Shown here: positions 1-64,000 of the stretch, piece by piece
How positions within the stretch are numbered: the stretch's first letter is position 1
Layout of the letters: each line of letters begins with the position of its first letter
NCBI GenBank assembly: GCA_029571225.1
Contig: JAKPTF010000035.1
Location: 12,575 to 76,574 of the forward strand
Reading direction: 5' to 3'
DNA: 64,000 nt
Source of the DNA: Candidatus Omnitrophota bacterium
GTDB taxonomy: Bacteria > Omnitrophota > Gorgyraeia > Gygaellales > Profunditerraquicolaceae
Program-made: the position numbers and the translations under genes
The notes under the pieces: generated by a model
Databases searched by the model: none
The model's input: only the letters and a program-made list of their open reading frames with translations
Told to the model about the DNA's origin: nothing

Positions 1-180
1 CTGCTTCAGCGCGGTCAAAGCGCCCGCATTCTCGAAGATCGTATTGGCGCCGATGACCAGCGCACCCTGGGTTTTTTGTTCGGCGCGCACCGCATTCACG
101 ACATTGCCGAAATACGTCGAAACCGCCTGGTACACGGCCTGATCCATCTCAAACAACGGCGCGGGCATATTCGTTGCAAC
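1..180 (-). repeat. Shared C-terminal domain, copy 1 (partial, continues beyond window), preceded by KDGG at 181-189
   Basis: ...GRVLKDGGVATNMPAPLFEMDQ...QGALVIGANTIFENAGALTALKQ matches GALVIGANTIFENAGSIAALTQ (PGI-like) and GAVILGANAIMENAGSIAALEK (FBA-PFK-GAPDH). The DNA at 25-65 is also close to 7795-7830. Confidence 0.8.
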
Positions 181-3100
181 ACCGCCGTCCTTAAGCACGC
201 GGCCGACCTGCCCAGCGGGCTTTTGGGTCGTATCGACCACAACCGGAGTTTGAACATTTTCGAACACGACGACTTTTCTGGACGACGACGGATCAGCTTT
301 GTTCGCAGTTTCCAGCTTAGCCTCTGCGATGCTCGCGGCGATCCCGCCGAACCTGAGCAGCTCCTCCTCGGTCGCAAGGCGGCGCCATTCGTCCCAGAAG
401 ATATCAACGCCTGCCCACGCGGCGCCGAGTTTGAGCGTGTCGTAGCTGATAAAGCTCAAGCCTGTGCCCAGGTCCTTGAAATATTCCAGATATTTGTCCA
501 GCTCGAGCGTGTTGGCAGGCGTGGCGATATCGACACCGACCTCAAGGCCGTCCTCGCCGGGTATGATCTTCAAGTCTTTGAGGATGTCACGCCAGGCGAT
601 CATGATCGCGCCTGCTTGCGTTCCCTTGACATGGGTGATCTGCAGACCGAAGTTCTTGCGGTCCGCAGGCGGCAATGAATCGCGCACGTTCTTGAACGCC
701 TTCAATGCCATGCGGTTGATCTGCCACATGTCGCCGATTGCCCGCGCAGCTCCGGCAATGCCGTAATCGGGATTCGGGTTGACCTGCTCCTCGAGGAATC
801 CTGCGCGCAGATCGCTGAACTGGACACAGTTGAGGCTATCTGTCTTGTGGATCACCAGCGCGCCGGGATGAGCCGCCAGGGCGCTGCGCATCGCTTCTTC
901 GAACTTTCCGGTGATGAACTGCTCGGCGGTCCGGCCGTTCAGAATCTTCGAGATGCCCGCGTTCAGGTCATCAAAGTACTGCCTGCGCAGGCCGCTGATC
1001 CAATCGTTGCCCAGCGACACCGCGCCTTTTTGCTTCGCGTCATCAAGGACATCAAGCATGAACTTTTTGATCACCGGCTCGCGCAGCGACTCGACTTTGG
1101 TTTCCAGCCTGGCAAGCAGCCATGCCCGCTTTTCGGCGCTGGTTTCCTGCATCACTTTTTCGACTTCATCAACGAGCTTGGCGACATAATCGTCAAACAT
1201 CTTGGCCTGCTCGGTCCAATCCTTCTTTTCGTATGCCAGGATAGCCCGGGGATGATACACCATGGCTGCGTACACGTCATTGGCGTTTTCGGCTACTGCC
1301 GCTTTGACCGGAACCTGCGGTTTCGTTTGCGGCACGGGAAGCCTGCGCAGCGGGGTTTTGATCTTGACGACATCGAGATTCCCTCTGTATATCTTCTTTG
1401 CGCCATAATCGACCGTCACGAACTTGCCTTCCAGAATGCCGCGCGAGGCGTTGATGCCTTTCGCTATTGCCTTGATACGCGTCGGAATGATTGATTTGTT
1501 CTTGTCGAAAACATCCCACCCGGTAAGGTCTGCGTCGGCGTCAACGATGATCGCCGGGACATACTGCAGATGCTGCCAGTCAATGCCTCTGCGTTTTAAT
1601 CCGGCAACGGAATTGTCCCAAGCCTTTTTCCACAGCTCAAGGATTTTCTTCCTGGCGTTCGGGTCCGTGATGCTGGCGTCAACCTGCTCCTTGAATTTCA
1701 TTTCGGGGACATCCAGGTTGGTCCAGACAAACAGGCCGTTATCCAGTTTCCGCATAAGCGGTTTCTGCCCCGGCGTGAGCGTCAGATATTCGAAAGCGCT
1801 TGCTCCGACTGCCGCGGATATCTCTTCCTTGGAAAAGGCGACCGGATTTCTGGTTATCACCGCGATCTTTTCGAAGAAGCGCGAAGTGGACCGGGCATCT
1901 TTCAGGCTTTGCAACTTGAGCGATTCCTTTTTGGCCAGAAGATCAGGGCCCTGCAGGCCTTTCAATGCGTCAGGAATCAGATCTTCGATGCCGTCCACGA
2001 AAACGATTTCGCCCTTGATAATGCCTTTTTTCTGCCGGACTTCACCCTGGCTCAGGTCGAACAGCGGATGTTTTTTTGCGTCATCAGGCAGGGATTTTAT
2101 TTCTTTCGTCGCAGCCATGACGTCGTACCGTGTCATGGACGCAGGCAGCCGGACTTTCATCATGCTGACGCCGAATGAATCCAGAAGCACCATGATCTTG
2201 CCCGCGGTTTCGTAATCGCCGCGGTTGACCAGGGCGGTGATCGCCTCGCCGCACAGACTTGTCGCAACCTCTTCATCTTCTGCGGATGCGACAACCGCTT
2301 CGATCAGCTGGAGCATAACGTCGGCGCCTTCATCGATGAGCGGAAGCCGCTTGGTCCCCTCGTCGTAAAAGTATCCGGCGCGTTTCATCTCGGGTATGGC
2401 CGCGATGGCTGCCGGATCCATGATCTTGAGTTTCATCTTCGGGTCCTCGCGGTCTCCCATGCCGGCAAGATGCGAATAGTCGTTGGTGCCGAACGAAAAG
2501 AACGTATGCTCAACGCCGTATTTCTTATATTTCCTGCCCATATCGGCCATTTTCTTTGCAAGCTGCGGCACATCCATGGCAGCGCTCGGAACCTCGATCA
2601 TGATGCCGATTTCTTTGGGCAATTTTCCTTTTTGCCTGGCCTTATACTCGATGATCGTATCCAGTGTTTCCAGCTCGCGGATCGAGCGTATGAAAACATA
2701 AAACCAGGCCTGGTTTTTGGTATTCTGATGCGCTTCGATGACCGAATCGAACAGAAAATCGAGCACAAGCTGGTTCCCGCCGAACTGTTCGTCAAACGCC
2801 TCGATCTCAAGCGAAGTTCCGCGCAGGCCGACAAGGGGATTGACCCCCGGCCATGAGAATATCTCGGAGCCGGGCATGCCGCGGATCTTATCCTGGGCAA
2901 AATCATACGCGCGGTTCTTGGCAACCTGGTCAGGCGCGATGGTAAATCCCATGAGGTTATAAAAATAGAGAAACTCCTTGCTCACGTACTCTTTGAAGTT
3001 TGCATACCCTTTTTCATTCAGTTTTTTATTAACCTCATCCAGTATCCAGGGATGATTCTGCAGGTCGGTCAGAATGTTGTAATTATAGTTGAACCTGCGC

Positions 3101-6100
3101 TGGAACTTGCCGTAGGCATATGAGAAAAACTCATAGTCGTCCTTGTTTAATCCTTCCACAAAATTAAGATCGGCTTTTTGCTGCGGAAACACCTGCGCCG
3201 CATCTATCTTGTTCAACCTAATATCAGACATCAGGTCAAAAACAGACAGAACGGACAGCATATCGTTTATCTCCGGCAGCCGGCCGTAGGTTTTTACGAA
3301 CGTAGCTGCGGCTGTCGGGTGTTTGCGCATATACTCAAACATTTCCCGGCTCATAGTATCGAGGAACTTTTCCGCGCCTGGCATGGACGTGCGTGCCCGG
3401 TCATTCGCGTATACCCGCTGCGGCATTGCAATTGTGCCGTCTGCGATCTGCTGAAGCAGGAAATGTCCGTAGCCCGCATACACATTGATGCCGATCTCCT
3501 CGCCCTTGAACTCGGCGCGCGTCAGGGCATTGCCTGCAGAGTCGGTCGCGAGCATGATGGGTGAATTCTGCTGGGCTGCGCTCGTGGCCGCGATAATCTG
3601 GCCAATTTTCGGATAGGGCATGTTATCCGGATCTCCAGGAATCAAAGGCGGCTCAACCGTAAACTCTACGTAATTGACCGGTATGCGCTTTTCCGGATCA
3701 GAATCCATTTCGTAGATATTGCCGTTATTTGCGTCAACAGTAAGCGCATCGCCGGTCTTGACAAGCTGACCTCCAAGCATGACCTTCCCGGCGCCCGTTA
3801 CCGCCGGAATACCCTGCTCGCGGCAGAAAATCGCAGCATGACACGTATCCCCGCCACGGATCGTGACGACGGAATTAACGAGGCGCATAATCGGATCGTG
3901 GTTCGGATCCGCTTCCAGAAGGTATAGGATGACAGGAAGCGGGTTATCAGGGCCGATATCGTTCAAGTCAAACCCGATCTCCTGTATGCGCCGGCGTTCC
4001 TCATCGGTGAAATCCCCTGATTTCAACCTGCGGATCTGGTCGGCATGCCAGGCGATATCCTTGTTCGGATCGAACACAAGCACGTATCCGTGCGTGGCGT
4101 TTTCTCCTTTCGTACCGCTGGCAATCGGTTTGGCATCCGAATGATCTTCGATCCATTTTTCATCGGCCTCTGTCCTGGCACGGACGACGTCCGTTTTAAG
4201 GTATTCCGCGGTATACGGCCGCGCCTGGACATTGTACAGCCGCATGGGCATTGCCTTGATGCGCGCCTTATCCTCCTCGCTTTTAACCTCAGCGCGCTCG
4301 CCCCTGGCATCCACCCCCCATATCCGGCCGTCTACGTCTATTTCGTAGATGCGCAGCGCCTTGTCTTCGGGCGCGGTCCGGTCGACTTCGATGGCGAATT
4401 CGATATCGCGTTTGTCACCGTAATATTCGACGATATTCCACCCCATGCGCGCGACATGCGCTGCCATTTCGTCGGCAAACGTAAAGGTGTTCTGATGGAC
4501 CTTGGTCGTCTTGAAATTCGACGTAAAGCTGTTATCGACGAGCGCCCGCATGAGATAGCTCAGATTTTCCATCTCCACGCCGGAAAGGCCGAGTTTATTG
4601 AGCACGGCAATCCGTTCGGGAAGTTCGAATTCCTTGTTCTCCCATGTCTCTTTGATCATGTAGATGAACGTATCGGCTTTCTTCATATCGCCGAGCTGCG
4701 CTGCCAGTTTATGCATACCGCGGGTTGTCTCTTTTTCCGCTTTGGTGACTTCCTCGAAGACGTTACGCACAACGCCCGATAATTCCGCTTCCTGAAAACC
4801 TTTTTCGCCCTTGCGATGAGCAATGAGAAATCGCTCCTTGATAAAATCCATGACCGCCGCTTCTGGTTCTTTGGCTTTGATCATGGCGGCAATGTCATTG
4901 GCAATACGCTGCACCTGAGCCTTTTTCTGTTTTTCGTCAATACCTTCTGCTCTCAAATATCTGGTACCGTATAATTTGGTAGCCAGGATACCGTTAATGC
5001 GCTTGCCAACCTCGTCATAGGCAATCGCTTCTTTGAGCGTGACGGCCAGCGTATTCAATTCTTTTTCGCTCATCTTGCCCGTGAAAGACTCGATCACATC
5101 CTCGACATTGCGCATCTGAATAAGTTTATTGCCCTTGTTCTTTTCGATCACGAACCAGTGTTCGCCGTCATACGTCGCCATGACATACTTGTCAGGGCTG
5201 ACCTTGCCGCCGACCACGTTTTCCCCGTATCCGAACGCGATCTCGAAGCTGGCTACGATCGCCTTGGTGCCGGTGATCAGTCCGGTCTTTTTATCCCTGA
5301 AAAGCAGAGAATCATCGTTCTTGAACCATGCGTTGTATAAGGACTGAGCTACGCCGGCCATTTTCGTTGCGGGATTGACGGTAAACAGGACGCCTGCAAG
5401 ATAACTCTTGACCATCTGCATGATGACGACGTCGATGCCGATCTGTTCAGGATGCGTCACCTCTTCGGATTTCTTTTTCAGCACCTTGAGTGCCTCAGCC
5501 AGCCACTCTTCCCGCTCGTGACTCAAAATTTCTTCCATCGCATTCATAAGATTTACGGACCCGGGATTCGGGCTCGATATTTGCGACATCTGGTCGGCAT
5601 ACGCGGCATATTCGGGCTTGTTGAGCTTCTTGGCATATTCCCGCAGTTTTGCCACAATGTCCCAATACACATCCTGCGAAAGCTTGCCTTGATAGTCGAT
5701 GGCTCCTGAAAACTGCAGGAATGTGGCGTCATCGCGGTAGCTGACTGCGCGGTCGGTAAAAAGGCTTGCGAAATCAGCGCGGGTCTTATCAAGGACCGCT
5801 TTGTCGCCTTTGACGTTCAAAAATGTATCCGATTGCCCTGCCTGCGAACCGGTGGATACCGGCAGCCAGGTCTTGACATGGATATCCTCTTTCGTGCCCG
5901 AGGAGCGCACGGCGACTGCCGCAGGAACGGCCTTGCCTGTGACCTGATACCTGATCATGCTCAACTGGTGGTACATCGAGATGATCTCATCCTTGATATC
6001 CGTCGGGATGGGAGCGTTCTTTATGGTTTCCCTTATCTCAGACGTAACCACATCCCGCTTCTGGTCGTCCATGGTGTCCAGCGTCTGAAGCTCATTGAAT

Positions 6101-7179
6101 ATCTTTTCCCAGACGTTCCTGTTGTTCCTGACAAACTCGAAATATGCCGTCGTTGTGACGTTCTGTCCGCGCGGCACATCAACGATACGGGACATGACCG
6201 ACAGGCTCAATCCCTTGCCGCCTGCAAGCGCAAGGCCTACCTGCTTGGCCTGTCTGCGGCCGACCTCTTTGGCGTCTTCAGAAACCGACACCTGTGTCGA
6301 AACATCAGTCGCGACACCGGTCACTGCGATAGCCCCTGCCCCTGCGCCGGCGGTTTCCGCCCCGCCGGTCGGGCCAAACATCGGCCCCGCACCCATCCCC
6401 ATATGGACCATGTCGCTGCCGACGAGCAGGGCAGCCATTTCCTTTGCCTTTTCCATCCCGACTTTCCTGGCCAGTTCATACACATAATCGCGCAATTCGC
6501 CGAACTCCACGACCATGCGCTCATTGACCGGGACCAGGCTTCTTTTTTCCAGCACCAGATAATCGTGGACGAGAATATCCACGACCGAAATCCCTTCCCG
6601 TTTCATTGCCGCGACATCCTCTTCGATGTTCTCGGCATCGCGCGCGAACACCGATAGCGGCAGATCCGGAATATCGCTGACGATCGCCTTGACCACGTGT
6701 TCCCCGGCAGCGTCCTCTTTCACCAAAGCAAGGGGAATGTCCGTATAGGTCAGGGTGTAAAATTTATCGCCCGGGTTGACCGCGCCGAAATAGTCCGCAA
6801 GATTCGCCTTTGCCCTGGGAGAACGAGCCAGGTCTATCTGCTGTTTTATAAATGTCCCGTAGGCGAGATTATCGATGGTCGCCGAAATCTTATAGTCGCC
6901 CAGAAATGCCTTGAAGGCATCCGCGCCTTTTGCCTCCTGGGAAGCGCCTGACCCGCCGTCCTTTGGAGCGAGAATCTCGGTTTTGGCAACTGACGCGGGC
7001 GCGACGTCAAGCGCCCGGCGTATCTCGGTAAGCCTGCCGCCGTCACGCGCAGGCGCGGGACGCAGGTTCGAATCACCAGCCAGCGCGCGCAGGGGCGCTG
7101 CACTCACGATAAACTGGACGGAAACAATGACGGCGATTATCTTTCTGGTAAACATAGATTTCGTCAACCTCTGGAACAT
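1..7179 (-). CDS. Giant PEP-utilising enzyme (pyruvate,phosphate dikinase / PEP synthase family) with signal-like N-terminus and shared C-terminal domain; >=2393 aa, 3' end runs off the window
   Basis: Absent from the ORF track because it has no in-window stop. Reading the minus strand from ATG 7177-7179 (GGAGGA 5 nt upstream) gives an unbroken frame to position 1 (7179 nt = 2393 codons). No listed minus-strand ORF lies in this frame. Motifs read: GGKGLSLSVM, VAVRSSGTKEDI, GYGENVVGG, DIEFAIE (ATP-grasp half); TIRGGDTCHAAIFCREQGIPAVTG (phospho-His swivel, His codon 3838-3840); NPLVGLRGTS, GIMIEVPSAAM, FFSFGTNDYSHL, LCGEA (PEP/pyruvate barrel). The N-terminus MFQRLTKSMFTRKIIAVIVSVQFIVSAAPLRALA is signal-peptide-like. 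Confidence 0.88.
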   Translation of the reverse strand, partial: MFQRLTKSMFTRKIIAVIVSVQFIVSAAPLRALAGDSNLRPAPARDGGRLTEIRRALDVAPASVAKTEILAPKDGGSGASQEAKGADAFKAFLGDYKISATIDNLAYGTFIKQQIDLARSPRAKANLADYFGAVNPGDKFYTLTYTDIPLALVKEDAAGEHVVKAIVSDIPDLPLSVFARDAENIEEDVAAMKREGISVVDILVHDYLVLEKRSLVPVNERMVVEFGELRDYVYELARKVGMEKAKEMAALLVGSDMVHMGMGAGPMFGPTGGAETAGAGAGAIAVTGVATDVSTQVSVSEDAKEVGRRQAKQVGLALAGGKGLSLSVMSRIVDVPRGQNVTTTAYFEFVRNNRNVWEKIFNELQTLDTMDDQKRDVVTSEIRETIKNAPIPTDIKDEIISMYHQLSMIRYQVTGKAVPAAVAVRSSGTKEDIHVKTWLPVSTGSQAGQSDTFLNVKGDKAVLDKTRADFASLFTDRAVSYRDDATFLQFSGAIDYQGKLSQDVYWDIVAKLREYAKKLNKPEYAAYADQMSQISSPNPGSVNLMNAMEEILSHEREEWLAEALKVLKKKSEEVTHPEQIGIDVVIMQMVKSYLAGVLFTVNPATKMAGVAQSLYNAWFKNDDSLLFRDKKTGLITGTKAIVASFEIAFGYGENVVGGKVSPDKYVMATYDGEHWFVIEKNKGNKLIQMRNVEDVIESFTGKMSEKELNTLAVTLKEAIAYDEVGKRINGILATKLYGTRYLRAEGIDEKQKKAQVQRIANDIAAMIKAKEPEAAVMDFIKERFLIAHRKGEKGFQEAELSGVVRNVFEEVTKAEKETTRGMHKLAAQLGDMKKADTFIYMIKETWENKEFELPERIAVLNKLGLSGVEMENLSYLMRALVDNSFTSNFKTTKVHQNTFTFADEMAAHVARMGWNIVEYYGDKRDIEFAIEVDRTAPEDKALRIYEIDVDGRIWGVDARGERAEVKSEEDKARIKAMPMRLYNVQARPYTAEYLKTDVVRARTEADEKWIEDHSDAKPIASGTKGENATHGYVLVFDPNKDIAWHADQIRRLKSGDFTDEERRRIQEIGFDLNDIGPDNPLPVILYLLEADPNHDPIMRLVNSVVTIRGGDTCHAAIFCREQGIPAVTGAGKVMLGGQLVKTGDALTVDANNGNIYEMDSDPEKRIPVNYVEFTVEPPLIPGDPDNMPYPKIGQIIAATSAAQQNSPIMLATDSAGNALTRAEFKGEEIGINVYAGYGHFLLQQIADGTIAMPQRVYANDRARTSMPGAEKFLDTMSREMFEYMRKHPTAAATFVKTYGRLPEINDMLSVLSVFDLMSDIRLNKIDAAQVFPQQKADLNFVEGLNKDDYEFFSYAYGKFQRRFNYNYNILTDLQNHPWILDEVNKKLNEKGYANFKEYVSKEFLYFYNLMGFTIAPDQVAKNRAYDFAQDKIRGMPGSEIFSWPGVNPLVGLRGTSLEIEAFDEQFGGNQLVLDFLFDSVIEAHQNTKNQAWFYVFIRSIRELETLDTIIEYKARQKGKLPKEIGIMIEVPSAAMDVPQLAKKMADMGRKYKKYGVEHTFFSFGTNDYSHLAGMGDREDPKMKLKIMDPAAIAAIPEMKRAGYFYDEGTKRLPLIDEGADVMLQLIEAVVASAEDEEVATSLCGEAITALVNRGDYETAGKIMVLLDSFGVSMMKVRLPASMTRYDVMAATKEIKSLPDDAKKHPLFDLSQGEVRQKKGIIKGEIVFVDGIEDLIPDALKGLQGPDLLAKKESLKLQSLKDARSTSRFFEKIAVITRNPVAFSKEEISAAVGASAFEYLTLTPGQKPLMRKLDNGLFVWTNLDVPEMKFKEQVDASITDPNARKKILELWKKAWDNSVAGLKRRGIDWQHLQYVPAIIVDADADLTGWDVFDKNKSIIPTRIKAIAKGINASRGILEGKFVTVDYGAKKIYRGNLDVVKIKTPLRRLPVPQTKPQVPVKAAVAENANDVYAAMVYHPRAILAYEKKDWTEQAKMFDDYVAKLVDEVEKVMQETSAEKRAWLLARLETKVESLREPVIKKFMLDVLDDAKQKGAVSLGNDWISGLRRQYFDDLNAGISKILNGRTAEQFITGKFEEAMRSALAAHPGALVIHKTDSLNCVQFSDLRAGFLEEQVNPNPDYGIAGAARAIGDMWQINRMALKAFKNVRDSLPPADRKNFGLQITHVKGTQAGAIMIAWRDILKDLKIIPGEDGLEVGVDIATPANTLELDKYLEYFKDLGTGLSFISYDTLKLGAAWAGVDIFWDEWRRLATEEELLRFGGIAASIAEAKLETANKADPSSSRKVVVFENVQTPVVVDTTQKPAGQVGRVLKDGGVATNMPAPLFEMDQAVYQAVSTYFGNVVNAVRAEQKTQGALVIGANTIFENAGALTALKQ
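2230..3620 (-). other. PEP/pyruvate-binding TIM-barrel domain (PEP-utilisers C)
   Basis: GNALTRAEF, NPLVGLRGTSLEIE, KEIGIMIEVPSAAM, HTFFSFGTNDYSHLAGMGDRED and SLCGEAITA occur in canonical order. Confidence 0.8.
3700..4140 (-). other. Phosphohistidine swivel (PEP-utilisers mobile) domain
   Basis: IASGTKGENATHGYVLVF ... TIRGGDTCHAAIFCREQGIPAVTGAG ... GDALTVDANNGNIYE. The catalytic His codon is at 3838-3840. Confidence 0.85.
4385..6260 (-). other. ATP-grasp / nucleotide-binding region of the PPDK/PEPS-like protein (with insertions)
   Basis: Runs from GGKGLSLSVM (about 6200-6235) through VAVRSSGTKEDI and GYGENVVGGKVSPDKY (about 5190-5240) to YGDKRDIEFAIEVD (about 4385-4425). The motif order is as in PPDK_N. 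Confidence 0.75.
6952..7179 (-). other. N-terminal leader: signal-like hydrophobic segment + NLRP motif + two DGG sites
   Basis: MFQRLTKSMFTRKIIAVIVSVQFIVSAAPLRALAGDSNLRPAPARDGG...ILAPKDGG. DGG codons are at 7036-7044 and 6952-6960, checked against the DNA. Confidence 0.6.
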
Positions 7180-7217
7180 TGTACTCCTCCCATGTTAGGA
7201 CGATTTTAAAATATCGG

Positions 7218-10073
7218 TTATATCTTGTTCAATGTATCTTCGAATATCACCTGGAGTCTGGCTATGTCATCGCTGACCGCAACCAGCGGAATATCCGATA
7301 TCTGAGCTGTTAATTCATTAAGGGACTTGGCATCCGCCTCGCTGATCATGCCCCTGTCCTTAAATGCCTGCACCATTTTGGCGAACTGCGCTCTCGTAGT
7401 GCCGACGTCGAATATAATGGCGATCGCCTTGGCGATTGCCAGCGGGACTGCGTTGATCTGTTTGACCGCCCCTGCCGTCCGCGCGGTCGAAACATGGACC
7501 ATCTGCAGCTCGCGATTATTGTTGAAGAATACGCTTGCATCGGGTACCTTGTACTCATCCTTGATATTATCGAGATCGAGATCCGAGTTGATGAGCACGA
7601 CTTTTCTGGGTGATATTTTGAGCTTCTCCATTGCCATGAGGGTTTCGCCCAGGCCCGTGTAGATTGTCGCTATTTTGTCAACGCCCAGCGCCTTTAACGC
7701 TGCGACGTCATCGTTATTCCTGGCCCATACGGCTATGGTGAGGACATTGGCCGCGTCGCGTGCCTGAGTGAGCGCTGCAATGCTGCCCGCGTTCTCGAAT
7801 ATGGTGTTGGCACCGATGACCAGCGCTCCTTCGATCCCTTCTATTTCGCGAACGCCCTTGATGATACCTTCATACATAAATGACGTTGCGCTGTACACGT
7901 TTCGGTCGGCGTCCTCGATGAACGCGGCAGCTTTACCAACAAGAGAATCGGCCGCATCCCGTACCCGTGCGAGGTCCAGATACGCCTTGACCTTGGAGAA
8001 AAAGTCCGCATACGCGCTTTCGACCTCAGGGGTCATCTGCTCGGCAACGAACAATACCGCTTTGCGCGGATCGAGCGAAGTGTACATCGCCTTGACCGTG
8101 CCGATGGTCTGGGCGAAAAGCAGGTTATCGTCGAATGGCACAGCCGGCTGGGGATTATTCAATGACGTAAAATATGTGGAAAAGAACATGTTCCTGCCGT
8201 CCTGGATGTTCTGCTGGTACGAATGGTTCTTATCCGGCCCTTCACCGAGTTTCGAAGGTATCCGGAGGCCGCGGGTAAATATGTCCCGGCGGGCGTCTTC
8301 AAGAATCCTCGTCATGGCAGGGCTCAGCTTGCCGTATGAAGACAACTCAGCGGCATTGAACTCGGTCTCGCCTGCTTTGGCCTTCTGTTCCAGAATCTGG
8401 GTGATTGCCGCATACACTGCAGCCGCGTTCTGCATATCCGCGCCCATTCTGCGCACCTGCGCGTCCAGAGCATCGGCAGTGATAATCCCTGACATGACAA
8501 GCGGCGCATAATACAGCGTGAATGCGTTTAAGTAATCGGCCGAAAACGGCGCCCATGCTGCCAGAACATCCTGTTTGGTTTGCCCGGAATCCTTCATGGC
8601 TTGAGCAATCGCCTTTGATTCTTTTTTGTATGCTTCGACGCCCGGTTGATTCACAAACCTGATATCCCATAAATAACCGATCGTCGCTACCATGCGCTGC
8701 AATCCGAGCATAACCCCGCCGATATCGGTAATATCCTTGATATTGATCTCCAGGGTCGGATACCCGTTTTCCTGCAGATACTTCCAGAATTCCCTGTTTG
8801 TCTCTGTTGCGCCGAGGTTAATCCTTAGGAAAACGCGGTCATTCTCATCAGCCGGCTTCAAAGACGCTTTCCACTGGTCATTGTCCGTTCCCAGGTCTTC
8901 TCCGTAAAAGACCGTGACGCCTTTTCCATCCTTGCCGAGCGATTCCTCGAATAGTTGTTCGGCCCACATAGGCAGAGCATTCAGTTTTTTCGGCACCAGC
9001 ATGGTCAGCTTGTCTTGTTTCAGATTTCTGGCGCGCACGAAGATCTCTGCCCCCATTTTCAGAAAATCGCCCTCACTGAGGCCCGAATTCATCCGCACGG
9101 CGCTCTTTAATATCGGCTCGATATCATCAGCCCCGGGCGTCAATGACCACGGAAGCATGAATATATTCGTGGTCGGCGCGGTAAACCGTCCCCCCACGTC
9201 CTTGAGATTATATACTTTGCCGGGGTTGACATCGTTCATCTGGATATATGCCCCCTGGCCTTTTTTGACATGGTCCCCATCCCACGGGCTGCCGGGATCG
9301 GTCACGTAAAACAAATGTTTTTCCGGGCCGGACACTGCGTATGCTTCGAATAATTTCCTGAAATATTTCTCGTGCTCAGTGGTTTCCTGGGTGGTCGCTG
9401 TCTTTGACATGAAAACCGCAACGGTTTTTTCCAAACCCGCCTTCATGTCATTACCCTCGGCACGCGCGATCTCATCGAGTATGGCTTTTATCGCGGCAGG
9501 ATCGGTGGTCCTCAGGCTATAGAACGGAGTACCTTCAGAATCGGGATCAAATGTTTGTTTGACCAGCTCCACGCTTAAGCCTGACCCGCCCATTCCACAG
9601 AACACCGCGTATTTAAAGCGGTTTACCAGCATTAAATTTTTAAGCCCTGTCGCCTGCCAGGGGACATATTCGTCAGCGCGCGCCAGATCGTCCAGAATAG
9701 CCTGGGCATTCCTCACGGTCCACCCAAGGCGAGAGGTAACGCCGTCTTCCTCATATCCCCACGCCGCGAAATCGCTGTCCGCCGACTCAAGCCGCTCGTT
9801 CATGCGCTCGGCCTTCAATCGTTGCATAAGCGTTTCGACTTCCCGTTTAACATTCACCGGCTTTCCGCCGTCTTTCAAAAGCGATAAGCGGCTGATGCCG
9901 AGATCCTGGCCAAGACTGTGTAAGCGCGAATTGCTCTGCTTTGCCGAAACCGGCCGGAGGTTATTGCCAGCAGCATAACCAGGAACAGCAATGCTATCGA
10001 CAAAAAAAGCCGCGCTCATGGCTACGGCTATTGCTTTACGAACGCGCCTTAAAGTTTCCGTCGAAGCAGGCAT
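7218..10073 (-). CDS. Glucose-6-phosphate isomerase (PGI/SIS family)-like protein with signal-like leader and shared C-terminal domain, 951 aa
   Basis: ORF track entry. GGGGGAGA sits upstream of the ATG. PGI motifs: FCGMGGSGLS, FMSKTATTQETTE, VGGRFTAPT, EESLGKDGKG, GPDKNHSYQQNIQDG. The N-terminus RKAIAVAMSAAFFVDSIAVPGYAAG is signal-like. Confidence 0.88.
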   Translation of the reverse strand: MPASTETLRRVRKAIAVAMSAAFFVDSIAVPGYAAGNNLRPVSAKQSNSRLHSLGQDLGISRLSLLKDGGKPVNVKREVETLMQRLKAERMNERLESADSDFAAWGYEEDGVTSRLGWTVRNAQAILDDLARADEYVPWQATGLKNLMLVNRFKYAVFCGMGGSGLSVELVKQTFDPDSEGTPFYSLRTTDPAAIKAILDEIARAEGNDMKAGLEKTVAVFMSKTATTQETTEHEKYFRKLFEAYAVSGPEKHLFYVTDPGSPWDGDHVKKGQGAYIQMNDVNPGKVYNLKDVGGRFTAPTTNIFMLPWSLTPGADDIEPILKSAVRMNSGLSEGDFLKMGAEIFVRARNLKQDKLTMLVPKKLNALPMWAEQLFEESLGKDGKGVTVFYGEDLGTDNDQWKASLKPADENDRVFLRINLGATETNREFWKYLQENGYPTLEINIKDITDIGGVMLGLQRMVATIGYLWDIRFVNQPGVEAYKKESKAIAQAMKDSGQTKQDVLAAWAPFSADYLNAFTLYYAPLVMSGIITADALDAQVRRMGADMQNAAAVYAAITQILEQKAKAGETEFNAAELSSYGKLSPAMTRILEDARRDIFTRGLRIPSKLGEGPDKNHSYQQNIQDGRNMFFSTYFTSLNNPQPAVPFDDNLLFAQTIGTVKAMYTSLDPRKAVLFVAEQMTPEVESAYADFFSKVKAYLDLARVRDAADSLVGKAAAFIEDADRNVYSATSFMYEGIIKGVREIEGIEGALVIGANTIFENAGSIAALTQARDAANVLTIAVWARNNDDVAALKALGVDKIATIYTGLGETLMAMEKLKISPRKVVLINSDLDLDNIKDEYKVPDASVFFNNNRELQMVHVSTARTAGAVKQINAVPLAIAKAIAIIFDVGTTRAQFAKMVQAFKDRGMISEADAKSLNELTAQISDIPLVAVSDDIARLQVIFEDTLNKI
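7221..7931 (-). repeat. Shared C-terminal domain, copy 2 (about 237 aa, ends VIFEDTLNKI)
   Basis: GALVIGANTIFENAGSIAAL...VWARNNDD...IATIYTGL...DLDNIKDEYKVPDASVFF...INAVPLAIAKAIAIIF...GMISEADAKSL...IPLVAVSDDIARLQVIFEDTLNKI. It is collinear with the 1726-aa protein tail. Confidence 0.85.
7974..9776 (-). other. PGI-like catalytic region
   Basis: Covers aa about 100-700 of the 951-aa protein. The PGI motifs listed for the CDS occur in canonical order. Confidence 0.75.
9864..10073 (-). other. N-terminal leader: signal-like segment + NLRP + KDGG
   Basis: MPASTETLRRVRKAIAVAMSAAFFVDSIAVPGYAAGNNLRPVSAK...SRLSLLKDGG. DGG codons at 9864-9872 were checked in the DNA. Confidence 0.6.
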
Positions 10074-10120
10074 TATCTCCCCCTTTTTATCGGCTTAGAT
10101 GGCATTACGATATATGCATG

Positions 10121-10153
10121 CCTGCGCGGCAGGCATCATGCCTGCCGCGCAGG
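10121..10153. repeat. GC-rich perfect inverted repeat (16+1+16 nt) in the intergenic gap between the FBA-PFK-GAPDH and PGI-like genes
   Basis: CCTGCGCGGCAGGCAT-C-ATGCCTGCCGCGCAGG. It lies 10 nt downstream of the TAA (10163-10165) on the transcribed strand. No U-tract follows it. Confidence 0.6.
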
Positions 10154-10162
10154 TAATTGATA

Positions 10163-13100
10163 TTAAATCTTGTTGAGCGTATCTTCGTACACGGTCTGCA
10201 TTGCTGCGACTTCGTCGCTGACAGACACCAGCGGCACATCGGCCAGCTGCGCGGCGAGCTGCGTGATGTTAAGCAGGTCTTCCGAGCTGATGAGGCCTTT
10301 GTTCATATACGCAGCGGCCATGTTCTGGAGCTGCTGTCTGACCGTATCCTCGGTATTGAAGATCATGGCGAGTGCCTTTGCCATGACAAGCGGCATCGCA
10401 TTGATGCGTTTCTGCGTGACGGCCGCGCGGGATCCGGTTACGCGCACGTTCTTCACCTTTGCCTTTTCGAAGAACAGCGACGCATCGGATACGGTAAACT
10501 CGGCTTCGATATTGTCCATATCGGCATCCGCGCTGATGAGCGCGATCCTGGCCTGCGGGATCTTTGCCGCGGTCACTGCCTCAAGTGCCGCCTTCAAACC
10601 AACATGGATCGTCGCGATCCGGCCGACCCCTAATGCCTCAAGGGTCAGCTTAGCCGCGTCGTCCTTTGCCCATACGCTGAAGTCCACAACGCCTGCCGCA
10701 TCTTTTGCTTTCTCGAGCGCCGCGATGCTGCCGGCGTTTTCCATGATGGCGTTGGCGCCGAGGATAACCGCGCCCCTGGCGTTCTGGACATCGCTGATTG
10801 ATTTGACGAGATCATCGAAGTTCAACGCGCCTGCATTGTACACGCTTGCATCGCTCTTAAGCACAGTCTCGATGAGATCGGCGATATCGACCATTTCGGG
10901 AAGCACCGTCTCTGTTTGCGCAAGCGCAACGGAGGCGCCTCCGTCCTTTGCATAGTCGCCATTGACGAGGGCGCGCATTCTCACGCCGTCCACCATCCAC
11001 GGTGACCATTTGGAGATCATCTGGTTGGGAGCGGCTGACTGGTTGTCATACAGGCCTTTGATGATCACGGTCTTCTTGTTTTCCAGCACCTGGATCAGCA
11101 CGCTGTCGATGATTGATATATTGTTCCAGCCGACGACCGCATTGACATCGAGCGGGCCAGGGTTGACCTCTGGATCGCCCTCATAGAATTTCACCACTCC
11201 GTCCGACTTGTTGAGCGCGAAATCCTTCAAAGCGGCACGGACCTCCTCCACGGTAGTTTCTCTTTTCAGGTTCAGGGTCACTTCCCACAGGGACGCAGAA
11301 ACCGTATCCGTGCGCACAGCGGTTATCTCGAACTTGCCTTTGAGCTGCGGTATCATCTTGAACAGGTTCTTCTTGGCCCCGGTGGAGGCGGGAATGATAT
11401 TGTCGCGGATCGAATCTCCGCGGGCAATATCAAGCGGGTCGCGCGCCCTCTTGCTCTTCATGGGGAAAGTCTCGTTCGAATCGGTCTCCGAATGGATGGT
11501 CAGGCCGGTCCCGTTGACGATACCGAACTCGTCCCACATGGCCTTGATGACCGAGATCATGGCGTTGGACGTGCAACTGAGCGTGTCAACGATCTTGACA
11601 TCCGGCCCGATCTGTTTGCGCATGGCAGAATACAGCGCTTCTTTGAACACGGCGCTGACGGATTTATCGACCGTGTCGGCGCTGACGCCTTCCTGAAGGA
11701 ACTTTTCCTTGAGCATATTCTTCACCGCGTCGGTGTTGACCGGGGAGGCGGCGACAACGGGGAATCCGGCTTCCATGAACTCCTTGAAAATGCGCGGCTG
11801 GACCTTTTCGTCAGTCGGGCCGTAATACGATACCACATCCGGCTTGACTCCGAGTGTCCTGACGGTATCGAGCACCTGCTGATTCGTCGTTTCTGGGCCG
11901 AAATACGGAATCTTTATATCGGGCCTTCCTATATTTTTGTCGCCCGGCACGAAGATGAAATTGACCTCGACGCCGTCAACGACCCTGCGCTCGTCCTTGA
12001 GCACGCGCATACCTTTCACCTGGTACGGCCCGAACGGGCCGTTGTACCTGCTGTTCATGCGCACGAATTCCTCTGCGCTGGCTTCTTTGCCGCCCTTCAT
12101 GGACTTGAGAGCCGCCAGATTGACGCCCGGCTCCCAGTTCTTATAGAAAAGCGCAAACGCTCCGGCGCGGAAAATAAGCGCGTTCGCCGCGATGACCACG
12201 ATGTTCTGGTCCTGCAATGCCAGATCAAGCTTCTTGGGCGTATTGCTTTTCGCAAAAACGCCCATTCCGGCAAGGATCTTGACCTGCGCAAGCTGCCGGT
12301 CATCGATACGGTGCAGGATCCTTCTGATCGACTGCATGACTTCCTGGTTATCGCCGCTTTCCTTCTTGATTGTATTCAATTTCCACAGAACAGCCTTCAT
12401 TTCATCAAGGCCAAGGGACAGTATCTCACCCGGCTTGAGCTGATACAAACGCTTGACCGCAGCCTGATACCGCAGTTGATTCATAGCTGCCTTACCAAGC
12501 TTGAGGTTTGTTTTTTCATTGACAAGCGCCATATTCGCCAGCAGGTATTCATCGCGGTGGGCGCCTTTGTAATCCAGCTGCCTGCCGCCGAGTTCCTGAT
12601 CGAACGGTATGGACTTGATCTGGCCCTTATAGGCGTAGAGCAGCTGATTGTTCTGAAGGTCGGCGATTTTCTCAACAGCCGCTTTGCCGAGCATGCCGGT
12701 CATTTCCTCGTCAAGTTTGGAAATATCAGCCGAGCGGAAAAGATAATCGGCCTTGCCTGCGAGGCTGATGTCGATTTTATCTTCCTTGAGCGCCGTCTTT
12801 ACCACGGCCGCGACGATTAAACCGGCGTTCTCGAGTTTGGGATGACCGAAATCGTCAACGCCGGCTTTCATTGATTTAATGAACGCCGCTTTGGCAACCG
12901 GATCGCTGTTGAACGCCGCCAGCAGCAGCTTGACATCGGCATTGCGGGGCTTGACGACTTCAAGGTCTCCGTTGTCGTTCAGCCTGAAGCCGTCGGTCGC
13001 GATGCTGGCTCCTTCAGCTACGACGACGACGCCGTATTTGTTCTGCTTGTAATACGCTCGCAGATCATCCACCAGCTTCTTCAGATCCACCATCTCTTCG

Positions 13101-15313
13101 GGGATCAGGGTACGGGTAGCACCGACATTGGCGCCGATGCGCGCCGCAACAAACCCTGCGCTTCTGCCGAACACTTCGCCGATGAGAATCCTTTTTGTCG
13201 ATATGGCGTCGATTTTTCCGGCTTCGAAGGCGTCCGTAGCGGCCCGGGTAAAGCTGTCAAAACCATAGGTCTGCGCATCCGGTTCTGGAAGCGCGATATC
13301 ATTGTCCATGGTCTTGGGCAGGCCGATAAAAAGGAATTCAGGATGCTCTTTCTGCAGCTTTGCCGTAACGCCATTGGTATCGTCGCCGCCCAGGGTAACA
13401 AGGCCGTCCAGATCGAGCTTTTTGATATTCTCCCAGACTTTCTGCGCGTCACCTTCCTTTTTATACGGATTGGTGCGGCTTGTCTTTATGAATGTGCCGC
13501 CTTTTTTCTCCCACTTTTCGGCTTCCGAAAGGCGTATCGCCCTGGCCTGCGCCACAAGATCGTCTTTGATGAGGCCGGCCCATCCTTCGGGGATAGCAAC
13601 GATCTCGATACCGTTCTTCAGACCTTCGCGCACCATCGCTGCAAGGACCTTGTTATGCCCTGACGCGGGTCCGCCGCCGGTTAACACTCCAATCCTCTTG
13701 GGTCCGACCAACTGTGAAAATTTGACCCCCTGGCGGTCGGTAACGACCTGCTCCTTATACCTGATACCGGTGATAAATTCCACGGCATCGGCAACGGTCG
13801 AGTTCTCTTTGCCGCCGATCTCGCCGACTTCGGCTTCCAACCCGGCGTCCTCGGGAATAAAACCGGCAAGAAATGCGCTCACAAGCACGTTCAAGCGCGT
13901 GGGCATGAACGACGCGTCAAGCGCAAAGACGGCATGATCTTCTGCAACCTGCTTCTTTACCTGAAGCATGGCCTTGTTGACTGCCTTCATCGCTTTGCCC
14001 ACGCCGGGCGCTGCGTTGAATGCTTCGTCCTTTAAGGCCGCATTGAACATGGCTTCTCTTTTCGCGATGTCTTTTTCAGCCAGTATCCTCTCGAACAGCT
14101 CCGCAACCGCATTCTGCGCCCCCGTGTCCTTCAGGAATGCTTCATCGACTTTGACGGTGACGTGGTCCGACTTGTTCATATAATCGCGGAAACCCTCTTT
14201 CATCGCGGCTGCTTTGGTGTTTGCCGCAAACCTGGCGACGTTATCGAGGCTGTATCCGCCCGGCCAGGTGTAATCGAGTTCGCTCATGGCTTGCTGGAAC
14301 ACGACCACACTGCCGGTCTTTTTTGCCGCGCGTATGATGCCGGGCAGGCTGAGCGGATGGCGTATATTGCAGCACATGATCGCCTTATCCGTTCCTTCGA
14401 GCGCCTTGAACACATGATAACCCTTGAGCGACGAAAAATCGGACGGGTATTCCAGGCCGTTGGCCTGATAATAATCCCTGACCATCTGCGCCGTGCCGTC
14501 AGAGCCAAAACCGATCATGTGCTCGGTCGCCGATTTCTCGGTCGCGGCGTCGATCTTTTCGATAAGGCGCGCGGGAAGCCCCAGAAGCTCCTGATGGAAA
14601 TCGCCGATGACCATTTTCAGCTCTTTGCCCAGAAGCTTGTCGAGGTCTTTGTCTTTTCCTGCGACATACACGCTGTTCTTGGCTTCATCGCTGCGGGGAG
14701 AAACCTTGTATTTCTTTTCCACGTCCGCGGTCTTGGCGATCGTCGCGTCGATCATGCGGTTGACGATTGATTTGGCCGTCGCGTCTCCGTTCTGCGCTTC
14801 GGCAACAAGCGTTTCCCAGATGATATTCTGCCAGTTCGTGCCGACGTGAGCGGCGCTGATGCCGACATTGCGCAAGGCCTGGAGGTTCTCAATGGGAGTA
14901 CCGGTAACGCCGTGCTGCACGATCTTGACGCCGTAGGGTTTGATCGCTTCGTAAATGGCGCCGGTCATCTTCAGGTTCATCTGCGTCTTGATGAGATTGC
15001 CTTCGGCATCGTAGTTGTTGCCGTGGGCGGTGCCGTTATTGATCGCAAGACGCTGGATCATGCGCGGCAGGTAATCAGCAAGCCCCTTGCCTTTGCTCAC
15101 CACGATGAATTTCCCGGTCGCCAGCGAACCGCCGTCCTTGCCGAGAAACTCGCTTTTCATGGCCAGAGGCTGATTGGTATGGTTGGCCGATCTGCCCCGG
15201 AGGTGGTCAAATGAGACGACGCCTGCCATCGAGGCGGTGTTGAACGTGAATATGCCGATAATAAGCAATGCCGTTATCCTGAATAACACCCGAGCGAACC
15301 GTGAACCGTTCAT
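10163..15313 (-). CDS. Triple-enzyme fusion: class II fructose-bisphosphate aldolase (permuted) + phosphofructokinase (PPi-type motifs) + GAPDH, with leader and shared C-terminal domain
   Basis: The ORF track gives 10163..15343 (1726 aa). I prefer the ATG at 15311-15313 (MNGSRFARVLF...) because AAGGAG lies about 8 nt upstream and it removes the overlap with the upstream stop (15330-15332). Domain motifs are listed in the sub-features. Confidence 0.88.
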   Translation of the reverse strand: MNGSRFARVLFRITALLIIGIFTFNTASMAGVVSFDHLRGRSANHTNQPLAMKSEFLGKDGGSLATGKFIVVSKGKGLADYLPRMIQRLAINNGTAHGNNYDAEGNLIKTQMNLKMTGAIYEAIKPYGVKIVQHGVTGTPIENLQALRNVGISAAHVGTNWQNIIWETLVAEAQNGDATAKSIVNRMIDATIAKTADVEKKYKVSPRSDEAKNSVYVAGKDKDLDKLLGKELKMVIGDFHQELLGLPARLIEKIDAATEKSATEHMIGFGSDGTAQMVRDYYQANGLEYPSDFSSLKGYHVFKALEGTDKAIMCCNIRHPLSLPGIIRAAKKTGSVVVFQQAMSELDYTWPGGYSLDNVARFAANTKAAAMKEGFRDYMNKSDHVTVKVDEAFLKDTGAQNAVAELFERILAEKDIAKREAMFNAALKDEAFNAAPGVGKAMKAVNKAMLQVKKQVAEDHAVFALDASFMPTRLNVLVSAFLAGFIPEDAGLEAEVGEIGGKENSTVADAVEFITGIRYKEQVVTDRQGVKFSQLVGPKRIGVLTGGGPASGHNKVLAAMVREGLKNGIEIVAIPEGWAGLIKDDLVAQARAIRLSEAEKWEKKGGTFIKTSRTNPYKKEGDAQKVWENIKKLDLDGLVTLGGDDTNGVTAKLQKEHPEFLFIGLPKTMDNDIALPEPDAQTYGFDSFTRAATDAFEAGKIDAISTKRILIGEVFGRSAGFVAARIGANVGATRTLIPEEMVDLKKLVDDLRAYYKQNKYGVVVVAEGASIATDGFRLNDNGDLEVVKPRNADVKLLLAAFNSDPVAKAAFIKSMKAGVDDFGHPKLENAGLIVAAVVKTALKEDKIDISLAGKADYLFRSADISKLDEEMTGMLGKAAVEKIADLQNNQLLYAYKGQIKSIPFDQELGGRQLDYKGAHRDEYLLANMALVNEKTNLKLGKAAMNQLRYQAAVKRLYQLKPGEILSLGLDEMKAVLWKLNTIKKESGDNQEVMQSIRRILHRIDDRQLAQVKILAGMGVFAKSNTPKKLDLALQDQNIVVIAANALIFRAGAFALFYKNWEPGVNLAALKSMKGGKEASAEEFVRMNSRYNGPFGPYQVKGMRVLKDERRVVDGVEVNFIFVPGDKNIGRPDIKIPYFGPETTNQQVLDTVRTLGVKPDVVSYYGPTDEKVQPRIFKEFMEAGFPVVAASPVNTDAVKNMLKEKFLQEGVSADTVDKSVSAVFKEALYSAMRKQIGPDVKIVDTLSCTSNAMISVIKAMWDEFGIVNGTGLTIHSETDSNETFPMKSKRARDPLDIARGDSIRDNIIPASTGAKKNLFKMIPQLKGKFEITAVRTDTVSASLWEVTLNLKRETTVEEVRAALKDFALNKSDGVVKFYEGDPEVNPGPLDVNAVVGWNNISIIDSVLIQVLENKKTVIIKGLYDNQSAAPNQMISKWSPWMVDGVRMRALVNGDYAKDGGASVALAQTETVLPEMVDIADLIETVLKSDASVYNAGALNFDDLVKSISDVQNARGAVILGANAIMENAGSIAALEKAKDAAGVVDFSVWAKDDAAKLTLEALGVGRIATIHVGLKAALEAVTAAKIPQARIALISADADMDNIEAEFTVSDASLFFEKAKVKNVRVTGSRAAVTQKRINAMPLVMAKALAMIFNTEDTVRQQLQNMAAAYMNKGLISSEDLLNITQLAAQLADVPLVSVSDEVAAMQTVYEDTLNKI
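10166..10906 (-). repeat. Shared C-terminal domain, copy 3 (about 247 aa, ends TVYEDTLNKI), preceded by KDGG at 10937-10945
   Basis: GAVILGANAIMENAGSIAAL...VWAKDDA...IATIHVGL...DMDNIEAEFTVSDASLFF...INAMPLVMAKALAMIF...GLISSEDLLNI...VPLVSVSDEVAAMQTVYEDTLNKI. Confidence 0.85.
10994..12286 (-). other. GAPDH-like domain (divergent NAD-binding half + catalytic half)
   Basis: VDTLSCTSNAMISVIKAMWDEFGIVNGTGLTIHSETDSNE (catalytic Cys and His context) and IIPASTGAKKNLFKMIPQLKGKFEITAVRTDTVSASLWEVTLNL. The N-terminal half is only weakly Rossmann-like (VKILAGMGVFAKS). Confidence 0.72.
12644..13702 (-). other. Phosphofructokinase domain (GGDD / PKTMDND motifs typical of PPi-dependent PFKs)
   Basis: KRIGVLTGGGPASGHNKV, TSRTNPYK, LVTLGGDDTNGV, IGLPKTMDNDI, GRSAGFVA. 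Confidence 0.8.
13754..14446 (-). other. Class II FBA, N-terminal two-thirds (placed second)
   Basis: KGYHVFKALEGTDKAIMCCNIRHPLSLPGIIRAAKKTGSVVVFQQ corresponds to the FbaA N-terminus (...FALPAVNCVGTDSINAVLETAAKVKAPVIVQFS). KSDH corresponds to HTDH. GLEAEVGEIGGKENS corresponds to TLEIELGCTGGEEDG. Confidence 0.7.
14744..15121 (-). other. Class II FBA, C-terminal third (placed first in the polypeptide)
   Basis: GTAHGNNY corresponds to E. coli FbaA GNVHGVYK. VQHGVTGTP corresponds to VFHGGSGST. AAHVGTNWQNIIWETL corresponds to KMNIDTDTQWATWEGVL. Confidence 0.7.
15128..15313 (-). other. N-terminal leader: signal-like segment + HLRG + KDGG
   Basis: MNGSRFARVLFRITALLIIGIFTFNTASMAGVVSFDHLRGRSANHTNQPLAMKSEFLGKDGG. 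DGG codons at 15128-15136 were checked in the DNA. Confidence 0.6.
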
Positions 15314-15329
15314 CGTTTCTTCTCCTTTT

Positions 15330-16859
15330 TTAATCTTCCGCAAGATATGTATCCTCGAGTTCTCCCTGTTCCCCCCGGAGAACGGAATAATAGATTGACG
15401 GGTCAGACCGCTGCGATATCGAAGGGGTAACCACGGCGTAGGAATAACCGTGCTCCTTGAACAACCTGCTCAAACCGGATGTGTGAAAACCGCCGGTAAT
15501 GACAGCGACATAGCTGCTGTCCGATGCGGTATTGATCTTCCGGGCGATATTGCGCATGAACGCCTGTTCGCGGTCGATCCCGACTTTATAAAAACTGTCG
15601 AGCGCATCGAAATTTTCATCGATGACCGTAGACGCGACGGGCCGTGACGGAAGGCCGTACCTTCTGCATGAATCGGATAGAAACACGATCCATCCGGCGG
15701 TCACATAGCGGGAGCGGTCGGCCTGCATGGCGTCGTATTCTGCGGGCGTCAGGTCGAGCCGCAGGAACTGATCGAGGGTATCGAGCGCCTCCGAAATGTC
15801 GCTCAGGCGGCGTTCGTCATTATTAACAAAAAGCTCCTGCCGCACACGCGCCTCCAGTTCGGAGATCTCCCTGATCAATTTCTCCGCATCGATATTCCTG
15901 CCCATAGCGACATACCGCATGTATGCGTCGAACTGCGGATAGGCTGCCGCCAGATCAAGGTGGTCCTGCGCGGCATTGCGCAAAAAGTCATAAAATTCCT
16001 GAGCGGATATCTTTTTGTCCTTGAAATCCGCCGTCTTATCTATCAACTCCTTAATCGAGGCGCCCTGCAATTTCTGGGCAAGGTCCTTGATGAATGCGCT
16101 CCGCTGGGACTCCGCCTGTTTGAAATCGATCGTCTTTTCAAGTTCGAGGCTTTCCCTGAACAAATTGACCTGCTGGCATTCGGACAGAGAGATACTCTTC
16201 TTTTGCGCCGATTCGGCAAGATATGTAACGTATTTGACCAGCGGTAACGCTTTATGCTTGAATGCTCGTTTCTGCGCATCGAGCTCAATCAGCTCGGGAT
16301 TGAACATATGCGGCTTGAGCGCCTCGACAATAGCGGCCAGCCCGTTGATATCGTTCAATCCCTGCTCCTTGTATGCCTCTATATTAAGGAAGGAATCCAG
16401 GTTGCTGTCGTATAATGCGGGGTCTTCAATGCCGAAAAGCTCAAGGTTATGGTCGGAAACGATGTCGAGGTATTCTTCCCCGGATATCTTGCCGTCGCGG
16501 AGGTATTTTTCAGCGACTTCCTCGCGCGCCTTTTTATCCGCAAAGTCCCTTAAGAACGAAAGGCTCACGTCGCCGCTGCCCCCTTCGACCATGATGAGCC
16601 TCAATTTCTTTTCGCGGGCAAGATAATCAAGGATCTGCGCAAGGTTCTTTTGTGCTTCGTAGTTACAATGGGCGTCCTGGATCTGTATTATTGCAGGGCC
16701 GGGCCGTCCTGCCTGTGGCGCTTCGAAGACTTCCTTGATTGTGCCGAACTGGGAAGGTATCTGAAGATTTTTTAAAGGGGTGCTTGGAAAAACGGGATTG
16801 ACATAAATTAAGGAAAGCAATAAGAAGAATGGAATAGTTTTTTTAAGTTTTTTATTCAT
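15330..16859 (-). CDS. Secreted/anchored hypothetical protein (about 509 aa), family not recognised
   Basis: The ORF track gives 15330..16991. I prefer the ATG at 16857-16859 (MNKKLKKTIPFFLLLSLIYVNPVFPSTP, a clean signal peptide). The 44-codon upstream extension is encoded by a hairpin and T-tract and looks non-protein. Conserved-looking strings: IQIQDAHCNYEAQKN, IMVEGGSGD, AVITGGFHTSG. Confidence 0.7.
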   Translation of the reverse strand: MNKKLKKTIPFFLLLSLIYVNPVFPSTPLKNLQIPSQFGTIKEVFEAPQAGRPGPAIIQIQDAHCNYEAQKNLAQILDYLAREKKLRLIMVEGGSGDVSLSFLRDFADKKAREEVAEKYLRDGKISGEEYLDIVSDHNLELFGIEDPALYDSNLDSFLNIEAYKEQGLNDINGLAAIVEALKPHMFNPELIELDAQKRAFKHKALPLVKYVTYLAESAQKKSISLSECQQVNLFRESLELEKTIDFKQAESQRSAFIKDLAQKLQGASIKELIDKTADFKDKKISAQEFYDFLRNAAQDHLDLAAAYPQFDAYMRYVAMGRNIDAEKLIREISELEARVRQELFVNNDERRLSDISEALDTLDQFLRLDLTPAEYDAMQADRSRYVTAGWIVFLSDSCRRYGLPSRPVASTVIDENFDALDSFYKVGIDREQAFMRNIARKINTASDSSYVAVITGGFHTSGLSRLFKEHGYSYAVVTPSISQRSDPSIYYSVLRGEQGELEDTYLAED

Positions 16860-16863
16860 GGGC

Positions 16864-16924
16864 AAATAAAAAAGCCACGACTCACTGAATCCTCTTTTCC
16901 GGAGGCATTCAGTCATCCGTGGCC
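16864..16924 (-). terminator. Imperfect long hairpin followed by TTTTTTATTT (candidate intrinsic terminator of the giant gene, or a leader attenuator)
   Basis: Minus strand: GGCCACGGATGACTGAATGCCTCC-ggaaaa-GAGGATTCAGTGAGTCGTGGC-TTTTTTATTT. The stem has about 17 pairs with a few mismatches and one bulge. It ends 4 nt before the ATG at 16859. Confidence 0.45.
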
Positions 16925-16945
16925 ATTCCATACTGTATGTGCTTC

Positions 16946-16965
16946 TTTTGAAAGCGCTTTCAAAA
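16946..16965. promoter_or_regulatory. Perfect 20-nt palindrome TTTTGAAAGCGCTTTCAAAA
   Basis: Read directly from the sequence. It lies between the promoter-like element and the hairpin. It could be an operator or a small stem-loop. Confidence 0.35.
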
Positions 16966-16981
16966 CGCCTTACTATTAAAA

Positions 16982-17010
16982 AAGATACCATAGAACACCA
17001 TTTCTGTCAA
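16982..17010 (-). promoter_or_regulatory. Sigma70-like promoter candidate (TTGACA - 17 nt - TATCTT)
   Basis: The minus strand has TTGACA at 17005-17010, a 17-nt spacer and TATCTT at 16982-16987. It sits in the AT-rich 217-nt gap after the giant gene. Confidence 0.3.
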
Positions 17011-17076
17011 GAAATACTTTTATAAAAGATTGATAATCTATTTACCTTGTTTCCCATGCACAAATTAATATAGCGA

Positions 17077-20000
17077 TTAAATATTTGTCGAGAAACAGCC
17101 GTCTATCCATACAACAAACTCGATCGCTGTTTTTTCAAGGACATTGTTGTTAAACGCTCCCGCAAGAAAGGCTTTGATGCCGCCGTCTTTGTTCTCAGGC
17201 GCATTGTCGTTCTTATTGTCTTTCCCACCCTTATCATATTTCACATAAAATCCTGAAGCAGTTCTCTGAGTCTTCTGCGCATCCGTGCACGCAGCCCGCA
17301 TAGTATCAATAGCCGCGTCTATATTGCCTGCTCCCTGAACCAACGACCGCACGTGATCGGTCTCATACCCGCACCGGCACCAAAGATGCGCAAGCTGTGA
17401 TTTTTGTTCGCAGGTCGCTTTAAGGCCCAGAAGATAACAAATATCCTCTTCGCTGAACACGTAGCTGCCGGTATACTCTGATCGCCGACAGCACAGCTCG
17501 ATCAAAAAACTTGTTGTTTCGGCATCGAGGACAATAAGGCTTGCTTTGCTCATGTTCCTGATCTGAGTCTTATTGAACAACGGTTTATTGCCTCTATAGA
17601 TAAGCGAAAGCAGGAATGCGTTTCGCTCCCGCCGAAGCCAGTACGCGATGCTCTTCAGAGGCCCGGCATTCATTCCTTTGCGAGATTCCATGAATTCGCC
17701 AAGCCTCACATACGGGCTTATATTATCGGGCACCAGGCCTGCTTCCACCAGCGCCGTAACAAGCTTGCCCATGCGCGTATTGCAAAGTTCAGCCAGCCGT
17801 CTGCTGTCCATCCGCAGGTCCTTAAGGAAAAGGAACTCGGGGTCCCCATACTCTCCTGCCGGATTGTTTATCCGGCAACACAAATTGAACCCCTGCTTTC
17901 TCCAGAAACCGGTCAAGCCTGCCAGATTATTCTGCGAAACGAGCACGGACGCAAAATCGCTCCCCATGGCCCTGCATACCGGTTCCATGAATTGTTTATA
18001 CAAAAATGTGCCAATGCCTTTCCCACGCAGGGCCGGGTCGAGCATAAGCTCGATCTGTGCGCGCCGCTGGGTATCTATTTTGGTAAAGTGCATCATTGCC
18101 AGCGGCATCTCCGTTGGTTGCGCGGTTCGGTCTCGCAGGAATACGGAATACGCAAAACCATCCCGTGATGTCACGACTGCCCGGAGCGAAGCGATCCCGG
18201 TCAGCTTTCGCAGCTGTCGTATCGGCAGTTCCGATTCGATGAAGGTCTTGACGGGAATTGCGCCTCCGTCCGAACGGCGCACCGCGTATCCAGCCCCGGA
18301 CCGCCGGATATTGACAGCAGGGTCACGCCGCGGATTGAACACGTAATAATATTCGCTCCTGTCCTCGCAGGGCAGGGACAATTCCCGGCTACGATAATCG
18401 TCGCTGTCAAGCGCCTCCTTTGCGTCTGCGGTAAAGCAGGCCCCTCCTGCAGTGAATACGTACGTACGGCTATCCATTCTGACTTTCTTCGACTCGCTCA
18501 AGGCGCTTTTTCTTACCAGATACTTGAGATAAATCCGCCTCTCCAGAAGCTGTTCGTACAGACACTGTTCCCCGTGCAGAGTCGCATCGGGATAACTTCT
18601 GCAAAAAGCCAATGCCTCCGCATAGATACGGCAGCTGGTGCTCAGGGTAAAACCTGCCTCAGGCGAATAATCGAACAGTATCTGTAATGCGCTGCACGGC
18701 CACCTGAAGAGGTATCGGTCAAGCGGGATCTCGTCGCAGGCCCTGCGCCCTGACGGACAGAACGCAAGGGCAATGTCTTTCCTGCCATGCGCATGTGTAG
18801 CTCCGAATTTGCGCTGCAACAATGTATTGATTTCAGGGAATCCGCGCTCTGACCGGGCAAAGCAGCACGCCCCGTCTGCGCATCTGATCCTGCCTGCCGT
18901 TTCCCGGGAAAAACGAAGTTCTATACCGTGATTTCCGCCGTCTCTGCCTCTTTTCCCCCCACCAGGATCGTCCGGAAGAACCTCAGATTCGGCCTTTGAA
19001 CGGGTATAATGCACCACGACGGCTGCACAGAATGCCGCTGTCAATATCGCGCTCAAAATGAAAACCGTATTGGACGGCAGCGCAATCAATCCCATGTCCT
19101 CAATGCCCGAAAGGAACAAATAAACCAGGAGGCCGGCGGTAATCAGTTTGCTTACCCATCTCAGGCATGTTGAGATCATCGGATTGTGCTGCAGCGTAAG
19201 CTGGCAAAGGGATTTTGATACGCATACGTCCAGCACAATGACCAGTAAGACCACATTGATTATGAAAGCCGCAAAGGTAATCCCCGTGCCGAACCGGCTG
19301 AGCAGCAGCGGCGTTATTCCGAGCAATCCGGGGCCCGCGATCAAAGGAAAAGAAACCGGGATTACGCAGAACCATTTATAGGGAACGGCCTCGAAATATC
19401 TGCACACATGGAGGCGGGGCATGAAGAAATCAAGACAGAATATTCCCAGGACGATGACGCAGGCGATCTTCAATATCCCCAATTGGAACAGGGACAGGGA
19501 AAGCCCGAGCGCCATGAAGGCAATCACAAAAACGATTGATATCGGCATCGACAGCAACAACAACCTCCTGATGCTGCCGCGCGTCAAATTAAGATGCTGG
19601 GCAATCGCACGGAAAACGATCGCGGTTCCGATGATATTGATCGCCATGCCGACTACAAATACCGCCATGGCCAACTGGTAAAGCAGGCCCATCATGCCTC
19701 CGTCCTGCTGCGCCTCAAGTCGCCGGAGCATATCGATCGACCGAGCCTGCGCATAAAGGCCTTTGCCTCTGAGTACCTCCCGGTAAAAAACCAGTATTTC
19801 AATCCACGTCCGGCCGGAAAAGTAAAGTTTCTGGTTGCCGAACCTGACCGGATGGCCGTTATCTATCAGGAAAAGCCCTGTTGATTCTTCAACGACCTTA
19901 ATGACTTCTTCCGGCGAGACCGATAGAGAGACCTCCTTGATGAGCCGGCGGTAGAATAACATCCGTTCCTGCTGGGATACGAGCCGCTTCGACCATGGAG

Positions 20001-23000
20001 CGCGCCTCTTGCGCGTCTCGATACGCGCGAGTATGTTATCGTACTGGCGGATCAGTATTCCGAACAGGACCTGATGAAGAAACGCATGGACGCTTTGATC
20101 CGTACAGGCGAGCTCGCTGTAGAGAGCGCCCGGGGAGGACAGTTTTCTTTCGAAACGCAAGCTTGCGCGCTCGAACCTGCGTTGAGCACGCTCGATCGCA
20201 CGGCTGCTGTTCGCCGGATATACGGACACGATATCAAAACCGACGTGGTTATTCTCGAATACGACGAGCGCGCCGATATCCGGGTTGATGGCCACAAAAC
20301 GGCCGTCATTGATGAAGTAATTCGTATCATGGCTCAAGACCACCTCATACGGCATTGCCTCATACATGCGTAGCAGCTCAAGGACCGGTTTATTGCGGTC
20401 GTACAGCGGGCTGCGGCTCGGCCATTCGTATAAATGGCGGGAAAAATGCCAGCACAGATTTTCAACGCCGGACCATGCGATCCTGCGAGCGCCTCCGTCG
20501 AGATGGTTATTGCCGTTCTTGATGAATTCAATATACGTGGGAAGCGCTTCGACCACATCGTTGTCCCCTTTGACGAGGATCGCGTACATGCCGAGGCTGC
20601 GGGCCGGATGGATATCACTGTCAAGATTATCCCCCACCATAATGGCCTGCGAGCTGTCGATATTAAAATCCCGCAACACAATCCTGAACGCTTCCGGGTG
20701 CGGCTTTTCTTTCTGAGACGGGAAATCGTCCTGCGTGATGATACGGGAAAAATATTTCTTGATCTTAAGGTATTCGAGCGTCTTATATGCCATCGCTTCG
20801 CAGTTGTTCGTCAGAAGCACCAGGGGATAATCCTCTGACAGCCTATGAAGCACACCCTGCAGCTCGGGATTCGGCTGAAGGTACCGGGAAAGATCAATAC
20901 TGGCAGTCAAGTATTCATGATAATCGTGGGCGCTCAATCCGAACATGCGGCATATCCTGCTATGGCTCTTTTCGCTGCCGACGCGCTGTTCGATCTCCGC
21001 GGCGGATAAAAACGGCCTTCGGCACCTGATGAACTCGAGCAGCGCCTGGTCATATTTTTGTGCGAGCTCATCGCTGTCGTAGAGCGTGTTATCGAGATCA
21101 AAGATGATAACCGCGACGCTTCCCGAAACCCGCTGCTGGACAGCCGGCAAAAACGTAGAAAAGAAATAGTACACCAGACCCGAGAGCTGCTTGGGCCCCG
21201 GATGCTGCTGCTGGTAGTAGATCTTGCGCAGCCGCGCAAGATATCGTTTTTCAATGGGGATCCCCGCGTTATCGACAACTACGATGAATTCAGCCAGCTC
21301 CAGAGGATGCGCCTTGAAATATTCATAACTGATGCGGCGGCCGCCCCGTTCCCCTTGATGGGCAAGATGCGCCAGCTCGTGACGGAGGATATCTTCCTGG
21401 ACGACCCGGGGCAGGGTCAGAAAATACGGATGGAAGCAGATGGTATTGGTCTCCCGGACGCTGTGGGCGACCTTGGACCAGCGCAAAGACTCTTGCGCCG
21501 AGATAAGGACGTTGAATTCCGGCGGGCCGCGGATGATGCCGCGTGCCGTATGGACCAGATTGGCGAATTCCTGGAAGCTCCAGAAATAATCATACACGAT
21601 GGCTCCCGGCTTGATGGCATATCTGCCTTTGGAGATTGAAAAGGATAGGCTCGTCGGTATCCTTTTTGCGTATTTCTTTTGGCCTTCCTTTCGGGCGTGC
21701 GCCGGTATGACAAGCGGGTAAAAATGACGCCGATGGCCGTTATTATACATTCTAAAAATCTTCCCGATCAGGATCAGAGAATTCACCGCAAGCCAGACTG
21801 AAATACCGATGCTGATGGCCAGGTCGAAGAACGGCATGCCGGTGACGAAGATGGCGATCCCCGCTGCTATTGCGGCGATAGATGCCGCAAGGTCCCCGAG
21901 AACATGGATGTATGCCCCTTCCATGTTGATATCGGTGCCCGAATGGCCGCAGAGGAACCGGTACCCGACCAGATTCACGATCATGCCGAAGAAAGCGATG
22001 ATGAGAACCTCAGCCCCCCCCACCGGTAGCGGCTTGAAAAACCGGACTAATGCGGATATGATGATATACCCCGATGTTATCCCGAGGATCAGCGCGTTAA
22101 TGCCCGCTGCTGCCAGCTGGAGGAAAGAGTTGCCTTCGTATTTCGGTGCAAGCCCGAACCGGTGCGTGGCCCAATGCGCGACCAATGCGCAGCTCAGCCC
22201 TGAAATATCCGTTATCATATGGCCGGCATCGGCGACAAGCGCCAGGGAATGGAACCAGAGGCCGCCGATGACCTCGATAAGCGCATATCCGGCGGTAATC
22301 GCCAGGACGATCATGAGCACACGTGTCCCGGCGTGATGATGTTCGTGGCCGCCATCCCTGAAACCATTACGATGGTTGACGTTGCCGTTGAACGTCTCGA
22401 CCATCTCCGGGTATTCGGCATAGGCAGCATAGCCCTCGCCGATCACCTTTCTTGTCGCCGCGAATATGACCGCGGAAAATACCAGGGTCTGCGTCATGCC
22501 AATAGCAAACATGAAACCGAATACCAGATAAGCGCCGATAGACATCACAAAACTGCGCAGGAAATCGCGGCGCGCCGTGCTGCGGCGGTAGCCCCGCAGG
22601 ATACGCTGGGCATAATTGAGCGGCCCGCCGACCATGCTCACAAGAATGATATCAAGAATTATATTGACCGCCATGTTCCCGCCAAGCATCAATGCAAGCG
22701 GGTCTGAAAGATACATTTTAGCCGCGACAATGGGTATGCATGACAGGCCGCTCGCGAACAAATCATTGGCGAGCTTCTTACGGCGCACATAACCGTACGC
22801 GCTTATAAGCTTTCGCACGCGCGTGGAAATATCAGCGATCCGGGGACATACAAGCTGATCGCCTACATATCCGCACGCTTTCATATCGACAAGGGCATTG
22901 CGCACGATCACAAGGCTGATCCAGACGCAGGAAAGCACAATACTGATCTGCCCGATGCCCTGTCCGAGCGACATGCCGATAACGGTTGCAAGTATCCCCG

Positions 23001-26000
23001 CAATAACCTTGGCATAGGTCAACGACCTGAACCTATTGTCCTCGAACGGCAGCTTGTTCTCCATGATCGCGTCGCTGATGTCCTGGAACCGCCGGCTGCC
23101 CCCGTCTGCGATGCTGTTGTCAAGCACCAGGTCATACTCGTCATCCGGCACAAAAACCAGGCACCGCGATACGGCGCCCCATCCTCTGCACCGGGAATAG
23201 TGGCGGCGGTCCTCTTCCCGGGCAACAATCTTGACCTTGATATCGAACATGCCCCGGTCAAGGCTGCTGAGCGAGTGGATACCCTCGACGACAACCACCC
23301 TGGCCGGACATTTTGTCGCGCATTCAACGATGTCTGCGGTCAAGGAAGCCCAGTTATGGTGCCCGCAGGTATAATCAAACGATTCTATATACGCATCAGC
23401 TGCAAACACCTTCACCCAAAACCTGTTTGCAAACACAAGACCCGTAAAATACGTTTTGCCTACTCCGCTCGACCCGTCGATGAGAACAAACGCCCTGCCT
23501 TTCTTGCGGCACACGCCATCGATCATAGCAGGAAGCAGCGCCTGCCCTTCCTTGAGCGTGGCGCGGAGCGCTCCTCCGTCATTCCGGGGATACCGGGGGG
23601 AAGAGGCGGGATCTTCCGCCACGGTAGATTCATCCGCCTCTTTTGGCCCCCCAATATGATCCCTGGAATCATAACTCACGAAATGTATTGCTTTGCGTAT
23701 TGCTGCGGCGTAGAGCTTCCAGACATTGCCCGAATGGTTCTTATGATACAGGTATGATAACAGCACGATCCACGGCACTGATGCGCATTGCGTGATCATA
23801 TAAGAATACTGCGGGAACACCAGAAATGCGAAGAATACGACCGGAAGCCAGTACGGCAGGTTGGTCATGAATATGAGCCTGGGATATTTCAAATACCGGT
23901 GCACGCCCTGTGCCGTACCGTCATAATACACGTCGCGCAGGCTCTGGCGCAGCGGATGCCTTTCGACCCAGAACCTGCCCAGGAAGTATCCTGCGCCCAG
24001 GCCGAACCAGGTGCCCGGACCTTGATCAAGAAATGCTTTTATGACAGGGATCGGAAGGCCGGATGCCGGGATGCCGAGCGCTCCGGCGGTATATGCCGTC
24101 GCCAGCGGCAGGACTATCCCATACCACCCTATGCCGAACCAGGCAGCGCTGAACGTAAAACCCAGTATCCCTGCCCTGATGACCCTGCCCGTATCGAGAT
24201 GGCAGTGTTCTTCATCTATGCGGATCTCATAACACTGCGCGAAATAATTTGAGATCGCCGCGCTGATGCACCCGACGATCGCACAGCGTACATAATCAGC
24301 CAGAATATAGCTGCTCACATAGGCATCCACGGAAAGGCCTGTCGGAATCGGAAAGATCAGCATGATCGCTGCTGCAAACACGGTGAAAATGACTGACGTA
24401 AGCGCCAGCTGTATGATAAACTGCCTGACCTGGCCGTTTTCAGCGCCGCCGTCTTTGTTCAGATCACCAAACAGATGCCGCGCGACGCCGAACCATTCGC
24501 GCTCATAGGTGAGGCGCGAACGTTCGATGCCCCGGGCAAGCGCCATCGCCTTCTTTTGTTTCACGCCGAGAAATACCAGTTCTTTCCATGCGCCCTCTCG
24601 CACGCTCGCAACGAACAAATCAGCGCCCTTTTCGTCAATAACCCCTTTGCCGATCTTTTCGAACACGCCGGAACCCAATATCTGATGCTGAATAAAATCT
24701 TCGTTCAGGTACGCATACATATACGCGGCCATGGCCGCGCCGGCTTCCCTGCCGATCTTGCGTATCAATTTACGGGCAGCACCATTGCCCCGCACAGCTT
24801 CTTCAGTCAGCGAACGCAGTGTGAATCCCTGTTTCTTGAGTTTCCTGGTCAGGTTTGGCCCGGAAAACAGGTCTTCAAAATCGCCCCGCAGGTCATTCCC
24901 CGACTCGTCCTTCGGGTGATCCCCGCGCGTTTTGGAACCCAGGAAAATGAACCTGCCGCGGTATCCCTCCGGAATATCGGTAAGCGGCACCACGCTGCGC
25001 AAGACCACATTATGGCCGAGTTCCCGTATTTCGCCATGCTCGCCGGCATATACTTTATTGTCACGAGCTGCAGCGGCATTACTGCCCGTTCCGGATATCC
25101 AGACTGTCCCATGTCCCCAGGGGAACAGGGCACCTTTCGGCGTTAGTTCTCCGTCAACAGCCGCATTGCAGTCATTATCGATATACACGGGCATACTGCG
25201 GCCGAATGCCTTTTCCATCCGCTGCCCGAGCGCCTCCCGGAGCGGATAGTGGTCAAACGGCATGTTCTTTGCGGCAAAAGGCGTTCCGACAACCCCCTTT
25301 TCCTGGTCCAGAGGGCCGGCAAAAGCTATCCCCAAACCAGCGATCCTATCAACGGCAATCCGGTTGTCGCGGACCACCCGTTCGATTTCGCTTACCATGG
25401 CATCAACGCACTCCTCAGGGCTCGCCTGCATAAGGCCCTGTCTGAAATAATCGTTCCACAACAATTCGTCCCCGCGGGCAGCGACCTCATACTGTTTGGT
25501 GATCGCGCCGACAGCAAGCTTGCTTCCGCCCACGCTCGCCGCCATCACGAGCGGCCCGGATTCATCGTGCCGGGCTTTTTCGACAATATATCGTACGGGC
25601 TCAAGGGATTCGTTATACTGGATGACGTTACGGGCAATACCAGCGGGATTGCTGAAGCTTATATAGACGTCGAAATCCTGCGCCGTAGGGATACGATTAA
25701 AATCATCGAACGTCCGTTCCAGATAATTCCAGACCCTCCTTTTTGACAGGGACTGTTTGGTTTCCAGAATATAGCTGTCGATCATTTCATCGTCCGTCAG
25801 GAGCAGCCTGAAATCTGTGATCGCAAGCCTGACCGTATAGCCGTCGCCGTTCGAAACAACCCGTGACCTGTTGCCGGGGCGCCCCTCCAGGCGCCTGACG
25901 ACGCGGTCAACTACTGCAGCCACCGCATCGTCGTTTTCCGCGAAATAGACGATGTTCTTGACACGCTCGAGTCGGCGGTCGTCTTCAAGAGAAAATATGC

Positions 26001-29000
26001 GGTCGTCGGCATGGGCGTCAAGGATCATGCTGAAAACCGAAATATGCTTGCCGAAACCGGCAATCTGTTCATACAGGTCCTTGAAATGCGCGTTGAACTT
26101 GAATTCCATGATGCCGTTGACCGTCGTAGCATCGACTTCCTTTGAACCCTTGGCGGAGATGAACACCCTCTCAAAATCATCGATGTCCCCCAGGTTCGCG
26201 AGGAACGCGATGATGTCCTCGAACTCGAAGCTGAACTTATGAATGCCCGAGGTCTCGCCGAGCATGCCTTTCACCCGGCCATAGCATTTTGTATCATGCC
26301 TGCAGCCGACGTCATGGGTCCCCAGACGGCTGAACCTGGCGAGCGTCGAGCGCACAACATTAACGAGCATGCCCTTGTGGGGGAAACGCGAATACATGAC
26401 ATTACGGTTGCCTTCCTGCATCAGGTCGTCGAGTTTGCTGACAAAAACCCCCATGTCCGCCTTGCGCACGAAACGGTTCCAGTCCGGTATGATCTCGATG
26501 CCGCGGAACAGCTCCTGCATCTGGCAGGACAGGCGCGCATCGGCAGCGCCGGCTTTATTGGCGTAAATCAGGCCGAGCAGAAGGCCGGCGATCCTGCCGT
26601 CTTCGATCCTGATCCGCTTATCGGTAAAGGCCGCGCGCATTTTCCTGAACTGATCATCGAGAGCGGACGCAGCGGGACAGAACGAACGTATGTCTTGGCC
26701 ATAGAGCAGCTTGAATATGCGTTCCATGGCGTCCGTGTTTCCCGTGGCAGGAACCGTAAGATCATTAAGCGCCTTATCAGCTGACGCAAGGGCCTCAGAG
26801 GCCGGATACGAGTATCTGACAATATTGGCAAGTATGGCCTGCCGCTCGTGTCCGGGCAGGCGCAGGAAAAAGTTCAGGTCGCCGTTAATTACCTCCTCGT
26901 TGCAGGAATCTTTTATCAAACATCGGTCGCAATGCAGTTTATGGCGGAGGATGAAGGTAAAGGTTGGTATATCGTGCAGGGCTGATGCGGGCAGATCGAT
27001 GACTCCGGTGACGGCGCAGGTCGTGAATATGCCTTTGTCGCTCGGGGAGGAAACAAGCTGGTAATCAGGAGGGCTCCTGATCGAATACACGTATCCCCAT
27101 ACCTTGTATTTCTTGAGCGTGTCAAGGGCGGCATTGAGGATACGCACGATATCGTCCTTGGTAAAACCCTCGCACTGGCAATTCTCAATGATCACCTGTT
27201 TGCCGATGATCCTGCCGTAGATGCCCGGCGCTGTCGCTGACGGCGCAATCGGGGCTTCGCCGCCGTCTTTGCGGCTGTTCATCCTGTCAAGCACCGACAG
27301 GAGCCTCTTTTGCTCCCGGCTTCTGGCGATCTGCAGGTCTTTTTCATGCAACCCTGCCCAGAAGTCATGATGCAGATGCCCCGCATTCTCGATAATGATC
27401 TGATCGATGCGCCCGCCGATTCCGCCGCGGGCCATTACCTCCAGGACGAATTCGAGGCGGAAGGACTTGCGCAGCGGCAGATTGATATTGTCGATCAGGT
27501 ACGGCACGCAGCCGCGCTCGCCGAATGTTTGGATAAATTCTTTGTAGGGCCACCGGCTGTCTTTGGCCATAACCGCCACGCTTGCGAGCACCCGCTGCGC
27601 AAGCAGGCCGGTAAGGATATCGCGGTAACTCCATCCGAACATCTCCGGATTTGCGGCTTTATGGATCGATTCGATGTATTCGATAAACCTGCTGCCGAAA
27701 CCGTCGGTGTCTTTTGCAAGCTCCTCGATGACCCGGGAATTGAATTGCAGGTTGAACACGCCCATCAGGAACTCAAGATAGAGGTCGAATAACGGCATCT
27801 TTTTTTCCGATGTCAGGAATATGATGCAGCCTGCCAGCCGGTCAACGATGATATGGCGGGCGGCATATTTCTGCCGGGCGTCTGATGGCAGGAGGCGGCG
27901 GTCAAGCACCCACACCTGCATTTCTTCCCTTTGAATCTGACCGCTGTTCAAATGCCTCTTCCACCATTTCGGCTTGACCGATTTTCTGTCAGTGAAAACC
28001 GAGGCGAACGCGAGCATCATGCGGAATGGTTCGCGTTTTTTCTCCAGAATACGGTTATAGATACCGGGGTATCTCTCGAACAGCGCAGCGACCTCTTTCG
28101 GTTTGTGCTGTTCGATGAGATCGCGCATGGCCGGCTCGGAGATGGCAAAGACTGTGCGCGGGATGCCTGATTTTTCCATCTGGCCGAGAAAGATGTCGCG
28201 CGCCTTGGAAACGCCGGAGGCAGTCGTCGTATCGAGGTCTGCCTTCAGGAAATTCCTTCTGATCTCGGCGAGCATCTGATTCAGTTCTTCCGGGTTATAG
28301 AGGTCCTTGCGGTACCGGTTCAGATGCATGGCGCGGATATTGCCCATCGCGTATCCCAGGTCGATCTCGAGGTCGCTCGTGATCCTTGTCGCGCTCACCA
28401 CCGAACCCGTACTCCTGAATTTCTTGCGGTTAAATGGTATAAGAAAGTGGATGTTTTCCGCGACCTTGCGGCGCAGGACCAGCTTCGGAAACAGGTAATC
28501 GATAAAACCGCTGACCACCTGGCTGAAAAGTTTCCTGCTGATCTGGTATGCGCCGGTTTGGCCGAGGATATTGCTGCCGCCGAGCAGGGTACAGCCGATC
28601 GTCGCAATGGTAAAACCGACGTCCTTATACGCTTCCGTGTATTGGGCATCGACGCCGAATCCTTCTTTTTTGCGCGTGTACATGGAATACAGGACTCCGG
28701 CGACGATATTGACAGGCAGCTGGATCAGGACGATGGCGAGTATCTCACCGTATCCGAGGATATTAACGGCAGTCCAGAGCGACGCGATGTTGAGGACGGA
28801 AAAGATGATGAGGCCGTAAAGCCCGTACTGGAGGAATTGCGCGAATTTCTGCCAGTCGATATCGGCCCAGTCCCATTTCTTGACCTTTCCGCCGTACCAG
28901 TGTATCTCATCCGTTATCACCGAGCGCAGGAATACGCTGACATGCCACAATATCCAGGAAATAACGGCCCACTCGTATCCGATAGGGATGCCGATGGTGA

Positions 29001-32000
29001 TGAGGAACACCGCAAGGACACCGACAAGCGACAGGGCGATCCAGCCGATATATTCCCAGCGGATCTTCTTCCTTTCATAAATATTCTTGATGACCGGGTC
29101 CGCAGCGACTTCCTTGCCTTCTCCGCCGTCCTGAACGGCCCCGGCTCCCCATCGGGAATAAATCCTGCGGTACGCATTCTGCGTGGCTTGGTCCCTGCTG
29201 AGCCTGAACTGGTCAACGGTGGCATCGAGGATATATCCGGAATCCTTGCCCGGAGGCGTTATAATGACGAAACTATGGCCGTCGAGTGCATGATACCTGT
29301 TCTCTTTAGCATATACCTGATCGACCCGGTACCCGAGCAGGGAGAATGCCTCGGCAAGCAGATACGACGCTAATCCGCAGCAACGCGGATATGCGGGAAG
29401 CGTTTTGATATACAGGTGCAAAATCCTGACCACGGCATCCGCCTGCGCTTCTACCGTGTCCATTTCATTCACCCGCAGCACCCGCATGCCCTTGAGCATC
29501 TTACTGCGCAGGACGCGCGCCTGCAGATACGGCCGCCTGCTTCCGGGGATAATGGAAATAAATCCGATGTGGTTGGCCAGATAATCAGGCGCAGGCTGCG
29601 AGGAAGCAAGATAGAAGTTATAGACAAGCGACCGCTTATCGAGTTTGTCCATTGGGAACAGAACATAATCGCGTCCCTTCTGCCCGGAAATTGAGCGTAA
29701 ACGCGTATATTCGCGCATGCGCCGTACCCTGACTTTTCTTCCTCCGTCCTGCGTGACGCTTCTTGCATTGCGTCTTTTTTCAATGGCCATAATGGCTTCC
29801 CGAACCGCACGGCGCACCTCAAGGTTCCTGTCGTCGCGGAATCTGGCCAATACTTCGATGTCGTTTTCATCCCCTATTTTACCCAATGCCGCAGCGGCAT
29901 TGGAACGGCTGCGGAAATACACGGACGGTTCGAGATATCGCGCCAGCATATGTTTTGCCCGACAATCACCGGTTTTTGCGCTGATTGTTCCGATTGCTTC
30001 AATGAAATCGGGGGTAACGTTTTCATTGTCGCTTTTGCGCTCCAGGGCAAGCATCAAAAACGGTATGGCGCCGGGATTCGCCATTTGCCCCAGATGACCT
30101 GCTCCTGTCCTGTTCCAGCAGTTATGATAATTGAATATCATGTTGATCTGCTGCCAGATGGGGGCCTTGCCCTCTTTTGTCTCGATCCTGCCTCTGACCT
30201 TTCCGGCTGCCTTAAACGCCTCAAAAACAGACGCATCGATATAAAATAAGCGGATAACGCTCTCTGAACGCGCATGCCGGAATGTTTTCTCGCACGCCGC
30301 GAGCCCATCCTGTTCCATATCGTGCTTTATGCGCCTGAATATCTCAACCGGAACTTCATAAACCGTTCCGCGTACCCGGCTACCCGGTTCCCTGACCGCG
30401 ATCGCCGAACTATATACTTTGCCGTTGTATTCGAATGCATATTTATAGATGCCAATACACCCGATATCGAGCTCGGCGTTCGTTTCGCGGAACATCCTCA
30501 ATATATCAAGGTCAAACCCAAGTTTCCACGGCCCATAGACAAACAGGGAAACATTCTCTTCTCCGCCGTCGCGCCTCGTATGATTATTCGTTGTGCGCAC
30601 GCGCTCCAGCAGGGCTGCCAGCTCGCCGCGCCGGTAGCGTTCTAAAAGTATCGCGCGCTCGCGAGCCACAGATGTATTGCTTATTCTCCTGCCAAGTTTC
30701 ACAGACACTTCCCATGCGGTAATTCTTTGCTCTCCGGCAAGAAGGTTATCGATAGCGGCACGGTCATCCAATGTTATGCCATTTCGTTCCATGGTATCAG
30801 ACAGAACTTCAACGACCCCGTCCCGGATCGTCCTGGGATAGCGGCCCATGTTATTGTCAAACTCTTGAATGTCCGGATATATGGCCTTCATGATCTTCCG
30901 GTCCACGCTTTCTATCTGGAATCCCTCTTTATTGACAAACCTGATCGTGATTGCTCCGAGGAATGCAAGAACGCGCAGATCCAGATTCGGGTTTAATGCA
31001 CCCGTAATGCCTTTTGATAAAAGAGCCACAGCCATGGCCCATTTCGTCAACGGACCTGACCCGTAATCATGCGTATAGATGAGGTACAGCCTGCGGCGCT
31101 GCAGGGGGATCGGGTTCAGAAGTATTCGTTCGACGCGCTGAACCGTATTGCGGCTCACGTTCTGGCTTTTTTCCAATGACTTAATCCGGGCAATGCGCGT
31201 ATCTTTGGAGAACAGCGTTTTCATGGTACGCATGAACATTATCACATGCCTAACAGACGTGACCTCCGAAAGGCCGGCCTTTCCTTTGAGATGCTCGAGC
31301 AAAGAATCCAGTTTGACTGCATCGGGATCTTTTCCTCCGTCACGGAAAGGCTCACAAAACATCCTGGTCCGCTGAATGGCGCGTTCCTGTTCTTCCGCGA
31401 TCCGGTAAAACTCTTTATCGGTAAAATAAACGCTGCCACCGTATTCCACTTCCAGAGCATCCACAATAAGCTGGAACAAAAACATCTCAAACTGAACCTT
31501 GTCCAGCGGAAAGCTGATGCCGGAATCGATATAATGGGACAAAGGCGATTCGACCCTCTCGCCGTAATAATACTGCGGCAAAGCTGCCAGGATGTCCTGC
31601 TCCCTGCTCAAGATCCCCCGCTGATGCATGATCCTGATAATGAACAATTGCAAAACCATTGCGAGATCGTGGAACTCGGCGTCCGGGCTATTATCGGGCA
31701 TCGTGATTGTGATCTGCGAAAGTCTGCCCTGTGGATCATAGCCGACATCTAAGGTGCCGTAATCGTCCGTCCTGTTTTCACCAAGGGGATATATTACGGT
31801 CTCGATATTCACCTCCAGGTTTGTTGCCAGGCAGCGGATGAACGCCCTGAAACCGGGGAGCATCATCTTTTTTGCCTGCCGCGAGCACGCGGACGCGTGC
31901 ATCATGCGCATTGCGCTTTGTACCCTGAAGAAATATTCCTTCAGCCTTCGCGCCAGGGAAATATGGCTGTAATAGAACCGTGTTTGCGCATACACCGCTG

Positions 32001-35000
32001 CATCATCCTTGCCGGTAAGCACTGCAGCACAAGGGTCCACGGTATAAGACCTGAAGAAACCGATCGCGATCTTCTTCACATCCTTCCTGTCCATCCCCTC
32101 ATCGATCTCTTGCTTATAGATACGGTACAGGCCGCGCACCTCAGCCGCGCAGGCGCGCTCCGCAGGTGCGCCGAGACCGCCGTCTTTGGCAGCCGGGGAT
32201 CGCAATAATTGCCGGACGCGTTCGTGCAGCGCTTCTATGGAGCCGTTGTTGTCGATGATACGTGTCCTCGGATCACCACGGAGAGCGTCAAGCGCCGGTT
32301 TCTGACGCGCTTCGATATCGCCTATCTGCTCCCTGCTCAAACCGCGCGCAGCGAGACGGCTGTGCCTCACAGATTGGTCGGCGTCAATAAGCCAGATCTC
32401 ATCGCACAGGTCATCCAGCTCCTTCATCTCATTGAGCACTGCGGCTTCGATGACAATCATGGCCTTTCCCGACCGTTTTGCTTGAGCTATCCCGGCAAGC
32501 GCCCGCTCTTTCATGGGCTCGAACATGATCGCGTTCAGGGCGCGGCGCTGCGATTCATCGCCGAATACGATCGCGCCGAGTTTCTTCCGGTCAACCGCTC
32601 CGTCAGGCGCCAGGACGCCTGCGCCGAATCTTTGTACGATCTTTTGAATCATACCCGGATCAGCCCTGACTTCATGGCCTATGGCGTCCATGTGAATGAT
32701 CCTGACGCTCTCCATGACCTCTCTCTCGATCAGTGTGCATACCGTTGTCTTGGCGCTTCCGATATACCCGGCTACGCCGATTATTCTGGGCGTGCGGAAT
32801 GCCCTGTCTGCGGCACCCGGAAGCAGCGATTTGGCCATGACAACAGTTCCGTCATATTCAAGCGGCCCGCGGAATCCGAGAGACCTCAGGAAGCCGACAA
32901 CGTCCCTGCACGGTTTCCCGGTCTTCTTATTGGGCCTGACATGCACGATCAATTCCGTTATGGCCGGATCCCTGCTGAACTCGTTTTCAAGCAATGCGCA
33001 GAATATGCGTCCGCGCCTCAGTTTAAGGTCCTGCGGATACGTGCGCCAGAAGCTGACCACTGCCGCGTTCCCCCGCGTCCGGACCCTGGCAAGCCCGACC
33101 CAAGAAGACCGCTCACCGCCTGTTGCCAGATAGACAGTGTCCGGTTTCCGCTCGCTGAACTCAAGCCGATATTCCGGAATTCCTGTCTTGCCGCCGTCCT
33201 GCTGCGCAGCCGCCTGCAGTGGCGGCACCGGCGCATTGAGATCAACGGCATGATTGAGAATATGCCATTGGCTGTCATTGACGTTATGCGCCCTGGCATA
33301 CTCCTGTAATGCATCTGCCCGCTCGGCAACGGCATATTCTTTCCACTGCTGCGTCCCCTGCATCACGTAGAGATCAGCGACAAGGCCCGAAAGCCGGTCA
33401 TGCACCGGTTTGTGGGTCAGGTCAGGCCGCAGGACCGTGCGCAGGTATGCATGGGTCCAGATGCCTGCAGGGCCTTTGTTTATAAGATCGGCTTCGGCGC
33501 ACAATTCAGCGAGCTTCTGCTCTTTCTCATCAATACTGCCGGCCTTTTTTTCGCTCAACCATTTCCAGTACCTGCTTTCCACAGCTCCAAGCAAGTACAA
33601 CCAATCAACTGCCTGCAGGTTGCATTTGAACTCTTCGAAGCTACGGACATTGCGCGCAGCTTCAGGAACCCCGTCCCTGAAAGCATCACCGGCGTATATA
33701 CCGAGGCTGGCCAGGCGCAGGTTCATCTCTGCCATAAGCCCCAGCGCCTTGCGCAGATCTTCGAGCGAAAGATTGCCCACCATGCCTATGAACTCGTCTC
33801 TGACGATGGTTTCGAAGAACGGCCGCAGCCGTATGAATGAGTGGACTATCGGGCCTGCAAGAAAGCCTGCATTGGGAGCGCGTTTCTCCCTTCTTTCAAC
33901 CAGATAATCCTGCGGGAAAGCCGTGCGCATATCATAAAGCAACGCTATTTTCTCCCTGGCATCCGTATCCGAAACTCCTGCAGAGCGCATTTTCTCGCGC
34001 AGAAACGCATCGGAACGGAGATCTAACCGGAATTCCGCCCTGTGATATTTATTCCACACCGGCACGTCAAGAAGCTTTGCCGCAAGTTCTGCCCTATCGT
34101 CGCGCAGCAGACGGGTAAATGCATATACACGGTGCTTCTTCGCAAGGCGCGATACTGCGCGCGCTGCGCGCTTCAGGTAAAAATCAGGCATTTCTTTGCG
34201 TTCCGGATCCATAAGCATCTTGACGGCGTGGTAATCAAACGGGAACATAACCGCATTGCGGAGAAAGGGCGCCAGCAGGCCTGCAGATCCGAACAACGAG
34301 ACGAGTGCCACGAATAAAGCGTACGGTAATCCGGCAATTGAGGCTCCGGCAAAAGCATATAGGCCTGTAACGACTGTGAACAATGCGCAGGCGCCACAAT
34401 AAAACGAAGAGAACCATTCAGACGATCTTTCTTTTTTATTCAAATAGACAATACGGCGAAACAATGGCGCTGGTGAAAAATCGAACGGTTCCATGGGTTG
34501 ATTCTCGTATTGCGGCACATGGTGCGGCCAGGTGGCAAACGTGGCATGCATCTTGTCAGGGAAATCCTTATACTCTTTGCCGCCTGTATATGTCAGCCAG
34601 GGAATCAATATAACAAAGATGAACACGCCTGCCGCAAACGCAAGGACCGGGATAAGCAGCCCGCCGTCCCTGACCTGCTGGCCGCCTGCTGTCTCCGGAT
34701 CGACTGCATGGTTGAGCAGGATCCAATCATTCTCGGTCAGCTCGTTCTCACGTGCCAGATCCCTGAGATACTGTGTTCGCTCATCTGCAGAGCGGTTCTG
34801 CCAATCGGACGTTGTTTCCTCTATATAAAGCTTGGATACGGCTTTTTTGATGTTCTCTGGCGCAGGGGCAAGCACAGTCCGGAAATAGACGAATGTCCAG
34901 CATCCGGCAGGCGCATCTTTATGCAAACCATGTTTATCGAACATCCGGAGCAAAAGCTCATCCTGTTCGATAATGCTGTAAAGAGCGAGCTCCCATTTGA

Positions 35001-38000
35001 TATGCTGGAAATCCTCGATGATATGGTTCTGGATGATCGAAACTGCAAGAGCATCAAGATACTGTTGGAACGCAGGCAGGCTGGTAACGCTTCGGCATGC
35101 TGCCGGGATCCATGTGGACACGGTCTTATCATCGACCATGTTCATCGAGGTCAGACGGGCCTGGAATTCCTGGGCATACTGCAGCGCCTGACGGAAGTCG
35201 TCGAGGGTGAGATTTCTCGCAAGATCGTACAGGGAAGCGGACCTGCCGTCCTGGAACCAGATCTTCTGGAGGTCAGGCAGGCCTTTCCAGTATATCGTTT
35301 CCTGGAATGCCTGCGCGTAGGCGCGGCCATGGGCCCTTTCGCGGGCGTTTTCCAGGATGCCTTGCTGGACCTCAAGCCGCAATGCAACGCGCCTGGAGGC
35401 ATATTCCCTGAGATCATCCGGTATTGCCGGATGGGCCAGTATTTGCCTCGCCTTATCAGCTTCGAACCGTTCGATCCAGTTATTAAGTATCGACACGAGC
35501 GATCCCCGCTCGATTCGTGCGAAAATCGGCGCTGCATTATCAACATCTCTATCGGTCAGATAATCTACGGAAACACGATCGAAGCGCCGGACAATCGCCT
35601 GATCATTGGCAAGGCGAAGGATATGCAAACAACATGTGCCTGCACGGCGGCCGAATACATCCAGCATCATCAAACACCATACTGCCAAAGCCTTTGAACG
35701 GGGTAATTTACTGATCAAATAGACGGCAAATGAATACCCGACGCATCCCAGAACAATCGACATATATATATTTCGCGTATTCCACCATACGAACATGGGA
35801 TATATGGCCGGAATGACCCATGCGATAATAAATGTAAGGATGATCGGCACGGCATTGCTCTGCATCCTCGGATTCGCTGCTGCGGGATACGCCGGCTGAT
35901 CCGGCCACAGGCGCAGGTTCTTGATGAAACCGAACGGCCGGAGCAGGGACTGTCCGCCAATACCTCCATCGAAATTCTCGAGAATATATCCGTGCTTTTC
36001 CATATGATCCGTGCTGACAAACGCGAACGTCGGGCTAACGCCGGCCTCGCGGTTGGGTACTTTTATTATGCGGTAAAGGCCTAAGAGCCAAATGGAGTGC
36101 ATACCGAGGTACAGAGTCTCATCAGTTGCATTAAAAAAGACATGTTGTATCAGGCGGGAATGAAATATATCGGATTCACCACAGGCATAGTCCCGCAAGC
36201 CGAACTGGAGGCCTAAACGGGATGACGTGCTGATGCGCGTCGTATTTGAACGGCCGTCTTCGATGATCAGCGTATCCCACGTTTCGTGAAAATCGCCGGT
36301 GCGATCGCCATGGCACAAAAGCGATGACAGGTATATGGAAAAAGACAATTCTTTCCGGTCATATACCAGTGTAAACCGCCTGTTATCCGGCTGCCATATG
36401 ACGGTATCCCGTGTTTTTTCCCTTCGCAGGGCGTCTACTTTATCCAGATGTTTCGCAAGAAGATCAAACCTGGCCTGCGCCAGGCGCATGTGATGATACC
36501 GTTCATCATCGATCTCATCGAGCTTATCGAACGGGATGAAGCTGCTTCCGATCGGCAGGCTTGCGAGCAATTCCTGTTCATTCCTGAATGACTCGATTTT
36601 TTTACCGGCTATCGCGGAGACCGCCAAAGAACTGGTTTGTGCGCGCACAACTATCAACGCTTCAGACGGTTTCCCGAAGGCTGAATTTGAAAGTTTGCGG
36701 AATATGATATCACCGGCTTGTATCTTTTCCAATCCGGATATTTGGGGGGCAAAAGACTGTAACTCTGACATGTGGTTGGAAAGCTTGTGTTCTTCAGACA
36801 AAGTGTCCTTGTTAAATTCGCTCAGATACAGACGCATCCAGTCGCGGAGGCTGCGGCAAGGACTTGTCTTTTCCTGGCGCAGAAGATCAAACGCCGGCGG
36901 ACCGCGTAAGTCTTCGACAACATTGCGGTCAAACCACGATAAATCAACCGATGCCGCCTGGCTGATCGACTGCGCAACACCATGAAGGTCATCGTCGCTA
37001 ACGGATCTCATGGATCCGAAGCGGATCGTATTGTTTATCTCCGGGCAAATCCCTGGTACGCGGCTTGCCAGGGCATGCGCGGAGGACTGAAAAAGCAGCG
37101 CTTCATCCCTGGTAAGACTTCGGTACGCTTCAACCCGTGCAAGGAACGCGGATACTTCGGCATTGATACCGGGCTGTTCGCCTTTGCTGCGAATATAGAG
37201 CAAGTGCGCAGGCCTCATAAGCGCCATGAACATGAATATTTTCCTCTGCGGGATAGTCAATTCTTCCATGGCCTGCTTCAGCGCATTATTCATAACCAGA
37301 CAATACGTTGTACTGCCCTGTGCCTCATCCATGATGTTCACATCCCAGGGGCTCTCAGTGCGATCCGCCCAGAAAAACCCCGTTGAGCCTTTTGTAAGAG
37401 CGCAATAATAACACGGGTATACGATCTTCATCATGGCCAGGCCATGCTCATAAACCCTGGTATCCATGGGAAGCGCGACAAAATCCGCAGAGTGCTTTTC
37501 GATGAACGAAGACTCAAGCGCAAGCTCCCCGGCAATAAAACTGATGTTTCCTTTCCTGTCCGCGCCTCCGTCTTTGGGCTTCTGCGCATAAAGATTGACC
37601 TCATACAATTCAGACCGTTCCCAGTACGGGAACGCTGCTTTGGCAAGCAGCGCCCGTTCGTATTCGTTCAATTTCATATCAGAAGCAATCCCGTCAATTA
37701 TTGCCTGTTTATCCTTGGCCGGCAGCGCGTTCCAGTCATGCCTGCCCTGCTCCACAAAAAGCCTGCTGGCTGCGGCAGACGCCTGATTTTTGATTAATCG
37801 AATTTTACCGCCGTGGGGAAGGGTTTCAGAAACAAAAGATTCATCTTCCAGTACCGTGTTTATATATAGTCTCGTCCAGCCGCCCGAAGCCACCTGCTCC
37901 TGAAACGCCAGCTCCCTGCAGATATCGATCAGCTTTTGGTCTCTGCTGAACCACCGATTGTACCTGGTATAAGCTCTGTAACGGGATGTGATCTCAGTAA

Positions 38001-41000
38001 TGATCGCCATGGCCTTGATAGCATCCAGATTTCGCTTGAATTCGGCAAGGTCAACTGCCAGACAGGCGGCGGGGATACCGTCATTAAATAATGGTTTGAT
38101 ATCGACTTTACCGTTCAGATACACATAAAACCCCTTGATATGTTTCAGTGCCTGTTCGAAATCCCGTGCAGGAATAGTTTTCAACAGGCGCAGGAAGTCC
38201 GTGTTTGAGAACAAATCCCTGAAGAGCCGGTCAGCATCTGCGTTTCTTTCATTCTCCAGCAATCTGAAAACGGAACGCTGATCTAACGGATACGCCTTGA
38301 TCTGGTTCAGCATATCGTAAATCAACTTCGCCTTTTCCCTGCCGTCCGGCTCCGATGCCGCAGCCGTGACGATCTTATAGTAAAATTCGGTTTCTTTCTT
38401 TGCCCGCGGCAATAATATCCAATCGCGCCTTTCTTTCAATTCACGCGTCATTTTCCACCACGGATGGTCGACGATTTTGATTGTTTTCATTTCCTGGCCA
38501 TTGATAAGCCACTGGGTCAATACGCGCATCAATACATCATTATCCAGCCGCCCGTACAACGCTACTGCCCGGGCATACTCCTTATCTGCAATAGACGCGG
38601 GATCCTGTTCATCGAAATCCCTCATTTCCTTCAGGTCATTCCCGAATGAGCTCACTCTCTGTATAAACAATTGGACCCGCTGCGCCCGTGCAATAAGCAG
38701 GCACAATCCGGTGGTGAGACCCAGAACGATTAATAGTGCCGTTTGATTATCTACTAAAATAAAACAGGCAACGATGGTGACAACCAGGAAAACGCCGAAA
38801 GCGAGTATATTAAAGAATTCCTCTTTCATGAGAGAAAGATCGCCTTCTTTTACCTGTGCCATCTGCAGGCGGATACCCGGCTCTAACAGAATCTCGCTGA
38901 TTCCGGTGCCGGATCCCTGCTGCCTGCCGCCGTCTTTTAAAGGCGGGAGCGCATCTTCGGAAATGCCAGGATCCAGGGATTTATTCAGATGGTACCATTC
39001 CTTAAGAGAAGATAACTGATTGTCCTGAAACAGGGTTCTCATGAATCCGGCTTTCTGCTCGGGCGTATACGCCTTCCACTCAGGTTTTGATTGCTCGTTG
39101 AAGATCCTGAATACTGCTCTTTTGAGATTATCCGGGCCATGTGCCAGGATAGTTTTCAGGTATACGTGCGTCCAGGAACCAGTCTGGCATCTCGTCCAGA
39201 GTTCCAGATCATCGGCGAGTTCCTTCAAATACGCGACCTGCGCGAGCGTATCATTGGCGCGGTATTGTGCCTGCTGCCATTTGATAAACCTGGCAACGAT
39301 GCCTTCGATGATCACCATGCTCTCGACGCCCTTAAGGTTCTCCCTGAAAGACTCGATGCTTGCCACACCACGGCATGCGGCCAGCAACCCTTCATTGACC
39401 AGCTCACCTGTGCCGAGGCCTGAACGCGCCAGGAATGCATACAGGCCGCTAATCAGTTTCAGGCATTCCCGGAAATCCTCGACAGACAGGTTACGCACCA
39501 GATCCTTGAATTCCTCGCGCGTGCGCATTTCGACAAAATCCTTTTCGATTTGCTGCGCGCGAACATCCCCCAGGGATGCGCTGTTCATATCCCTCAGCAT
39601 ACTGCATAATGACTTAACTTTTGCCTTGGCGTCACCGAAAGACGGCACCGCATCCTGCATTGCGTCAAGGAGAAGTGCCTCATTCTGTATCAGAGATTCA
39701 TATACCTTGCGTCCTCTGCTCATCGGCCGATGCGCCATAATAAGCGCTATCTTGTCGGACTCTCCCCTGAACAGCAGGTCCTTTAAAAGCAGAACGGTCA
39801 TGTAATGCGTGGTCCAATAGATGGCCCTGCTGGCGTTTTTGATCTGCCGTTCTGAAAGGGCCTTTGTTTGAACTGCATAAAATGTATTCAGGGCTTCAAA
39901 TGTCCAGGAAATACGCCACATTTTCCCGAAAAGACCGTACATATAACGGGTAAATTTAAATATACAGGCAAAGAACATCCAGATAAACGGCCAGATTGCT
40001 GCTAAAACTACCGCCGCAAAAATGCCCGTGTTCTGCGATATGATTACGCCGCCTACGAGATGCGGGCCGAAGATACCAAAGGCCACAAGCCCAGAAATCA
40101 AAAGAATACCACTGATAGAGTGCCATGGCAAGAAGCCTTTCGTAATGATCTCAAGAGCACGTTTAGCCTCCTGCCAGAAAATGTTGGTCAAGTACTCTAT
40201 CAGCCGCTGCCTGGCAAGTTCCAACGACAGCCTTCGATATTCCTCGTACGTATAGGGGAATCCTTCTGCCTTATGCCGCGTGCTTCTGCCGCCGTCCTTC
40301 TGGCCATTGCCGTTGACGTCACGGCGGCCTGCGGCGTAGAACCCGCGCTCCTGCAGGATCTCGTCGCGGATGATCGAAGCAATGGCAAGCGGCACGTTCT
40401 CGATGTCGCCCTCAACAACCCAGTGCGAATACACCTGCTGGACATAGGTAATACCTTCACCGATGCCTAAACCGATGACCTTGATGCCTTCAGCTTCGGC
40501 TTTCTCAATTTCCTCCTGCATGACCGCGGTATTATTGAAGTGGCCGTTGCCCTCTCCGTCTGTGATGATGATAATAACACGGCTATCTACTGTTTCTTCG
40601 CGCATCTTTTCTACTGCCAGCCGCAGCGCATCGACGTCGCATGTAGCGCCGCCACCCATGAAGTTTATGATCTCGCTGATCAGCTCTTCTTTTTTGGCCA
40701 GGTCAAGCTTCTCGTCAAATTCTTTGTGCACCCATGCCCCTGAATGAAACCCGATGACGTTGAATTCAATGTTCAGGTACTGGAGCGTCTCCATGAGCAG
40801 GACCAAACCATGGATCTCGTCTTCCACGCGGCCCATCGCGGGAATACTGCCGCTTTCGTCCAGCAGCAGCGAGAACCTGTGGCTGCGCGATTCCGGCCGC
40901 GTCTTGCGCAGCCAAACCTTATCGTCGCTAATGCCCTTGACCTCATATGCGATATCCGCCTGCATTAGCCTGCGAAGGTCTATCTTCTTGCCGGTGCGGT

Positions 41001-44000
41001 AGAAACCCTTGAAGCGCGGCTTTGTATCCTTGTGCAGGATGTTGTCGAGATAACCGATGAGCGTATTGATGATGACGCTGACCGGGGCGTAGTATTTGTC
41101 ATAATCAGTAGAGTGCTTTTTGCGCTGGATCTCGAATTTACGCTTGAGGTCGATCAGATCGCCCAACGACCTGCCTTTGAACTGCGCATCGCGGGCCGCT
41201 TTCTTCTGGTCAAGCCGCTTGTCGCTATCCTTATTGCTTTTCCTGTCCGTTTCGTCTTTCTTTGGTTTTTCGCCGGCTTCCTGCGCTGCCTTTGCTTCTT
41301 CTTTTTCGCGCTCTTCCTGCTCCTGGCGCAGGCTTTCCTCCGCCGCTTCGATCTCATTCTCCTTCTGGGCTTTCTCTTCCGCGTTCTTTTCTGCGTGCGT
41401 ATATACCTTTGCGCCGAATTTATCAGCCATTTCCTTCGATTTCTCATCGACGATCTGGCGCGCACGTTGCACGATCTCTTCTTCGCTTAATTCATGGTCC
41501 CAGTCCTCTTCGTCGTTCTGGTCGCTGCTTCCACCTTTCTGATCCTTATTTTGAGGTTCCTGGCCGCCCCCGCCGCCACCCTGCTGGTCTTTTTGATCCT
41601 TATTGTCCTGCTGGCCTTGCTGCCCCTGCTGGTCGCCCGACCCGCTACCGCTCCGGTTGCATTGCTTGCAGCCTTGTTGATTCCGTTTCCTGACCTGGTC
41701 CTTCACGAGATTTTCCGATTCCTGCACTAACGGCTCGTACACAGGCATGATCTTGTCGCGCAAGACACGCATCACGTTCTTGGACGCCTTGAGCTTCTCG
41801 GTCGCGGTCGGGTTGAGGTCCATAAGGACTTTTGTCTTCTCGTTGATATCCGGGGCTGATATCTTGCGTTCATGTCTGCGGTTATCTTTGATAACAAGAT
41901 CTTTTTCCCCGTCCCTGCGCACGGATAATCCCAGGTCTGGAGCATCGACTGCCTCATCGCCTTCAGGATACATGACTGTCTGGCGCCTGCCGTCCGCCGT
42001 TGTAATAGTCAACTTATCTTTGTCCGTGCGTTCAACGTCTATCGTGCCGGCAAGGGTGTTGAAGATGCCGGTATAATCCTTTCTGGTTTTCTCCAGAGCT
42101 TCCAGGACATTCTTGTTTTTGATGCGCGGATGCGGTTTGCCGTACGCCCAATCGTGTATGGCGCCAAAACCGTACTGCAGATGCGGCAGGACCTGCTGGT
42201 CATTGAATGGCTCGTTCGAGTCAGCGCCGAGCAGCTTGGGATCCTCATAAAGCGCGTCAATATACTTATCAGCTCCTTCGAATTTCTTTTTTGTCCAGTT
42301 ATTGACGCGCGGGTCTTCGAGGGCGTTCCAGACGAATTGCCTCGTCGGTTTCTGCTTGACGTACGGATCAGGGAAGGTGATGTCGCGATGGGCGCCTTCA
42401 TGAAGGCACGCGCCAAGCACGAATTCTTCCTTCTTATCAAGCAGGTCCGATTCCGGGCAGTGCATCACCGGCGGCTTGGCTTCAAGGTCAACGCCCCACA
42501 TGGGGCCCGGGCCGGGCTGGATCTTCATGTCATGGCCGAACGACCGGGCCATGGATTCGACGCGGCGCACCTTATCCTGAATCTTGCGTTCCTTTAATTT
42601 CCGGGCGAGCCAGTTCTCCTGGTCCTGCCTGGCATCGTCCGCAGCCGGCTGCTGCTCATTCTCATCCCCCCCGTCTTTCCTGCGCAAGACCGCGTCAGGA
42701 TGAACAAGCTTTGATGCAGCAATCTTCTCGGCAATGGCTTCTTTTGTTACGATGAGGGGTTTTACGACTGCGGGGCCCATTGCAAGCAGTTCTTCCCGGG
42801 TGATTTCGCGTGTCAGATTATCCAGGCTATCGAAACGTTCGATGATCGTCTTAAGCTGCGCATCGCTGATGGCGGCGACTTCTGATGCGCTTGCGATCGC
42901 GACCGGGCTGAATTCTTTCATGACACAAACCGTTTTATCCAGCGCTTTGTCAATCAGAGGCAATAACGCGCAGCACACGACCCGGTGCGCCAGCGGCAGA
43001 GGCGGGCCCGTGGTCAAGACAGGCGATGCCTTTCTCTGCGCGCGAATGATATCTTTTTCATTCGGGTTTATTCCGCTTAATGCCTCGGCAATGCAGCAGC
43101 GCGGCCACTGCGCATACAGAATATCTTCCAGCTCATCACTGAGTCTTTCCATTGCATCCAGGACAGCATCAGTACGCAGAGCCCGAGGTTCCATTGCTGC
43201 AAATTCCGCATAGTGCTGCTGCACATATGCCTCATCCAGGCTTAAGGCTTCAGCGATAAACCGTATATTCGCATCCTCTTTTTCTCCACCGTCCGCTTCC
43301 TGCTCTTTGGAGTACGCCGGGATATCTTTATTCGGGTCAAGCGCTTTGTTCAGCTTATACCATGCATGGCCGTTAAGCCGAAAATCCCTGGCCAATGCCC
43401 GCAGGAATGCATCTTGTGCGGATGGAGAACGGCCTTTCCAATCAGGCATTGCCTGTTCTGCGAACAATTTTTTTACCGCTTCTTTCAACGGTCCCTCATC
43501 TTTCTCAAGGATCGCAGCATAATAGACCTGTGTCCAGGCGCCAGCTGGGCCTCTTGATTCCAGTTCCATCTCCTTGCTCAATCGGAGAAGCTCTTGTTCC
43601 TGCAGGAAAATGTTCTCCTGGCGGTATTGCTTGGTTTTCCACTCGTTGAATTTAACGATAATACCTTTAACTATCTGCTGGCCCTCAATACCTTGTATGC
43701 TGGACCTGAATTCCTCAAGGTTTGAAACTGCGCGCGCCGCAGCGGGAACTCCCTCGGAAAGCGCCTCATTGGGATCAATATCCTTGCTGCTTAGAAACAT
43801 ATACATATCTTTGATGAAATCGAGGCTTTTACGGAAATCATGTGTCGGCAGGCGGCGGATCAGATCAAGGAAATCAGGATTCCTGCGCATTGTCCCGAAT
43901 GCCGCTTCAAAATCGACCGCCTTGCCCCAGACGTTTTCGAGCATTGCGTCTTTAAGGGCGACCAGTGCATTGACATTATCGCGCGCTTCTTCCGGCGACC

Positions 44001-47000
44001 AGGACATGATCCATACCTGGTCAAAGAAAGAAGCTTCCTCGCGGATATCCTCTTCAATCGATTTCTTCTCTTCGTCGGTCCATACGGACTCAAGCTCAAG
44101 GATCCTCTGTATCCTGTCCTCTTTTCCGTTGAGCAGCATCCGGCGGAGCACCATGGCGCGGTATTTTGCAGACATCTGTTTCAGGAATTTTCCCGCGAGT
44201 GCAATATCTTCCTGTGATATGTCTTTCACAGGCCTATCATAAACCTTTGAAAATCCGCGGAACCTCTTGTCAAAACGGACCGACCGCACGGCGAACCGCA
44301 ACGCATTAACCCCTGTGTAGAGCGCCAGCGTAAAAGCAAAAAAGATAAACAACGGCACGAAACATACGGGCTGCAGTAACAGTCCGTACCAGATCCAGTC
44401 AATGATAGTGTAAAGATATAAGTGAACACCCAGGAACACATCAAGCAGATATGCCGCGATGGCCGGCATCCACACAAAACCAGCCATCAAATAAACAAAA
44501 AGATACTTGCAAAATATGTCCTCCAGGACTGCATTCAGTTTCGCGCGCGTACCTAACCGCTCCGATTCTTTGCCCCTGATAAATTCGTGTTTCATATCAT
44601 CAACAGGGAACACAGGCGCATCGCTGCCGCCATCTTTAACCGGATTGGCGCATTCAGGCGCGCTGATACCTTTGGTCAAACAGGAATTAACGATCTGTTC
44701 CATTTCCTCCGGCCTGAACTCGCCGTCGATCCAGAATTCCTGGAACTTATTCCTCATGGCCAGCGAAAGCCGGTTGCGGCCTGCATACCTGCTCGGGTTC
44801 ATGGCGGCGAAGAGGCGGAAATCAGGATGCGGCCGCACCATTTCGCCCTCATGTTCGGTGATGACCAGGTATCCGTCGTCGTCAAGCAGGGAATTGATGC
44901 GCTCGAGTATCTGCGGTTCTGCGAGATTGATCTCATCGAGCAATATCCAGTATCCCTTTTTCATCGCCTCAACAAGCACGCCGTCGCGCCAGCCATATCT
45001 GCGCTTACCCTCTCCTTCCAGAGGCAGATATTCGCCGATAAGTTCCGACGTATCGGTCTGGCCGTCAAGCGACACGCGCACGAAATTGGCATTGGCCAGG
45101 CGCGCCATATAACGGATAAGCGACGTCTTGCTGGATGCGGTCGGCCCGACAAGAAGGACATACTCGCCCATTTTTATGGACGGCGCGATCCTCACCAGGT
45201 ACGACAGCGTTGTCTGGATGTGAACAAGCGCCGCATCAGGTCCTGGTATGTACGGCCCGCCATGCCGGAGCTTTTCAACCCTGACACCGCTGAAATCGAC
45301 CCCGTCAGGATCATCGGTAATGCCGTACGTGCGTGACGCCTGCGCGGGAACATGGCAATGCTTTGCAACAATCCGGTCGAACACCGCCTTGTCCTTTGCG
45401 GTGCGCAAACAGCTGCCGTACACCTCTTTCATCTGGCAGCACAAAAGGTCATGCAAGTCACCCTGGCCGTTGTTGAGCAGGTTTATCCTGTTCGACACGC
45501 GCAGGAGGTTGCGGAGGGTAAAATAATAGAACTCCCCCTCCTCTGAACCGAACAGTCCTTCGACGCCAGCGGTGCGGATTTCGTAGTGAAGGTCGCGGAT
45601 GATCCGGAGGCTGTTGCCGTCCACCTGCGTGAACTTGCGCTCGAGAAGGTCAAGGAGCTCCGATTCCGGCATCTCGTCGATCCATTTGACCCTGAACCGG
45701 TTCATGAAGGCAGGCGATAGCGCCTTGCGGCCCGCATATTCCACCGGGTTCATGGTCGCAAAAAGCCTGAAGTCCGGGTGGGGCACGATCTTTTCGCCTT
45801 CGTGTTCGCGCAGGATTATGTTGCGGTCGTCATCGAGCAGCGAGTTAATGCGCTCGATGATCTGCGGCTCAGCAAGGTTGATCTCATCCAGGAGCAGCCA
45901 TTGGCCTTTTTTCATCGCGTCGATAAGGATGCCGTCGACCCAGGCGAATGAACCGTTGATCTGCGGCCGCGATCCGCCGATGAACTCCAGCTTGTCGGTC
46001 TGGCCGTTCAAGTTGAACCTGCGGAAATCGTTATTTGTCATGGCAGCCAGGTAGCGGATGAGGGATGTCTTTCCGACGCCGGTCTCGCCGACGAGAAGCA
46101 CCTGCTCGTTCATGGCCACCGCATACGCAAGTGACTGGAGGTTATGCACGGTGCTGGGCGTATGGATCAGCTGCGCCGTTGCCTTATTGGGCACGTATGC
46201 CCCGGCTTTTTGGTTGACCGGAAGGACGGTCAGGCCCACGGTCACCTCGTCATCCGTAACCTTTATGGCATCCTGCGGCGTTGGAACAAATACCGCAGTA
46301 TCGGCGCCGCTCGCCGCTGCTCCGAGGTCCTGCAGAAGAACCGCAAACTGCCGCATGTCTTTCTGTGTTTCCATGCGGTCCTGATATACGTACATGGCGC
46401 CTTCCAATACCGCTTTCTCGGTCCCGATGGACTGATACATGTTCACGAAACGAGCCCACGATTTCAAGTCCCTGATGCTGAACACATACCCCTGCAGGCC
46501 GCTGCCGGAGAGCGCGCCGGTATTGACGAGCGAAAGCAGCCTCATATGCAGCCTGACCATTGCCCCGGCAATCGCGTCCTTATCCGGTACCTGCAAATAC
46601 CTGCCCACGATCGTGATCAGCTCATCCTTTTGGAAATTGCCGTCAATCCAGATCTCATGGAACTTGTTGCGCATTGCTGGCGAAAGCTTGTTCCTGCCGG
46701 AGTACCTGCTCGGGTTCATGGCGGCGAACAGCCTGAAGTTCGCATGCGGCCTGACCTGCTCCGCCTCATGCTCGGTAACGATGATTGAGCCATCGTCGTC
46801 AAGGAGCGGATTGATGCGCTCGAGGATCTGCGGCTCGGCGAGATTCACCTCGTCCAACAGCACCCAGTATCCCTTTTTCATCGCATCAATAAGGACACCG
46901 TCGCGCCATACATATTTCCTGCCAAAACCGTTGCCTTCAGGCGCGTATTCGCCGATGATCTCTGCGGTATCGGTCTGGCCGTCAAGGGACACACGGACAA

Positions 47001-50000
47001 AATTATTTCTGGTCAGATATGCCAAATACCGCACGAGGGACGTCTTGCTTGCTGCGGTCGGGCCGACAAGAAGTACGCGCTCGTTCAGCCGGATCGCCGG
47101 AATTATATGGCGAAGGTAGCGCATGGTTGTCGGGATATGCACAAGGCTTGATTCCTTTCCCGGGACATACGGGCCGTCCACGTTGTTTATCTCCGACGTA
47201 TCCAGCGCCATATTGTTCGGATCATGCGCTCCGTTGGGGCTCAGACCGCTGAACGTCGTATCAAGCAGGTCTGCGAATATCTGCTGGTCCGTCTCGGAAC
47301 GGAGTGCGCTCGCATAGACCTCCTTGGCCTCTTCGTTGAACAGCCGCTTCAGCGCGAATTCATTAACCTGTTCGCCGTCCTCCCTCATCCGCTTTTCGCG
47401 CAGTTTAACGCGCTCGCACAGGCGGATCAGGTGCCTGAGGGTAAAACAAAACGGCTCTCTTTCGTCCCTTCCGAGGATCCTTTCCTTACTGTCGCGCACG
47501 AGCGATTGATGCAACTGGTCAATGCGGCCGAGAAGCAGGGTATCGAACCCGAATTTCTCATTCAGCAGGCTGATCCGTTCGCTCGGCAGCATCTCATCGA
47601 TCCATTTGACCCTGAAGCGGTTCATAAGCGCGGGCGAAAGGACGTTCCTTCCTATATAATCGGTCGGGTTCATGGTGGCGAACAGGCGAAAATCCGGATG
47701 CGGCACGATCTTTTCGCCGTCGTGCTCCCGCAGGACGATGTTATGGTCGTCGTCCAAAAGCGAATTGATGCGCTCGATAATCTGCGGTTCTGCAAGGTTG
47801 ATCTCATCCAGAAGGAGCCACTGGCCCTTTTTCATCGCCTCGATAAGGATGCCGTCAACCCAGGCGAATTTCCCGTTTGCCTGGGGCCTGCGGCCTCCGA
47901 TGAATTCCAGCTTATCGGTCTGGCCGTTCAGATTGAACCTGCGGAAATCATTGTTGGTCATGTATGCGAGATAGCGCACGAGCGACGTCTTGCCCACGCC
48001 GGTTTCACCGACCAGAAGCACCGGATCGTTCAATGTCACTGCCTGCGCGACCGCTTCAAGGTTAGAGACCGTGCTTTGCGTATGGACGAGCTGCGAGGAC
48101 TCTTTCTTCGGAACGAATGCGCCTGCCTGTTTCTTCACGGGAAGGATAACCGAATCAACCCGCACCGTATTGTCTTTTATTTCGATAGTGCCTTCCTTAT
48201 ACGGCAATACGACAGGCCCCTCTTCCTCTTTCTTTTGCTGCTGGTCCGCTGCCGGTTTTTCTTTCGGGCCTTCGACGGCCTTGCGGAACCTGATGAATTT
48301 CTCCGCAACGTCTGCGGACAACGGGCCGACCGCGATATGCGCTGCGTCAACGCTGTCGGATTCGTTCTCCAGCTTCTGCAGGGCAACGGTAACAGCCGCG
48401 CTCAATGCAGGGTTCAACCCCATGAGAAGCTCATTGCGCAGCTTTTCCGAAAATGCGCGCAGGCGCAAGTCGCCGATAACCTCGATGGCCGCCTTTTTGA
48501 TCTGGGTGACCTTGCTGGCAAGCGGAACATCGAGCAGCACCGTCGCAATCTCGCGCGGAAGCAGGACGAATATCCGTATGCCTTCCGCGATCTTCGCGTC
48601 CTCGCGGCTTGCAAGCATCTGGGCGATCTGTTTGAGGTACGGCTGCAGGTCCTGCGGAAAGTTCTCCGTTGCCCTGCGGAACTGGTCCGCGAGGCTAAGC
48701 GACGTAAAATCCTCCTCCTGGACGAAGTCAGCCATGGACATGATGTCGTATGTCTCATAGGTCTGCTCTTCCCACACTACGTCGATGTCGAAATCCCTCG
48801 ACTTGCTGCCCGTTGACGCGAATTTAGATTCCTTGACGATCTCCTTGAGCTGCTCCTTATCCTGCGGGGATTCCAGGCGGTCCTTGAACACGTACATGGC
48901 GCCCTTGAGGAACGTAGTGCGCATGTCGGCGTTGAAATTCTCGTTGAACGTCTTGATGAAATACGCCCATTGTTTCACGTCGCGCAGGGAGAAACTGTAT
49001 CCGTCATTGCCCATCTTGCGCCTGCCGATCTGCCCTTCCTGGATGCGCTTCTGGACATGCTTGTAGATCTTGATCATTTCCGCAATGACGTCGTCTGCGG
49101 CAAAACTGCCGAGGTAATGACGGATGATCGAGGTCAGCTCCTCATCGGTAAACTCACCGTCCATCCATATCTCGTGAAACTTGTTGCGCAAAGCCGGGGA
49201 GATCTTGTTGCGGCCCGAATACCGGGTCGGGTTCATGGCGGCGAAGAGCCTGAAGTTCGCATGCGGCCTGACCATCTCGCCTTCATGCTCGGTGACGACG
49301 ATAAAGCCATCGTCGTCTATGAGCGAGTTGATGCGTTCGAGGATCTGCGGTTCGGCAAGGTTCATTTCGTCAAGGAGGATCCAGTAGCCTTTTTTCATCG
49401 CCTCAATAAGGACGCCGTCGCGCCACAGATAGGAACGCTCCGCCGCATTCTCACCCGGGATATATTCCCCGATCAGCTCGCAGGTATCGGTCTGGCCGTC
49501 GAGGGAGACGCGCACGAAATTGTTCCCGGTCAGATGCGCAAGGTAACGGATGACCGATGTCTTGCTCGAGGCAGTCGGCCCGACGAGCAGGATGCGCTCA
49601 TTCTGGCGGACAGCCTTGATGATCTTGCGGGCATAGCACAAGGTGGACTTGACGTGCACGAGCTTTGCTTCTTCCCCGGGCACATACGGCCCCTGCACGT
49701 GTTCGATGCCGGACGTATCCAGCTCCTCGTCGGATACCGGGCAGGAATAGCAGTCGACGCCCGGAAAGACCTGCTGCATCTGTTCTTTGAAGACCTGCTG
49801 GTCTTCTTTTGACCGCAGCATGCTGCCGTAAATATCGCATGCCTCCTGCGCGAACAGCTTCATCACCAGCGGCCCGAACTCGAAATTATTGTTCGTGCGT
49901 GCTTTGACGCGCTTGGCAATGCGCAGAAGATGCCTGACGGTGAAATAATACGGTTCCGGCTCGTTCTTGCCCAGGGTCGGAGCAATGCTGCGCAGGTTCT

Positions 50001-53000
50001 GGTGAAGCATGATAACGCGGGCGATCACGTCCTCATCGAAGCCGAATTTGCGGCGCACAAGATTCAACAACTCGCGCTCGCTCAGTTCCTCGATCCATTT
50101 CACGCGGAAACGGTTCATCAAAGCGGGAGACAAGGCCTGGCGGCCGGCATACTCAACCGGGTTCATGGTAGCGAACAGGCGGAAGTTGGGATGCGGAACG
50201 ATCTTCTCACCGTCATGCTCGCGCAGGATGATATTGCGGTCGTCGTCGAGCAGCGAGTTGATGCGCTCGATGATCTGCGGTTCTGCCAGGTTGATCTCAT
50301 CCAGGAGCAGCCAGTATCCGTTCTTCATGGATTCTATCAGTATGCCGTCAACCCATTTCAACGTGCCGTCGGCCTGCGGCCTGCGGCCGCCGATGAACTC
50401 CAGCTTATCGGTCTGGCCGTTCAAGTTGAACCTGCGGAAGTTATTATTGCTCAAATAGGCCAGATAGCGCACAAGCGACGTCTTGCCAACGCCCGTTTCG
50501 CCGATGAGCAGGATAGGATCGTTAAGCGTCACTGCCTGGCCGATCGCCTCGAGATTGCTCACGGTCGAGGCTGTATGCACGAGATGAGCGACGTCTGCGG
50601 AAGGGACATACGGCCCGCCCTGTTCATTGATCATTACCTTCGCGCAGCCGACCTGCACATAACCTTCCTTGGGCGGCAGGATGCGATTGTTCGCGTCGCG
50701 TTCGTTGAAGTGCTTGCGCGACCGCACGGACTCAAAACATTGCTTCATTTGCGGATGATATTTGGCAAAAACAGCTGCCACTTCATCTGATTTCTTCTGC
50801 AGGTCTTCCGGCAGGACCGGCGCATTGAGATCGACTTCTGCAGCCACATCTTTTAATAATCTGCCGTCCACTTTCTTATAGCCGAGCGTAATGAGCGCCC
50901 GCGCTGCCGATGCTGCCACAAACCTGTCTTTGCGGTCCAGGAGCGTCATCAAGTATGTTGCGTATTTCTTGAACCGGAATTGATTGACCAGGTCGATGAT
51001 CGCCCGTTTGATCGGCCCATCCTCATAGGTAATGGTATGGTCGATCAGCTGTTGCGCTATTTCAGGCGGCAGGCCTTTCCAGGCATAAATTGCGGCAACG
51101 GTCGTCATATCGACTTTATCGCTGAGCATTCCGGAACTTTCCCTGATCGCTCCGGCCAGATCTTCAGTTTGGCCGCGGACAAAATACCTGAACAGGACAT
51201 CCAGGTTGTTTGAGAACAAAATGTCCCGCTCGTCAAATCCTTTGAATTCCACGATCTGGTCAAACTCATCGCTTGCCGCGACATCGATAAAGCTGCCCAG
51301 ATTCAGCTCCGACATAGTTTTCATGAATTCTTTGCGGTCCTCGGGCTTTTCCATGCGGTCGCGGTATACGTACATCGCGCCCTTGACGAATGACCGGGCA
51401 AGGCCCAGTCGAGGGCTGAACTCGCGCACGTAATTCGACCACGCGCGCAGGTCTCTCAGGCTGAACTCATACGGCTCTTTGCGGCCGGCGCCGATCATGT
51501 TCTTTTTAACCTTTTCCCTCAGCTTGGAATGCAGACAGACCATCTCCTTAACCACCTCATCCTTCTGCGTGAGGTTCTCAAGGGGTTTTATCGCGTCTGC
51601 GACCAGGTCTTGTTTACCGCCGTCCTTCATCGGCGCAAGTGTCGCCTCGGTCACCGCAGGATCGAGCGCCTTGTTGAGCTGATACCATTCTTTCTGGTTT
51701 AACCCGTAGTTCGCAGCCAGGGAATGCAGGAAATCCACCTTTTGCTGCTGCGAATACGCTTGCCATTCGGGCTGGGCCTGCTTGTCATAGAGTTTAAGTG
51801 CGGCGTCATGGAAATCCGGCCGGATATCCTTGAGGATAGTCTTGAGGTAAACATGCGTCCATCCGCCCGGAGGACCGCGCGCAGCAAGCTCCATGTGCTC
51901 ATAGAGCCTGATCAACTGTTGTTCCTGTCCGATAACGTCCTTACGCCTGAATTGCCGTCCAAGCCACGATTCGTATTTGGCGACCACGCCCTGGACCAGC
52001 TGGTAACTTTCGATGCCTTTGAGATTGCTGATAAAGTCGTCTGCGCTCCTCGCTCCCCTCGCTGCTGCAGGCACGCCTTCGGAGATAGCCTCATCAGCCG
52101 CGATCTCCTTGGAACGGAGGAACTCGGCCAGCGCCTCGATACTGCGACAGCACTGCCTGAGCTGTTCCGGAGCCAGGCTAAAGACGAGTTTTTTGAAATC
52201 TTCGTGCCTGCTCATGGTCTTGAACGTTTCAAGGCTGACACCGGCCTTTTTGTCAAGCCGCACCTGTGCCGCACTAAGCACCAGTATTTTTAACCTGGCT
52301 TCTTCAAAAGACTGTGAGTGATCCGCAATCTCATCCTGAAATGCACCTTCTTCCTGCAATTCACGGAGCAAAATTTCCGTGTTGCGCTTGTCAGAGAGTG
52401 TATTAATGATCCTGCGGGCAACATCCGAGCGGGAATTAAGCAGGAATAATTTAAGCAGCCCTGCTATGTCCTTATTCGACCACTGGCCGATGATGCTGTT
52501 CATCTTTAAGATCAGCTCATCAGGGCACGGATCACAATCAGGGATCAGCATTTTTTCGATCACCGCTCTCTCTTTGTTACTTATGGAACAAGATACCCGC
52601 AACTGCCTGAATGCGAACACGGCATATATGCCAAGATGAATAAGCGACGCTACCAGCATCACAGGCACGAAAAGGCAGCAAACGCTTCCGAAGAGCCAAT
52701 AATACCAGGGGATTACAAAAGTTATGCCATAAAACCATTCTATTCCGACTAAGGCTATGGCGAATATTATTCCACCGAGGATTTCGCCGACGGGTACTAT
52801 ATGAAGCGCTATAAAGGCCCCGAGAAACTTCGAGTCCCATAAACCTTGGATCCTCTGATCACATTTGGCCGAGAGCTGTTCCAATGCAGCGTCTTTATTC
52901 GCCAGGGGCAGCGCCGCATACTCGGCAAACAGTTCCTCCTCGTCCGGATTGCCGCCGTCCATCAGCGGCGCCAGGGTCGCCTCGGTCACCGCAGGATCGA

Positions 53001-56000
53001 GCGCATAGACAAATTTCTGCTGTAGTGATAACGTCTCCCAATCAGGCCGCAAGCGCCGGTGATACAGCTGGGTAATAGCCTCTTTCAACCGGCCGGGACC
53101 GCATGCTTCCCTGGCGATAACAAGAAATTCCAGATTCTCCTGGCGGCCGCCGTCGAATGCCCCGGACATGCGATAGTGCTGATCTATTGCGGCATACTCT
53201 TCTTTTACCCTGGCCATCCATTGATCATGAGCTTCCCTGCCGTTTTGCCCGGAGAATTCCGGTATTGTTTTCTGCGCTGTCGTTGATATCAGGTCAAACA
53301 GTTCCGTGTCGGATCCGGTCCCGGTGCCGAATGTATGCTGCAGGTCGCGTATAAGACATATCCCCATGCCGATGCGCTCGAGAACCGTCTGATCGTACAG
53401 ATTCTGATATGACAGAGAAGAAATATTCCTGGCCAGATGAGCCGGCGACAGGAAAAGCCATTCTAACATAAGCGATTTGATAATGGTCGCCGGAACGGAT
53501 AATGAGATCCCACCCAGCACCAGAGACACGGCAACGGCGGAGAGCCAGGTAATAGGCGAGACGATCACCACCCATATCAGGATGTAGCCGATGTTAAGGG
53601 ATGCCTTTGCGCACCATGAAAGCACGGTATCAATGGTGTTTATCGTCTTGCGGTGCCTGCCAAGGGCGAGCGGCCATCCTGCCGCATCTTTACTGCGTGT
53701 TTTCCATCCGATCAGATGAGCTGTCATACGGCAGGAATCAGTTTCCAGGGACGGATATAAACCGTTGAACACCGCCGCTGCCAGATTGACATGCGTGAAT
53801 ATTATCAGCGCAAGCCAGGGAGACGCGATGTTCGGGATCAATACCGAAAAGGGCGCGATCCCCAGGGAATACAGGACGATAAGGCCGATCACTGCCAGGA
53901 TGAGGTTGGATAAAGGCCCTGCCGCTGCTACGTAGAAGCCGGACCGGCTGGAGCTAGTGATCGCCGTTGCGGGATCCTCCTCGACATATGATGAGACAGC
54001 GGACAGCCTGATGCGTCTTATGGGCCTCTTGAATCGGATCATGACGAGCGCATGCGCGGCCTCATGGATGGCTGATATGGAATATACTCCGAGAGTCAAG
54101 GCGCCCAGCACCGGGTTCAAGACCCACAGGACGATTATTGCAGGAACAAGAAGAACCAGATTAAAGTGCAGTTCGATCGGGATCGATGTGGGCAGGTGAT
54201 AGACGCTTGAGAACCCTCTTCCGGTCCAGCCGGATTTTCGCCGCTCCGTTTCAGATTCTCCGCCGTCGCGCAGGATGACGTGCGGCAGGGTCTGATAATC
54301 GGGCACGACGGTGCGGATGTTCACCGCGCGCTTGAGCTTCTCCCAATCGACCTTATTGAGCTGATGCTCTGCGGCGATATTCTTCAACCAACCCAGCTTC
54401 TCCTCCAAGGATAAGCCGTTCCATTCAGGCCCGCTTGTCTTCTCAAACACCTTGACCGCCGCTCTGCGCAAAGGCGCATGGGGTCCGTAGTTTTCCTGTA
54501 TCTGTGTCCTGAAATACAAATAGGTCCAATCTGCGGAATCACGAGGTATCGTCAGCCCGATTTCTGATATAAGATCCTTCAGTTTAGTCTCCTGAACGTC
54601 AAGTTCATAATTATGCCCGAGCGGACCGTTAATAAAATAACCCAATTCCCACTGTTTATATGCCCGCACCACAGCTTCTTTCAGGGCCCAGAACTTAATG
54701 GCATGCAGATTCCGAGCAATCTCCTCTTTGGTGGCGGCGCGGGTCGCCGCGGGCACAGAATCGCATAATATCCCGTCGACTGCGATCCCCCGGCTGCGAA
54801 GGCCGCTGCACATCGAGACGATCATATCAAGGCTTTGCTGAAAATCATCCTGCGCGAGATTGCGGATCATTTCCAGAAATTCAGTCTGCGTGGTAAGATG
54901 AAGAAACACCTCGTGGGCATGCCGCATACCTTCCGACCCCTCTCCCAGGTACGGCACAAGCTGACGCTCAAATCCATACAGGGCGCGCAACCTATCCCTG
55001 GCGGTTTCGGCACTATCTGCCAGGCGGAATACTTCGCTCTGGAACTTTAACTCTGCCTGTAGCGATTCCGTAAGCCTTGCTCTTCTTCTATCGTTCCAGA
55101 CAGACAACGCGCAAAACCGCACGGCCTTGTCGCCCTGCAGCCGGGAGAGCCAATCCTGGATCAGAAACGTCAAATACCTGTCCGGAAGCTGGCTGAAGGC
55201 TTTTGCCGATCTCTCCAGACTATTATCAGATACATCGGAGCTGTCAGATACTATGATCTTCTTCATCCGGGGATGATCAACGCAATGGTGCACGGCCAAC
55301 GCAATATCATACACATGACCCGTGAGGAATAAAGCGCCCATAACAGGCATGATATAAAGAATATTCAGGGAAAGCGTGAAACCCACGCCAGCAGCTATAA
55401 AGTTTAAAATTACAGTCATGAAGAAAACTATCCATCCAAGATCAGCTTCTGGTGACGTATGATATGTCCGCGCCTCCAGTGTTTTCCAGAAAGGGACCTG
55501 CGGCAGAGCCTTGCATAAGCGATTAGAGATTTCTTCATCTGCCACAAGCAGCATATTGACTACGAAGTTTAAAATAGATATCATGAATATTGTCGCGCAC
55601 AAAATGAGGCCCAGAGCGGACAACATAAAAATTCCATCGATAGTCACGGCCTGCGTATAGAACTGCCATGCCAGACCTGTATCGCCTCCTGACAACGCAG
55701 CCCAGGCCTGCGCAAAATATGAAAGAGATATCTGATCCTGGGGGGTTAAGAAACCGGCGGCGAAAACGCTGCATGCAGTCCACAGCGACCCGCCATCCGA
55801 ACGCAGGCTCGCCAGTCCGTCCTGGTCTGTTAATTTCTCCCGAATAAGACCGTTGTTGAACTGCGGGTTGACCCAGACGATCCTTCCATCAGGCGTAATG
55901 TCGCAGAGCGCGGGGCACACAATATCGATGCCGAAGGTCCTGTGCCACTCATCCTGTATATCGCGCGGCAATATCAAACGGTATATGTCGGCCACCGCAC

Positions 56001-59000
56001 GACCCTGCTCGACGTGGGTATATGCGGCCCTGTCCGGCCAATTCGCCGGGTCAAGAACCGTTTGCCAATCCGCCTCTGTAATCTCTCCCTTCTGCAGGCC
56101 CAACACCACCCTTAAACTGCTCAAGAGTTTTTGTCTTTCCTTCGAAAGGTCGCCGCCGTCATGCTCTGCCGCTAAACTAGTCTCCTTGGCACTGATTATT
56201 TCAAGCGCATCCCCGGCCATTTGAAGCGTTGCTTTCATACCCCGTATCTGCTCATCGGAAAAATCGCCGCTGGCGCGCACACTTTCAGCGATCTCATCGC
56301 GCATCTCTGCGGCGCGCGCGCGGCGGTCCGCAGGCTTTTCCTCCGCAACCAGATGGTGAATACCCTCGGCGATCATAACCAGGTTCCGGTCGTTCATGAA
56401 GTCTGCCGGGCGCAACTGGCCGGCAATATCCTTGAGCTGCTGTACCGACGTTATGGCATAATCGTGGTTAACCAGGCCAAAGGCTGAAAACATCAAAACG
56501 AATACACCTATAATTCCCAGGCTGAAGGGCACATAAAACGGAAGAATGCCGATTACGGACAATACCGCCAGGGCAATGCAACTGACCGCGACAATCCGGC
56601 TGTAGACTACGGTCACCCTGTTCGCATAAACGACATTTGTTTTCATCGCAAGCAATGACCTGATCACGCGGCCCGAATCAAGCGGGTACATCGGCATGAA
56701 AAGATTGAATATGCCCAGAATCCAATTGATCAGGCCAAGCGACACCAGCCAGGCGAGCGGGCTTGCCATATCTATGACCGGCCAGGCGAACAGGTTGAAC
56801 GAAGCACCCAGGAGCGCTGCGGGAACGAACAGCGACGCTGCTATGCCGAAACTTGCAAGGGGGCCGGCAATGGAAACCAGAAATTCCTGTTTCGGATCCC
56901 TGAACTTCATGTCCCGGATCGCCGTAGTGCCTCCCAGGATATGAAGCGTAATATGATCCGTTTCAAAGCCGTATCGCCGGGCAGCGCGGATATGCGAAAA
57001 TTCATGCGCCAGCACTGACAGAAGAACGGCAATATAGAACAACAGAAGTTCCCATCCGGTTAACGCAAACAGGGCAATCGGAATAACCAGCGTGATGTGC
57101 AGCCGCAGCGGGATCCTGGTCGGTATCTGTAACGATGGAAATATCCCGTCGCCGACCAATTCCCAGGATTTGCTCTGCGCTGCGCCGCCGTCCCGGCTCG
57201 CATCGATCCGTGTCGACGGACAAACCACCCTGGCTCTGAACCATAGAGGAACATGCCGGATCATATCCTGCCTGATCGAAACAGCTTTTATAAAGCTGTC
57301 CTGCGCCATGTCTTCAAAGCCAAGGGCAAGCGACATTGCCCCCAGGTTTACATGTGATATATGGCACGCCGGATTGAGCTCGATTGCCTTCTGCATCTCT
57401 ATAATGGCTTGCTGAAAATAACCCTGCCGGTAATAGAGTAGCATGCTGCGGTTATAGAGAACCGACGCGTAATCGGGATTCTGCTCAAGCGCCTTCCGAT
57501 ATGCCGAAAGTGCGGCGTCATAGTGGCCGAACTCCGCATATACCGCTCCCAGGTTATTATAAATACAACAGCTCACGCCCGGCTTATCCATTATCTGGAA
57601 CCCGAAGTAAAACAGATTCAATAATTCTTTCTTTGTGATGCGGTCGACATCCAGCACGCCTGCCTGATATTGCTGCTCGAGTTCGATAACACGCTCGCCG
57701 GATATTTTATAGTTTGGCTTGAGTACCCAATATACGCCTGCTTTGCGGTAATATTTCCTAACATTGACGACCCGCAACGTGTTTAATATGAAATCGATCA
57801 CCAGCAATCTTTTCTTGTCAAGCATGAGCCCGACAAAACAATGTCCGATACGGCTGCAACCCCGGACGTTGAATCCCAACATTGCCAGGATGATATACGT
57901 CAATTGCGCGGTTACAATACATCGCGCGAGGCATGCTTTCATAGCAGCGCTTTCGCTGCCGGAACGGGAATCGGCATCAATGACATCGAATATATTTTCG
58001 TGGTTCAGGCTGTTGACTAACAGCATGCTTATCTGCGGCGGATCAACCTCTTCAAAAATCCGGTTCCTGTCGAACAGGTCCCACACCACAAGCATTAATT
58101 GGCCGAGATGCTTTCTGCCTTCGGGGGCATTACGCAGGCACTGATGCCATTGCGCTGATTGTTCTGTAAGGGTTTGCCATGTATCTTCAGGAAGGACCTG
58201 TTTGATCTGAGCGTTCAACGCCGGAACGGCATTTTCAGGATACCCGATGCTCACGAGAATACCGGATAATTTTTCATCATACGCTCCGCCGTCCAGGCTG
58301 AGATACAACTCCAGAGCCTTGTTCCTGACCAGCGCAGTCATTTCCGCTTTCATATCGGCATCGTCAGGGTGCGCCATGCAGCGGCGGAAGGCGCTATCAA
58401 AAACCCGGGCCGTGAATTCAAATCCTGCGTTATAGTAAAATTTTATGTAGCCGAACATCCCTGCCGGATCGCGGTCGATCACCGGCGACGGATCATGCGC
58501 AAATCCCCTGACCGCGCCCTCATGAAGGGAATATATTGCACGGAGCCGTTCGATGAATATCTCGCGCGTCCAACCCTGATGCCGGTATTCCGGGAACAGG
58601 AAGAACCCGGTATTAAAGAACCACTTGGAATGCCAGCCAAATCCGACAATCCCATCCCTGTTGGCCAGGATCTCGAGCCTTTCATGGCGGCCGCCGATCG
58701 TGACGTTGAACCCGCGGGGTCTTTCCGAACAGGACCAGTGTATCCCGCGGCCGAGGATCGTCGTGTAGAACGGATCGTTCTCGAACATCATGATACCTTC
58801 TGTCTCAAGACAGAAATACGTCCTGCCGTAACGGGCGCTGTGCTGACTTATTTTTGCATCAAGCATTGCTACCTGGTCAGAGCTATCGGCCCAATCGGAA
58901 TCGAAAAGCTCGATCGGCTCTTTGATCCTGCTGACGATTTCTTCGCGTCCTGTCCCGCCGTCGCGCAGCGCTCTCTCGATCATCTTGATGTCGCTTGAAA

Positions 59001-62000
59001 GCCTGTCCATGGCAAAATCGGTATACCTGCAGGCGATCATGCGTTTATTGACCGGCAGTTCTCCCCGCGCCACGCGCGTCCGGATGCCCTTCATGGTAGA
59101 GGTAAACCCGCTGATGAAGCTATCCCTTGCCGCAGGCCGGATATCCCGGGCCGCGATATTCGACAGGAGGGATTGCAGCATTCCGGCCTGGGTGCTCAGA
59201 TCGTCTTTGTCCAGAGTGAACGCGCTGACAAAATCTATATTGTACATTTCAATAACCGTATCGAGGTCAAGATCAACCCGGATATTGCTCGGGTTCCTGT
59301 CACCGAGGCCGATCAAATAAGCGGCAAATGCGGTCTTGCCCAGCAAATATGCCAGTTGCGGGACAAAACGACGGTTCGCGAGCAACGCGTCATTGAAAAG
59401 GTAGATATCCTCAAGGCTCGAATTGCCCACGTTGGTATAAACATAGTAATGGCTCCGGTAATCGACGAGCATCTGCGTCGGCAGGGTAAACGCCTCCAGG
59501 ACTATCGAGGCATACGGCTCATAGCTGTACGAAAAGGCCTCTTTCAGGATGAGCGTTATATGCTTCGAACCGAACCGGACTTCCGCGCGGTACGTCCGGA
59601 GGTCATCAAACGAGGTCTGGATTACGCCTTTTATTAATTTCACGGATCCGATGCCGTCGCAGCCGAGGCGGCAGAGAAGCTGCCTGATAAACTGTTCTTC
59701 CTGGCCGCCGTCGCACGATTGTTTTGCGGAAGCCGCATCCTCTTTCCCATCGGCAGCAAGATACTTTTCTATGACGTGGCCGGGGATCAGCCTGTTCAAT
59801 CGTTTGACAGCAGATTCCTTTTCGTCAGGGCCAAGCACATTGATCACGTGCAGATTTCCCGGCGACAGGACAATCGCCTTCATGAAATTTTCCATCGCCT
59901 CCTGTTTATTTTCCGAATACAGATTAACGAGCCCTAAGCCAAGATAACTGCTGTAGTCTGCGGGATTGAGTTCCCGGGCAAAAGAAAACTCTTCCTCGGC
60001 ATTCTGGTAATCCCCTCTCTCAAGGTAATTGAATGCGGCGCCGATGTGCGCAACGACATAGTCCGGTTTAAGTTTAAGGGCCTTAAGATAATGCGCCAGC
60101 GCCGCATCCTTATCGTTCAGCCGGTCATACGTCATCGCCGCTTTCTTGTACATGACCGCCATAAGGCCTGATGCGTCGGTAATATATATATTCGAGTAAT
60201 ATAACGGGAACATCTGGGCATCTTTGAGCGTGTACGCAGGCTGATTTTTCCTGTCGGACCTTTCTTTCAGCCGGAGCAATGCCGCAGGCTCAAGCGGCCA
60301 GTTCCATGACAGATATTTTCCCTCGGCGTGGTAGGTATCCTGCAGCGGCACTGCCTTAATAATGCCGGTGAACAGGTCGACAAAAATGTGCTCGCCTGCC
60401 CAGGGGACAACCGCGAACACGGGGCCGGAGCCGACGGCAATCCTTGTCTCATAACCAAGCATCGATAACAGCAGATACATAAAAGCAGTCTTGTTGGCGC
60501 ACGTAAAAAACGAGTCATAGATCCTGTTTTTCTCTTCTTGCGCGAGGGGCGAGGCAAAAAGGGCGTCGAAAATATGCTGTATCGGCAGCGAGTGCACCAG
60601 ATATTCGTGGATTAACCAGACAGACCTGATATAAACCTTGTCATGCGCAAACCCGACTTCAGGGAGTTCGTCGTGCGTTGTTTCAAATACGATCTCTCGC
60701 GTCTTTCCGTCCCGGACGCTCTCGTCAAATATTTCCCTGAAGGTCTTTTCCATGATGAGAAGCGTGTCCCGGCTGAATTGCGCGCGGAGCTCTTCGATGA
60801 AAGCGGGCATGATCTCCTTTTCGCAGGACAACCGGCGCAGGATTTCAATCAGGTCCCCGTCATCGGCTATATGCCCGCGGTTGGGAAGCAGGAGCGCCTG
60901 CTCCGCCTTGAGCATGGCCTCTTTTTCAGCTCGCGATTTCCTTTCTATCTCAAGGTACATGGAAAGATACGGGATATCAAGGAACGTCGGGCAGACCACG
61001 ACATCGACCGCATCCGTATTTGCAAAGCCTTTCTTGAGGCCGCGGTAATAATTCATGATGCAATCGCCTTTTTCGAACATCTTCAGATTAAAGATGACGA
61101 ACGGTTTCTTGGCCTTCTTTTCCGCAAACGCCGCTGCCTGCAAGACAATACCCGCAGCGCTTTCAACCGGCATGGCGAATCGGGCGACAAATACGCCGTC
61201 GATGTCTGGTTGCCCTAAATAATCCGCGGCATTGTCCGCATTGACGTACCTGCCGTACATAAGATAGATCTTTCGCGCAATGCGCGGCCCGTACCGTTTG
61301 TTCCGGGCGAGCCACGTCCGCAGTGTCCGGCAGACCGCCTGGGCCTCGGCAGGATCTATTGCCTTCTGCTGCGACTCCTGCTGCTGCTTTACCCACAGCG
61401 GCAGATAAATGACAATGACCTTCTGGGCCTGTTTCCTGCCGATGCCCTGCAGGGCGGTGCTTAACTGGTTGATCAAAACCTCATTCGTGACCCCGCGTTT
61501 TCGTTCATCGAGCGTATCAGACACGAAAATGGCCGGTATCAGGCCGTGCGCCAGCGCAGCCTTGACCTTCTTATTGACGAGTTCATACGATTCCACGATC
61601 TCGACAACGCCGTGCGTCCGTTCCGGATGCCCGACCATGACAAAGGCGACCTGCTCGCGTAAAAGCATGGAGGGCGAAACCTCTCCCGTATACGGCCCCG
61701 CGTCCTTGTAGAACATGTTCTGGGCGCCCATGAATATACCGCCGTCGCGGTCGGTATCGGGGGCGCATTTTTCACGGTCGGACAGCTCGGTCATATACCC
61801 CTGCGCCGCCAGGAATTCGGCTTCTTCGAACCATGTCAACTTCGCATTGCGCATTTGTTCCATGACAATGCGGCGGTACAGCGATCCGGGATCGAGTACG
61901 ATGGTCACCAGATAACTCCACGGAAGCCGCTCGATGCGCGTTCCGTTCCTGATGGTCCTGCCGGAAAGCGGCACCGGCAGTTCCTTGCACATGATGCCGG

Positions 62001-64000: not shown

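Follow-up and report, generated by a model that had tools for sequence, protein, structure and literature searches.

Three consecutive glycolytic mega-enzymes of an Omnitrophota bacterium carry signal-like N-termini that end in the same DGG motif as that punctuating a neighbouring giant ORF, which raises the question of what these leaders are and whether they bind the enzymes and the giant protein into a common targeting and processing route, as a sequence-only reading of the locus had proposed. The window analysed is a stretch of 64,000 nt, and all of the genes discussed are carried by its minus strand.

Three glycolytic mega-enzymes in tandem

The leaders quoted in that reading were confirmed by the reading frames on three consecutive minus-strand ORFs, and the enzyme identities by Pfam and NCBIfam. 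The PEP synthase/PPDK-like mega-enzyme (1-7179, ATG at 7179) matches PPDK_N, PEP-utilizers and PEP-utilizers_C in Pfam, contains the catalytic GGDTCHAAI motif and is cut by the window start; it was completed to ~2573 aa with contig L005, whose nt 1-3380 correspond to window positions 3380-1 at 100% identity. The PGI-like protein (7218-10073, 951 aa), identical to NCBI HQJ15126.1 ("hypothetical protein, Candidatus Omnitrophota bacterium"), gave a weak match to Pfam PGI and a match to the NCBIfam transaldolase/PGI family (6.5e-41). The third ORF (10163-15313, ATG at 15313) encodes a fusion of 1716 aa joining class II FBA, PFK and GAPDH (Pfam F_bP_aldolase, PFK and Gp_dh_C) with the GGDDT, MDNDI and SCTSN motifs, an architecture which recurs in P0005, P0029, L002, L010, L019 and L020. 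A fourth gene just beyond the window start, encoding a TIM-PGK-enolase protein with an M54-like domain devoid of HExxH, has a layout identical to that of the three mega-enzymes. The four genes are best explained as an Omnitrophota-specific operon in which almost all of glycolysis is encoded in the form of a small number of fused mega-enzymes.

A conserved N-terminal leader

All three leaders display the same order of elements, namely a basic n-region, a hydrophobic stretch of ~20 aa with an AxA-type site at its end, a [D/N/H]-x-L-R-[P/G] box, a short amphipathic "DL" helix (Φxx[D/E]L) and [K/R]DGG. The pattern F-I-L-T-S-x-P-V-x-x-Y-A is conserved in the h-region, and the box, of the form [D/N]-x-L-R-P-x-x-A-K, directly follows the AxA-type site. 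From the Met to the last DGG the leaders measure 76 aa in the PPDK-like protein (6952-7179, minus strand; leader HMM E 1.3e-15), 70 aa in the PGI-like protein (9864-10073, minus; E 2.2e-16) and 62 aa in FBA-PFK-GAPDH (15128-15313, minus; E 7.8e-14).

The PPDK leader reads MFQRLTKSMFTRKIIAVIVSVQFIVSAAPLRALA, then GDSNLRPAPARDGG after the signal-like segment, and runs on to APKDGG. Its signal-like segment (aa 1-34, RALA followed by G) precedes an SNLRP box (7068-7057), a proximal RDGG (7044-7036), the amphipathic "DL" stretch RLTEIRRALDV and a distal KDGG (6960-6952), a two-DGG layout kept in P0006 and L006. In the PGI leader (IAVPGYA, then AGNNLRPVSAK, continuing to LLKDGG), the signal-like segment of aa 1-34 (PGYA followed by A) is followed by the NNLRP box (9962-9951), an LGQDL box and KDGG (9872-9864). 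The FBA-PFK-GAPDH leader (NTASMA, then GVVSFDHLRGRSA, continuing to LGKDGG) has its signal-like segment at aa 1-30 (ASMA followed by G), a DHLRG box (15208-15194) and KDGG (15136-15128).

In an alignment of 50 leaders from unrelated enzymes the same boxes appeared in the same order, and family alignments showed the Leu of the LR box to be invariant and its Arg at least 90% conserved. By inspection, the basic n-region, the h-region of ~20 aa, a Pro or Gly near position -6 and small residues at -3 and -1 give the leader the look of a Sec-type signal peptide, in agreement with the signal-like N-termini described earlier, and these features were found in all family members. Since the hydrophobic segments are N-terminal and common to unrelated enzymes, they are not buried core helices, the reading that would have undone the earlier proposal.

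The second KDGG and the C-terminal domain

The second KDGG reported in two of the three proteins was found at exactly the positions given. In the PPDK-like protein (181-189, minus) it lies 15 aa ahead of the start of the C-terminal domain (CTD) profile and 42 aa ahead of the GA(L/V)(V/I)(I/L)GAN core, and its closest relative, L006, has KKTG at that position. In FBA-PFK-GAPDH (10937-10945, minus) the corresponding distances are 31 and 59 aa, and the motif is kept in the orthologues L001, L002, L004, L010, L011, L013 and L019 and absent in L020. The PGI-like protein has no second KDGG.

The CTD of ~230 aa, ending in -NKI, is common to all three mega-enzymes. It comprises 230 aa in the PGI-like protein (7221-7910, minus) and spans 10166-10852 (minus) in FBA-PFK-GAPDH, both ending EDTLNKI before the stop codon. 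In the PPDK-like protein only its start lies in the window (1-144, minus; CTD HMM positions 2-49, E 1.7e-16), the remainder, read in L005, ending in FEDTLNKI. A conserved amphipathic helix closes the domain, with -[NSG]K[IV] at the extreme C-terminus. The fold is HAD-like; unlike HAD-superfamily phosphatases, however, the CTD has G-A-N in place of the catalytic DxD with its motif I nucleophile and is always the last domain. No sequence match to the CTD was found in Pfam, NCBIfam or PDB. It is rare, with 100 clusters among 1.84 billion representatives, and its genome matches are all from Omnitrophota.

Leader and CTD co-occur in ~100 protein clusters, every taxonomically placed one belonging to Omnitrophota, and both are homologous in all three proteins, as had been claimed; this chassis is thus homologous across enzymes and across the phylum. 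In 14 loci and the window, the leader HMM matches tandem mega-enzyme genes only, and every complete leader-bearing gene of this set ends in a CTD of type A or of a divergent type B. Further leader-bearing proteins, whose absence would have told against a shared leader, were found in the leader search as the fourth gene of the same genome and ~44 cluster representatives elsewhere. Their cargo is essentially restricted to glycolysis: PPDK/PEPS, PFK, GAPDH, FBA, PGK, TIM, GPI, enolase, GlpX and aldose epimerase.

DGG as a junction motif shared with the giant ORF

DGG is the most enriched tripeptide in the ORFs of the window (43 observed against 5.98 expected, 7.2-fold; next best 4.0-fold), and 25 of its 43 occurrences have K or R at -1. 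Across 44 complete representatives of the family, drawn from other metagenomes, its density per 1000 aa was 10.4 in the leader (against 0.31 expected), 3.1 in the 65-aa stretch ahead of the CTD and 0.44 in the enzyme cores, i.e. a 33-fold enrichment in leaders, 3.5-fold before the CTD and about background in cores. The shared-leader/DGG pattern is therefore real and well beyond chance. The motif also occurs between fused enzymes (L005 at 1032 and 1241; L006 at 1058 and 1526), and its surroundings are linker-like, poor in F, W and I and rich in P, N and A. It is missing from 17 of the 44 family leaders (39%), and a pre-CTD DGG is present in only nine, coming and going between close relatives, which implies that any cleavage at these sites is not obligatory.

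The giant ORF, of the "Archaeovorin" type, occupies 17077-64000 (minus) and runs off the window end, so that its C-terminal 15,639 aa or more are covered. Its 37 DGG motifs delimit protein-sized units of 65-938 aa and one of 2330 aa containing an AAA ring, and its domains include DUF1152, TIM, TPR, M50, six to seven AAA_5, VWA, CoaE, HEAT, ROK, Cation_efflux, HAD and GNAT. None of the 37 motifs lies inside a Pfam best stretch, these stretches covering ~24% of the residues (simple binomial ~5e-5). Complete membrane proteins, such as a CDF transporter and an M50 protease, start right after a DGG, hydrophobic helices occur within 60 aa after 13 of the 37 motifs, and seven of the DGG-to-DGG units (434-510 aa) are paralogous, their alignment staying in register up to the ends. 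A circularly permuted TIM begins exactly at a DGG in this giant, and likewise in a distant one. In C-terminal stretches of seven other giant or very large Omnitrophota ORFs (one of 6,624 aa), DGG reaches 1.5-6.3 per 1000 aa, and one of them has tandem 14-aa DGG units, spacer-peptide-like, at three junctions. [K/R]DGG is thus a junction motif at the level of the protein, and it bounds the modules of the giant ORF as well.

A conserved protein of ~510 aa (509 aa; 15330-16859, minus), carrying its own signal or anchor, is encoded between that ORF and the glycolytic genes. It has a Tiki/TraB/erythromycin-esterase/ChaN-like fold, and differs from the Tiki/TraB/PrgY/erythromycin-esterase/ChaN superfamily in a very large helical insertion and in having no sequence-level family match; we infer that it is a candidate trimming hydrolase. 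The order giant ORF, Tiki/TraB-fold protein, glycolytic genes was strictly conserved in all eight other contigs examined, and in relatives ABC sugar-uptake genes lie just downstream. The proposed tie between leader and giant ORF was accordingly borne out in the DGG motif and the synteny. It did not extend to the signal-peptide and LRP part, which is absent from the giant ORF within the window, so that the link consists of the motif and the gene order and not of the whole leader.

Comparison with known systems

Pathway-wide targeting of glycolysis is known from the glycosomes of trypanosomatids and from complex plastids with bipartite signal-plus-transit presequences. The Omnitrophota enzymes offer a functional analogy to these, with a whole catabolic pathway bearing common terminal tags, a box at the predicted signal-peptidase site and a conserved extreme C-terminus; there is, however, no homology, the organism is a bacterium, the compartment is only hypothetical and the C-terminal tag is a folded domain of 230 aa, not a tripeptide. 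The leaders also resemble the double-glycine leaders of bacteriocins and NHLP/Nif11 peptides, cut by the C39 domain of ABC exporters, in ending in Gly-Gly after a short helix with an acidic-Leu pair, in the small residues that often follow GG and in the C39 domains reported in Omnitrophota giants. They differ in their Sec-like start, variable helix-GG spacing, invariable Asp at P3 and usual Lys/Arg at P4; in addition, the cargo consists of enzymes of 600-2600 aa, dozens of further copies of the motif are internal, and no C39-type ABC exporter adjoins the glycolytic genes.

With viral polyproteins and MARTX toxins, the latter cut between effector modules by their own cysteine protease domain, the giant ORF shares its great length, protein-sized modules, some of them complete membrane proteins or enzymes, and a short recurring linker motif. 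In contrast to these, the giant-ORF stretch yielded no active protease embedded between cleavage sites of its own, cleavage of the giant is putative and the modules are housekeeping-type enzymes and transporters rather than toxins or replication proteins. Archaeovorin genes are alike in phylum, in a giant ORF rich in transmembrane helices and in a mosaic of enzyme domains. TIM, GPI, FBA and PPDK domains in or near Omnitrophota giants, with sugar-import genes downstream, were noted previously (West-Roberts et al. 2023, bioRxiv 10.1101/2023.11.21.568195; Seymour et al. 2023, PMC10066038; 2026 preprint 10.64898/2026.06.07.730766), whereas the DGG punctuation, the shared leader and the shared CTD are not mentioned in these three papers. 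A further difference is that the stretch of the giant ORF within the window has no C39 domain.

Targeting, processing and their alternatives

Overall, the earlier interpretation is partly supported, export and DGG processing being putative readings of sequence. The explanation that we favour, tentatively and at slightly less than an even chance, is that the leader is a bipartite targeting and pro-sequence, the CTD a docking domain and [K/R]DGG a Gly-Gly endopeptidase site that the enzymes have in common with a giant polyprotein. The chassis would then be read as a signal sequence, LRP box, helix, [K/R]DGG, enzyme modules (sometimes DGG-separated), often another [K/R]DGG, and the CTD. Its long Sec/SRP-type signal part would guide the nascent chain to the cytoplasmic membrane or across it, the LRP/DL part may serve as a second sorting or docking tag, and the CTD would let the enzymes dock with one another or with the giant protein in a membrane-associated glycolytic assembly. 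A Gly-Gly-specific endopeptidase, the obvious candidate being the C39 domains that have been described close to the N-terminus in giants of this type, would cut at [K/R]DGG, removing the leader and sometimes the CTD and splitting the giant ORF, polyprotein-like, into protein-sized modules. Against this explanation count the absence of a Gly-Gly-specific protease from the window, the departure of the motif from canonical double-glycine leaders, the many family members without DGG in the leader or before the CTD, and the export of ATP-, NAD- and PPi-dependent enzymes, which is hard to rationalise. Moreover, a functional signal would place the leader DGG outside the cytoplasm, while many DGG of the giant ORF flank normally cytoplasmic domains (AAA+, CoaE, ROK, GNAT), which requires either one protease acting on both sides or one wrong topology assumption.

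The next reading, unlikely although with appreciable weight, dispenses with proteolysis: DGG would be an uncleaved structural junction (flexible hinge or N-cap) between modules that fold on their own, while the leader would stay in place as an N-terminal membrane anchor and the CTD would serve oligomerisation or docking. A glycolytic metabolon would in this way be held at the membrane, next to the giant membrane protein and a sugar ABC importer. This reading accords with the linker-like context, the dispensability of DGG in 39% of leaders and its turnover before the CTD, the downstream sugar-uptake genes of relatives, the cytoplasmic cofactors that the enzymes need and an h-region whose length (~20 aa) and conservation would fit a lasting transmembrane helix. 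It is also consistent with the window encoding no Gly-Gly-specific protease, M50 being the sole peptidase domain found. A simple hinge, however, does not account for selection of precisely this tripeptide, with K/R at -1, in divergent lineages of different GC content, for the tandem 14-aa DGG units or for the protein-sized units, such as the CDF transporter and the M50 protease, that start right after DGG; furthermore, the basic n-region and AxA site predict an N-in topology in which the signal is cleavable and the enzyme lies outside instead of being tethered in the cytoplasm.

That the enzymes leave the cytoplasm altogether seems improbable. The signal peptide would cross the inner membrane, and the LRP...DGG pro-region and/or the CTD would direct a second step to an enlarged periplasm or compartment, the cell surface or an attached prey cell, where, with released modules of the giant protein, glycolysis would proceed on prey-derived sugars. 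The Sec-like features of all family members agree with this, as does the conserved box directly after the predicted signal-peptidase site, an arrangement reminiscent of complex plastids and their bipartite presequences. A signal or anchor is likewise present in the neighbouring Tiki/TraB-fold protein, and relatives are predators or epibionts. West-Roberts et al. (10.1101/2023.11.21.568195) independently predicted the glycolytic domains of giant ORFs to be extracellular and described T2SS/T4P-like loci adjoining giant genes. On the other hand, PFK, PGK, PPDK and GAPDH need nucleotides, PPi and NAD, none of which is known to be available outside the cytoplasm, the mega-enzymes may be the sole glycolytic genes of fermentation-dependent organisms and the giant ORF carries AAA+ ATPases and kinases too.

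Finally, a nucleotide-level signal (GACGGCGG) acting as a recombination/cassette junction, internal ribosome-binding site or RNA-processing site, or else a compositional accident, is largely refuted and highly improbable: GAC for the Asp of DGG (87% vs 66% in other D-G pairs, p = 0.001) and GGC for its first Gly (76% vs 53% in other G-G pairs, p = 6e-4) are preferred even in loci of 40-43% GC, but this codon bias is mostly common to D-G and G-G pairs in general, the third codon is unconstrained, no consistent start codon follows DGG, 37 sites fall in frame 0 of the coding strand against one in a different frame and 0-3 on the opposite strand, and the 7-fold tripeptide excess with positional conservation in 44 independent clusters excludes chance.

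For Omnitrophota giant proteins, which contain C39 and S8 peptidase domains, cleavage has been suspected with its "cleavage points" unknown (10.1101/2023.11.21.568195). The [K/R]DGG motifs provide the first concrete candidates for such points.

Gene arrangement around the giant ORF

The fused glycolytic proteins (mega-enzymes) carry a conserved leader and a conserved C-terminal domain (CTD) of about 230 aa, both specific to glycolysis, share a [K/R]DGG junction at the protein level with the giant ORF and lie in strict synteny with it. Every long ORF of the window is on the minus strand. The giant ORF (17077-64000, minus strand, >15,639 aa), which leaves the window at its end, is separated from the glycolytic genes by a 509-aa ORF (16859-15330, minus strand), and these genes encode a fusion of class II FBA, PFK and GAPDH (15313-10163, minus strand, 1716 aa), a PGI-like protein (10073-7218, minus strand, 951 aa) and a PEP-synthase/PPDK-like protein (7179-1, minus strand) that leaves the window at its start. 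The enzyme identities of these mega-enzymes are backed by Pfam and NCBIfam, with all scores far under the curated equivalog cut-offs, and catalytic signatures were found for PFK (GGDDT and MDNDI), GAPDH (SCTSN) and the phosphohistidine domain (GGDTCHAAI). Window positions 1-3380 recur with 100% identity on a metagenome contig (L005) that reaches further; on this contig the PPDK-like protein ends in ...FEDTLNKI and the next gene encodes a fourth mega-enzyme of 2311 aa with TIM-like, M54-like, PGK and enolase modules. None of the four has a recognisable phosphoglycerate mutase domain.

The window proteins are identical to NCBI entries of a 'Candidatus Omnitrophota bacterium' MAG, and the loci related to the window, like the identical proteins, are annotated Candidatus Omnitrophota. 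The gene order (giant ORF, 509-aa protein, then three to four leader/CTD genes) is kept in 8 of 8 further contigs, one of 1.87 Mb, the 'giant' ORF of one of the eight being merely very large (6,624 aa). In several relatives, the leader/CTD genes are followed by a lipoprotein solute-binding protein and two ABC permeases, which together look like a sugar importer; this set, with a lipobox LAGC or LCGC, lies directly downstream of the glycolytic genes in three related loci (L010:17255-20329, L012:17615-20689 and L013:14984-18135).

A leader with Sec-type features

The sequence-only reading had quoted the leaders of the three mega-enzymes in the window with their KDGG positions, and had placed a second KDGG at 181-189 and 10937-10945; all of these were found exactly as claimed. 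Its expectation that further proteins would have the leader in common was borne out as well, given that the N-termini of about 46 full-length family members can be aligned across the entire leader. The leader starts with a basic n-region, often MxxQFFK[RK]SLLxR, followed by an h-region of about 20 aa with a conserved F-I-L-T-S-x-P-V-x-x-Y-A and then by small residues at -3/-1. After this site come [D/N/S]-x-L-R-(P)-x-x-A-K, about eight residues and an amphipathic Φxx[D/E]L (the DL box). Leu is invariant in the LR box and Arg is at least 90% conserved, and [K/R]DGG is found in 27 of 44 family leaders, 8-10 residues past LR, past the DL box, or both.

The earlier description of the hydrophobic N-termini as signal-like agrees with an inspection of 50 aligned leaders, in which the features of a Sec-type signal peptide were found, namely 2-4 K/R, an h-region of about 20 aa and P/G near -6. 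Candidate signal peptidase I sites include RALA↓G, PGYA↓A, ASMA↓G and AFA↓A. Compared with the ordinary lipoprotein and secretory signals on the same contigs, the leader has a longer n-region and a longer h-region. Judged heuristically, its first part would serve well as a Sec/SRP signal, with a site for signal peptidase I. Three other signal classes were rejected. The Tat motif of the n-region is (S/T)-R-R-x-F-L-K, and RR is present only in the PGI leader, the family consensus FFK[RK]SLLxR having K-R or K-K; the leaders are without the conserved Cys of a lipoprotein lipobox (L-x-x-C), true lipoboxes (LAGC, LCGC) being found in the neighbouring solute-binding proteins; and the prepilin-type motif is absent from the leaders. 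A profile of 47 leaders, too short for this purpose, gave nothing at E <= 0.01 against 5.8 billion proteins, and sequence searches of Pfam, NCBIfam and PDB assigned neither the leader nor the CTD nor the 509-aa neighbour to a family.

Cargo and C-terminal domain

When all ORFs of at least 80 aa in 14 related loci and the window were searched with local HMMs, the leader was confined to tandem mega-enzyme genes, and each complete leader-bearing protein in this set ended in a type A (...TLNKI) or type B CTD, the standard and the divergent version respectively. As judged within 21 loci, the cargo of leader and CTD is glycolysis and little else: the Pfam domains of 34 members are PPDK/PEPS, PFK, GAPDH, FBA, PGK, TIM, GPI, enolase, GlpX and aldose epimerase. 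The type B CTD (...EEFFNKV or EFMTRV) is carried by TIM-PGK-enolase proteins (L005:3924-10856, L006:10691-18562, L010:10712-15256, L012:10597-15264 and L013:9547-14268); its sequence reads KALIIGPEFF..., and the type-A profile barely picks it up.

The CTD has a HAD Rossmannoid fold, in which G34, A35 and, later, N41-A42-G43 are invariant and the final residues (about 20) form a conserved helix ending in K-I/V. Motif I, DxDx(T/V), is absent from it, strand 1 reading G-A-L-V-I-G-A-N-T with no Asp. The CTD may be a catalytically dead HAD-like module for docking or assembly. A T9SS CTD or an autotransporter β-barrel was rejected, the C-terminal domain being neither a β-sandwich nor a β-barrel. Of 1.84 billion cluster representatives, just 100 were matched by the CTD profile, with the domain at the very C-terminal end in every case, and the genome matches of the profile are all Omnitrophota MAGs.

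DGG is a protein-level motif

DGG is the most over-represented tripeptide in the ORFs of the window (43 observed vs 5.98 expected, the runner-up being 4-fold). It is restricted to frame 0 of the coding strand, has K/R at -1 in 25 of the 43 sites and is preceded by 20 residues of linker-like composition (few F, W and I; many P, N and A). Leaders have 10.4 DGG per 1000 aa against an expected 0.31; the stretch of 65 residues ahead of the CTD has 3.1 and the enzyme cores have 0.44, the few in the cores being ordinary enzyme motifs, e.g. DDGGPTCHAAI.

Codons were counted for all DGG of the window and of the related loci L002-L017. GAC encodes the Asp in 87% of DGG vs 66% of other D-G pairs (p = 0.001), and GGC the first Gly in 76% vs 53% of other G-G pairs (p = 6e-4); this small effect persists in contigs of 40-43% GC and leaves the third codon free. 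A signal acting on the nucleotides was rejected on account of the restriction to frame 0, the free third codon and a GAC/GGC bias mostly general to D-G and G-G pairs, so that such a signal, like chance, is essentially excluded as the origin of DGG. Internal translation starts after DGG were also rejected, as no consistent Met, Val or Leu comes next.

DGG at module borders of the giant ORF

In the giant ORF, DGG recurs at 37 sites 65-938 aa apart, with in addition one 2330-aa unit holding a midasin-like AAA ring. None of the 37 falls within a Pfam best stretch, and a DGG lies no more than about 50 residues from a border of the DUF1152, TIM, M50, CDF, GNAT, CoaE and HAD domains. Hydrophobic helices follow 13 of the DGG within 60 residues; hydropathy segmentation, too crude for reliable helix counts, marks 37 hydrophobic stretches in all. 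The midasin/MoxR-like module of this membrane giant (window ~40450-50590, minus strand; giant ORF aa ~4470-7850) has 6-7 AAA_5 with midasin lid domains and a VWA about 1300 aa further.

Among the DGG-to-DGG units, seven with lengths of 434-510 aa are paralogous to one another (window ~33190-55790, minus strand; giant ORF aa 2737-3246, 3683-4127, 6458-6904, 7904-8811 and 9346-10269); their alignment stays in register as far as the terminal DGG, so DGG bounds the unit that was duplicated. Each of these modules starts with a hydrophobic pair or hairpin and ends in ...W(Y/H)xLN(K/H)A(L/V)DP...[K/R]DGG, and their soluble part has no Pfam match. A DGG inside the TIM barrel, which would speak against a boundary role, was rejected: the TIM (window 60967-61740, minus strand; giant ORF aa ~753-1010) is circularly permuted and begins at the DGG, opening directly after it at β3 (GAQN) with β1 (FNLKM) at its end. 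The same permuted arrangement was found in a distant giant (L015:2-9751, aa ~399-640). In the permuted TIM, β1, whose sequence FNLKM or LNLKL includes the catalytic Asn/Lys, comes after the normal C-terminus.

Extra DGG also stand between fused mega-enzyme modules, at 1032 and 1241 in L005 and at 1058 and 1526 in L006, and the C-terminal stretches of seven other giant or very large Omnitrophota ORFs have 1.5-6.3 DGG per 1000 aa; the loci whose leaders are without DGG (L003 and L014) contain no giant ORF for comparison. Tandem 14-aa units, DGGW[SA][ED]DRRVAS[LVT][CR], occur in 2-3 copies at three junctions of another Omnitrophota giant ORF (L020:3-9833, plus strand; protein aa 524-560, 1140-1170 and 1791-1821). 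The giant ORF of the window thus has, as a polyprotein does, a short recurring motif at the borders of independently functional modules, and is of the 'Archaeovorin' type (Omnitrophota genome, >15,639 aa, 12 Pfam domain types). The targeting-and-processing route by which the earlier reading had tied the glycolytic genes to the giant ORF is partly supported: the two are linked by DGG and by synteny, but the signal-like and LRP parts of the leader were not found in the giant ORF, where DGG is the only common part.

Known processing classes and candidate proteases

In a GlyGly-CTERM signal, a C-terminal G-G is followed by a single TM helix, and basic residues cluster at the end of the protein. 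A GlyGly-CTERM/rhombosortase signal was rejected since the last part of the mega-enzymes is a soluble domain of 230 aa; some internal DGG of the giant ORF precede TM helices, none being C-terminal. The G-G end of double-glycine leaders is provided by DGG in 27 of 44 family leaders. Double-glycine (C39/PCAT) leaders, however, are 15-30 aa long, without a Sec signal and with fixed hydrophobic residues at -4, -7, -12 and -15 (LSxxELxxIxGG), whereas the Omnitrophota leader has 50-76 aa with a Sec-like segment, a spacing of 2-15 aa from DL box to GG and mostly K/R/Q at -4. The part of the giant ORF inside the window (15,639 aa) and the flanking genes gave no C39 match; C39 domains are reported to lie close to the N-termini of Omnitrophota giants (10.1101/2023.11.21.568195), a region beyond the window.

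Apart from M50, the window yielded no candidate protease that has its catalytic residues intact. The M54 archaemetzincin-like domain of the fourth mega-enzyme (L005:3924-10856, plus strand; protein aa 1099-1236) was rejected as the processing protease, having lost HExxHxxGxxH although a DGG flanks it on either side (aa 1032 and 1241). This domain, which keeps its CxxxC...CxxC cysteines, is probably a pseudo-protease.

Discussion

The preferred explanation, to which we give somewhat less than an even chance, is that the leader would act as a bipartite targeting/pro-sequence and the CTD as a docking module, while a Gly-Gly-specific endopeptidase would cut [K/R]DGG, such cleavage making the giant ORF a polyprotein. 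This accords with the published suspicion that Omnitrophota giants are cleaved; C39 and S8 peptidase domains occur in these giants, whose 'cleavage points' were described as unknown (10.1101/2023.11.21.568195). Several observations argue against the preferred explanation: a Gly-Gly-specific protease was not found in the window, the motif does not match canonical double-glycine leaders, and 39% of leaders have no DGG, which is also gained and lost ahead of the CTD. Moreover, the DGG of an exported leader and those of the giant ORF, which stand beside ATP-dependent cytoplasmic-type domains, would face different sides of the membrane. The main rival, rather unlikely in our estimation, takes DGG as an uncleaved hinge and the leader as the permanent membrane anchor of a glycolytic metabolon. 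True export of the glycolytic pathway is a more radical and quite improbable reading, which the Sec-like features of the leader and the independent topology prediction by West-Roberts et al. (10.1101/2023.11.21.568195) favour and with which the cofactor needs are hard to reconcile. There is similarly a slim chance that the bipartite leader and the docking CTD send the whole of glycolysis out of the cytoplasm (to an unrecognised compartment, the cell surface or an attached prey cell) and that the giant ORF is cleaved at [K/R]DGG to give some 40 or more ordinary-sized proteins working with the enzymes; if so, a predatory or epibiotic ultra-small bacterium would have a transplantable 'glycosome-like' system that targets a whole pathway.

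Omnitrophota giant proteins reach about 147,000 aa (10.64898/2026.06.07.730766), one of 85,804 aa being reported by West-Roberts et al. (10.1101/2023.11.21.568195), and the giant ORF of the window belongs to these described giant genes. Glycolytic domains in or near such genes have already been noted (10.1101/2023.11.21.568195, PMC10066038, 10.64898/2026.06.07.730766). DGG punctuation, the common leader and the common CTD are unmentioned in the published Omnitrophota giant-gene descriptions compared here. The finding combines known kinds of element (pre-pro leaders, Gly-Gly processing sites and polyprotein junctions), and their application to a whole central pathway is unprecedented. We know of no description in bacteria of a complete central pathway with the same export-like leader and the same CTD on all its enzymes, and it is unexpected for every glycolytic enzyme to carry a Sec-like leader. 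The [K/R]DGG motifs are explicit candidate cleavage sites that can be checked in existing proteome data, and the leader and CTD profiles identify a gene set whose members now pass as 'hypothetical' proteins or partial enzymes. With a functional leader, glycolysis would be membrane-organised or extracytoplasmic in these bacteria, which bears on the feeding of ultra-small predators.

What the first reader, a model, noticed from the sequence alone, without database searches (positions are those of the whole stretch)
1..10906. Unrecognised ~240-aa C-terminal domain (…GANxIxENAGSIAAL … VWA(K/R) … DxDNI … INAxPL … PLVxVSD … EDTLNKI) appended to unrelated enzymes
Collinear copies lie at 7221-7931 and 10166-10906. 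A partial third copy lies at 1-180 and continues off the window. They are attached to PGI-like, FBA-PFK-GAPDH and PPDK-like bodies respectively. The two complete copies both end in the same EDTLNKI C-terminus.

I do not recognise the family. A shared appended module on sequential pathway enzymes suggests a docking or scaffolding domain (a metabolon or compartment-targeting tag) or a common regulatory domain.
Basis: seen in the sequence. Interest (0 to 1): 0.7.

Follow-up and report, generated by a model that had tools for sequence, protein, structure and literature searches.

The report
Shared tail domain on Omnitrophota glycolytic enzymes
A previously undescribed ~240-residue folded domain sits at the very end of almost every glycolytic enzyme in a group of tiny Omnitrophota bacteria, which suggests these enzymes are tagged for a common complex or destination, though no function has been shown.

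Summary
Genes B (PGI-like) and C (FBA-PFK-GAPDH) end in collinear ~240-aa domains: 44% identity over 231 aa, E=1e-67. Gene A (PPDK-like) starts a third copy at the window edge, and a matching public contig completes it, also ending ...EDTLNKI.

A profile search of 1.84 billion proteins finds about 100 clusters. Every organism-labelled record seen was Candidatus Omnitrophota. The domain is nearly always the last module and ends Y-E-E-T-x-x-K-I. Carrier bodies cover PGI, PFK, FBA, FBPase, TIM, GAPDH, PGK, enolase and PPDK.

Most carriers also share a signal-peptide-like N-terminal leader. They sit in a conserved locus: giant gene, then a TraB/TIKI-like gene, then the glycolytic fusion genes. The domain is exchanged between carriers independently of the enzyme body.

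Best reading: a non-catalytic address or assembly module (confidence 0.4). A ligand-sensing regulatory domain is the main rival. I judge it a new domain family.

A 'DGG' motif marks module boundaries throughout these polyprotein-like genes.

The parts
7221..7943 (-). Complete copy of the C-terminal domain (gene B, aa 711-951), ending ...FEDTLNKI then stop
   Evidence: HMM E 4e-121. BLASTP against the gene C copy gives 44% identity, E 1e-67. AF2 model pLDDT 90.6, pTM 0.90.
10166..10888 (-). Complete copy of the C-terminal domain (gene C, last 241 aa), ending ...YEDTLNKI then stop
   Evidence: HMM E 8e-109.
1..153 (-). First ~51 aa of a third copy (gene A); the rest lies off the window
   Evidence: HMM positions 10-60, E 3e-17. 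Completed in contig L006, ending FEDTLNKI. 66% identical to the gene B copy.
1..7179 (-). Gene A (partial): PPDK/PEP-synthase-like polyprotein, 2573 aa in full
   Evidence: Pfam PPDK_N, PEP-utilizers, PEP-utilizers_C. Full length from L006.
7218..10073 (-). Gene B: leader + PGI-like body + domain (951 aa)
   Evidence: NCBI record HQJ15126.1 names it 'hypothetical protein', Candidatus Omnitrophota.
10163..15343 (-). Gene C: leader + FBA class II + PFK + GAPDH + domain (1726 aa from the TTG; an ATG lies 10 codons downstream)
9864..10073 (-). N-terminal leader of gene B: K/R-rich start, hydrophobic segment, ...YAAG, NLRP box, KDGG at aa 67-70
   Evidence: The same architecture is present in 41-42 of 52 full-length carriers.
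15128..15343 (-). N-terminal leader of gene C (hydrophobic segment, DHLR box, KDGG at aa 69-72)
6952..7179 (-). N-terminal leader of gene A (hydrophobic segment, NLRP box, two DGG motifs)
10937..10945 (-). DGG junction motif 16 aa upstream of the domain in gene C (aa 1467-1469)
181..189 (-). DGG junction motif ~10 aa upstream of the domain in gene A
15330..16991 (-). Gene D: conserved exported-looking protein with a TraB/TIKI/erythromycin-esterase/ChaN-like fold, always between the giant gene and the carriers. A candidate partner or processing enzyme.
17077..63996 (-). Giant ORF E (15,639 aa), a mosaic polyprotein-like gene immediately upstream in the same orientation. It carries no copy of the domain.

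Best explanation
The domain is a lineage-specific, non-catalytic module that acts as a common address or assembly tag for the glycolytic fusion proteins of these Omnitrophota. It has a Rossmann-type α/β fold with a HAD-like topology in which the catalytic aspartates are lost.

Proposed mechanism (all steps inferred; only the architecture, the carrier set and the synteny are shown):

1. Each glycolytic polyprotein is made with a Sec-type signal or anchor leader and this C-terminal domain.
2. The domain binds a shared partner. The binding surface would be the conserved crater at the C-terminal edge of its β-sheet together with its conserved free tail Y-E-E-T-x-x-K-I-COOH.
3. The partner could be other copies of the domain (homo- or hetero-oligomerisation, as in the C-terminal pseudo-phosphatase domain of CMP-sialic acid synthetase). 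It could also be a product of the adjacent giant gene or gene D.
4. The enzymes of the pathway therefore end up in one place or one complex.
5. In the subset of carriers with a DGG junction just upstream, the domain may be clipped off after delivery.
For: **The family is real and rare**
- About 100 clusters (50% identity) in 1.84 billion proteins.
- All five genome loci are Candidatus Omnitrophota, as are the names.

**Position**
- In 66 of 87 copies that are complete at their C-end, nothing follows the domain.
- The end consensus is Y-E-E-T-[VL]-x-K-I.

**Carrier set is one pathway**
- PGI, cupin GPI, PFK, FBA/GatZ, FBPase, TIM, GAPDH, PGK, enolase and PPDK.
- Also aldose-1-epimerase and UDPGP.
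- Carriers occur as tandem genes.
- The fourth gene of this operon (TIM-M54-PGK-enolase, off the window) ends in a divergent copy...EEEFFNKV.

**No catalytic signature**
- Across 62 copies the near-invariant residues are A45, N51, W73, N164, L168, P219, Q231 and Y234.
- No conserved Asp/His/Cys/Ser set exists, and the HAD nucleophile position is G44-A45.

**Modularity**
- C versus P0032: bodies 77% identical, domains 30%.
- C versus P0005: bodies 39%, domains 65%.
- B versus P0007: bodies 67%, domains 42%.
- The A and B copies in this genome are 66% identical.

**Shared N-terminal leader**
- 42 of 52 full-length carriers have the hydrophobic segment and 41 have an xLR(P) box.

**Conserved locus**
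- Giant gene, then gene D, then carriers, in at least three further genomes.

**Structural precedent**
- The best local matches are capless KdsC/MDP-1-type HADs.
Against: - No interaction, oligomerisation or localisation was tested.
- At 240 aa the domain is much larger than known targeting tags (dockerin, T9SS CTD, encapsulation peptides).
- Conserved residues (G44, A45, N51, G53, W73, A74, S120, D123) sit where Rossmannoid folds bind small ligands. That fits a sensor as well as it fits a protein-binding site.
- In genes A and C, and in 11 of 62 database carriers, a DGG junction lies directly upstream. If DGG is a cleavage site, a covalent tag would be lost.
- Copies within one genome are only 43-66% identical, and the fourth is very divergent. 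That is less uniform than expected for a signal read by a single receptor.
- The signal-peptide call rests on inspection and hydropathy only.
Confidence: 0.4

Rival explanations
1. It is a common regulatory (ligand-sensing) domain. The Rossmannoid crater binds a metabolite, nucleotide or phosphate compound and modulates whichever glycolytic enzyme it is fused to. This would give pathway-wide coordinated control.
For: - The most conserved residues map to the C-terminal ends of β1, β2 and β4 and the loops after them (GAN..NAG, VWA, S..D). This is the canonical ligand site of HAD/Rossmann-like folds.
- A Trp plus Asn/Asp pocket is typical of sugar binding (my knowledge).
- The carriers are one pathway.
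Against: - It does not explain the strictly terminal position and conserved free C-terminus, the shared N-terminal leader, or the synteny with the giant gene and gene D.
- The domain is swapped between enzyme bodies without regard to enzyme type. That is hard to reconcile with a tuned allosteric interface.
- A DGG junction separates it from the enzyme in some carriers.
Confidence: 0.22
2. It is an export or sorting domain or a pro-domain that is removed. After Sec-dependent export via the N-terminal leader, the C-terminal domain is recognised by a dedicated translocation or processing machinery. It is then cleaved at or near the DGG junction, analogous in logic to T9SS C-terminal domains.
For: - Signal-like leaders are present on carriers.
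- The domain is strictly C-terminal and modular.
- DGG lies upstream of the domain in A, C and 11 of 62 other carriers.
- Protease-type modules are nearby: M50 in the giant ORF, an M54 module flanked by DGG in the fourth carrier, and a TraB/TIKI-like gene D.
Against: - The cargo is restricted to cytoplasmic-type ATP/NAD-dependent enzymes, whose export is itself unproven.
- Most carriers, including gene B, lack DGG before the domain.
- The fold is α/β and 240 aa, unlike any known secretion CTD.
- No recognisable outer-membrane translocon was seen in the window.
Confidence: 0.18
3. It is an enzyme in its own right, a divergent HAD-like phosphatase or mutase. It could be a metabolite-repair phosphatase or the phosphoglycerate mutase not seen among the carriers.
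For: - A motif-IV-like 'NSDxDxDNI' follows β4 in the window copies.
- No PGAM module was detected among the carrier bodies scanned.
Against: - The nucleophile position is Gly-Ala (A45 in 61 of 62 copies). The motif II Ser/Thr position is Trp-Ala. D123 is only ~60% conserved. There is no conserved His, Cys or Ser.
- No HAD Pfam model hits even at E<=10.
- hhalign against a bona fide HAD module gives probability 0.2%.
- One copy per polyprotein is an odd dosage for an enzyme.
Confidence: 0.07

Closest known systems
Capless (C0) HAD-superfamily phosphatases: MDP-1 (1u7o), KdsC/YrbI family (3mmz, 2p9j)
   Different: - Only ~110 of 241 residues align, at 8-19% identity.
- Catalytic motifs I and II are absent.
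- No sequence-profile relationship.
- The domain adds two N-terminal helices and a ~75-aa C-terminal helical/β-hairpin subdomain.
C-terminal KdsC-like pseudo-phosphatase domain of vertebrate CMP-sialic acid synthetase (3ewi)
   Different: It occurs on a single enzyme family, not a pathway-wide tag. There is no detectable sequence homology, and oligomerisation of the Omnitrophota domain is untested.
Dockerin modules of cellulosomal enzymes
   Same: The logic matches: one shared, exchangeable terminal module on many functionally related enzymes, which assembles them on a giant scaffold protein.
   Different: Dockerins are ~70-aa Ca-binding duplicated F-hand modules on extracellular glycoside hydrolases. 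There is no Pfam dockerin hit here, the fold is different, and no partner (cohesin equivalent) has been identified.
PTS1/PTS2 targeting of glycolytic enzymes to trypanosomatid glycosomes
   Same: Glycolytic enzymes as a set carry a C-terminal address. The terminal consensus here (x-K-I/L/V-COOH) superficially resembles PTS1 ([SAC]-[KRH]-[LM]).
   Different: PTS1 is a tripeptide read by eukaryotic Pex5. Here the signal would be a 240-aa folded domain in a bacterium, and no peroxin-like machinery is known. The resemblance is probably coincidental.
T9SS C-terminal domains (CTD) of Bacteroidota
   Same: The architecture of an N-terminal Sec signal plus a conserved, removable C-terminal domain on unrelated cargo.
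   Different: T9SS CTDs are 70-100-aa β-sandwiches on secreted hydrolases and adhesins. There is no NCBIfam or Pfam CTD hit, and the fold here is α/β.
'Archaeovorin' giant proteins of Omnitrophota (West-Roberts et al. 2023, bioRxiv 10.1101/2023.11.21.568195)
   Same: Same phylum and same kind of locus. That paper notes glycolytic enzyme domains and PPDK domains in giant proteins and suspects proteolytic processing.
   Different: Text searches of that paper, the 2026 Omnitrophota preprint and Seymour et al. 2023 turned up no mention of this C-terminal domain, the shared leader or a DGG junction motif. The carriers here are separate 1-2.6-k-aa genes downstream of the giant gene.

Membership tests
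HAD superfamily (haloacid dehalogenase-like hydrolases) | Rossmannoid α/β core with HAD strand order and a 'squiggle' after β1 | tested here: inconclusive
   [not shown]
HAD superfamily (haloacid dehalogenase-like hydrolases) | Motif I DxD (nucleophile Asp) at the end of β1 | tested here: not met
   The sequence at the end of β1 is G44-A45-N46. A45 is present in 61 of 62 copies, and no Asp occurs there.
HAD superfamily (haloacid dehalogenase-like hydrolases) | Motif II Ser/Thr at the end of β2 | tested here: not met
   The end of β2 is V72-W73-A74, with W73 in 54 of 62 copies.
HAD superfamily (haloacid dehalogenase-like hydrolases) | Motif IV acidic residues after β4 | tested here: inconclusive
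   'NSDLDLDNI' is present in the window copies, but D123 is conserved in only ~60% of 62 copies.
HAD superfamily (haloacid dehalogenase-like hydrolases) | Detectable sequence or profile homology to HAD families | tested here: not met
   No Pfam hit at E<=10 and no NCBIfam hit. hhalign against the bona fide HAD module of the giant ORF gives probability 0.2%.
CMP-sialic acid synthetase-type C-terminal pseudo-HAD oligomerisation domain | C-terminal position on a metabolic enzyme with loss of catalytic residues | tested here: met
CMP-sialic acid synthetase-type C-terminal pseudo-HAD oligomerisation domain | Forms the oligomerisation interface | not testable with these tools
Dockerin (cellulosome) | ~70-aa duplicated Ca-binding F-hand module with a Pfam Dockerin_1 match | tested here: not met
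   No Pfam hit at E<=10. The domain is a 241-aa α/β fold.
T9SS C-terminal sorting domain | 70-100-aa β-sandwich CTD recognised by NCBIfam/Pfam CTD models | tested here: not met
T9SS C-terminal sorting domain | Cargo carries an N-terminal Sec signal peptide | tested here: inconclusive
   42 of 52 carriers have a K/R-rich start, a hydrophobic segment and small residues before an xLRP box. No signal-peptide predictor was available.
PTS1 peroxisomal/glycosomal targeting signal | C-terminal tripeptide [SAC]-[KRH]-[LM] read by Pex5 | not testable with these tools
   The terminal consensus is [NGSD]-K-[ILV]. The organism is a bacterium, and no Pex5-like receptor was searched for.

The most novel reading that the evidence does not exclude
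These Omnitrophota run an exported or otherwise compartmentalised glycolysis, a bacterial analogue of a glycosome or a cellulosome-like 'glycolysome'. In this reading:

- All EMP enzymes are made as polyproteins with a dedicated signal leader.
- They are processed at DGG junctions by locus-encoded proteases (M54 or M50 modules, TraB/TIKI-like gene D).
- They are gathered through the shared C-terminal domain onto products of the adjacent giant 'Archaeovorin' gene.

The domain would then be the first pathway-wide folded address tag known in bacteria.
Probability: 0.18. Interest if true: 0.92.

Novelty: new variant of a known kind. Interest (0 to 1): 0.72.

Why it matters
Glycolytic enzymes are the textbook example of soluble, untagged cytoplasmic proteins. 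Here a whole bacterial lineage attaches the same exchangeable folded domain, and the same signal-like leader, to essentially every enzyme of the pathway. It also encodes these enzymes next to its giant gene.

If the domain is an address or assembly tag, three things follow:

- It would be a direct handle on how ultra-small, probably predatory Omnitrophota organise energy metabolism.
- It would bear on what their enigmatic giant proteins are for.
- It would help settle whether the giant ORFs are polyproteins. The DGG junction motif supplies the candidate cleavage points that West-Roberts et al. said were missing.

The domain HMM is also a practical marker for finding these loci. The domain itself is a small, well-predicted target for structural and binding studies.

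Tried and rejected
- **Known-family assignment.** Pfam (E<=10), NCBIfam (E<=10), PDB sequence profile search (best E 0.48) and Foldseek against PDB all gave nothing significant.
- **Active HAD phosphatase.** Rejected on motifs and profile comparison.
- **Extra copies in the giant ORF or gene D.** None found.
- **afdb50 fold search.** The library was unavailable.
- **The search for related loci with the diverse 24-sequence alignment.** The 5-sequence alignment was used instead, so the locus sampling is biased to close relatives.
- **Retrieving the full fourth gene of this contig through a homolog search.** Only one partial relative was found. The gene was recovered from JGI locus L009 instead.
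- **Kizina et al. 2022 (AEM; proteomics of Ca. Velamenicoccus archaeovorus).** Could not be read. I therefore cannot exclude that the leader, the DGG motif or the domain is mentioned there.
- **Literature searches for Omnitrophota with polyprotein, glycolytic enzymes or C-terminal domain.** No relevant description was found.
- **Idea that the domain is the missing phosphoglycerate mutase.** Considered and judged unlikely, because no catalytic residues are conserved.

Full report
**1. What is in the window**

Every long ORF lies on the minus strand and the genes are tightly packed.

| Gene | Window coordinates | Size | Content |
|---|---|---|---|
| E | 17077-63996 | 15,639 aa | giant mosaic ORF |
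| D | 15330-16991 | 553 aa | no family hit |
| C | 10163-15343 | 1726 aa | FBA class II, PFK, GAPDH_C |
| B | 7218-10073 | 951 aa | PGI |
| A | open frame 7194..1 | runs off the window | PPDK_N, PEP-utilizers, PEP-utilizers_C |

NCBI records for the same proteins come from a MAG labelled Candidatus Omnitrophota and are named 'hypothetical protein' or '6-phosphofructokinase, partial'.

**2.

- The C-terminal ~240 aa of B and C align at 44% identity (70% positives) over 231 residues with two gaps, E=1e-67. Both end EDTLNKI.
- An HMM of five family members finds three copies in the six-frame translation and none elsewhere: B, C, and the first 51 residues of a copy at window 1-153.
- Contig L006 is identical to the window at the one 100-nt probe I checked and encodes the same gene B protein. 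It completes gene A at 2573 aa, and its domain also ends FEDTLNKI.

**3. It is an unrecognised family with a confident fold**

- No Pfam or NCBIfam model hits the domain even at E<=10.
- A profile search of PDB sequences gives nothing better than E=0.48.
- AF2 on a 5-sequence alignment gives pLDDT 90.6 and pTM 0.90. The model has two N-terminal helices, a five-stranded parallel α/β core, and a ~75-residue helical/β-hairpin C-terminal part whose last helix runs to the protein's final residue.
- Foldseek finds nothing at E<=1e-3. Its only high-probability local matches are capless KdsC-type HADs.
- Across 62 full-length copies the near-invariant residues are A45, N51, W73, N164, L168, A173, P219, L220, Q231 and Y234.
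- The HAD nucleophile position is Gly-Ala, the motif II position is Trp-Ala, and the motif IV-like Asp is only ~60% conserved.
- hhalign against the genuine HAD module in the giant ORF gives probability 0.2%.

The domain therefore resembles a HAD core in topology but is not a HAD enzyme. No catalytic residue set is conserved.

**4. Who carries it**

The word-indexed search found only three relatives. The exhaustive profile search of 1.84 billion cluster representatives found 100 at E<=1e-3, of which 91 were at E<=1e-10.

*Position.* In 66 of 87 copies that are complete at their C-end, nothing follows the domain. The terminal consensus is Y-E-E-T-[VL]-x-K-I.

*Bodies* (BLAST against the window proteins and Pfam):

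- PPDK-like (the largest group)
- PFK/GAPDH/FBA fusions
- PGI, and cupin-type GPI
- TIM, and TIM-PGK
- PGK
- enolase
- FBPase-FBA, and GatZ-like aldolase
- aldose-1-epimerase and UDPGP
- a few NADP-Rossmann, DHH and metallophosphoesterase bodies
- about ten with no Pfam hit

*Taxonomy.* All five hits in the species-representative genome collection are Candidatus Omnitrophota.

*Arrangement.* Carriers occur as tandem genes in other loci. In the window's own organism the next gene downstream of A is off the window (L009 3924-10856). It encodes TIM, an M54 protease module, PGK and enolase. It ends in a divergent, shortened copy of the domain...EEEFFNKV.

Four consecutive genes therefore carry most of the EMP pathway plus PPDK. 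The steps covered are PGI, PFK, FBA, TIM, GAPDH, PGK and enolase. No phosphoglycerate mutase module was detected. Each of the four genes ends in a member of this family.

**5. Further shared features of carriers**

*(a) A common N-terminal leader.* It consists of:

- a K/R-rich start;
- a 15-20-residue hydrophobic segment;
- small residues (..YA/FA/AG);
- an [DNS]xLR[P] box;
- in about half of carriers, a DGG within the first 110 aa.

Of 52 full-length carriers, 42 have the hydrophobic segment and 41 have the box. By inspection this looks like a Sec signal peptide or signal anchor. I had no predictor to confirm it.

*(b) The domain is exchanged independently of the enzyme body*.

| Pair | Body identity | Domain identity |
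|---|---|---|
| C vs P0032 | 77% | 30% |
| C vs P0005 | 39% | 65% |
| B vs P0007 | 67% | 42% |
| A vs B (this genome) | unrelated enzymes | 66% |

*(c) Conserved synteny.* The order giant gene (30-32 k aa), gene D homolog, carriers recurs in a 1.87-Mb contig and in 280-470-kb contigs of other Omnitrophota, and in L013/L014.

**6. The DGG junction motif (outside the finding, but it bears on it)**

- The giant ORF holds 37 DGG tripeptides, against 4.2 expected from shuffling (maximum 10). Genes A, B and C hold six more.
- The residue before DGG is K or R at 25 of 43 sites.
- No site falls inside a Pfam-detected module, and many abut one:
  - TIM 753-951 follows DGG 751.
  - CoaE 10405-10587 lies between 10267 and 10605.
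  - ROK lies between 12244 and 13182.
  - The cation-efflux module follows 13881.
  - HAD 14295-14480 precedes 14500.
  - The six-AAA+ block lies between 4125 and 6455.
- In carriers, DGG ends the leader. In A, C and 11 of 62 others it also sits just before the C-terminal domain.
- The M54 protease module of the fourth gene is itself bracketed by DGG sites.

This is the pattern expected of polyprotein junctions. West-Roberts et al. 2023 suspected cleavage of Omnitrophota giant proteins but stated that cleavage points were unknown. I found no mention of DGG in that paper or in the 2026 Omnitrophota preprint. Cleavage itself is not shown here.

**7. Gene D**

- It has no family hit.
- At least 219 homologs were found. 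Of the few records that carry an organism name, all are Omnitrophota/Omnitrophica except one MAG labelled Deltaproteobacteria; all named records are annotated as hypothetical.
- Invariant motifs are QDAHCNYEAQK, VEGG and GGFHT.
- The AF2 model has pLDDT 85.
- This is the TIKI/TraB/EreA superfamily, which includes putative metalloproteases (my knowledge).
- It also starts with a signal-like segment. It is a candidate partner or processing enzyme for the carriers, by inference only.

**8. Interpretation**

Several features point to a non-catalytic module that gives a set of pathway enzymes a common address or assembles them:

- restriction to one pathway;
- a strictly terminal position with a conserved free tail;
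- no catalytic signature;
- cassette-like exchange between carriers;
- a co-occurring leader;
- a fixed genomic partnership with the giant gene and gene D.

The C-terminal pseudo-phosphatase domain of CMP-sialic acid synthetase shows that a dead HAD-like domain can serve as an oligomerisation platform. I put this reading at 0.4.

| Reading | Confidence | Main reason |
|---|---|---|
| Address or assembly module | 0.40 | the features listed above |
| Ligand-sensing regulatory domain | 0.22 | conserved residues line the canonical Rossmannoid ligand crater (GAN..NAG loop, VWA, S..D) |
| Removable export or pro-domain | 0.18 | leader, terminal position, DGG upstream in some carriers |
| Active enzyme | 0.07 | HAD-like fold, but no catalytic residues |

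The presence of DGG upstream of the domain in some carriers but not others is unexplained under every model.

**9. Novelty**

I found no description of this domain, of the shared leader, or of the DGG motif in the Omnitrophota giant-gene literature I could read.

The domain is a new family. The concept of a shared terminal module that docks, targets or regulates related enzymes is known from dockerins, PTS signals and T9SS CTDs. Applying it to a whole cytoplasmic-type pathway in a bacterium has no precedent that I know of. I therefore rate it a new variant of a known kind, with a sizeable upside if the compartmentalised or assembled glycolysis reading proves right.

Noticed in passing
window 17077-63996 (-) and genes A-C; e.g. 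10937-10945, 181-189: A 'DGG' tripeptide, usually [KR]-D-G-G, is strongly enriched: 37 in the giant ORF against 4.2 expected. It falls only between Pfam-detected modules, at the end of the N-terminal leaders, and sometimes just before the C-terminal domain. It is a candidate polyprotein junction or cleavage motif and is not mentioned in the giant-gene papers I read.
   Followed up: partly
the 43 DGG sites in window genes A, B, C, E: The Asp codon at DGG sites is GAC in 38 of 43 cases, although GAT:GAC is 496:445 across the giant ORF. The Gly codons vary. This nucleotide-level bias is unexplained.
   Followed up: no
window 17077-63996 (-): The giant ORF is 15,639 aa, complete in the window, with ~46 TM-like segments. 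It is a mosaic of unrelated modules: DUF1152, TIM, TPR, two M50-like peptidases, six midasin/MoxR-type AAA+ domains, what looked like a VWA-like stretch when I read the translation (no tool confirmed it), CoaE, HEAT, ROK kinase, cation-efflux and HAD. It resembles the 'Archaeovorin' class.
   Followed up: partly
giant ORF aa 2936-3247, 3639-3683, 3831-4128, 6607-6888, 8070-8358, 8592-8790, 9584-9779, 10061-10270: Eight copies (one partial) of a ~290-aa repeat of unknown function (...EGVPAAAR...WTHVYLKT...LNKALDP...). In six of the eight the BLAST match runs to within a few residues of a DGG; copies 6607-6888 and 8592-8790 stop 14-19 aa short of the next one. The repeats are interspersed with the TM-like clusters along the ORF. 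A possible scaffold or receptor module.
   Followed up: partly
[not shown]
   Followed up: yes
window 9864-10073, 15128-15343, 6952-7179 (-); carriers: Carriers share a conserved N-terminal leader: a signal-peptide-like segment followed by an [DNS]xLR[P] box. This implies export or membrane anchoring of ATP/NAD-dependent glycolytic enzymes, which is itself a puzzle.
   Followed up: partly
L009 3924-10856 (gene immediately downstream of gene A, off the window): The fourth glycolytic polyprotein (TIM, an M54 archaemetzincin-type protease module, PGK, enolase) has its protease module bracketed by DGG sites (aa 1032 and 1241). It ends in a divergent copy of the domain.
   Followed up: partly
P0060 (database carrier); L016 16030-19575: In some carriers the enolase halves appear in permuted order (Enolase_C before Enolase_N) by Pfam coordinates. 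TIM modules in the carriers match only the C-terminal half of the Pfam TIM model; the TIM module of the giant ORF matches profile positions 54-242 of 245.
   Followed up: no
C-termini of 66 domain copies: The terminal consensus ...[NGSD]-K-[ILV]-COOH superficially resembles the PTS1 signal that sends glycolytic enzymes to trypanosome glycosomes. This is probably coincidence.
   Followed up: no

Follow-up and report, generated by a model that had tools for sequence, protein, structure and literature searches.

Probable glycolysis gene cluster of multi-enzyme fusions immediately downstream of the gene for a giant multi-domain membrane protein in an Omnitrophota bacterium

The window, i.e. the whole 64,000-nucleotide stretch of DNA analysed, probably carries the clustered glycolysis genes of an Omnitrophota bacterium (an origin taken from the source names of related proteins), directly downstream of a gene for a giant multi-domain membrane protein. 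Judging from domain matches and conserved residues, a handful of very large multi-enzyme proteins with their catalytic residues in place, namely P3, P2 and P1 (Table 1), carry the pathway; to this reading as a whole, including the roles proposed below for the parts they share, we give a probability of roughly 60%. All long ORFs of the window lie on the (−) strand, P1–P4 are packed in an operon-like manner with spacers of 23–89 nt or overlaps, and Shine–Dalgarno sites precede P3, P2 and P1, occurring only at called starts. A preliminary description had placed five glycolytic activities, as fusions, in three adjacent co-directional genes; Pfam and NCBIfam matches and the ORFs bear this out, and its end coordinate, 15313, is the Shine–Dalgarno-preceded ATG of P3. 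All family scores fall under the NCBIfam curated cut-offs. A 97% relative (2571 aa) indicates a full length of about 2570 aa for P1.

Table 1. Location of genes, domains and other features within the window.
Feature	Position	Strand	Details
Giant ORF fragment	17080..63999	(−)	15,640 aa; N-terminus beyond right edge; 23,525 aa in 97% relative
TIM-like module of giant ORF	61144..61740	(−)	aa 754–952; E 8e-42; starts right after RDGG
ROK-like module of giant ORF	24709..25533	(−)	aa 12823–13097; E 8e-11
P4	15330..16916 (ORF to 16991)	(−)	about 510–530 aa; conserved; signal-like N-terminus
P3 gene	10163..15313 (ORF to 15343)	(−)	1716 aa from ATG 15313; AAGGAG Shine–Dalgarno precedes
P3 hydrophobic N-terminal leader, signal-peptide- or signal-anchor-like	15224..15298	(−)	Kyte–Doolittle scan
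P3 KDGG, junction of leader and first enzyme domain	15128..15139	(−)	aa 69–72
P3 class II FBA barrel, C-terminal half, placed first	14444..15115	(−)	aa ~77–300; Zn ligands H107, H144
P3 class II FBA barrel, N-terminal half, placed second	13709..14440	(−)	aa ~302–545; D393-H394; EAEVGEIGG 503–511
P3 PFK domain	12569..13702	(−)	aa ~548–925; GGDD 652–655, Val659, PKTMDND 676–682
P3 GAPDH, both domains	10964..12226	(−)	aa ~1040–1460; Cys1257, His1284
P3 KDGG between GAPDH and C-module	10937..10948	(−)	aa 1466–1469
P3 C-terminal module	10166..10855	(−)	aa 1497–1726
P3–P2 spacer, 15-bp perfect hairpin	10119..10155	(−)	−41.5 kcal/mol, z −5.3
P2 gene	7218..10073	(−)	951 aa
P2 C-module	7221–7910	(−)	aa 722–951
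P1 gene	1..7179 (ORF to 7194)	(−)	ATG 7179; 2393 aa inside window; C-terminus beyond left edge
P1 nucleotide-binding domain (ATP-grasp, PPDK_N)	4993..6249	(−)	aa ~316–734; PEP synthase 9dae E 6.6e-35
P1 swivel phospho-histidine domain	3706..3936	(−)	GGDTCHAAIFCRE, His1119
P1 PEP/pyruvate-binding domain	2215..2913	(−)	NPLVGLRG, MIEVPSAA, FSFGTNDYSH
P1 second, diverged PEP-binding-like region	424..975	(−)	aa ~2074–2257; E 7e-6 to PEP synthase 2ols residues 535–714
P1 KDGG (aa 2335–2338), then first ~50 aa of shared C-module	1..192	(−)	cut by window edge

P3 joins a leader, a class II FBA, a PPi-type PFK, GAPDH and a C-terminal module (Pfam F_bP_aldolase E 1e-10, PFK E 2e-54, Gp_dh_C E 1e-20). 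As read from the alignments, its aldolase barrel is circularly permuted, the C-half preceding the N-half: the first segment aligns to FBA chain residues 195–252 and to residues 971–1175 of P0013, where it comes after the N-half, and the second aligns to FBA chain residues 102–157 and P0013 718–965. The PFK domain (E 1e-31 to PDB PFKs) carries all three signatures of PPi-dependent enzymes, i.e. GGDD, PKTxDxD and a non-Gly residue four positions past the second Asp of GGDD (PMC12203962), the last being Val659; the GGDD and PKTMDND motifs seen earlier (P3 aa 652 and 676) are thus part of a complete set. The GAPDH is non-canonical in having ANALIFRAG instead of the glycine-rich NAD loop, which counts against our favoured reading. 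Across 12 orthologues (67–97% identity), the FBA residues H107, H144, D393-H394 and E503/E505, the PFK motifs GGDD and PKTMDND, and GAPDH C1257 and H1284 are invariant, as are D70, G71 and G72 of the KDGG, with K69 nearly so.

P2 consists of a leader (aa 14–35), KDGG (67–70), PGI (~74–503), an intervening region and the C-module. It matches Pfam PGI at E 8e-6 and, at E 6.5e-41, the PGI half of the NCBIfam transaldolase/PGI family, and shows the motifs GMGGSG, SKTATTQET, DVGGRF, ESLGK and QPGVEAYKK. In P1, a leader and RDGG/KDGG are followed by a PEPS-type dikinase with long inserts, a second PEP-binding-like region, KDGG and the start of the C-module (PPDK_N E 4.5e-52, PEP-utilizers E 3e-14, PEP-utilizers_C E 5e-12). 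The match to PEP synthase (pyruvate, water dikinase) reaches E 1e-80, whereas that to PPDK is E 9e-19 and confined to the swivel domain. A dikinase described at first as PPDK/PEPS-type is thus present but falls on the PEPS side, and the 'PPi flavour' attributed to the cluster holds for the PFK and not for the dikinase. Judged by eye, the conserved LCGEA (Cys1648) is a putative catalytic CGE motif; it sits just outside the regions matched in Pfam (up to aa 1651) and in PDB (up to aa 1582). Four orthologues show no variation at either His1119 or Cys1648.

What P1, P2 and P3 have in common is, at the N-terminus, a hydrophobic, signal-peptide-like leader that contains xLRP and closes with KDGG and, at the C-terminus, a module of ~225 aa. 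Of 1.84 billion representative proteins, only 106 match the C-module profile, all at the extreme C-terminus. A hydrophobic N-terminus occurs in 56 of the 69 full-length carriers, 53 of these 56 with an xLR motif and 37 with DGG at aa 25–115. Among 34 carriers scanned with Pfam, we found PPDK_N (8), PFK (7), GAPDH (5), FBA (5), PGK (4), enolase (3), GPI (3) and TIM (2), together with F420_oxidored (5), GatZ (2), glpX, aldose epimerase, UDPGP and single DHH and HEAT_2 domains; all enzyme Pfams in these 34 carriers belong to sugar or central-carbon metabolism. The C-module itself has no match in Pfam or NCBIfam. Its closest fold is that of the HAD-superfamily phosphatases, with which about 110–120 of 230 residues can be aligned at 8–17% identity; unlike these, it has no DxD nucleophile motif, and the strand ends in G-A-N. 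The module is HAD-like but predicted to be non-catalytic.

Glycosomal PTS signals and dockerin–cohesin pairs are shared tags that serve co-localization. The cluster resembles the kinetoplastid glycosome and the cellulosome in placing one terminal tag on many enzymes of one pathway, but the tag is a 225-aa HAD-like domain with a predicted function rather than a short peptide or a dockerin, and no receptor or scaffold partner of the C-module was identified. The common leader and C-module could gather the enzymes at one place, probably the membrane beside the giant protein, where they may assemble into a metabolon, and fusion would channel FBP and triose phosphates. The PPi-PFK would spare one ATP for each hexose, and a PEPS-type dikinase working in the direction of glycolysis (PEP + AMP + Pi → pyruvate + ATP) would conserve further energy. 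Such a combination would suit an energy-limited anaerobe.

Glycolytic fusions are known elsewhere, such as PGK–TIM in Thermotoga maritima and TPI–GAPDH in stramenopile mitochondria, and are thought to aid channelling or co-regulation. The present proteins likewise combine enzymes of consecutive or neighbouring steps in a single chain; unlike those fusions, they cover nearly the whole pathway with three enzymes per chain, are two to three times the sum of their domains, contain permuted barrels and share N- and C-terminal tags. PPi-dependent glycolysis in Clostridium thermocellum relies on PPi-PFK plus PPDK (PMC8863071). The cluster shares with such systems a PFK that has GGDD, PKTxDxD and a bulky residue at the position of the ATP-adenine glycine (PMC12203962), and it encodes a dikinase but no recognizable pyruvate kinase. 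It differs in that its dikinase is PEP-synthase-like and not PPDK-like, its enzymes are fused and bear leaders and a lineage-specific C-module, and its PFK falls into the short 'mixed' group (TIGR02483) and not into the long PPi-PFK clade.

The [KRQ]DGG motif, about 45-fold over-represented and placed at domain boundaries, allows a different interpretation, in which it is a double-glycine C39-type cleavage site and the enzyme fusions, like the giant ORF, are precursors: a protease would strip the leader and C-module and free single domains, leaving fusion at the gene level only. DGG is the most over-represented tripeptide of the window's proteins (43 observed versus 6.0 expected, z = 15; KDGG 15 versus 0.34), and the excess is frame- and strand-specific, with 27 of 28 GACGGCGG sites in the coding frame and none on the opposite strand. 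The giant ORF has 24 [KRQ]DGG motifs and a ~65-aa repeat that occurs eight times, every copy ending in DGG. Motifs flank its AAA ring (aa 4140–6121; motifs at 4125 and 6455), CoaE (10267 and 10605) and ROK module (12244 and 13182), while the M50 peptidase begins past motif 2269, the CDF transporter past 13881 and the permuted TIM directly past 751. In P1–P3 the motif parts leader, enzymes and C-module; the GAPDH/C-module linker of P3 is of low confidence (model residues 434–446, pLDDT < 50), and the motif, invariant in orthologues, is also present in relatives. Like the C39-cut leaders of bacteriocin exporters, these are Gly-Gly pairs closing a leader-like helical segment before a cargo, and the accessible text of two preprints reports C39 domains in Omnitrophota giants and already proposes their post-translational cleavage (bioRxiv 10.1101/2023.11.21.568195; bioRxiv 10.64898/2026.06.07.730766), at points described as unknown in the first (West-Roberts et al.). 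There are also differences from bacteriocin leaders: there are dozens of internal repeats, Lys/Arg/Gln-Asp precedes the glycines, the N-terminal copies follow a hydrophobic signal-like segment, and by our own reading the hydrophobic positions ahead of GG depart from the classical −4/−7/−12/−15 pattern. Neither a C39 domain nor that of any other cysteine peptidase was detected in the 15,640 aa of the giant ORF or in P1–P4; the N-terminus of the giant ORF lies off the window, beyond this search. DGG is absent between the FBA, PFK and GAPDH of P3, so the trio would stay fused even with cleavage, and P2 lacks it ahead of its C-module. The motif may just as well be a hinge or a remnant of ancestral leader–cargo junctions, and we regard the precursor scheme as doubtful. 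If the KDGG between enzyme core and C-module in P1 and P3 were a cleavage site, the module would be lost from the enzyme, which would count against our favoured reading.

It is unlikely that the leaders are true Sec signal peptides and that the fusions are exported, as the giant protein's outer parts would be, to process sugar phosphates from prey cells that are lysed or attached, or to act as moonlighting adhesins, rather than serve the cell's own glycolysis. The leaders do have the anatomy for it (basic n-region, hydrophobic core of 15–20 residues, A-x-A-like end in SYA, AFA and AYA), and cleavable Sec signal peptides would take the enzymes out of the cytoplasm, which would speak against ordinary cytoplasmic glycolysis. 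The cluster adjoins a giant gene in every case, and topologies predicted in the accessible text of the two preprints have the metabolic domains of Omnitrophota giants beyond the membrane: the glycolytic domains of Archaeovorins are predicted to be extracellular (West-Roberts et al., bioRxiv 10.1101/2023.11.21.568195), and an SP+TM giant has its multi-enzyme content assigned to the outer face (bioRxiv 10.64898/2026.06.07.730766). However, PFK, GAPDH, PGK and the dikinase require PPi or ATP, NAD and AMP, which are not expected outside the cytoplasm, and strong purifying selection on catalytic residues across the whole pathway's enzymes fits housekeeping flux. The leader may also be a signal anchor that leaves the enzymes cytoplasmic. 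According to the accessible part of the 2026 survey, all of its 176 genomes have GAPDH, PGK and enolase; these matches may be the fusions described here.

The preliminary description had further counted seven steps of sugar catabolism in the 64-kb block, with a TIM-like and a ROK glucokinase-like module inside the giant ORF. That these are seven working steps of a PPi-dependent pathway including PPDK, with TIM and glucokinase supplied by the giant ORF, we consider very improbable; the homology of the two modules to TIM and ROK proteins speaks for it. The TIM-like module, placed earlier at 60937–61737, is circularly permuted by its alignment and retains GHPER, the motif of His95, as well as the Lys in the permuted N-L-K strand, but has Leu at the catalytic Glu position (YLPLW), and its phosphate-gripping loops 6–8 are degenerate (WAIGTG to WVKQQQ, YGGS to YGRY, GGAS to ARFA). 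In four of four TIM–PGK–enolase fusions of relatives, the Glu (WEPxxNIGTG or YEPRWxI) and the loop motifs are intact, and the giant-ORF module is probably not an active TIM. The ROK-like module, placed earlier at 24484–25557 as glucokinase-like, keeps its ROK homology but not that assignment: it reads SVGGS for DxGGT and so misses the ATP-motif Asp, it lacks the CxCGxxGC zinc motif, its best PDB match is a weak one to GlcNAc kinase (E 7e-6), and no tie to glucose was found. The PEPS type of the dikinase also departs from that reading. With a six-fold AAA ring, M50 peptidase, CoaE, CDF transporter, HAD and GNAT, the giant ORF is a general mosaic and not a carrier of glycolysis; both modules are likely diverged paralogues and not missing pathway steps, and the claim that the missing steps reside in the giant ORF is weakened by the changes in their key residues.

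PGK, PGM and enolase domains were not detected by Pfam search of the window's proteins, as had been noted before. In four related loci, one of them (L007) with a gene order identical to that of the window, the gene right after the dikinase encodes TIM, PGK and enolase, so these steps most likely lie in the next gene just past the left edge and not in the giant ORF. Past the left edge, where a look had been proposed earlier, synteny thus predicts TIM, PGK and enolase; neither PGM nor a hexose kinase (hexokinase) was found. The TIM–PGK–enolase fusions of relatives have no match to the C-module profile. The order giant ORF, P4, FBA–PFK–GAPDH, (PGI), PEPS, TIM–PGK–enolase is conserved. The gene order of the window recurs in seven distinct related loci, and the FBA–PFK–GAPDH architecture in 11 further full-length proteins, all of independent samples (67–97% identity). 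An origin of the fusions in mis-assembly, missed stop codons or another genetic code, for which nothing specific speaks beyond the metagenome-like window and the exact P3 sequence not being on record, is almost certainly wrong and was rejected, given the same architectures and gene order on independent JGI, ENA, NCBI and Logan contigs (42–97% identity), conserved linker regions and Shine–Dalgarno sites solely before called starts.

Glycolytic-domain fusion in Omnitrophota giants is already known from the accessible parts of the literature, which describe 'Archaeovorins' (West-Roberts et al., 2023; bioRxiv 10.1101/2023.11.21.568195) and a 'multi-enzyme metabolic cluster' class (bioRxiv 10.64898/2026.06.07.730766). 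These giants resemble the giant ORF in phylum, size (>10 kAA), many transmembrane helices and a tiling of enzyme Pfams that are unrelated to each other. The former work reports domains of TIM, GPI, FBA, FBPase, PGM/PMM and pyruvate dikinase within giants, and ROK, HAD and GNAT are listed as recurrent modules. The published accounts, as far as accessible, concern giants of 10 kAA or more, whereas a fusion operon of 1–2.6 kAA glycolytic proteins also stands beside the giant here. The searched text of the two papers mentions no such operon, shared leader, C-terminal module, DGG motif or barrel permutations. Relative to that text, the leader and C-module shared by P1–P3, the [KRQ]DGG excess at domain boundaries and the apparently permuted aldolase and TIM barrels are new.

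Two features of the locus layout also recur. P4 keeps its position between the giant ORF and the FBA–PFK–GAPDH gene across related loci, and the P3–P2 spacer hairpin occupies the same place in L001, L002, L006 and L007, its sequence differing in L002 and L006.

Three adjacent genes of the window (P1 to P3) encode what reads, from their sequences, as an operon-like cluster of conserved and apparently active multi-enzyme proteins that covers PGI, PFK, aldolase, GAPDH and the PEP-to-pyruvate step, and by synteny the cluster most likely extends to TIM, PGK and enolase. As the preliminary description had it, Pfam domains assign class II aldolase (FBA), PFK and the GAPDH catalytic domain to the fusion gene P3, PGI to P2 and three domains of a PEP-utilising dikinase to P1. 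An assembly artefact as the source of these fusions is ruled out by the recurrence of the same architectures and gene order on other contigs.

Positions of the genes, modules and candidate elements discussed in the text (all positions in the window)
Feature	Position (nt)	Strand	Remarks
Giant ORF (multi-domain gene)	17080-63999	-	15,640 aa in window; N-terminus past right edge
P4 (no recognised family)	15330-16991 (likely start further in, 15330-16916)	-	listed at 553 aa; orthologues ~510-530 aa
P3 (FBA-PFK-GAPDH fusion)	10163-15343; ATG 15313	-	1716 aa from ATG; AAGGAG precedes start
P2 (PGI)	7218-10073	-	951 aa
P1 (PEP-synthase-type dikinase)	1-7179	-	2393 aa in window; C-terminus past left edge
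P3 aldolase	13709-15115	-	aa 77-545
TIM-like module, giant ORF	61144-61740	-	Pfam; aligns to TIMs at E 2.5e-34
Permuted TIM barrel, giant ORF	61000-61740	-	
ROK-like module, giant ORF	24709-25533	-	weak Pfam match
Six tandem AAA_5 with midasin-type lids, giant ORF	~45600-51700	-	giant aa ~4140-6121; Pfam E 5e-157
Housekeeping-type domains, C-terminal third of giant ORF	17080-33000	-	
Second PEP-binding-like region, P1	424-975	-	aa ~2074-2257
Hairpin, P3-P2 spacer	10119-10155		
Promoter-like site	16982-17010	-	

An exact look-up of the P3 sequence gave no match, and residue conservation was read from an alignment of 12 orthologues (67-97% identity). The aldolase (PF01116) motifs HGxxY (H107), QHGVTG (H144), D393-H394 and EAEVGEIGG were located by alignment to FBA chains, and the residues that bind zinc or take part in catalysis (H107, H144, D393-H394, E503/E505) are invariant. 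The PFK domain is recognised by Pfam (PF00365, E 2e-54) and by PDB PFKs (E 1e-31), and its catalytic base, D680 in PKTMDND, aligns with E. coli Asp127 and is likewise invariant. The GAPDH (Type I) has the two-domain fold and invariant equivalents of the catalytic Cys149 and His176 (C1257 and H1284); instead of the GxGxxG NAD loop (GINGFGRIG), it carries IAANALIFRAG, matched by eye and invariant in the orthologues, and Pfam Gp_dh_N was not detected in P3. A loss of catalytic residues across the fused copies, raised earlier, together with stand-alone copies elsewhere in the genome, as a sign of non-metabolic roles, is not seen for FBA, PFK or GAPDH, whose residues are invariant in the 12 orthologues. 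All fused-enzyme scores fall below the NCBIfam curated cut-offs, as is expected because the enzymes are diverged and carry large inserts.

PPi-dependent PFKs are told by GGDD rather than GGDG, a Lys in P(K)TxDxD and a non-Gly residue at the adenine-blocking position (PMC12203962). P3 has all three (GGDD 652-655, K677 and Val659), invariant in the 12 orthologues, with GGDD (aa 652) and PKTMDND (aa 676) lying where they had been reported, and by these signature residues its PFK is predicted to be of the PPi type. With NCBIfam, the domain scores 185.7 on PRK03202 (cut-off 253) and 166.2 on the Thermotogales PPi-PFK model (cut-off 550). The PGI of P2 (SIS-type, PF00342) is a weak Pfam call and an NCBIfam match at E 6.5e-41 over aa 74-503, with a score under the curated cut-offs; its catalytic motifs ESLGK (ExxGK) and QPGVEAYKK (QPGVExxK) align, and the catalytic His was not located in P2.

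The dikinase of P1 had been described as PPDK/PEPS-type, and the PPDK half of that description is dropped here. P1 matches the PEP synthase (pyruvate, water dikinase) NCBIfam models at E 1e-80 and 6e-77 over five stretches (score 271.6, below the cut-off of 598), and its best PDB matches are PEP synthases (9dae at E 6.6e-35), whereas the PPDK equivalog TIGR01828 is matched far more weakly (E 9e-19) and through the swivel domain only. The swivel His1119 (TCHAAI) aligns to 9dae and is invariant in orthologues, as is Cys1648 (LCGEA), which was read by eye as the catalytic CGE motif and lies past the aligned stretch ending at aa 1582. Orthologues of P1 are 66-97% identical over the full length, long inserts included. 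Because P1 matches PEP synthase, and PPDK via the swivel alone, the label "PPi-flavoured" glycolysis stands for the PFK, with its three signatures, but not for the dikinase. P1 also has a second, diverged PEP-binding-like region, which aligns to residues 535-714 of the PEP synthase 2ols at E 7e-6 and carries ISYDT in place of GTND, and a stretch of about 240 residues after the leader (the N-terminal hydrophobic, signal-peptide-like segment) without domain assignment.

PGK, PGM and enolase domains are absent from the 64-kb window, in agreement with the preliminary description, which had placed the TIM and glucokinase steps inside the giant ORF; synteny places TIM, PGK and enolase most likely just beyond the left edge. 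Neither PGM nor a hexose kinase could be placed. The nearest proteins are annotated as Candidatus Omnitrophica/Omnitrophota, and a Logan contig at 97% identity (SRR31357138_5287, 99 kb) bears the same genes, with a P1 of 2571 aa. In related loci from other contigs (numbered with L), the order is giant ORF, P4-like gene, FBA-PFK-GAPDH, (PGI) and PEPS-like gene, and in L002/L009, L006, L007 and L008 the PEPS-like gene is followed by one whose product of 1511-2624 aa fuses TIM, PGK and enolase. Since relatives have this fusion there, including L007 (72% identity), in which the gene order is as in the window, PGI included, the gene past the left edge is most likely a TIM-PGK-enolase fusion. A GTDB scan with the P1 sequence gave no match; with the P1 alignment, it gave one locus (L005, JBLMZF010000057.1), the sole species-representative match to the P1 family. 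Its MAG bears the label Deltaproteobacteria, and the contig, of 19 kb, has the order P4-like, fusion, fusion, PEPS-like and carries C-modules (the C-terminal module of about 225-230 aa common to P1-P3). Two readings fit, a wrongly binned contig or a cluster that is not confined to Omnitrophota.

The two modules of the giant ORF that had been proposed as pathway steps, TIM-like and ROK-like, are confirmed in homology and place but not in function. The TIM-like module retains His95 and the permuted N-L-K Lys (Lys12); at the catalytic Glu165/loop-6 lid and at phosphate loops 7 and 8, it departs from TIM, with YLPLWVKQQQ for YEPIWAIGTG, YGRYV for YGGSV and VARFAM for GGASL. The catalytic Glu is lost only in the TIM of the giant ORF and is kept in all four TIM-PGK-enolase fusions of relatives (4/4), and from these residues the module is probably inactive as TIM. 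In the ROK-like module, for which the closest solved structure is that of a GlcNAc kinase (E 7e-6), SVGGS replaces DxGGT, ELGH is present and the CxCGxxGC zinc-cysteine motif is absent. With the Glu lost from one and the DxGGT Asp and zinc motif missing from the other, both were rejected as the missing steps. This is a caution for pathway reconstruction, as domain matches in giant ORFs (TIM, ROK) can be degenerate paralogues rather than countable steps.

Rather than storing glycolytic steps, the giant ORF is a mosaic of a general kind. It has the features of the Omnitrophota multi-enzyme giants (Omnitrophota source names, at least 10 kAA, many TM helices and many enzyme Pfams), with about 45 hydrophobic segments, and is 23,525 aa long in the relative at 97% identity. 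Its Pfam domains include six AAA_5, M50, TPR repeats, DUF1152, TIM, CoaE, ROK, CDF, HAD and GNAT. The six tandem AAA_5 domains with midasin-type lids, which may form a dynein/midasin-like ring, are flanked by KDGG at giant aa 4125 and 6455. The C-terminal third holds housekeeping-type domains, namely a dephospho-CoA kinase (CoaE, E 6e-24), a CDF cation-efflux transporter (E 4e-19) with RDGG-HEHHH ahead of it, a true HAD phosphatase (E 4e-22) and GNAT. An M50 site-2-protease-like domain occupies giant aa 2321-2477.

No tripeptide is more over-represented in the proteins of the window than DGG (43 observed, 6.0 expected, z = 15), and KDGG occurs 15 times against 0.34 expected. At the nucleotide level, GACGGCGG occurs 28 times (3.7 expected), on the coding strand only, with 27/28 in frame and 0 on the other strand; this strand- and frame-locking rejects a nucleotide-level signal such as an internal Shine-Dalgarno site or a Chi-/KOPS-like octamer. 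Within the motif, GAC and GGC are used in 27/30 and 23/30 cases, and outside it Asp before Gly is GAC in 68/81 and the first Gly of Gly-Gly is GGC in 47/67. The codon bias is thus a general Asp-Gly/Gly-Gly context effect rather than specific to the motif, and the signal therefore lies at the peptide level. In the giant ORF, 24 [KRQ]DGG sites bracket the AAA ring, CoaE, ROK, CDF, M50, GNAT and the TIM-like module, and in about ten cases a hydrophobic segment comes within some 55 residues after the site. A helical junction repeat of about 65 aa (rough consensus K.LY..Q..PEW..YS..QK..FL..LA....L....W..LNKALDP......L.P.KDGG) is present in eight copies between giant aa 3180 and 10272, each ending in [KRQ]DGG and several then leading into a TM segment. 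In P1-P3, DGG parts the leader from the enzymes, and in P1 and P3 it also parts the enzymes from the C-module, the second site of P3 being a low-confidence linker in the structure model. The motif is invariant in orthologues and present in relatives. C39 (double-glycine) peptidase domains occur in Omnitrophota giants (West-Roberts et al.), which makes DGG an attractive candidate for a processing site. No C39 domain was found in the window, which excludes the N-terminus of the giant ORF and in which GG junctions are abundant.

P1, P2 and P3 all start with a basic stretch, continue with a hydrophobic one whose last residues are small, and then carry an xLRP motif followed by KDGG. P2 and P3 end in C-modules (~230 aa) that are 44% identical to each other (E 2e-54), and P1 enters the same module where the window edge cuts it. 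A C-module profile run against 1.84 billion representative proteins gave only 106 matches, invariably at the extreme C-terminus of carriers of up to 2543 aa; a word-indexed search with the profile gave only two. Among the full-length carriers, 56/69 have a hydrophobic N-terminus, of which 53/56 have xLR and 37/56 have DGG at aa 25-115. In the 34 carriers scanned with Pfam, the enzyme domains beside the C-module come without exception from sugar or central-carbon metabolism: dikinase (8), PFK (7), GAPDH (5), aldolase (5), PGK (4), enolase (3), cupin GPI (3) and TIM (2); F420_oxidored (5), GatZ (2) and single instances of glpX, aldose epimerase, UDPGP, DHH and HEAT_2 were also found. The TIM-PGK-enolase fusions did not match the profile. 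The DxD nucleophile motif of the HAD superfamily is absent from the end of strand 1 of the C-module, and an active phosphatase role was rejected for this reason.

The aldolase of P3 is circularly permuted, with the C-half (aa 77-300) ahead of the N-half (aa 302-545), and so departs from the N-to-C (beta/alpha)8 order that is canonical in two FBA-bearing paralogues of the same phylum (P0013 and P0024, 52-55% identity). In two further paralogues (P0016 and P0021), some 450 aa separate the two aldolase halves, and the chain also carries a glpX FBPase domain (PF03320). P0013 carries two tandem canonical aldolase copies, which fit a duplication-deletion route to the permutation. The TIM barrels of the giant ORF and of the L006-L009 fusions are also permuted, with the N-[WL]-K strand (Lys12) after strand 8 and the domain starting directly after [KR]DGG. 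The aldolase and TIM permutations are two independent events, and they bear on protein evolution and on the design of channelled pathways.

We suggest that the leader and C-module common to the fusions would co-localise and assemble them close to both the giant protein and the membrane, that fusion could channel pathway intermediates, and that a PPi-PFK together with a reversible PEPS-type dikinase might raise the ATP yield. At considerably longer odds, the leader, [KRQ]DGG and C-module could form one sorting and processing system that takes glycolysis and the giant cassettes to a single extracytoplasmic or membrane-bounded site (e.g. a predator-prey interface), with DGG as protease cleavage points. 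If so, the giant ORF would be a true bacterial polyprotein, and the system would amount to a glycosome equivalent in bacteria, with tagged megaproteins as its building material. Published work on Omnitrophota giant proteins states their localisation as unknown; proteolytic processing has been proposed, with the cleavage points stated as unknown, and TIM, GPI, FBPase, PGM/PMM, aldolase and pyruvate dikinase domains have already been listed in these giants (West-Roberts et al.). A 2026 preprint sets out a class of giants termed "multi-enzyme metabolic cluster", in which the modules ROK, HAD and GNAT recur. Because the phenomenon has been published for Omnitrophota giants, the enzyme-fusion theme is not new in itself; the operon of tagged glycolytic fusions, DGG as a junction motif and the permuted barrels go beyond it, in that none of the three was found in the literature searched. 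For the question of how Omnitrophota giants are made, sorted and used, this locus, which encodes a nearly complete central pathway in chains of three enzymes, offers concrete handles: the statistically extreme DGG motif for proteomics, the leaders for export, and the compact, well-folding C-module for self-assembly and scaffold binding.

From the giant ORF to P1, the genes are separated by spacers of 23-89 nt or overlap, and good Shine-Dalgarno sites precede P3, P2 and P1. Plus-strand ORFs in the window are antisense shadows, and neither tRNA genes nor Rfam families were found in the 64 kb. P4 (conserved, ~520 aa, with a signal-like N-terminus) invariably has the giant ORF on one side and the FBA-PFK-GAPDH gene on the other. 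It had no match in Pfam, NCBIfam or PDB sequences; its invariant motifs are IQIQDAHCNYEAQKNLA, MVEGGSGD and ITGGFHTSGLSRL. The P4 motif pair is, we presume, reminiscent of TraB/GumN/ChaN/Tiki-type proteins, which include some proteases. The P3-P2 spacer contains a perfect 15-bp GC-rich hairpin (-41.5 kcal/mol, z -5.3) without a U-tract. Strong hairpins occupy the same place in L001, L007, L002 and L006; base changes in L001 retain most of the pairing, and the hairpin sequence differs in L002 and L006. The element may serve in mRNA processing or stability, or as an intra-operon attenuator. A promoter-like site (TTGACA, 17 nt, TATCTT and an upstream TG; 10/12 matches) sits in the AT-richer spacer between the stop codon of the giant ORF and P4, and the enzyme genes may thus have a promoter of their own.

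What the first reader, a model, noticed from the sequence alone, without database searches (positions are those of the whole stretch)
13754..15121. Class II FBA appears circularly permuted (C-terminal third encoded before the N-terminal two-thirds)
**Motif order in the polypeptide**
- First, at aa about 104-178: GTAHGNNY, VQHGVTGTP and HVGTNWQ. These correspond to E. coli FbaA GNVHGVYK, FHGGSGS and NIDTDTQW, from the last third of the barrel, and include two Zn-ligand His positions.
- Later, at aa about 300-515: the N-terminal strand motifs, then KSDH (corresponding to HTDH) and EAEVGEIGGKE (corresponding to EIELGCTGGEE).

The putative metal and catalytic residues look retained, so this may be an active permuted barrel.
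Basis: partly seen in the sequence, partly recalled or inferred. Interest (0 to 1): 0.6.

Follow-up and report, generated by a model that had tools for sequence, protein, structure and literature searches.

The report
Circularly permuted class II aldolase barrel
A glycolytic enzyme (class II fructose-bisphosphate aldolase) in an Omnitrophota bacterium is encoded with its last three barrel strands ahead of its first five; the catalytic residues are all kept, the rearrangement is conserved in related genomes, and likely evolutionary intermediates survive in the same phylum.

Summary

**Location.** The finding covers aa ~75-530 of a 1,726-aa ORF (window 10163..15343, minus strand).

**Rotated order.**
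- A profile built from 108 ordinary stand-alone class II FBAs is covered exactly once: positions 210-354 first, then 20-204 (E 2.6e-59).
- Close relatives with the normal order match both blocks at 52-58% identity, in swapped order.

**Structure.**
- AlphaFold gives one compact barrel (pLDDT 92.6, pTM 0.91) ordered β6-β8, C-terminal helices, 15-aa linker, β1-β5.
- The cut sits in the turn of a lineage-specific β-hairpin.
- Sequential fold searches do not return the protein's own family. The same search on a normal-order relative returns it at once.

**Function.** All three Zn-binding histidines and Asp109, Asn35, Glu172 and Glu174 equivalents are invariant in 19/19 permuted proteins. dN/dS is about 0.1.

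**Spread.**
- 12 ortholog clusters are fused to PFK and a GAPDH-like part, and one to PPDK.
- Six proteins carry a whole FBPase domain between the two blocks.
- Tandem N-C-N-C and N-C-FBPase-N-C relatives exist.
- A second permutation with a different cut occurs in a sister subfamily.

**Verdict.** No published description was found. This is a new variant of a known enzyme. Activity is untested.

The parts
10163..15313 (-). Gene for the cpFBA–PFK–GAPDH-like fusion protein. The longest ORF starts at a TTG at 15343; the probable start is the ATG at 15313, which is aa 11.
   Evidence: ORF list. The 97%-identical ortholog P0121 starts at MNGS, which is aa 11, with the same 16-nt gap after the upstream gene. 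Pfam finds FBA, PFK and Gp_dh_C.
15218..15313 (-). N-terminal leader with a hydrophobic signal or anchor helix (aa ~11-42)
   Evidence: Read directly from the sequence. The same leader type occurs on the downstream PPDK fusion and on homologs.
15128..15136 (-). DGG motif (aa 70-72) immediately before the aldolase C-block; a possible module delimiter or processing site
   Evidence: DGG occurs 37 times in the neighbouring giant ORF, against 4.1±1.9 in shuffles. It is conserved at this position in all 12 cpFBA-PFK ortholog clusters listed (DGN or absent in most C-FBPase-N forms).
14474..15115 (-). Aldolase C-block (aa 77-290): hairpin strand b, then β6 (aa 98-101, His107), β7 (aa 140-143, His144), β8 (aa 162-167), then the C-terminal helices
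   Evidence: HMM 210-354. 53% identity to P0001 310-514. AF2 strands. Residue map.
14429..14473 (-). Linker of about 15 aa (aa 291-305) joining the ancestral C-terminus to the ancestral N-terminus
   Evidence: It lies between the two BLAST/HMM blocks. pLDDT is about 97 in the AF2 model. It has the highest dN/dS of the domain (0.13-0.19).
13706..14428 (-). Aldolase N-block (aa 306-546): β1 (Asn326), β2, β3 (Asp393-His394), a lineage-specific helical insert, β4 (Asp476), β5 (Glu503, Glu505), α5, and hairpin strand a (aa 541-545)
   Evidence: HMM 20-204. 56% identity to P0001 59-305. AF2 strands. Residue map. Junction anatomy.
12464..13699 (-). Phosphofructokinase domain (aa ~549-960), with GGDD and PKT motifs typical of PPi-dependent enzymes
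   Evidence: Pfam PFK 2e-54 and NCBIfam PFK families. The motifs are read from the translation. PPi dependence is inferred from established knowledge, not tested.
10979..12076 (-). Divergent GAPDH-like region (aa ~1090-1455), with the catalytic Cys (SCTSNA) and His (TIHSET) motifs
   Evidence: Pfam Gp_dh_C 9.6e-21, aa 1264-1388. TIGR01534 positions 139-329. No Pfam N-terminal NAD-domain hit.
10166..10945 (-). C-terminal tail after the second DGG (aa 1467-1726); no known family
   Evidence: No Pfam hit. Conserved in the ortholog P0123 (E 3e-28).

Best explanation
Amino acids ~77-546 of the 1,726-aa protein form one complete, probably active, Zn-dependent class II fructose-bisphosphate aldolase (β/α)8 barrel whose chain is circularly permuted.

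**Chain order.** β6-β7-β8 and the C-terminal helices come first. A ~15-residue linker then joins the ancestral C-terminus to the ancestral N-terminus. β1-β5 follow.

**New termini.** They lie in the turn of a β-hairpin that Omnitrophota aldolases carry between α5 and β6. One hairpin strand now opens the domain and the other closes it, and the model pairs them in a small sheet.

**Fusion.** The chain runs straight from the aldolase into a PPi-type phosphofructokinase and a GAPDH-like module, so three enzymes from the upper part of glycolysis (triose-phosphate isomerase lies elsewhere in the cluster) sit on one polypeptide behind a hydrophobic leader.

**Probable origin.** Duplication followed by truncation. 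Relatives in the same phylum show N-C, N-C-N-C, N-C-FBPase-N-C, C-FBPase-N and C-N arrangements.

**Shown:** the permutation, its conservation, retention of the catalytic residues, and purifying selection.

**Inferred:** folding in cis, enzymatic activity, the evolutionary route, and any benefit of re-orienting the barrel relative to the fused PFK.
For: **Permutation at sequence level**
- Rotated single coverage of a canonical profile.
- Swapped HSPs against ten homologs.
- Architecture table of 38 proteins.
- Rotation scan peaks at 228-240 residues, aligning 454-458 of 476 columns at 56-57% identity.

**Fold**
- AF2 pLDDT 92.6 and pTM 0.91, one domain, linker pLDDT ~97.
- The permuted model gets only 1 Foldseek PDB hit at E<=1e-3, with FBA 3q94 at rank 30.
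- The canonical-order homolog modelled at equal quality (pLDDT 92.4) gives 105 hits at E<=1e-3, topped by class II FBAs at E ~4e-12 and TMt 0.70-0.82.

**Function**
- E. coli Asn35, Asp109, His110, Asp144, Glu172, Glu174, His226 and His264 equivalents are invariant in 19/19 permuted proteins. The Glu182 equivalent is E or D in 17/19.
- dN/dS is 0.08-0.10 for the aldolase region against 0.05 for PFK.

**Conservation**
- 12 full-length ortholog clusters at 67-97% identity from JGI, ENA, NCBI and Logan.
- Conserved synteny.

**Breakpoint and origin**
- The breakpoint is identical in all three permuted architectures.
- Tandem intermediates exist.
- Permuted forms are one clade in the C-block tree.
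Against: - There is no experimental structure or assay.
- The AF2 alignment had to use block-wise fragments for the canonical homologs. Inter-block coevolution therefore comes from only 9 natural permuted rows, and AF2 has a strong TIM-barrel prior.
- The Asn286 equivalent is His (H166). This is lineage-wide and also present in canonical-order Omnitrophota FBAs. It could still mean altered substrate binding.
- The NJ trees have no support values, and permuted forms are paraphyletic in the N-block tree.
- The N-C-N-C protein P0148 has 99%-identical copies and could be an assembly artefact.
- Whether these genomes also hold an ordinary FBA is unknown.
Confidence: 0.85

Rival explanations
1. The two blocks are half-barrels that assemble between chains, as a domain-swapped dimer or oligomer, rather than within one chain. 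The gene would then encode a split aldolase rather than a true permuted one.
For: Class II FBAs are obligate dimers (established knowledge). In six relatives the blocks are separated by a ~465-aa FBPase domain, which shows the blocks tolerate long separation.
Against: The monomer AF2 model is one compact domain (pTM 0.91) with a confidently placed 15-aa linker. The linker length is conserved among the cpFBA-PFK orthologs aligned. This rival would not alter the fact that the gene order is permuted.
Confidence: 0.08
2. The permuted barrel is a catalytically dead scaffold or regulatory module within the multi-enzyme protein.
For: Asn286 is replaced by His. The Pfam score is low (42-48 bits). The GAPDH-like neighbour is very divergent.
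Against: All three Zn histidines and the Asp109, Asn35, Glu172 and Glu174 equivalents are invariant in 19/19 permuted proteins. dN/dS is ~0.1, similar to PFK. The Asn-to-His change and the low Pfam score are shared with canonical-order relatives (P0001 scores 44 bits).
Confidence: 0.07
3. It is an active permuted class II aldolase with a different substrate, for example tagatose-1,6-bisphosphate, sulfofructose phosphate or another ketose bisphosphate.
For: The family includes such enzymes, and they are among the top fold hits for the canonical homolog. The stand-alone relatives also hit the GatZ/KbaZ-like model. The His166 substitution lies at a DHAP-binding position.
Against: Direct fusion to PFK, whose product is FBP, and to a GAPDH-like module. 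Synteny with PGI-like, PPDK and TIM-PGK-enolase genes. All of this points to FBP.
Confidence: 0.1
4. It is an assembly or gene-calling artefact, such as a mis-joined tandem repeat.
For: These are metagenome-derived sequences, and one tandem relative has 99%-identical copies.
Against: The same architecture appears in 12 independent clusters at 67-97% identity from four data sources, on contigs up to 470 kb, with the same neighbours. The ORF is intact, with a leader upstream and PFK downstream, and is under purifying selection.
Confidence: 0.01

Closest known systems
Class II (metal-dependent) fructose-1,6-bisphosphate aldolase, Pfam PF01116 (e.g. E. coli FbaA 1B57, B. anthracis 3Q94)
   Same: Homologous over the whole barrel (E 2.6e-59 to a canonical profile). 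Same Zn ligands and catalytic Asp, Asn and Glu. Same secondary-structure elements.
   Different: Chain order is β6-β8, helices, β1-β5 instead of β1-β8. It carries a ~50-aa helical insert after β3 and a β-hairpin insert between α5 and β6, both shared with canonical Omnitrophota FBAs. Asn286 is replaced by His. It is fused to PFK and a GAPDH-like module behind a hydrophobic leader.
Canonical-order Omnitrophota multi-domain FBAs (P0001-P0009, P0142, P0144, P0145; FBA domains noted in 'Archaeovorin' giant proteins, bioRxiv 10.1101/2023.11.21.568195)
   Same: 52-58% identity per block. Same inserts, same His166, and the same habit of fusion to glycolytic enzymes.
   Different: Those have the N-block before the C-block. 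The paper lists the domains but does not mention any permutation.
Transaldolase versus class I aldolase, the classic natural circular permutation among aldolase-type TIM barrels (discussed in PMC2213659)
   Same: A (β/α)8 barrel whose biologically correct alignment with relatives is a rotation of βα units. Sequential aligners give misleading register-shifted matches.
   Different: A different superfamily and chemistry (Schiff base versus Zn). That case involves a shift of two units between families that are only remotely similar in sequence. Here the shift is five/three units between proteins still ~55% identical, and candidate intermediates are extant.
Permutation-by-duplication model of circular permutation (tandem duplication, then loss of both ends).
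   Same: The predicted intermediates exist in the same clade: N-C-N-C (P0148), N-C-FBPase-N-C (P0133-135, P0137, P0146), and C-FBPase-N (six proteins).
   Different: An unrelated enzyme domain (GlpX FBPase) sits between the duplicates in most intermediates. The order of events is not resolved.

Membership tests
Class II fructose-bisphosphate aldolase (PF01116) | Significant sequence match to the family profile | tested here: met
   41.8-47.6 bits against a gathering cut-off of 25.5. E 2.6e-59 to a custom profile of 108 members.
Class II fructose-bisphosphate aldolase (PF01116) | Three histidine Zn ligands (E. coli His110, His226, His264) | tested here: met
   H394, H107 and H144, invariant in 19/19 permuted proteins.
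Class II fructose-bisphosphate aldolase (PF01116) | Catalytic and substrate-binding residues Asp109, Asn35, Glu182, Asn286 | tested here: inconclusive
   D393 and N326 are invariant. The Glu182 equivalent E513 is E or D in 17/19. The Asn286 equivalent is His166 in all Omnitrophota forms, including canonical-order ones.
Class II fructose-bisphosphate aldolase (PF01116) | (β/α)8 barrel fold | tested here: met
Class II fructose-bisphosphate aldolase (PF01116) | Collinear β1-to-β8 chain topology | tested here: not met
   The order is β6-β8 then β1-β5. Sequential fold search does not retrieve the family, while the canonical control does.
Class II fructose-bisphosphate aldolase (PF01116) | Metal-dependent FBP cleavage activity | not testable with these tools
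   Needs an enzyme assay.
Natural circular permutant | Two segments homologous to complementary, non-overlapping parts of one domain, in swapped order relative to homologs | tested here: met
Natural circular permutant | Ancestral termini joined, and a single domain formed in cis | tested here: inconclusive
   AF2 predicts this confidently (pTM 0.91, linker pLDDT ~97). No coordinates or experiment were available to confirm it.
Natural circular permutant | Conserved and under selection, not a one-off artefact | tested here: met
   12 ortholog clusters plus other architectures. dN/dS 0.08-0.10.
PPi-dependent phosphofructokinase (fused neighbour) | Asp at the E. coli Gly104 position (GGDD) and Lys at the Gly124 position (PKT) | tested here: met
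   The motifs TLGGDDTNG and GLPKTMDND are read in the translation. The rule linking them to PPi use comes from my knowledge of the family and was not tested. NCBIfam scores are below the equivalog cut-offs.

The most novel reading that the evidence does not exclude
In Omnitrophota, class II aldolase barrels have been re-threaded at least twice, at different cut points. In one form the barrel is interrupted by a complete FBPase domain. Under this reading the re-threading is an adaptation to life inside DGG-delimited, leader-bearing multi-enzyme glycolytic polyproteins. The permutation moves the chain ends to a different side of the barrel so that the fused PFK (or PPDK, or FBPase) sits where intermediates can be handed on directly. 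The series N-C, N-C-N-C, N-C-X-N-C, C-X-N and C-N would then be a living record of permutation by duplication.
Probability: 0.25. Interest if true: 0.75.

Novelty: new variant of a known kind. Interest (0 to 1): 0.6.

Why it matters
**Protein evolution and design.** Natural circular permutations in which the permuted and unpermuted forms are still ~55% identical, and in which tandem and split candidate intermediates survive in the same clade, are uncommon. This set offers a direct test bed for the duplication-truncation model. It also shows how far a TIM barrel tolerates re-threading and domain insertion, which is of interest for protein design.

**Annotation.** The permutation, together with the fusion, weakens standard annotation. 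Pfam hits are flagged weak or faint. Sources name the protein only '6-phosphofructokinase'. Sequential fold search fails. Aldolase may therefore be under-called in Omnitrophota metabolic reconstructions.

**Biology.** It adds a concrete structural peculiarity to the poorly understood fused glycolytic proteins encoded next to the giant 'Archaeovorin' genes.

Tried and rejected
1. **Overlap relic.** I first read 'AMKSEFLGKDGG' (aa 61-72) as a leftover copy of hairpin strand 'YSELV' from a duplication. I rejected this. The downstream PPDK fusion, which has no aldolase, carries the same 'KTEILAPKDGG' leader element, and DGG sites in the giant ORF have similar contexts.
2. **In-silico permuted homologs for AF2.** I replaced them with exact block fragments.
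3. **De-permuted sequence against Pfam.** The total score did not rise (46.4 against 47.0 bits), because HMMER sums over stretches. The best stretch did become collinear across the junction, covering profile 102-268. This test is weak on its own.
5. **Common C-terminal tail domain.** Only weak similarity was found among the fusion proteins (best cross-architecture E 2.5e-5), so I make no claim.
6. **Literature.** Searches for circular permutation in class II FBA found nothing. The library does not cover most subscription journals, so this absence is not proof.
Full report
**Where it is**

The finding's coordinates (13754..15121) fall inside one long ORF on the minus strand, 10163..15343, of 1,726 aa. 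They correspond to aa 75-530. Pfam finds three families in this protein:
- class II FBA (PF01116), aa 96-209, matching only profile positions 166-266 of 277
- phosphofructokinase, aa 550-783
- the catalytic domain of GAPDH, aa 1264-1388

NCBIfam agrees for PFK and GAPDH.

**Checking the observation**

- Scanned on its own, the later segment (aa ~469-527) matches PF01116 positions 96-154.
- phmmer against PDB sequences gives the same inversion for four solved class II FBAs: the early part of the query matches chain positions ~195-252, and the late part matches ~102-157.
- I built a profile from 108 stand-alone ~359-aa class II FBAs retrieved. The window segment aa 61-548 covers it exactly once, in rotated order:
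  - HMM 210-354 matches aa 98-290
  - HMM 20-121 matches aa 300-402
  - HMM 121-204 matches aa 452-530
  - E = 2.6e-59, and a shuffled copy gives nothing
- A six-frame scan finds no other aldolase piece in the window.

So the two regions are neither two partial domains nor a duplicate. They are complementary halves of one domain.

**Comparison with close relatives**

The nearest database proteins (P0001-P0009, 41-59% identity, several labelled Omnitrophica) have the ordinary order. Every one gives two BLAST segments in swapped order. For example, ORF 305-546 = P0001 59-305 (56%, 6e-83) and ORF 77-288 = P0001 310-514 (53%, 2e-66).

A rotation scan of the window domain against the P0001 domain gives 255 aligned columns in native order. 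After moving the first 228-240 residues to the end it gives 454-458 of 476 columns, at 56-57% identity.

**Structure**

AlphaFold2 was run with an alignment of nine natural permuted orthologs plus exact block fragments of canonical homologs.
- The model has mean pLDDT 92.6 and pTM 0.91 and forms a single domain.
- In ORF numbering, the strands come in this order:
  - β6: aa 98-101
  - β7: aa 140-143
  - β8: aa 162-167
  - C-terminal helices, then a confidently modelled linker (aa ~291-305)
  - β1: aa 322-326
  - β2: aa 347-352
  - β3: aa 388-396
  - β4: aa 472-476
  - β5: aa 501-506
- A short strand at aa 81-84 is predicted alongside three strands at aa 527-545.

Sequential fold searches on this model:
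- Foldseek against the PDB finds one hit at E<=1e-3, and true FBAs appear only at rank 30 (TMt 0.23).

As a control I modelled the canonical-order P0001 domain at the same quality (pLDDT 92.4, pTM 0.91). Foldseek then returns 105 hits at E<=1e-3, led by class II FBA, tagatose-bisphosphate and sulfofructose-phosphate aldolases (E ~4e-12, TMt 0.70-0.82). The two models agree in DSSP state at 93% of aligned positions after rotation. The failure of sequential aligners is therefore due to topology, not divergence. I could not run a permutation-aware superposition because model coordinates are not exposed.

**Breakpoint**

Canonical Omnitrophota FBAs carry an insertion between α5 and β6:
'...EFITGIRYKE..V.D....YSELV-turn-G.PvvE..GKGLLDYGV..RLAINNGTAHG'.
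In the P0001 model this forms a small β-sheet.

In the window protein the N-block ends '...GIRYKEQVVTDRQGVKFSQLV' and runs directly into PFK ('GPKRIGVLTGGGPASGHN'). The C-block begins '...GKFIVVSKGKGLADYLPRMIQRLAINNGTAHG'. The cut is therefore in the hairpin turn. The same breakpoint is seen in every permuted relative.

**Is it likely to work?**

I aligned the protein to E. coli FbaA, fetched from NC_000913.3. Published residue numbers are one lower than gene-derived numbers. The equivalents are:

| E. coli residue | Window residue | Conservation |
|---|---|---|
| Asn35 | N326 | invariant, 19/19 permuted proteins |
| Asp109 | D393 | invariant, 19/19 |
| His110 | H394 | invariant, 19/19 |
| Asp144 | D476 | invariant, 19/19 |
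| Glu172 | E503 | invariant, 19/19 |
| Glu174 | E505 | invariant, 19/19 |
| His226 | H107 | invariant, 19/19 |
| His264 | H144 | invariant, 19/19 |
| Glu182 | E513 | E or D in 17/19 |
| Asn286 | H166 | His in all Omnitrophota FBAs, including canonical-order ones |

Nei-Gojobori dN/dS against three orthologous loci is 0.08-0.10 for the aldolase region (C-block 0.06-0.11, N-block 0.05-0.08). PFK gives ~0.05. Activity itself is untested.

**How widespread**

- A full-length search finds 12 clusters (P0121-P0132) at 67-97% identity with the same architecture, from JGI, ENA, NCBI and Logan assemblies, on contigs up to 470 kb.
- A GTDB representative MAG labelled Candidatus Omnitrophota carries it at 77% identity.
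- A block-order table of 38 proteins, with additions, shows:
  - C-N adjacent: the window protein, the 12 ortholog clusters, and P0139, which is fused to PPDK
  - C-[~465-aa GlpX FBPase]-N: P0136, P0138, P0140, P0141, P0143 and P0150
  - ordinary N-C: many proteins
  - N-C-FBPase-N-C: P0133-135, P0137 and P0146
  - direct tandem N-C-N-C: P0148, copies 99% identical
- An exhaustive phmmer pass over 1.84 billion cluster representatives finds only 121 proteins at E<=1e-3. Only the cpFBA-PFK representative aligns over the full query in one stretch.
- Neighbour-joining trees (no support values) put all permuted forms in one clade for the C-block and near the base of the long-hairpin clade for the N-block. 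With the shared breakpoint, this fits a single origin but does not prove it.

**A second permutation**

In a sister aldolase subfamily, P0227 (ordinary order, followed by PFK) and P0234 (FBPase followed by aldolase) match in swapped order: P0227 73-323 = P0234 856-1110 (49%), and P0227 333-682 = P0234 505-853 (44%). The cut lies between β4 and β5, near HMM position 150. P0221 shares that order, and P0245 is a tandem N-C-N form cut off by the contig end. Re-threading of these barrels therefore appears to have happened at least twice.

**Context**

All on the minus strand, the window holds:
- a PPDK fusion of at least 2,393 aa (1..7179)
- a PGI-like 951-aa ORF (7218..10073)
- the cpFBA-PFK-GAPDH-like gene
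- a 553-aa ORF with no family (15330..16991)
- an ORF of more than 15,639 aa that runs off the window (17077..63996)

Orthologous loci show the same order, continuing into a TIM-PGK-enolase fusion. Their giant genes are recorded at 19,746 to 30,339 aa.

A preprint on Omnitrophota giant genes ('Archaeovorins') lists FBA, TIM, PGI, FBPase and PPDK domains and proposes post-translational cleavage. It does not mention any permutation. Searches for circular permutation of class II FBA found nothing. The known aldolase-type precedent is transaldolase versus class I aldolase.

**Mechanism proposed**

- *Shown:* the gene encodes one complete aldolase domain in rotated order, conserved and constrained.
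- *Inferred, high confidence:* it folds in cis into a normal barrel, with the old termini bridged by the linker and the new termini in the split hairpin.
- *Inferred, moderate confidence:* it is an active Zn-dependent FBP aldolase working next to a PPi-type PFK. The GGDD and PKT motifs are present; the rule linking them to PPi use comes from my knowledge of the family.
- *Speculative:* the permutation arose by duplication and truncation, possibly through FBA-FBPase-FBA proteins, and persists because it places the fused partner at a different position on the barrel.

**Verdict**

This is a new variant of a known enzyme family, of moderate-to-good interest for protein evolution and for annotation of Omnitrophota metabolism.

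Noticed in passing
window 17077..63996 (minus strand): One ORF of more than 15,639 aa runs off the window end. It is built of many enzyme-like modules read by eye from the translation: TIM-like, repeated MoxR-type AAA, vWA, M50 peptidase, CoaE-like, ROK-like, CDF transporter-like, HAD-like and GNAT-like. It appears to be an Omnitrophota 'Archaeovorin'-type giant gene. Orthologous loci hold giant genes recorded at 19,746 to 30,339 aa.
   Followed up: partly
window 17077..63996, and ORF aa 70-72 (15128..15136) and aa 1467-1469: The tripeptide DGG occurs 37 times in the giant ORF, against 4.1±1.9 in composition-matched shuffles. The sites are spaced ~200-500 aa apart, often in a loose '(E/D)..L.P.KDGG' context. 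They look like module borders, but the modules were not mapped. DGG also flanks the aldolase-PFK-GAPDH core of the 1,726-aa protein. It may be a module delimiter or a processing site.
   Followed up: partly
window 15218..15313, window ~7000..7179, and homologs P0124, P0136 and P0139: The fused glycolytic proteins share an N-terminal leader: a hydrophobic helix, then a [S/N/D]-x-L-R-[P/G/A/T] motif, about 20 residues, then DGG. This suggests common targeting or processing for enzymes normally found in the cytoplasm.
   Followed up: no
window 1..10073 (minus strand); L003 and L004: A conserved cluster of giant fused glycolytic genes lies downstream: a PGI-like 951-aa ORF (weak Pfam hit, 25 bits), a PPDK fusion of at least 2,393 aa, and, in orthologous loci, a 1,530-aa TIM-PGK-enolase fusion.
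   Followed up: partly
window 15330..16991 (minus strand): A 553-aa ORF sits between the giant gene and the aldolase fusion gene. It is conserved in position in orthologous loci (511-528 aa) and has no Pfam family.
   Followed up: no
window 10979..12466 (ORF aa ~960-1455): The GAPDH-like part keeps the catalytic Cys and His motifs, but no NAD-binding N-domain is detected by Pfam. The ~280 aa before it have no family. Its function as a dehydrogenase is uncertain.
   Followed up: no
proteins P0234, P0221, P0227 and P0245 (not in the window): A second circular permutation occurs in a sister class II aldolase subfamily, with a different breakpoint (between β4 and β5), plus a tandem form. In that subfamily the ordinary-order proteins start with a stretch that phmmer aligns to the window protein's C-terminal helix and linker. 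The alignment spans query aa 208-318 in one stretch, so that helix may have moved as well.
   Followed up: partly
proteins P0136, P0138, P0140, P0141, P0143 and P0150 (not in the window): In these proteins the aldolase barrel is encoded in two pieces separated by a complete ~465-aa GlpX-type FBPase domain. This is a discontinuous TIM barrel combined with the enzyme that acts on the same substrate.
   Followed up: partly

Follow-up and report, generated by a model that had tools for sequence, protein, structure and literature searches.

We found that the window, the stretch of 64,000 nucleotides analyzed here, contains the 3' part (46.9 kb) of a real Omnitrophota giant gene of at least 16,278 codons, whose product consists of about 40 protein-sized modules in series (median 341 aa) punctuated by the tripeptide DGG. 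The best reading of this arrangement is a polyprotein that would be cut at DGG, to which we assign roughly an even chance of being correct. The motif looks like the long-sought cutting site at which giants may yield many normal proteins.

The giant open reading frame and its modules

Six-frame translation of the window revealed a stop-free minus-strand stretch of 15,640 codons running from 63999 to 17080 and closed by TAA at 17077-17079. The ORF listing gave it as 17077..63996 (-), with 15,639 aa and a GTG start. An earlier note had described an uninterrupted 46.9-kb ORF, open at the window edge and probably part of a larger gene, and both points held. Residues 1-248 are 100% identical to the NCBI protein HOU36597.1 (P0002), which continues 638 aa further upstream of the window edge without a start. 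Because the added residues lie in the open frame, the gene spans at least 16,278 codons. A longer contig was sought in two scans with the upstream fragment as query, and none was found. The fragments HOU36597.1 and HQJ16173.1, which are 99.8-100% identical to the giant, are annotated as 'Candidatus Omnitrophota bacterium', in agreement with the Omnitrophota link drawn in the earlier note. Its host phylum and its single ORF, which exceeds 10,000 codons, place the giant among the very long Omnitrophota proteins (at least 10 kaa).

Short-read assemblies in public databases break this organism's sequence into 2-4 kb contigs, which would suit an assembly or gene-calling artefact in which separate genes had been chimerically joined, but such an artefact is barely credible here. 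At 54% GC, an open frame of 15,640 codons would not arise by chance. Codon-position GC (GC1 ~0.57, GC2 ~0.39, GC3 ~0.65) was uniform across sixteen 3-kb slices, and the full ORF therefore looks genuinely coding. Ten independently assembled public fragments (99.8-100% identity) covered 53% of the ORF and crossed 19 of the 37 module junctions in frame. As these fragments span half of it, the ORF is a real gene and no chimera. The downstream genes were also identical among the ENA, Logan and JGI contigs.

The giant ORF and its modules, numbered from the N-terminal side of the window, are as follows.

17077..63999 (-), giant ORF: 15,640 sense codons plus TAA; 5' end outside the window
63403..63999 (-), M01, aa 1-199, ends QDGG: no family match
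63001..63402 (-), M02, aa 200-333, ends HDGG: one TM-like segment, no family match
61738..63000 (-), M03, aa 334-754, ends RDGG: DUF1152 at aa 362-562
59704..61737 (-), M04, aa 755-1432, ends CDGG: circularly permuted TIM, then TPR region
58954..59703 (-), M05, aa 1433-1682, ends RDGG: weak PI3_PI4_kinase match, E=0.0027
58285..58953 (-), M06, aa 1683-1905, ends LDGG: no family match
57184..58284 (-), M07, aa 1906-2272, ends RDGG: TPR repeats, paralogue of the M04 TPR part
56152..57183 (-), M08, aa 2273-2616, ends HDGG: Peptidase_M50, HEFSH, ~6 TM-like segments
55789..56151 (-), M09, aa 2617-2737, ends SDGG: no family match
54259..55788 (-), M10, aa 2738-3247, ends RDGG: family-X paralogue
53146..54258 (-), M11, aa 3248-3618, ends FDGG: second Peptidase_M50, HEAAH, ~7 TM-like segments
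52951..53145 (-), M12, aa 3619-3683, ends MDGG: 65-aa spacer matching the family-X C-terminal tail
51616..52950 (-), M13, aa 3684-4128, ends KDGG: family-X paralogue
44626..51615 (-), M14, aa 4129-6458, ends KDGG: midasin-like ring, six AAA_5 plus lids
43285..44625 (-), M15, aa 6459-6905, ends ADGG: family-X paralogue
42667..43284 (-), M16, aa 6906-7111, ends KDGG: no family match
40288..42666 (-), M17, aa 7112-7904, ends KDGG: VWA/MIDAS domain (DESGS)
38926..40287 (-), M18, aa 7905-8358, ends KDGG: family-X paralogue
37564..38925 (-), M19, aa 8359-8812, ends KDGG: family-X paralogue
35962..37563 (-), M20, aa 8813-9346, ends FDGG: no family match
34660..35961 (-), M21, aa 9347-9780, ends RDGG: family-X paralogue
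33190..34659 (-), M22, aa 9781-10270, ends QDGG: family-X paralogue
32176..33189 (-), M23, aa 10271-10608, ends KDGG: CoaE (dephospho-CoA kinase) at aa 10406-10588
31333..32175 (-), M24, aa 10609-10889, ends RDGG: no family match
30562..31332 (-), M25, aa 10890-11146, ends RDGG: no family match
29740..30561 (-), M26, aa 11147-11420, ends QDGG: HEAT repeats
29122..29739 (-), M27, aa 11421-11626, ends QDGG: no family match
27259..29121 (-), M28, aa 11627-12247, ends KDGG: ~4 TM-like segments, no significant family match
24445..27258 (-), M29, aa 12248-13185, ends KDGG: ROK-family domain at aa 12823-13097
23572..24444 (-), M30, aa 13186-13476, ends NDGG: ~4 TM-like segments, no family match
23098..23571 (-), M31, aa 13477-13634, ends ADGG: Walker A GSSGVGKT, weak P-loop match
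22348..23097 (-), M32, aa 13635-13884, ends RDGG: ~5 TM-like segments, no family match
20491..22347 (-), M33, aa 13885-14503, ends LDGG: Cation_efflux (CDF) plus HAD (DLDNT), DGG-free join
19696..20490 (-), M34, aa 14504-14768, ends QDGG: no family match
18934..19695 (-), M35, aa 14769-15022, ends RDGG: six TM-like segments, weak MarC match, E=0.047
18262..18933 (-), M36, aa 15023-15246, ends SDGG: no family match
17179..18261 (-), M37, aa 15247-15607, ends KDGG: GNAT acetyltransferase, E=3e-4
17080..17178 (-), M38, aa 15608-15640: 33-aa C-terminal tail past the last DGG

Some modules are soluble enzymes or resemble them, others are polytopic membrane proteins in complete form, one is a midasin-like AAA ring, and seven are copies of a membrane-anchored helical module (family X). 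M01 begins in the upstream fragment, past a DGG at aa 598 of HOU36597.1. At least 14 distinct Pfam families were found, the most repeated being AAA_5 (six copies) and the unannotated family X (seven); many distinct families with none dominant by copy number is the profile of the Class 1 'multi-enzyme metabolic cluster' giants described by Nielsen & Lui (2026). Module-level HMM searches upheld the unrelated families, and a build from a single repeated domain was not seen. It was noted that Ig, cadherin, RTX, condensation, KS and AT families were all missing from the Pfam scan of the chain and that Tandem Repeats Finder returned nothing on the ORF. These results agree with the earlier description of a mosaic of normally separate families, free of Ig, cadherin, RTX, condensation and KS motifs, and they rule out a repeat adhesin, RTX or NRPS/PKS megaprotein. 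A simple Kyte-Doolittle scan gave ~60 TM-like hydrophobic segments, where the earlier note had described dozens. M35 starts with MMGLLY.

Among the family calls made from the letters alone, strong matches were obtained for TIM (1e-41), the two M50 peptidases (2e-19 and 9.5e-8, HExxH in both), the six AAA domains with VWA (2e-8), CoaE (8.5e-24), ROK (1e-11), CDF (Cation_efflux, 5e-19) and HAD (5e-22), and further strong matches were added by TPR, HEAT and DUF1152. The PI3/4K and MarC calls drew weak matches only, the P-loop kinase kept its Walker A motif with no more than a weak P-loop match, and a single, weakly matching GNAT was found in place of several. In the phrase 'concatenated proteome', the word 'proteome' overstates the evidence because several modules are divergent. 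In M04 the TIM order is permuted, aa 755-957 corresponding to TpiA 59-251 and aa 964-1016 to TpiA 2-54. Its catalytic Lys12 and His95 are kept and Glu165 is replaced (YLPLWV vs YEPVWAIGTG), so that M04 is no linear (beta/alpha)8 triosephosphate isomerase with Lys12/His95/Glu165. The ROK domain of M29 reads SVGGS where DxGGT is expected and lacks the Asp.

M14 and M17 together provide six AAA_5 domains, midasin lids (AAA_lid_7, AAA_lid_5, MDN1_4th) and a MIDAS domain, the set that defines a midasin-like machine. Canonical Walker A motifs occur in three of the six AAA_5 domains, and the ring spans 2,330 aa with zero internal DGG. The top PDB sequence match of the M17 VWA domain was the midasin MIDAS domain 6qt8. 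The family-X module M10 has TM segments at the N-terminus and a helical domain, and the AF2 model of M13 is an all-alpha solenoid with DGG within a disordered 16-aa tail.

The DGG motif in the chain, its neighbors and its relatives

We assessed the frequency and placement of DGG, which the earlier note had named merely in passing ('DGG-delimited modules'). With 37 occurrences in the chain where 4.2 would be expected (8.9x), the motif tops all tripeptides in enrichment; RDG and KDG, ranked second and third, are both part of it. The preceding residue is K/R at 19 of 37 sites (4.5 expected) and D/E at none, and this residue directly before Asp is the only conserved flanking position. None of the 37 sites lies inside a Pfam envelope (P ~1e-5). 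DGG precedes the CDF, MarC, M50 and GNAT domains by 10-54 aa and trails the CoaE, HEAT and HAD domains by 14-24 aa. The seven family-X modules, with pairwise identity of just 20-35%, all terminate exactly at DGG, which supplies three of the 11 invariant columns in their alignment. The chain thus carries, at 37 sites, a recurrent short motif between independently folding units, as a polyprotein does, and some DGG sites are separated by small spacers (65 aa, 33 aa and 28 aa).

A nucleic-acid feature that incidentally reads DGG (a cassette-junction recombination scar, an internal GGAGG ribosome-binding site or an mRNA processing signal) would account for the commonest 9-mer, GACGGCGGC, encoding 12 of 37 sites and for the GGAGG within 9 of 37. 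This explanation is very improbable and already largely refuted. Thirteen distinct 9-mers encode the motif, and the in-frame one-mismatch neighbors of GACGGCGGC are almost purely synonymous (17 vs 2 non-synonymous; neutral ratio 7:20). The exact 9-mer never occurs in other frames or on the opposite strand. GGA is unenriched as first Gly codon (9/37 vs 18% background), the GAC preference at the motif Asp is a general one for Asp preceding Gly, no start codon lies at a constant distance past the motif, an Rfam search gave no matches, and orthologues with diverged DNA still hold the motif. As judged from these sequence comparisons, selection on DGG is at the protein level, with DNA excluded as its target.

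Downstream of the giant lie the following ORFs.

15330..16991 (-), orphan ORF, 553 aa, directly downstream of the giant: N-terminal hydrophobic segment, no DGG
10163..15313 (-), fusion ORF, 1,716 aa: FBP aldolase II, PFK, GAPDH_C
7218..10073 (-), 951-aa ORF: leader, PGI-like region, shared C-terminal domain at 7221-7910
1..7179 (-), PPDK ORF, 2,573 aa in full: 3' end outside the window

The orphan ORF had no match in Pfam, NCBIfam, PHROGs or PDB. In four neighboring multi-enzyme ORFs, [K/R]DGG stands 46-79 aa from the N-terminus, past a signal-like segment, and in two of the four a second copy stands just ahead of a shared C-terminal domain. The signal-like leader of the fusion ORF closes with KDGG (15128-15136) ahead of FBP aldolase II, and another KDGG (10937-10945) past GAPDH_C is followed by the shared domain (10166-10864); this next operon gene also contains Peptidase_M54. 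The leader of the 951-aa ORF carries GNNLRP and closes with KDGG (9864-9872). The PPDK leader carries GDSNLRP and two DGG sites (7036-7044 and 6952-6960), and a KDGG (181-189) lies ahead of the shared C-terminal domain.

In the syntenic ORFs of an activated-sludge contig (63% identity) the motif was found at matching positions, and in those of a third relative (48% identity) the positions were likewise kept. An unrelated Omnitrophota giant, MCG2708144.1, contains 19 DGG against 1.8 expected, conserved in a 69%-identical orthologue, and its N-terminus is a Peptidase_C39 (E=3e-8). C39 peptidases (PF03412) cut after Gly-Gly, and a C39 head with invariant Cys and His is conserved across 57 Omnitrophota loci. 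Searches with hmmsearch and hhalign for a C39 or any other peptidase specific for Gly-Gly came back empty for the 15,640 aa, for the 638 aa that precede them and for the neighboring ORFs. The first 1.5-3.7 kaa of 35 other C39-headed Omnitrophota giants showed no excess of DGG (34 observed vs 54 expected), a survey that sampled too little, as even the DGG-rich clade has few DGG in its first 2-3 kaa. None of eight Omnitrophota midasin-like homologues contained DGG, which counts against cleavage. Since these homologues and the C39-headed giants lack a DGG excess, C39 presence has no predictive value for DGG. The second DGG-rich giant also carries a RadC/JAB-like HNHP...SxxD motif (Pfam match E=0.17, insignificant).

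Proposed processing at DGG and its alternatives

Under the polyprotein reading, the giant ORF would be translated into a single precursor, which would be threaded into the membrane via its many hydrophobic segments and released as individual proteins by endoproteolysis at [K/R]DGG, in the manner of viral polyproteins. The same enzyme would cut [K/R]DGG past the leaders and ahead of the shared C-terminal domain in the glycolytic fusion genes. Less firmly, the protease would most likely be a Gly-Gly-specific C39 cysteine peptidase, its domain being the conserved N-terminal head of Omnitrophota giants and here presumably lying upstream of the window. The sequence data show the ORF, its taxon and its modules, and also that DGG is enriched, placed at boundaries and conserved as protein; from these patterns we infer that the chain is cut, at which bond, and by which enzyme. 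The DGG punctuation points the same way as the earlier suspicion that such a chain needs processing. Two features count against parts of this proposal. The DGG sites do not show the hydrophobic residues at -4, -7, -12 and -15 that mark canonical double-glycine leaders, and K/R stands at -4, which argues against C39. Under the classical bacterial N-end rule R, K and L N-termini are destabilising, and a cut after GG would leave ~30% of new N-termini (R, K, L) predicted to be destabilising.

The chain could instead stay uncut as one giant membrane-anchored multi-enzyme scaffold, with [K/R]DGG as a non-proteolytic inter-module element such as a helix-breaking hinge or a motif read by an insertion, docking or modifying factor. 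We regard this as less likely than cleavage, though several points favor it: no Gly-Gly-specific protease was found in the window, the HEAT, TPR and seven helical solenoid copies suit a scaffold, the AF2 model places DGG in a flexible tail, and published hypotheses view these proteins as intact membrane-anchored or extracellular assemblies. Some enzymes are also joined without DGG (CDF-HAD and aldolase-PFK-GAPDH), which speaks against cleavage. Flexible linkers, however, are normally variable in sequence, and DGG stays unchanged between paralogues of 20-35% identity and from species to species; specific recognition is therefore indicated. Genes of ordinary size also carry the motif past their N-terminal leaders, a place where it is hard to see what a hinge would do, and several complete polytopic proteins with their own topologies (CDF, two M50, MarC-like) share the one chain. 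Processing at the motif by an enzyme other than C39, and not after Gly-Gly, appears quite improbable. The cut would fall after the preceding K/R (trypsin-, gingipain- or metacaspase-like) or after Asp (caspase-like, with small P1'/P2'), and the candidates would be a protease encoded elsewhere, an M50 within the gene or the M54 of the next operon gene. The frequent K/R and absent acidic residues before DGG, the unmatched leader pattern, the C39-headed giants without DGG, the M50 and M54 domains at hand and the RadC/JAB-like motif are consistent with it. Against it, K/R is conserved at only ~50% here and 26% in P0148, whereas the three residues of DGG never vary; M50 proteases act within the membrane, and the DGG sites lie outside hydrophobic segments; and the JAB match is insignificant.

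Extending the polyprotein reading beyond this gene, we tentatively propose, at somewhat less than even confidence, that an Omnitrophota clade may make a sizeable share of its proteome as cellular polyproteins that would be exported or inserted by way of signal-like leaders and TM segments and then cut at an invariant [K/R]DGG by a dedicated Gly-Gly peptidase. With the same reserve, this would take in membrane transporters, the midasin-like machine and the glycolytic pathway of the neighboring genes. To our knowledge, such a strategy of gene expression is otherwise known solely from viruses. If true, bacterial giant proteins would have in [K/R]DGG their first concrete cleavage code.

Comparison with known systems

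M14 and M17 resemble midasin/Rea1 and bacterial MoxR-VWA proteins in six tandem AAA_5 domains, midasin-type lids and a MIDAS-type VWA with DxSxS. Identity is 28-30% with midasins of eukaryotes and 36-41% with other proteins of Omnitrophota. Here, the ring and MIDAS domain are set apart by the DGG-bounded M15 and M16 inside a far larger ORF, whereas stand-alone Omnitrophota homologues join both in a single 3-kaa protein without DGG. MARTX toxins are multi-effector chains freed by an internal cysteine protease domain cutting at Leu-X. The giant is like them in holding several unrelated domains in one polypeptide and in its predicted site-specific inter-domain processing, but it has no RTX repeats or CPD (C80), its motif differs, and it carries metabolic and membrane proteins with no known toxins.

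Double-glycine leaders cut by PCAT C39 peptidases (PF03412) share the Gly-Gly directly before the presumed cut, with GG at -2/-1 at all sites provided that the cut follows GG, and Omnitrophota giants, one of them DGG-rich, begin with a C39 in which Cys and His are conserved. In contrast, the DGG sites are mostly internal and number dozens per chain, show no hydrophobic excess at -7, -12 or -15 or pattern at -4, and have an invariant D at -3. The leaders of the neighboring genes are 46-79 aa long and signal-peptide-like, and the Omnitrophota C39 domain stands without a fused ABC transporter. Viral polyproteins cut after Gly-Gly include African swine fever virus pp220/pp62 (pS273R) and the substrates of coronavirus PLpro (LXGG) and the adenovirus protease. 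They are alike in a single ORF for many unrelated proteins, a Gly-Gly motif at boundaries and spacer peptides. The giant differs as a cellular bacterial gene ten times longer, with polytopic membrane proteins and housekeeping-type enzymes, and its cleavage is predicted from sequence.

The gene type is already known, since Omnitrophota multi-enzyme giant ORFs have been published as 'Archaeovorins' (West-Roberts et al. 2023, bioRxiv 10.1101/2023.11.21.568195) and as 'multi-enzyme metabolic cluster' giants (Nielsen & Lui 2026, bioRxiv 10.64898/2026.06.07.730766), and the giant belongs to this class of membrane-associated, multi-enzyme giant ORFs. It is like them in phylum, length (>10 kaa), many TM segments and the HEAT, TPR, TIM, ROK, HAD and GNAT families tiling one chain, and their PGI, aldolase and PPDK domains are found here next door. 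Archaeovorins have an N-terminal signal/anchor segment and a C39 (or S8) peptidase, consistently carry glycosyltransferase, methyltransferase, glycosyl hydrolase and NUDIX domains, and in most cases SecA_DEAD (10.1101/2023.11.21.568195). The giant shows their HEAT/TPR repeats, peptidases (M50 x2), glycolytic-type domain (TIM) and numerous TM helices (~60 segments); glycosyltransferase, methyltransferase, glycosyl hydrolase, NUDIX and SecA_DEAD domains all went undetected over the 15,640 aa at a threshold of E<=0.01, and the unseen N-terminal part may still have them. Cleavage of Omnitrophota giants by their C39/S8 domain has been raised as speculation only, at points that the authors call unknown (10.1101/2023.11.21.568195; 10.64898/2026.06.07.730766). 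The published giants come with no reported recurrent junction motif, whereas here DGG, often as [K/R]DGG, marks both the module ends and the neighboring glycolytic genes. This junction motif, which neither West-Roberts et al. (2023) nor Nielsen & Lui (2026) mention, is an addition to a known type of giant gene.

The giant reading frame and its domain content

On the minus strand, the giant ORF runs without a stop for 15,640 codons, from position 63999 down to 17080 of the window, and closes with its sole stop (TAA) at 17077-17079, in line with the long open frame claimed in the earlier note on this DNA. The codon-position GC was constant at approximately 0.57/0.39/0.65 in all sixteen 3-kb slices, and the whole stretch thus behaves as one coding sequence. 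The gene had also been judged probably larger than the part of it in the window. The reading frame is indeed open at the window edge, and HOU36597.1, a public fragment with 100% identity over the first 248 residues of the giant ORF, adds 638 residues upstream and reaches no start, so the gene has at least 16,278 codons. A search of genome and metagenome contigs with this fragment toward the N-terminus returned no locus, and the contigs found through the PGI-like ORF gave downstream context only. Ten independently assembled public fragments cover 53% of the giant ORF in frame with 99.8-100% identity, and ENA, Logan, and JGI contigs show the genes downstream without a difference; the giant ORF is very unlikely to be an assembly artefact. 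The source organism also occurs in ENA ERZ773284, SRA SRR5007359, and JGI Ga0116184. The identical public fragments carry the annotation 'Candidatus Omnitrophota bacterium'. It was also noted that GC is 0.475 in window 16001-18000, around an AT-rich 85-bp spacer between the giant-gene stop and the next ORF, and 0.49-0.57 elsewhere.

Pfam scans were run on overlapping chunks and on single modules of the giant ORF. Along the chain, the families begin with DUF1152, TIM (1e-41), TPR, and two Peptidase_M50 domains (HExxH intact), continue with six AAA_5 domains bearing lids of the midasin type, a VWA/MIDAS domain (DxSxS) that among PDB sequences matches the midasin MIDAS domain best, CoaE, HEAT, and ROK, and end with a fusion of a CDF transporter and a HAD hydrolase and then one GNAT. 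Pfam confirmed the families listed in the earlier note, except that only one GNAT was found and that the PI3/4-kinase, MarC, and P-loop matches were weak. The TM-like segments described among the soluble families were recovered in a simple hydropathy scan (approximately 60, clustered in 14 modules). In agreement with the first reading, no tandem repeats were found in the giant ORF, and the Pfam scans returned no adhesin, RTX, NRPS, or PKS families. Rfam gave no matches, and the modules without annotation returned nothing in Pfam, NCBIfam, PHROGs, and PDB sequence searches.

The label 'concatenated proteome' given at that first reading is fair for the architecture; as to function, the likeness of some modules to housekeeping enzymes is probably misleading. 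Catalytic motifs are intact in M50, HAD, MIDAS, and three Walker A sites. The CoaE P-loop is degraded, with Ala in place of Gly, and the ROK domain lacks the Asp of DxGGT. The TIM domain (window 60952-61737, minus strand) is circularly permuted, with TpiA residues 59-251 placed before residues 2-54, and its catalytic Glu165 is replaced by Leu. The midasin-like machine (window 40288-51615, minus strand) is split, with a module of the seven-copy paralogous family and an unannotated 206-aa module lying between the six-AAA ring and the VWA/MIDAS module, unlike the stand-alone Omnitrophota midasin-like homologues, where ring and VWA occur together in one 3-kaa protein.

DGG at module boundaries

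The earlier note had spoken of DGG-delimited modules with no analysis. DGG is the most enriched tripeptide of the giant ORF (37 versus 4.2 expected, 8.9-fold), and the next most enriched, RDG and KDG, belong to the same motif, extended by one residue. The residue directly before DGG (position -1) was Lys or Arg at 19 of the 37 sites, with 4.5 expected, and acidic at none; the flanks showed no conservation beyond this position. The motif occupies boundaries: no site lies inside a Pfam envelope, with the envelopes making up 26% of the chain (P about 1e-5), and DGG is found 10-54 residues upstream of the CDF, MarC-like, M50, and GNAT domains and 14-24 residues downstream of the CoaE, HEAT, and HAD domains. 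The 2,330-residue AAA ring contains none. Splitting at DGG yields 38 pieces, whose median length of 341 residues is near that of an ordinary bacterial protein, and some enzyme pairs are fused with no DGG between them.

Seven of these pieces (M10, M13, M15, M18, M19, M21, and M22) form one paralogous family with 20-35% identity, and their pairwise alignments all reach the last residue. DGG is conserved across the paralogues, accounting for 3 of the 11 invariant columns when all seven are aligned. An AF2 model of one paralogue (pLDDT 75) places DGG in a disordered 16-residue tail, past the last helix.

The constraint on DGG acts at the protein level. Thirteen different 9-mers encode the motif, and the one-mismatch in-frame neighbours of the commonest 9-mer were 17 synonymous and 2 non-synonymous, against a neutral 7:20; this 9-mer was absent from the other frames and the other strand. 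The preference for GAC within DGG is the general GAC preference of Asp preceding Gly, which outside the motif reaches GAC:GAT = 54:11, compared to 413:491 for Asp overall in the whole giant ORF. A Shine-Dalgarno sequence, a recombination scar, and codon bias were rejected as sources of DGG on the synonymous variation, the variety of 9-mers, and the general GAC bias, and nucleic-acid explanations are essentially excluded.

Neighbouring fusion genes and a second giant

Four multi-enzyme ORFs were found downstream on the same strand: aldolase-PFK-GAPDH, PGI-like, PPDK, and TIM-M54-PGK-enolase. The features of this region are listed by window position, with L numbers marking loci on public contigs.

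1-15313, minus strand, on into L001 and L060: run of very large glycolytic fusion ORFs, with aldolase II in the first ORF
9864-10073, 6952-7179, and 15128-15313, minus strand, also L061, L062, and L064: leaders with G[DN]xNLRP
7221-7910 and 10166-10864, minus strand, and L001:13875-14570: copies of the shared C-terminal domain
15330-16991, minus strand: 553-aa orphan ORF, lying after the giant gene and ahead of the glycolytic fusions

All four fusion ORFs start with a segment that by eye resembles a signal peptide (basic n-region, approximately 20 hydrophobic residues, small residues), followed by the conserved G[DN]xNLRP and then by [K/R]DGG at residue 46-79. NCBIfam sorting-signal models gave no match to the leaders. 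Signal-like N-termini of this kind are unusual on cytosolic enzymes that depend on ATP and NAD. In two of the fusion ORFs, a further KDGG stands directly before the C-terminal domain of approximately 230 residues, which is common to three of them (44-66% identity, all ending FEDTLNKI) and may serve in docking or assembly; it had no Pfam match, and its AF2 model (pLDDT 54) was too poor for fold classification. The second TIM, in the TIM-M54-PGK-enolase ORF, keeps AYEPRW, starts with 'GAQ' right after the leader, and contains a long insert. The orphan ORF has no DGG and no match in Pfam, NCBIfam, PHROGs, or PDB, and it overlaps the beginning of the following ORF.

DGG is conserved across genes and species, as was seen among relatives of the fusion ORFs found with the shared C-terminal domain as query. 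On an activated-sludge contig, the gene order is kept at 63% identity, with DGG at corresponding positions, and the leader of a third relative (48%) ends in RDGG; a distant relative (30%) keeps the leader and DALRTP, a variant of G[DN]xNLRP, with DGG absent. The PGI/PPDK/TIM-M54-PGK-enolase synteny is kept in a related species (L061; contig UPTA01000104, positions 61720-82406 of 86,568). Upstream of this stretch, the contig continues for approximately 61 kb, where an orthologue of the giant gene would fit in both place and size.

A profile of the paralogous family, compared to 1.84 billion representatives, matched almost only the giant gene itself, plus MCG2708144.1, a partial giant of 6,788 residues encoded in another Omnitrophota MAG. 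DGG is the top tripeptide there too (19 versus 1.8 expected), and its sites are kept in a 69%-identical orthologue. The N-terminus of MCG2708144.1 consists of Met, a TM anchor, and Peptidase_C39 (E=3e-8), and this C39 head is kept in 57 Omnitrophota loci with Cys and His invariant. It was noted that a DGG-bounded module of the same protein carries a RadC/JAB-like HNHP...SxxD at aa 2485-2500 (Pfam RadC E=0.17), a possible alternative candidate for a Gly-Gly peptidase.

No DGG excess was found in eight other Omnitrophota midasin-like proteins, in 119 homologues overall, or in 35 other C39-headed Omnitrophota giants over their first 1.5-3.7 kaa (34 versus 54 expected), the last survey being biased because the first 2-3 kaa are DGG-poor even in the DGG-rich clade; we therefore make no claim of a phylum-wide code. 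The C39 profile (hmmsearch --max, hhalign) matched nothing in the 38 modules, the neighbours, and the 638 upstream residues; no other Gly-Gly peptidase was found there or elsewhere in the window, and a JAB motif scan of the window was negative. The DGG sites lack the hydrophobic residues at -4/-7/-12/-15 that mark classical double-glycine leaders. Together with the fusions that lack DGG, these results make the motif a clade-restricted feature and its link to C39 circumstantial.

Possible processing and comparison with known systems

As the best-supported reading, we propose that the giant ORF may encode a polyprotein precursor that would be cut at [K/R]DGG; C39, clan-CE, and deubiquitinase-type enzymes serve as the analogy for placing the predicted scissile bond after GG. 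We would give roughly an even chance to processing at DGG in which C39 is the preferred candidate enzyme. The main rival, in which the chain is an uncut scaffold and DGG a hinge or recognition element, appears somewhat unlikely, and processing that involves a different enzyme or a different bond, after the Lys/Arg or after the Asp, is distinctly improbable. An artefact is essentially excluded by the independent fragments. A motif that is short, invariant, and boundary-locked makes the question of single chain versus cut pieces directly testable, a question raised in papers on bacterial giant proteins that state that no cleavage motif is known, and it allows giants to be divided computationally into modules whose structures can then be predicted. 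If cleavage is true, a cellular organism would use a polyprotein strategy, and Omnitrophota gene counts and metabolic reconstructions would be made differently; if it is refuted, DGG still marks module limits in otherwise unannotatable megaproteins.

Giant ORFs are a published hallmark of Omnitrophota, so the gene type is known. ORFs above 20 kb occur in most classes (Seymour et al. 2023), Archaeovorins contain HEAT, TPR, TIM, PGI, aldolase, PPDK, many TM helices, and an N-terminal C39 peptidase (West-Roberts 2023, bioRxiv 10.1101/2023.11.21.568195), and 'multi-enzyme metabolic cluster' giants carry GNAT, HAD, ROK, and HEAT (Nielsen & Lui 2026, bioRxiv 10.64898/2026.06.07.730766). Public catalogues contain 916 and 5,761 Omnitrophota proteins of at least 10 kaa. 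The papers and the annotated fragments uphold the statement of the earlier note that multi-10k-aa ORFs have been reported from this phylum, and the giant gene itself is expected for Omnitrophota. West-Roberts (2023) speculated that a C39 or S8 domain cuts giants and stated the cleavage points to be unknown; processing is not among the four hypotheses for giants of Nielsen & Lui (2026). We found no mention of DGG or another junction motif in the papers on giant proteins consulted here, nor in a literature search that paired Omnitrophota with double-glycine, C39, or polyprotein. The regular DGG punctuation is the new, testable part.

The giant gene fits both the very long proteins of Omnitrophota and the 'multi-enzyme' class. 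In its visible stretch, it shares only part of the Archaeovorin features, with no GT, MT, NUDIX, or SecA found. The likeness to MARTX toxins and to double-glycine leader processing is looser, the gene lacking the defining features of each. As a proposed mechanism, the closest likeness of the giant gene is to viral polyproteins with Gly-Gly sites.
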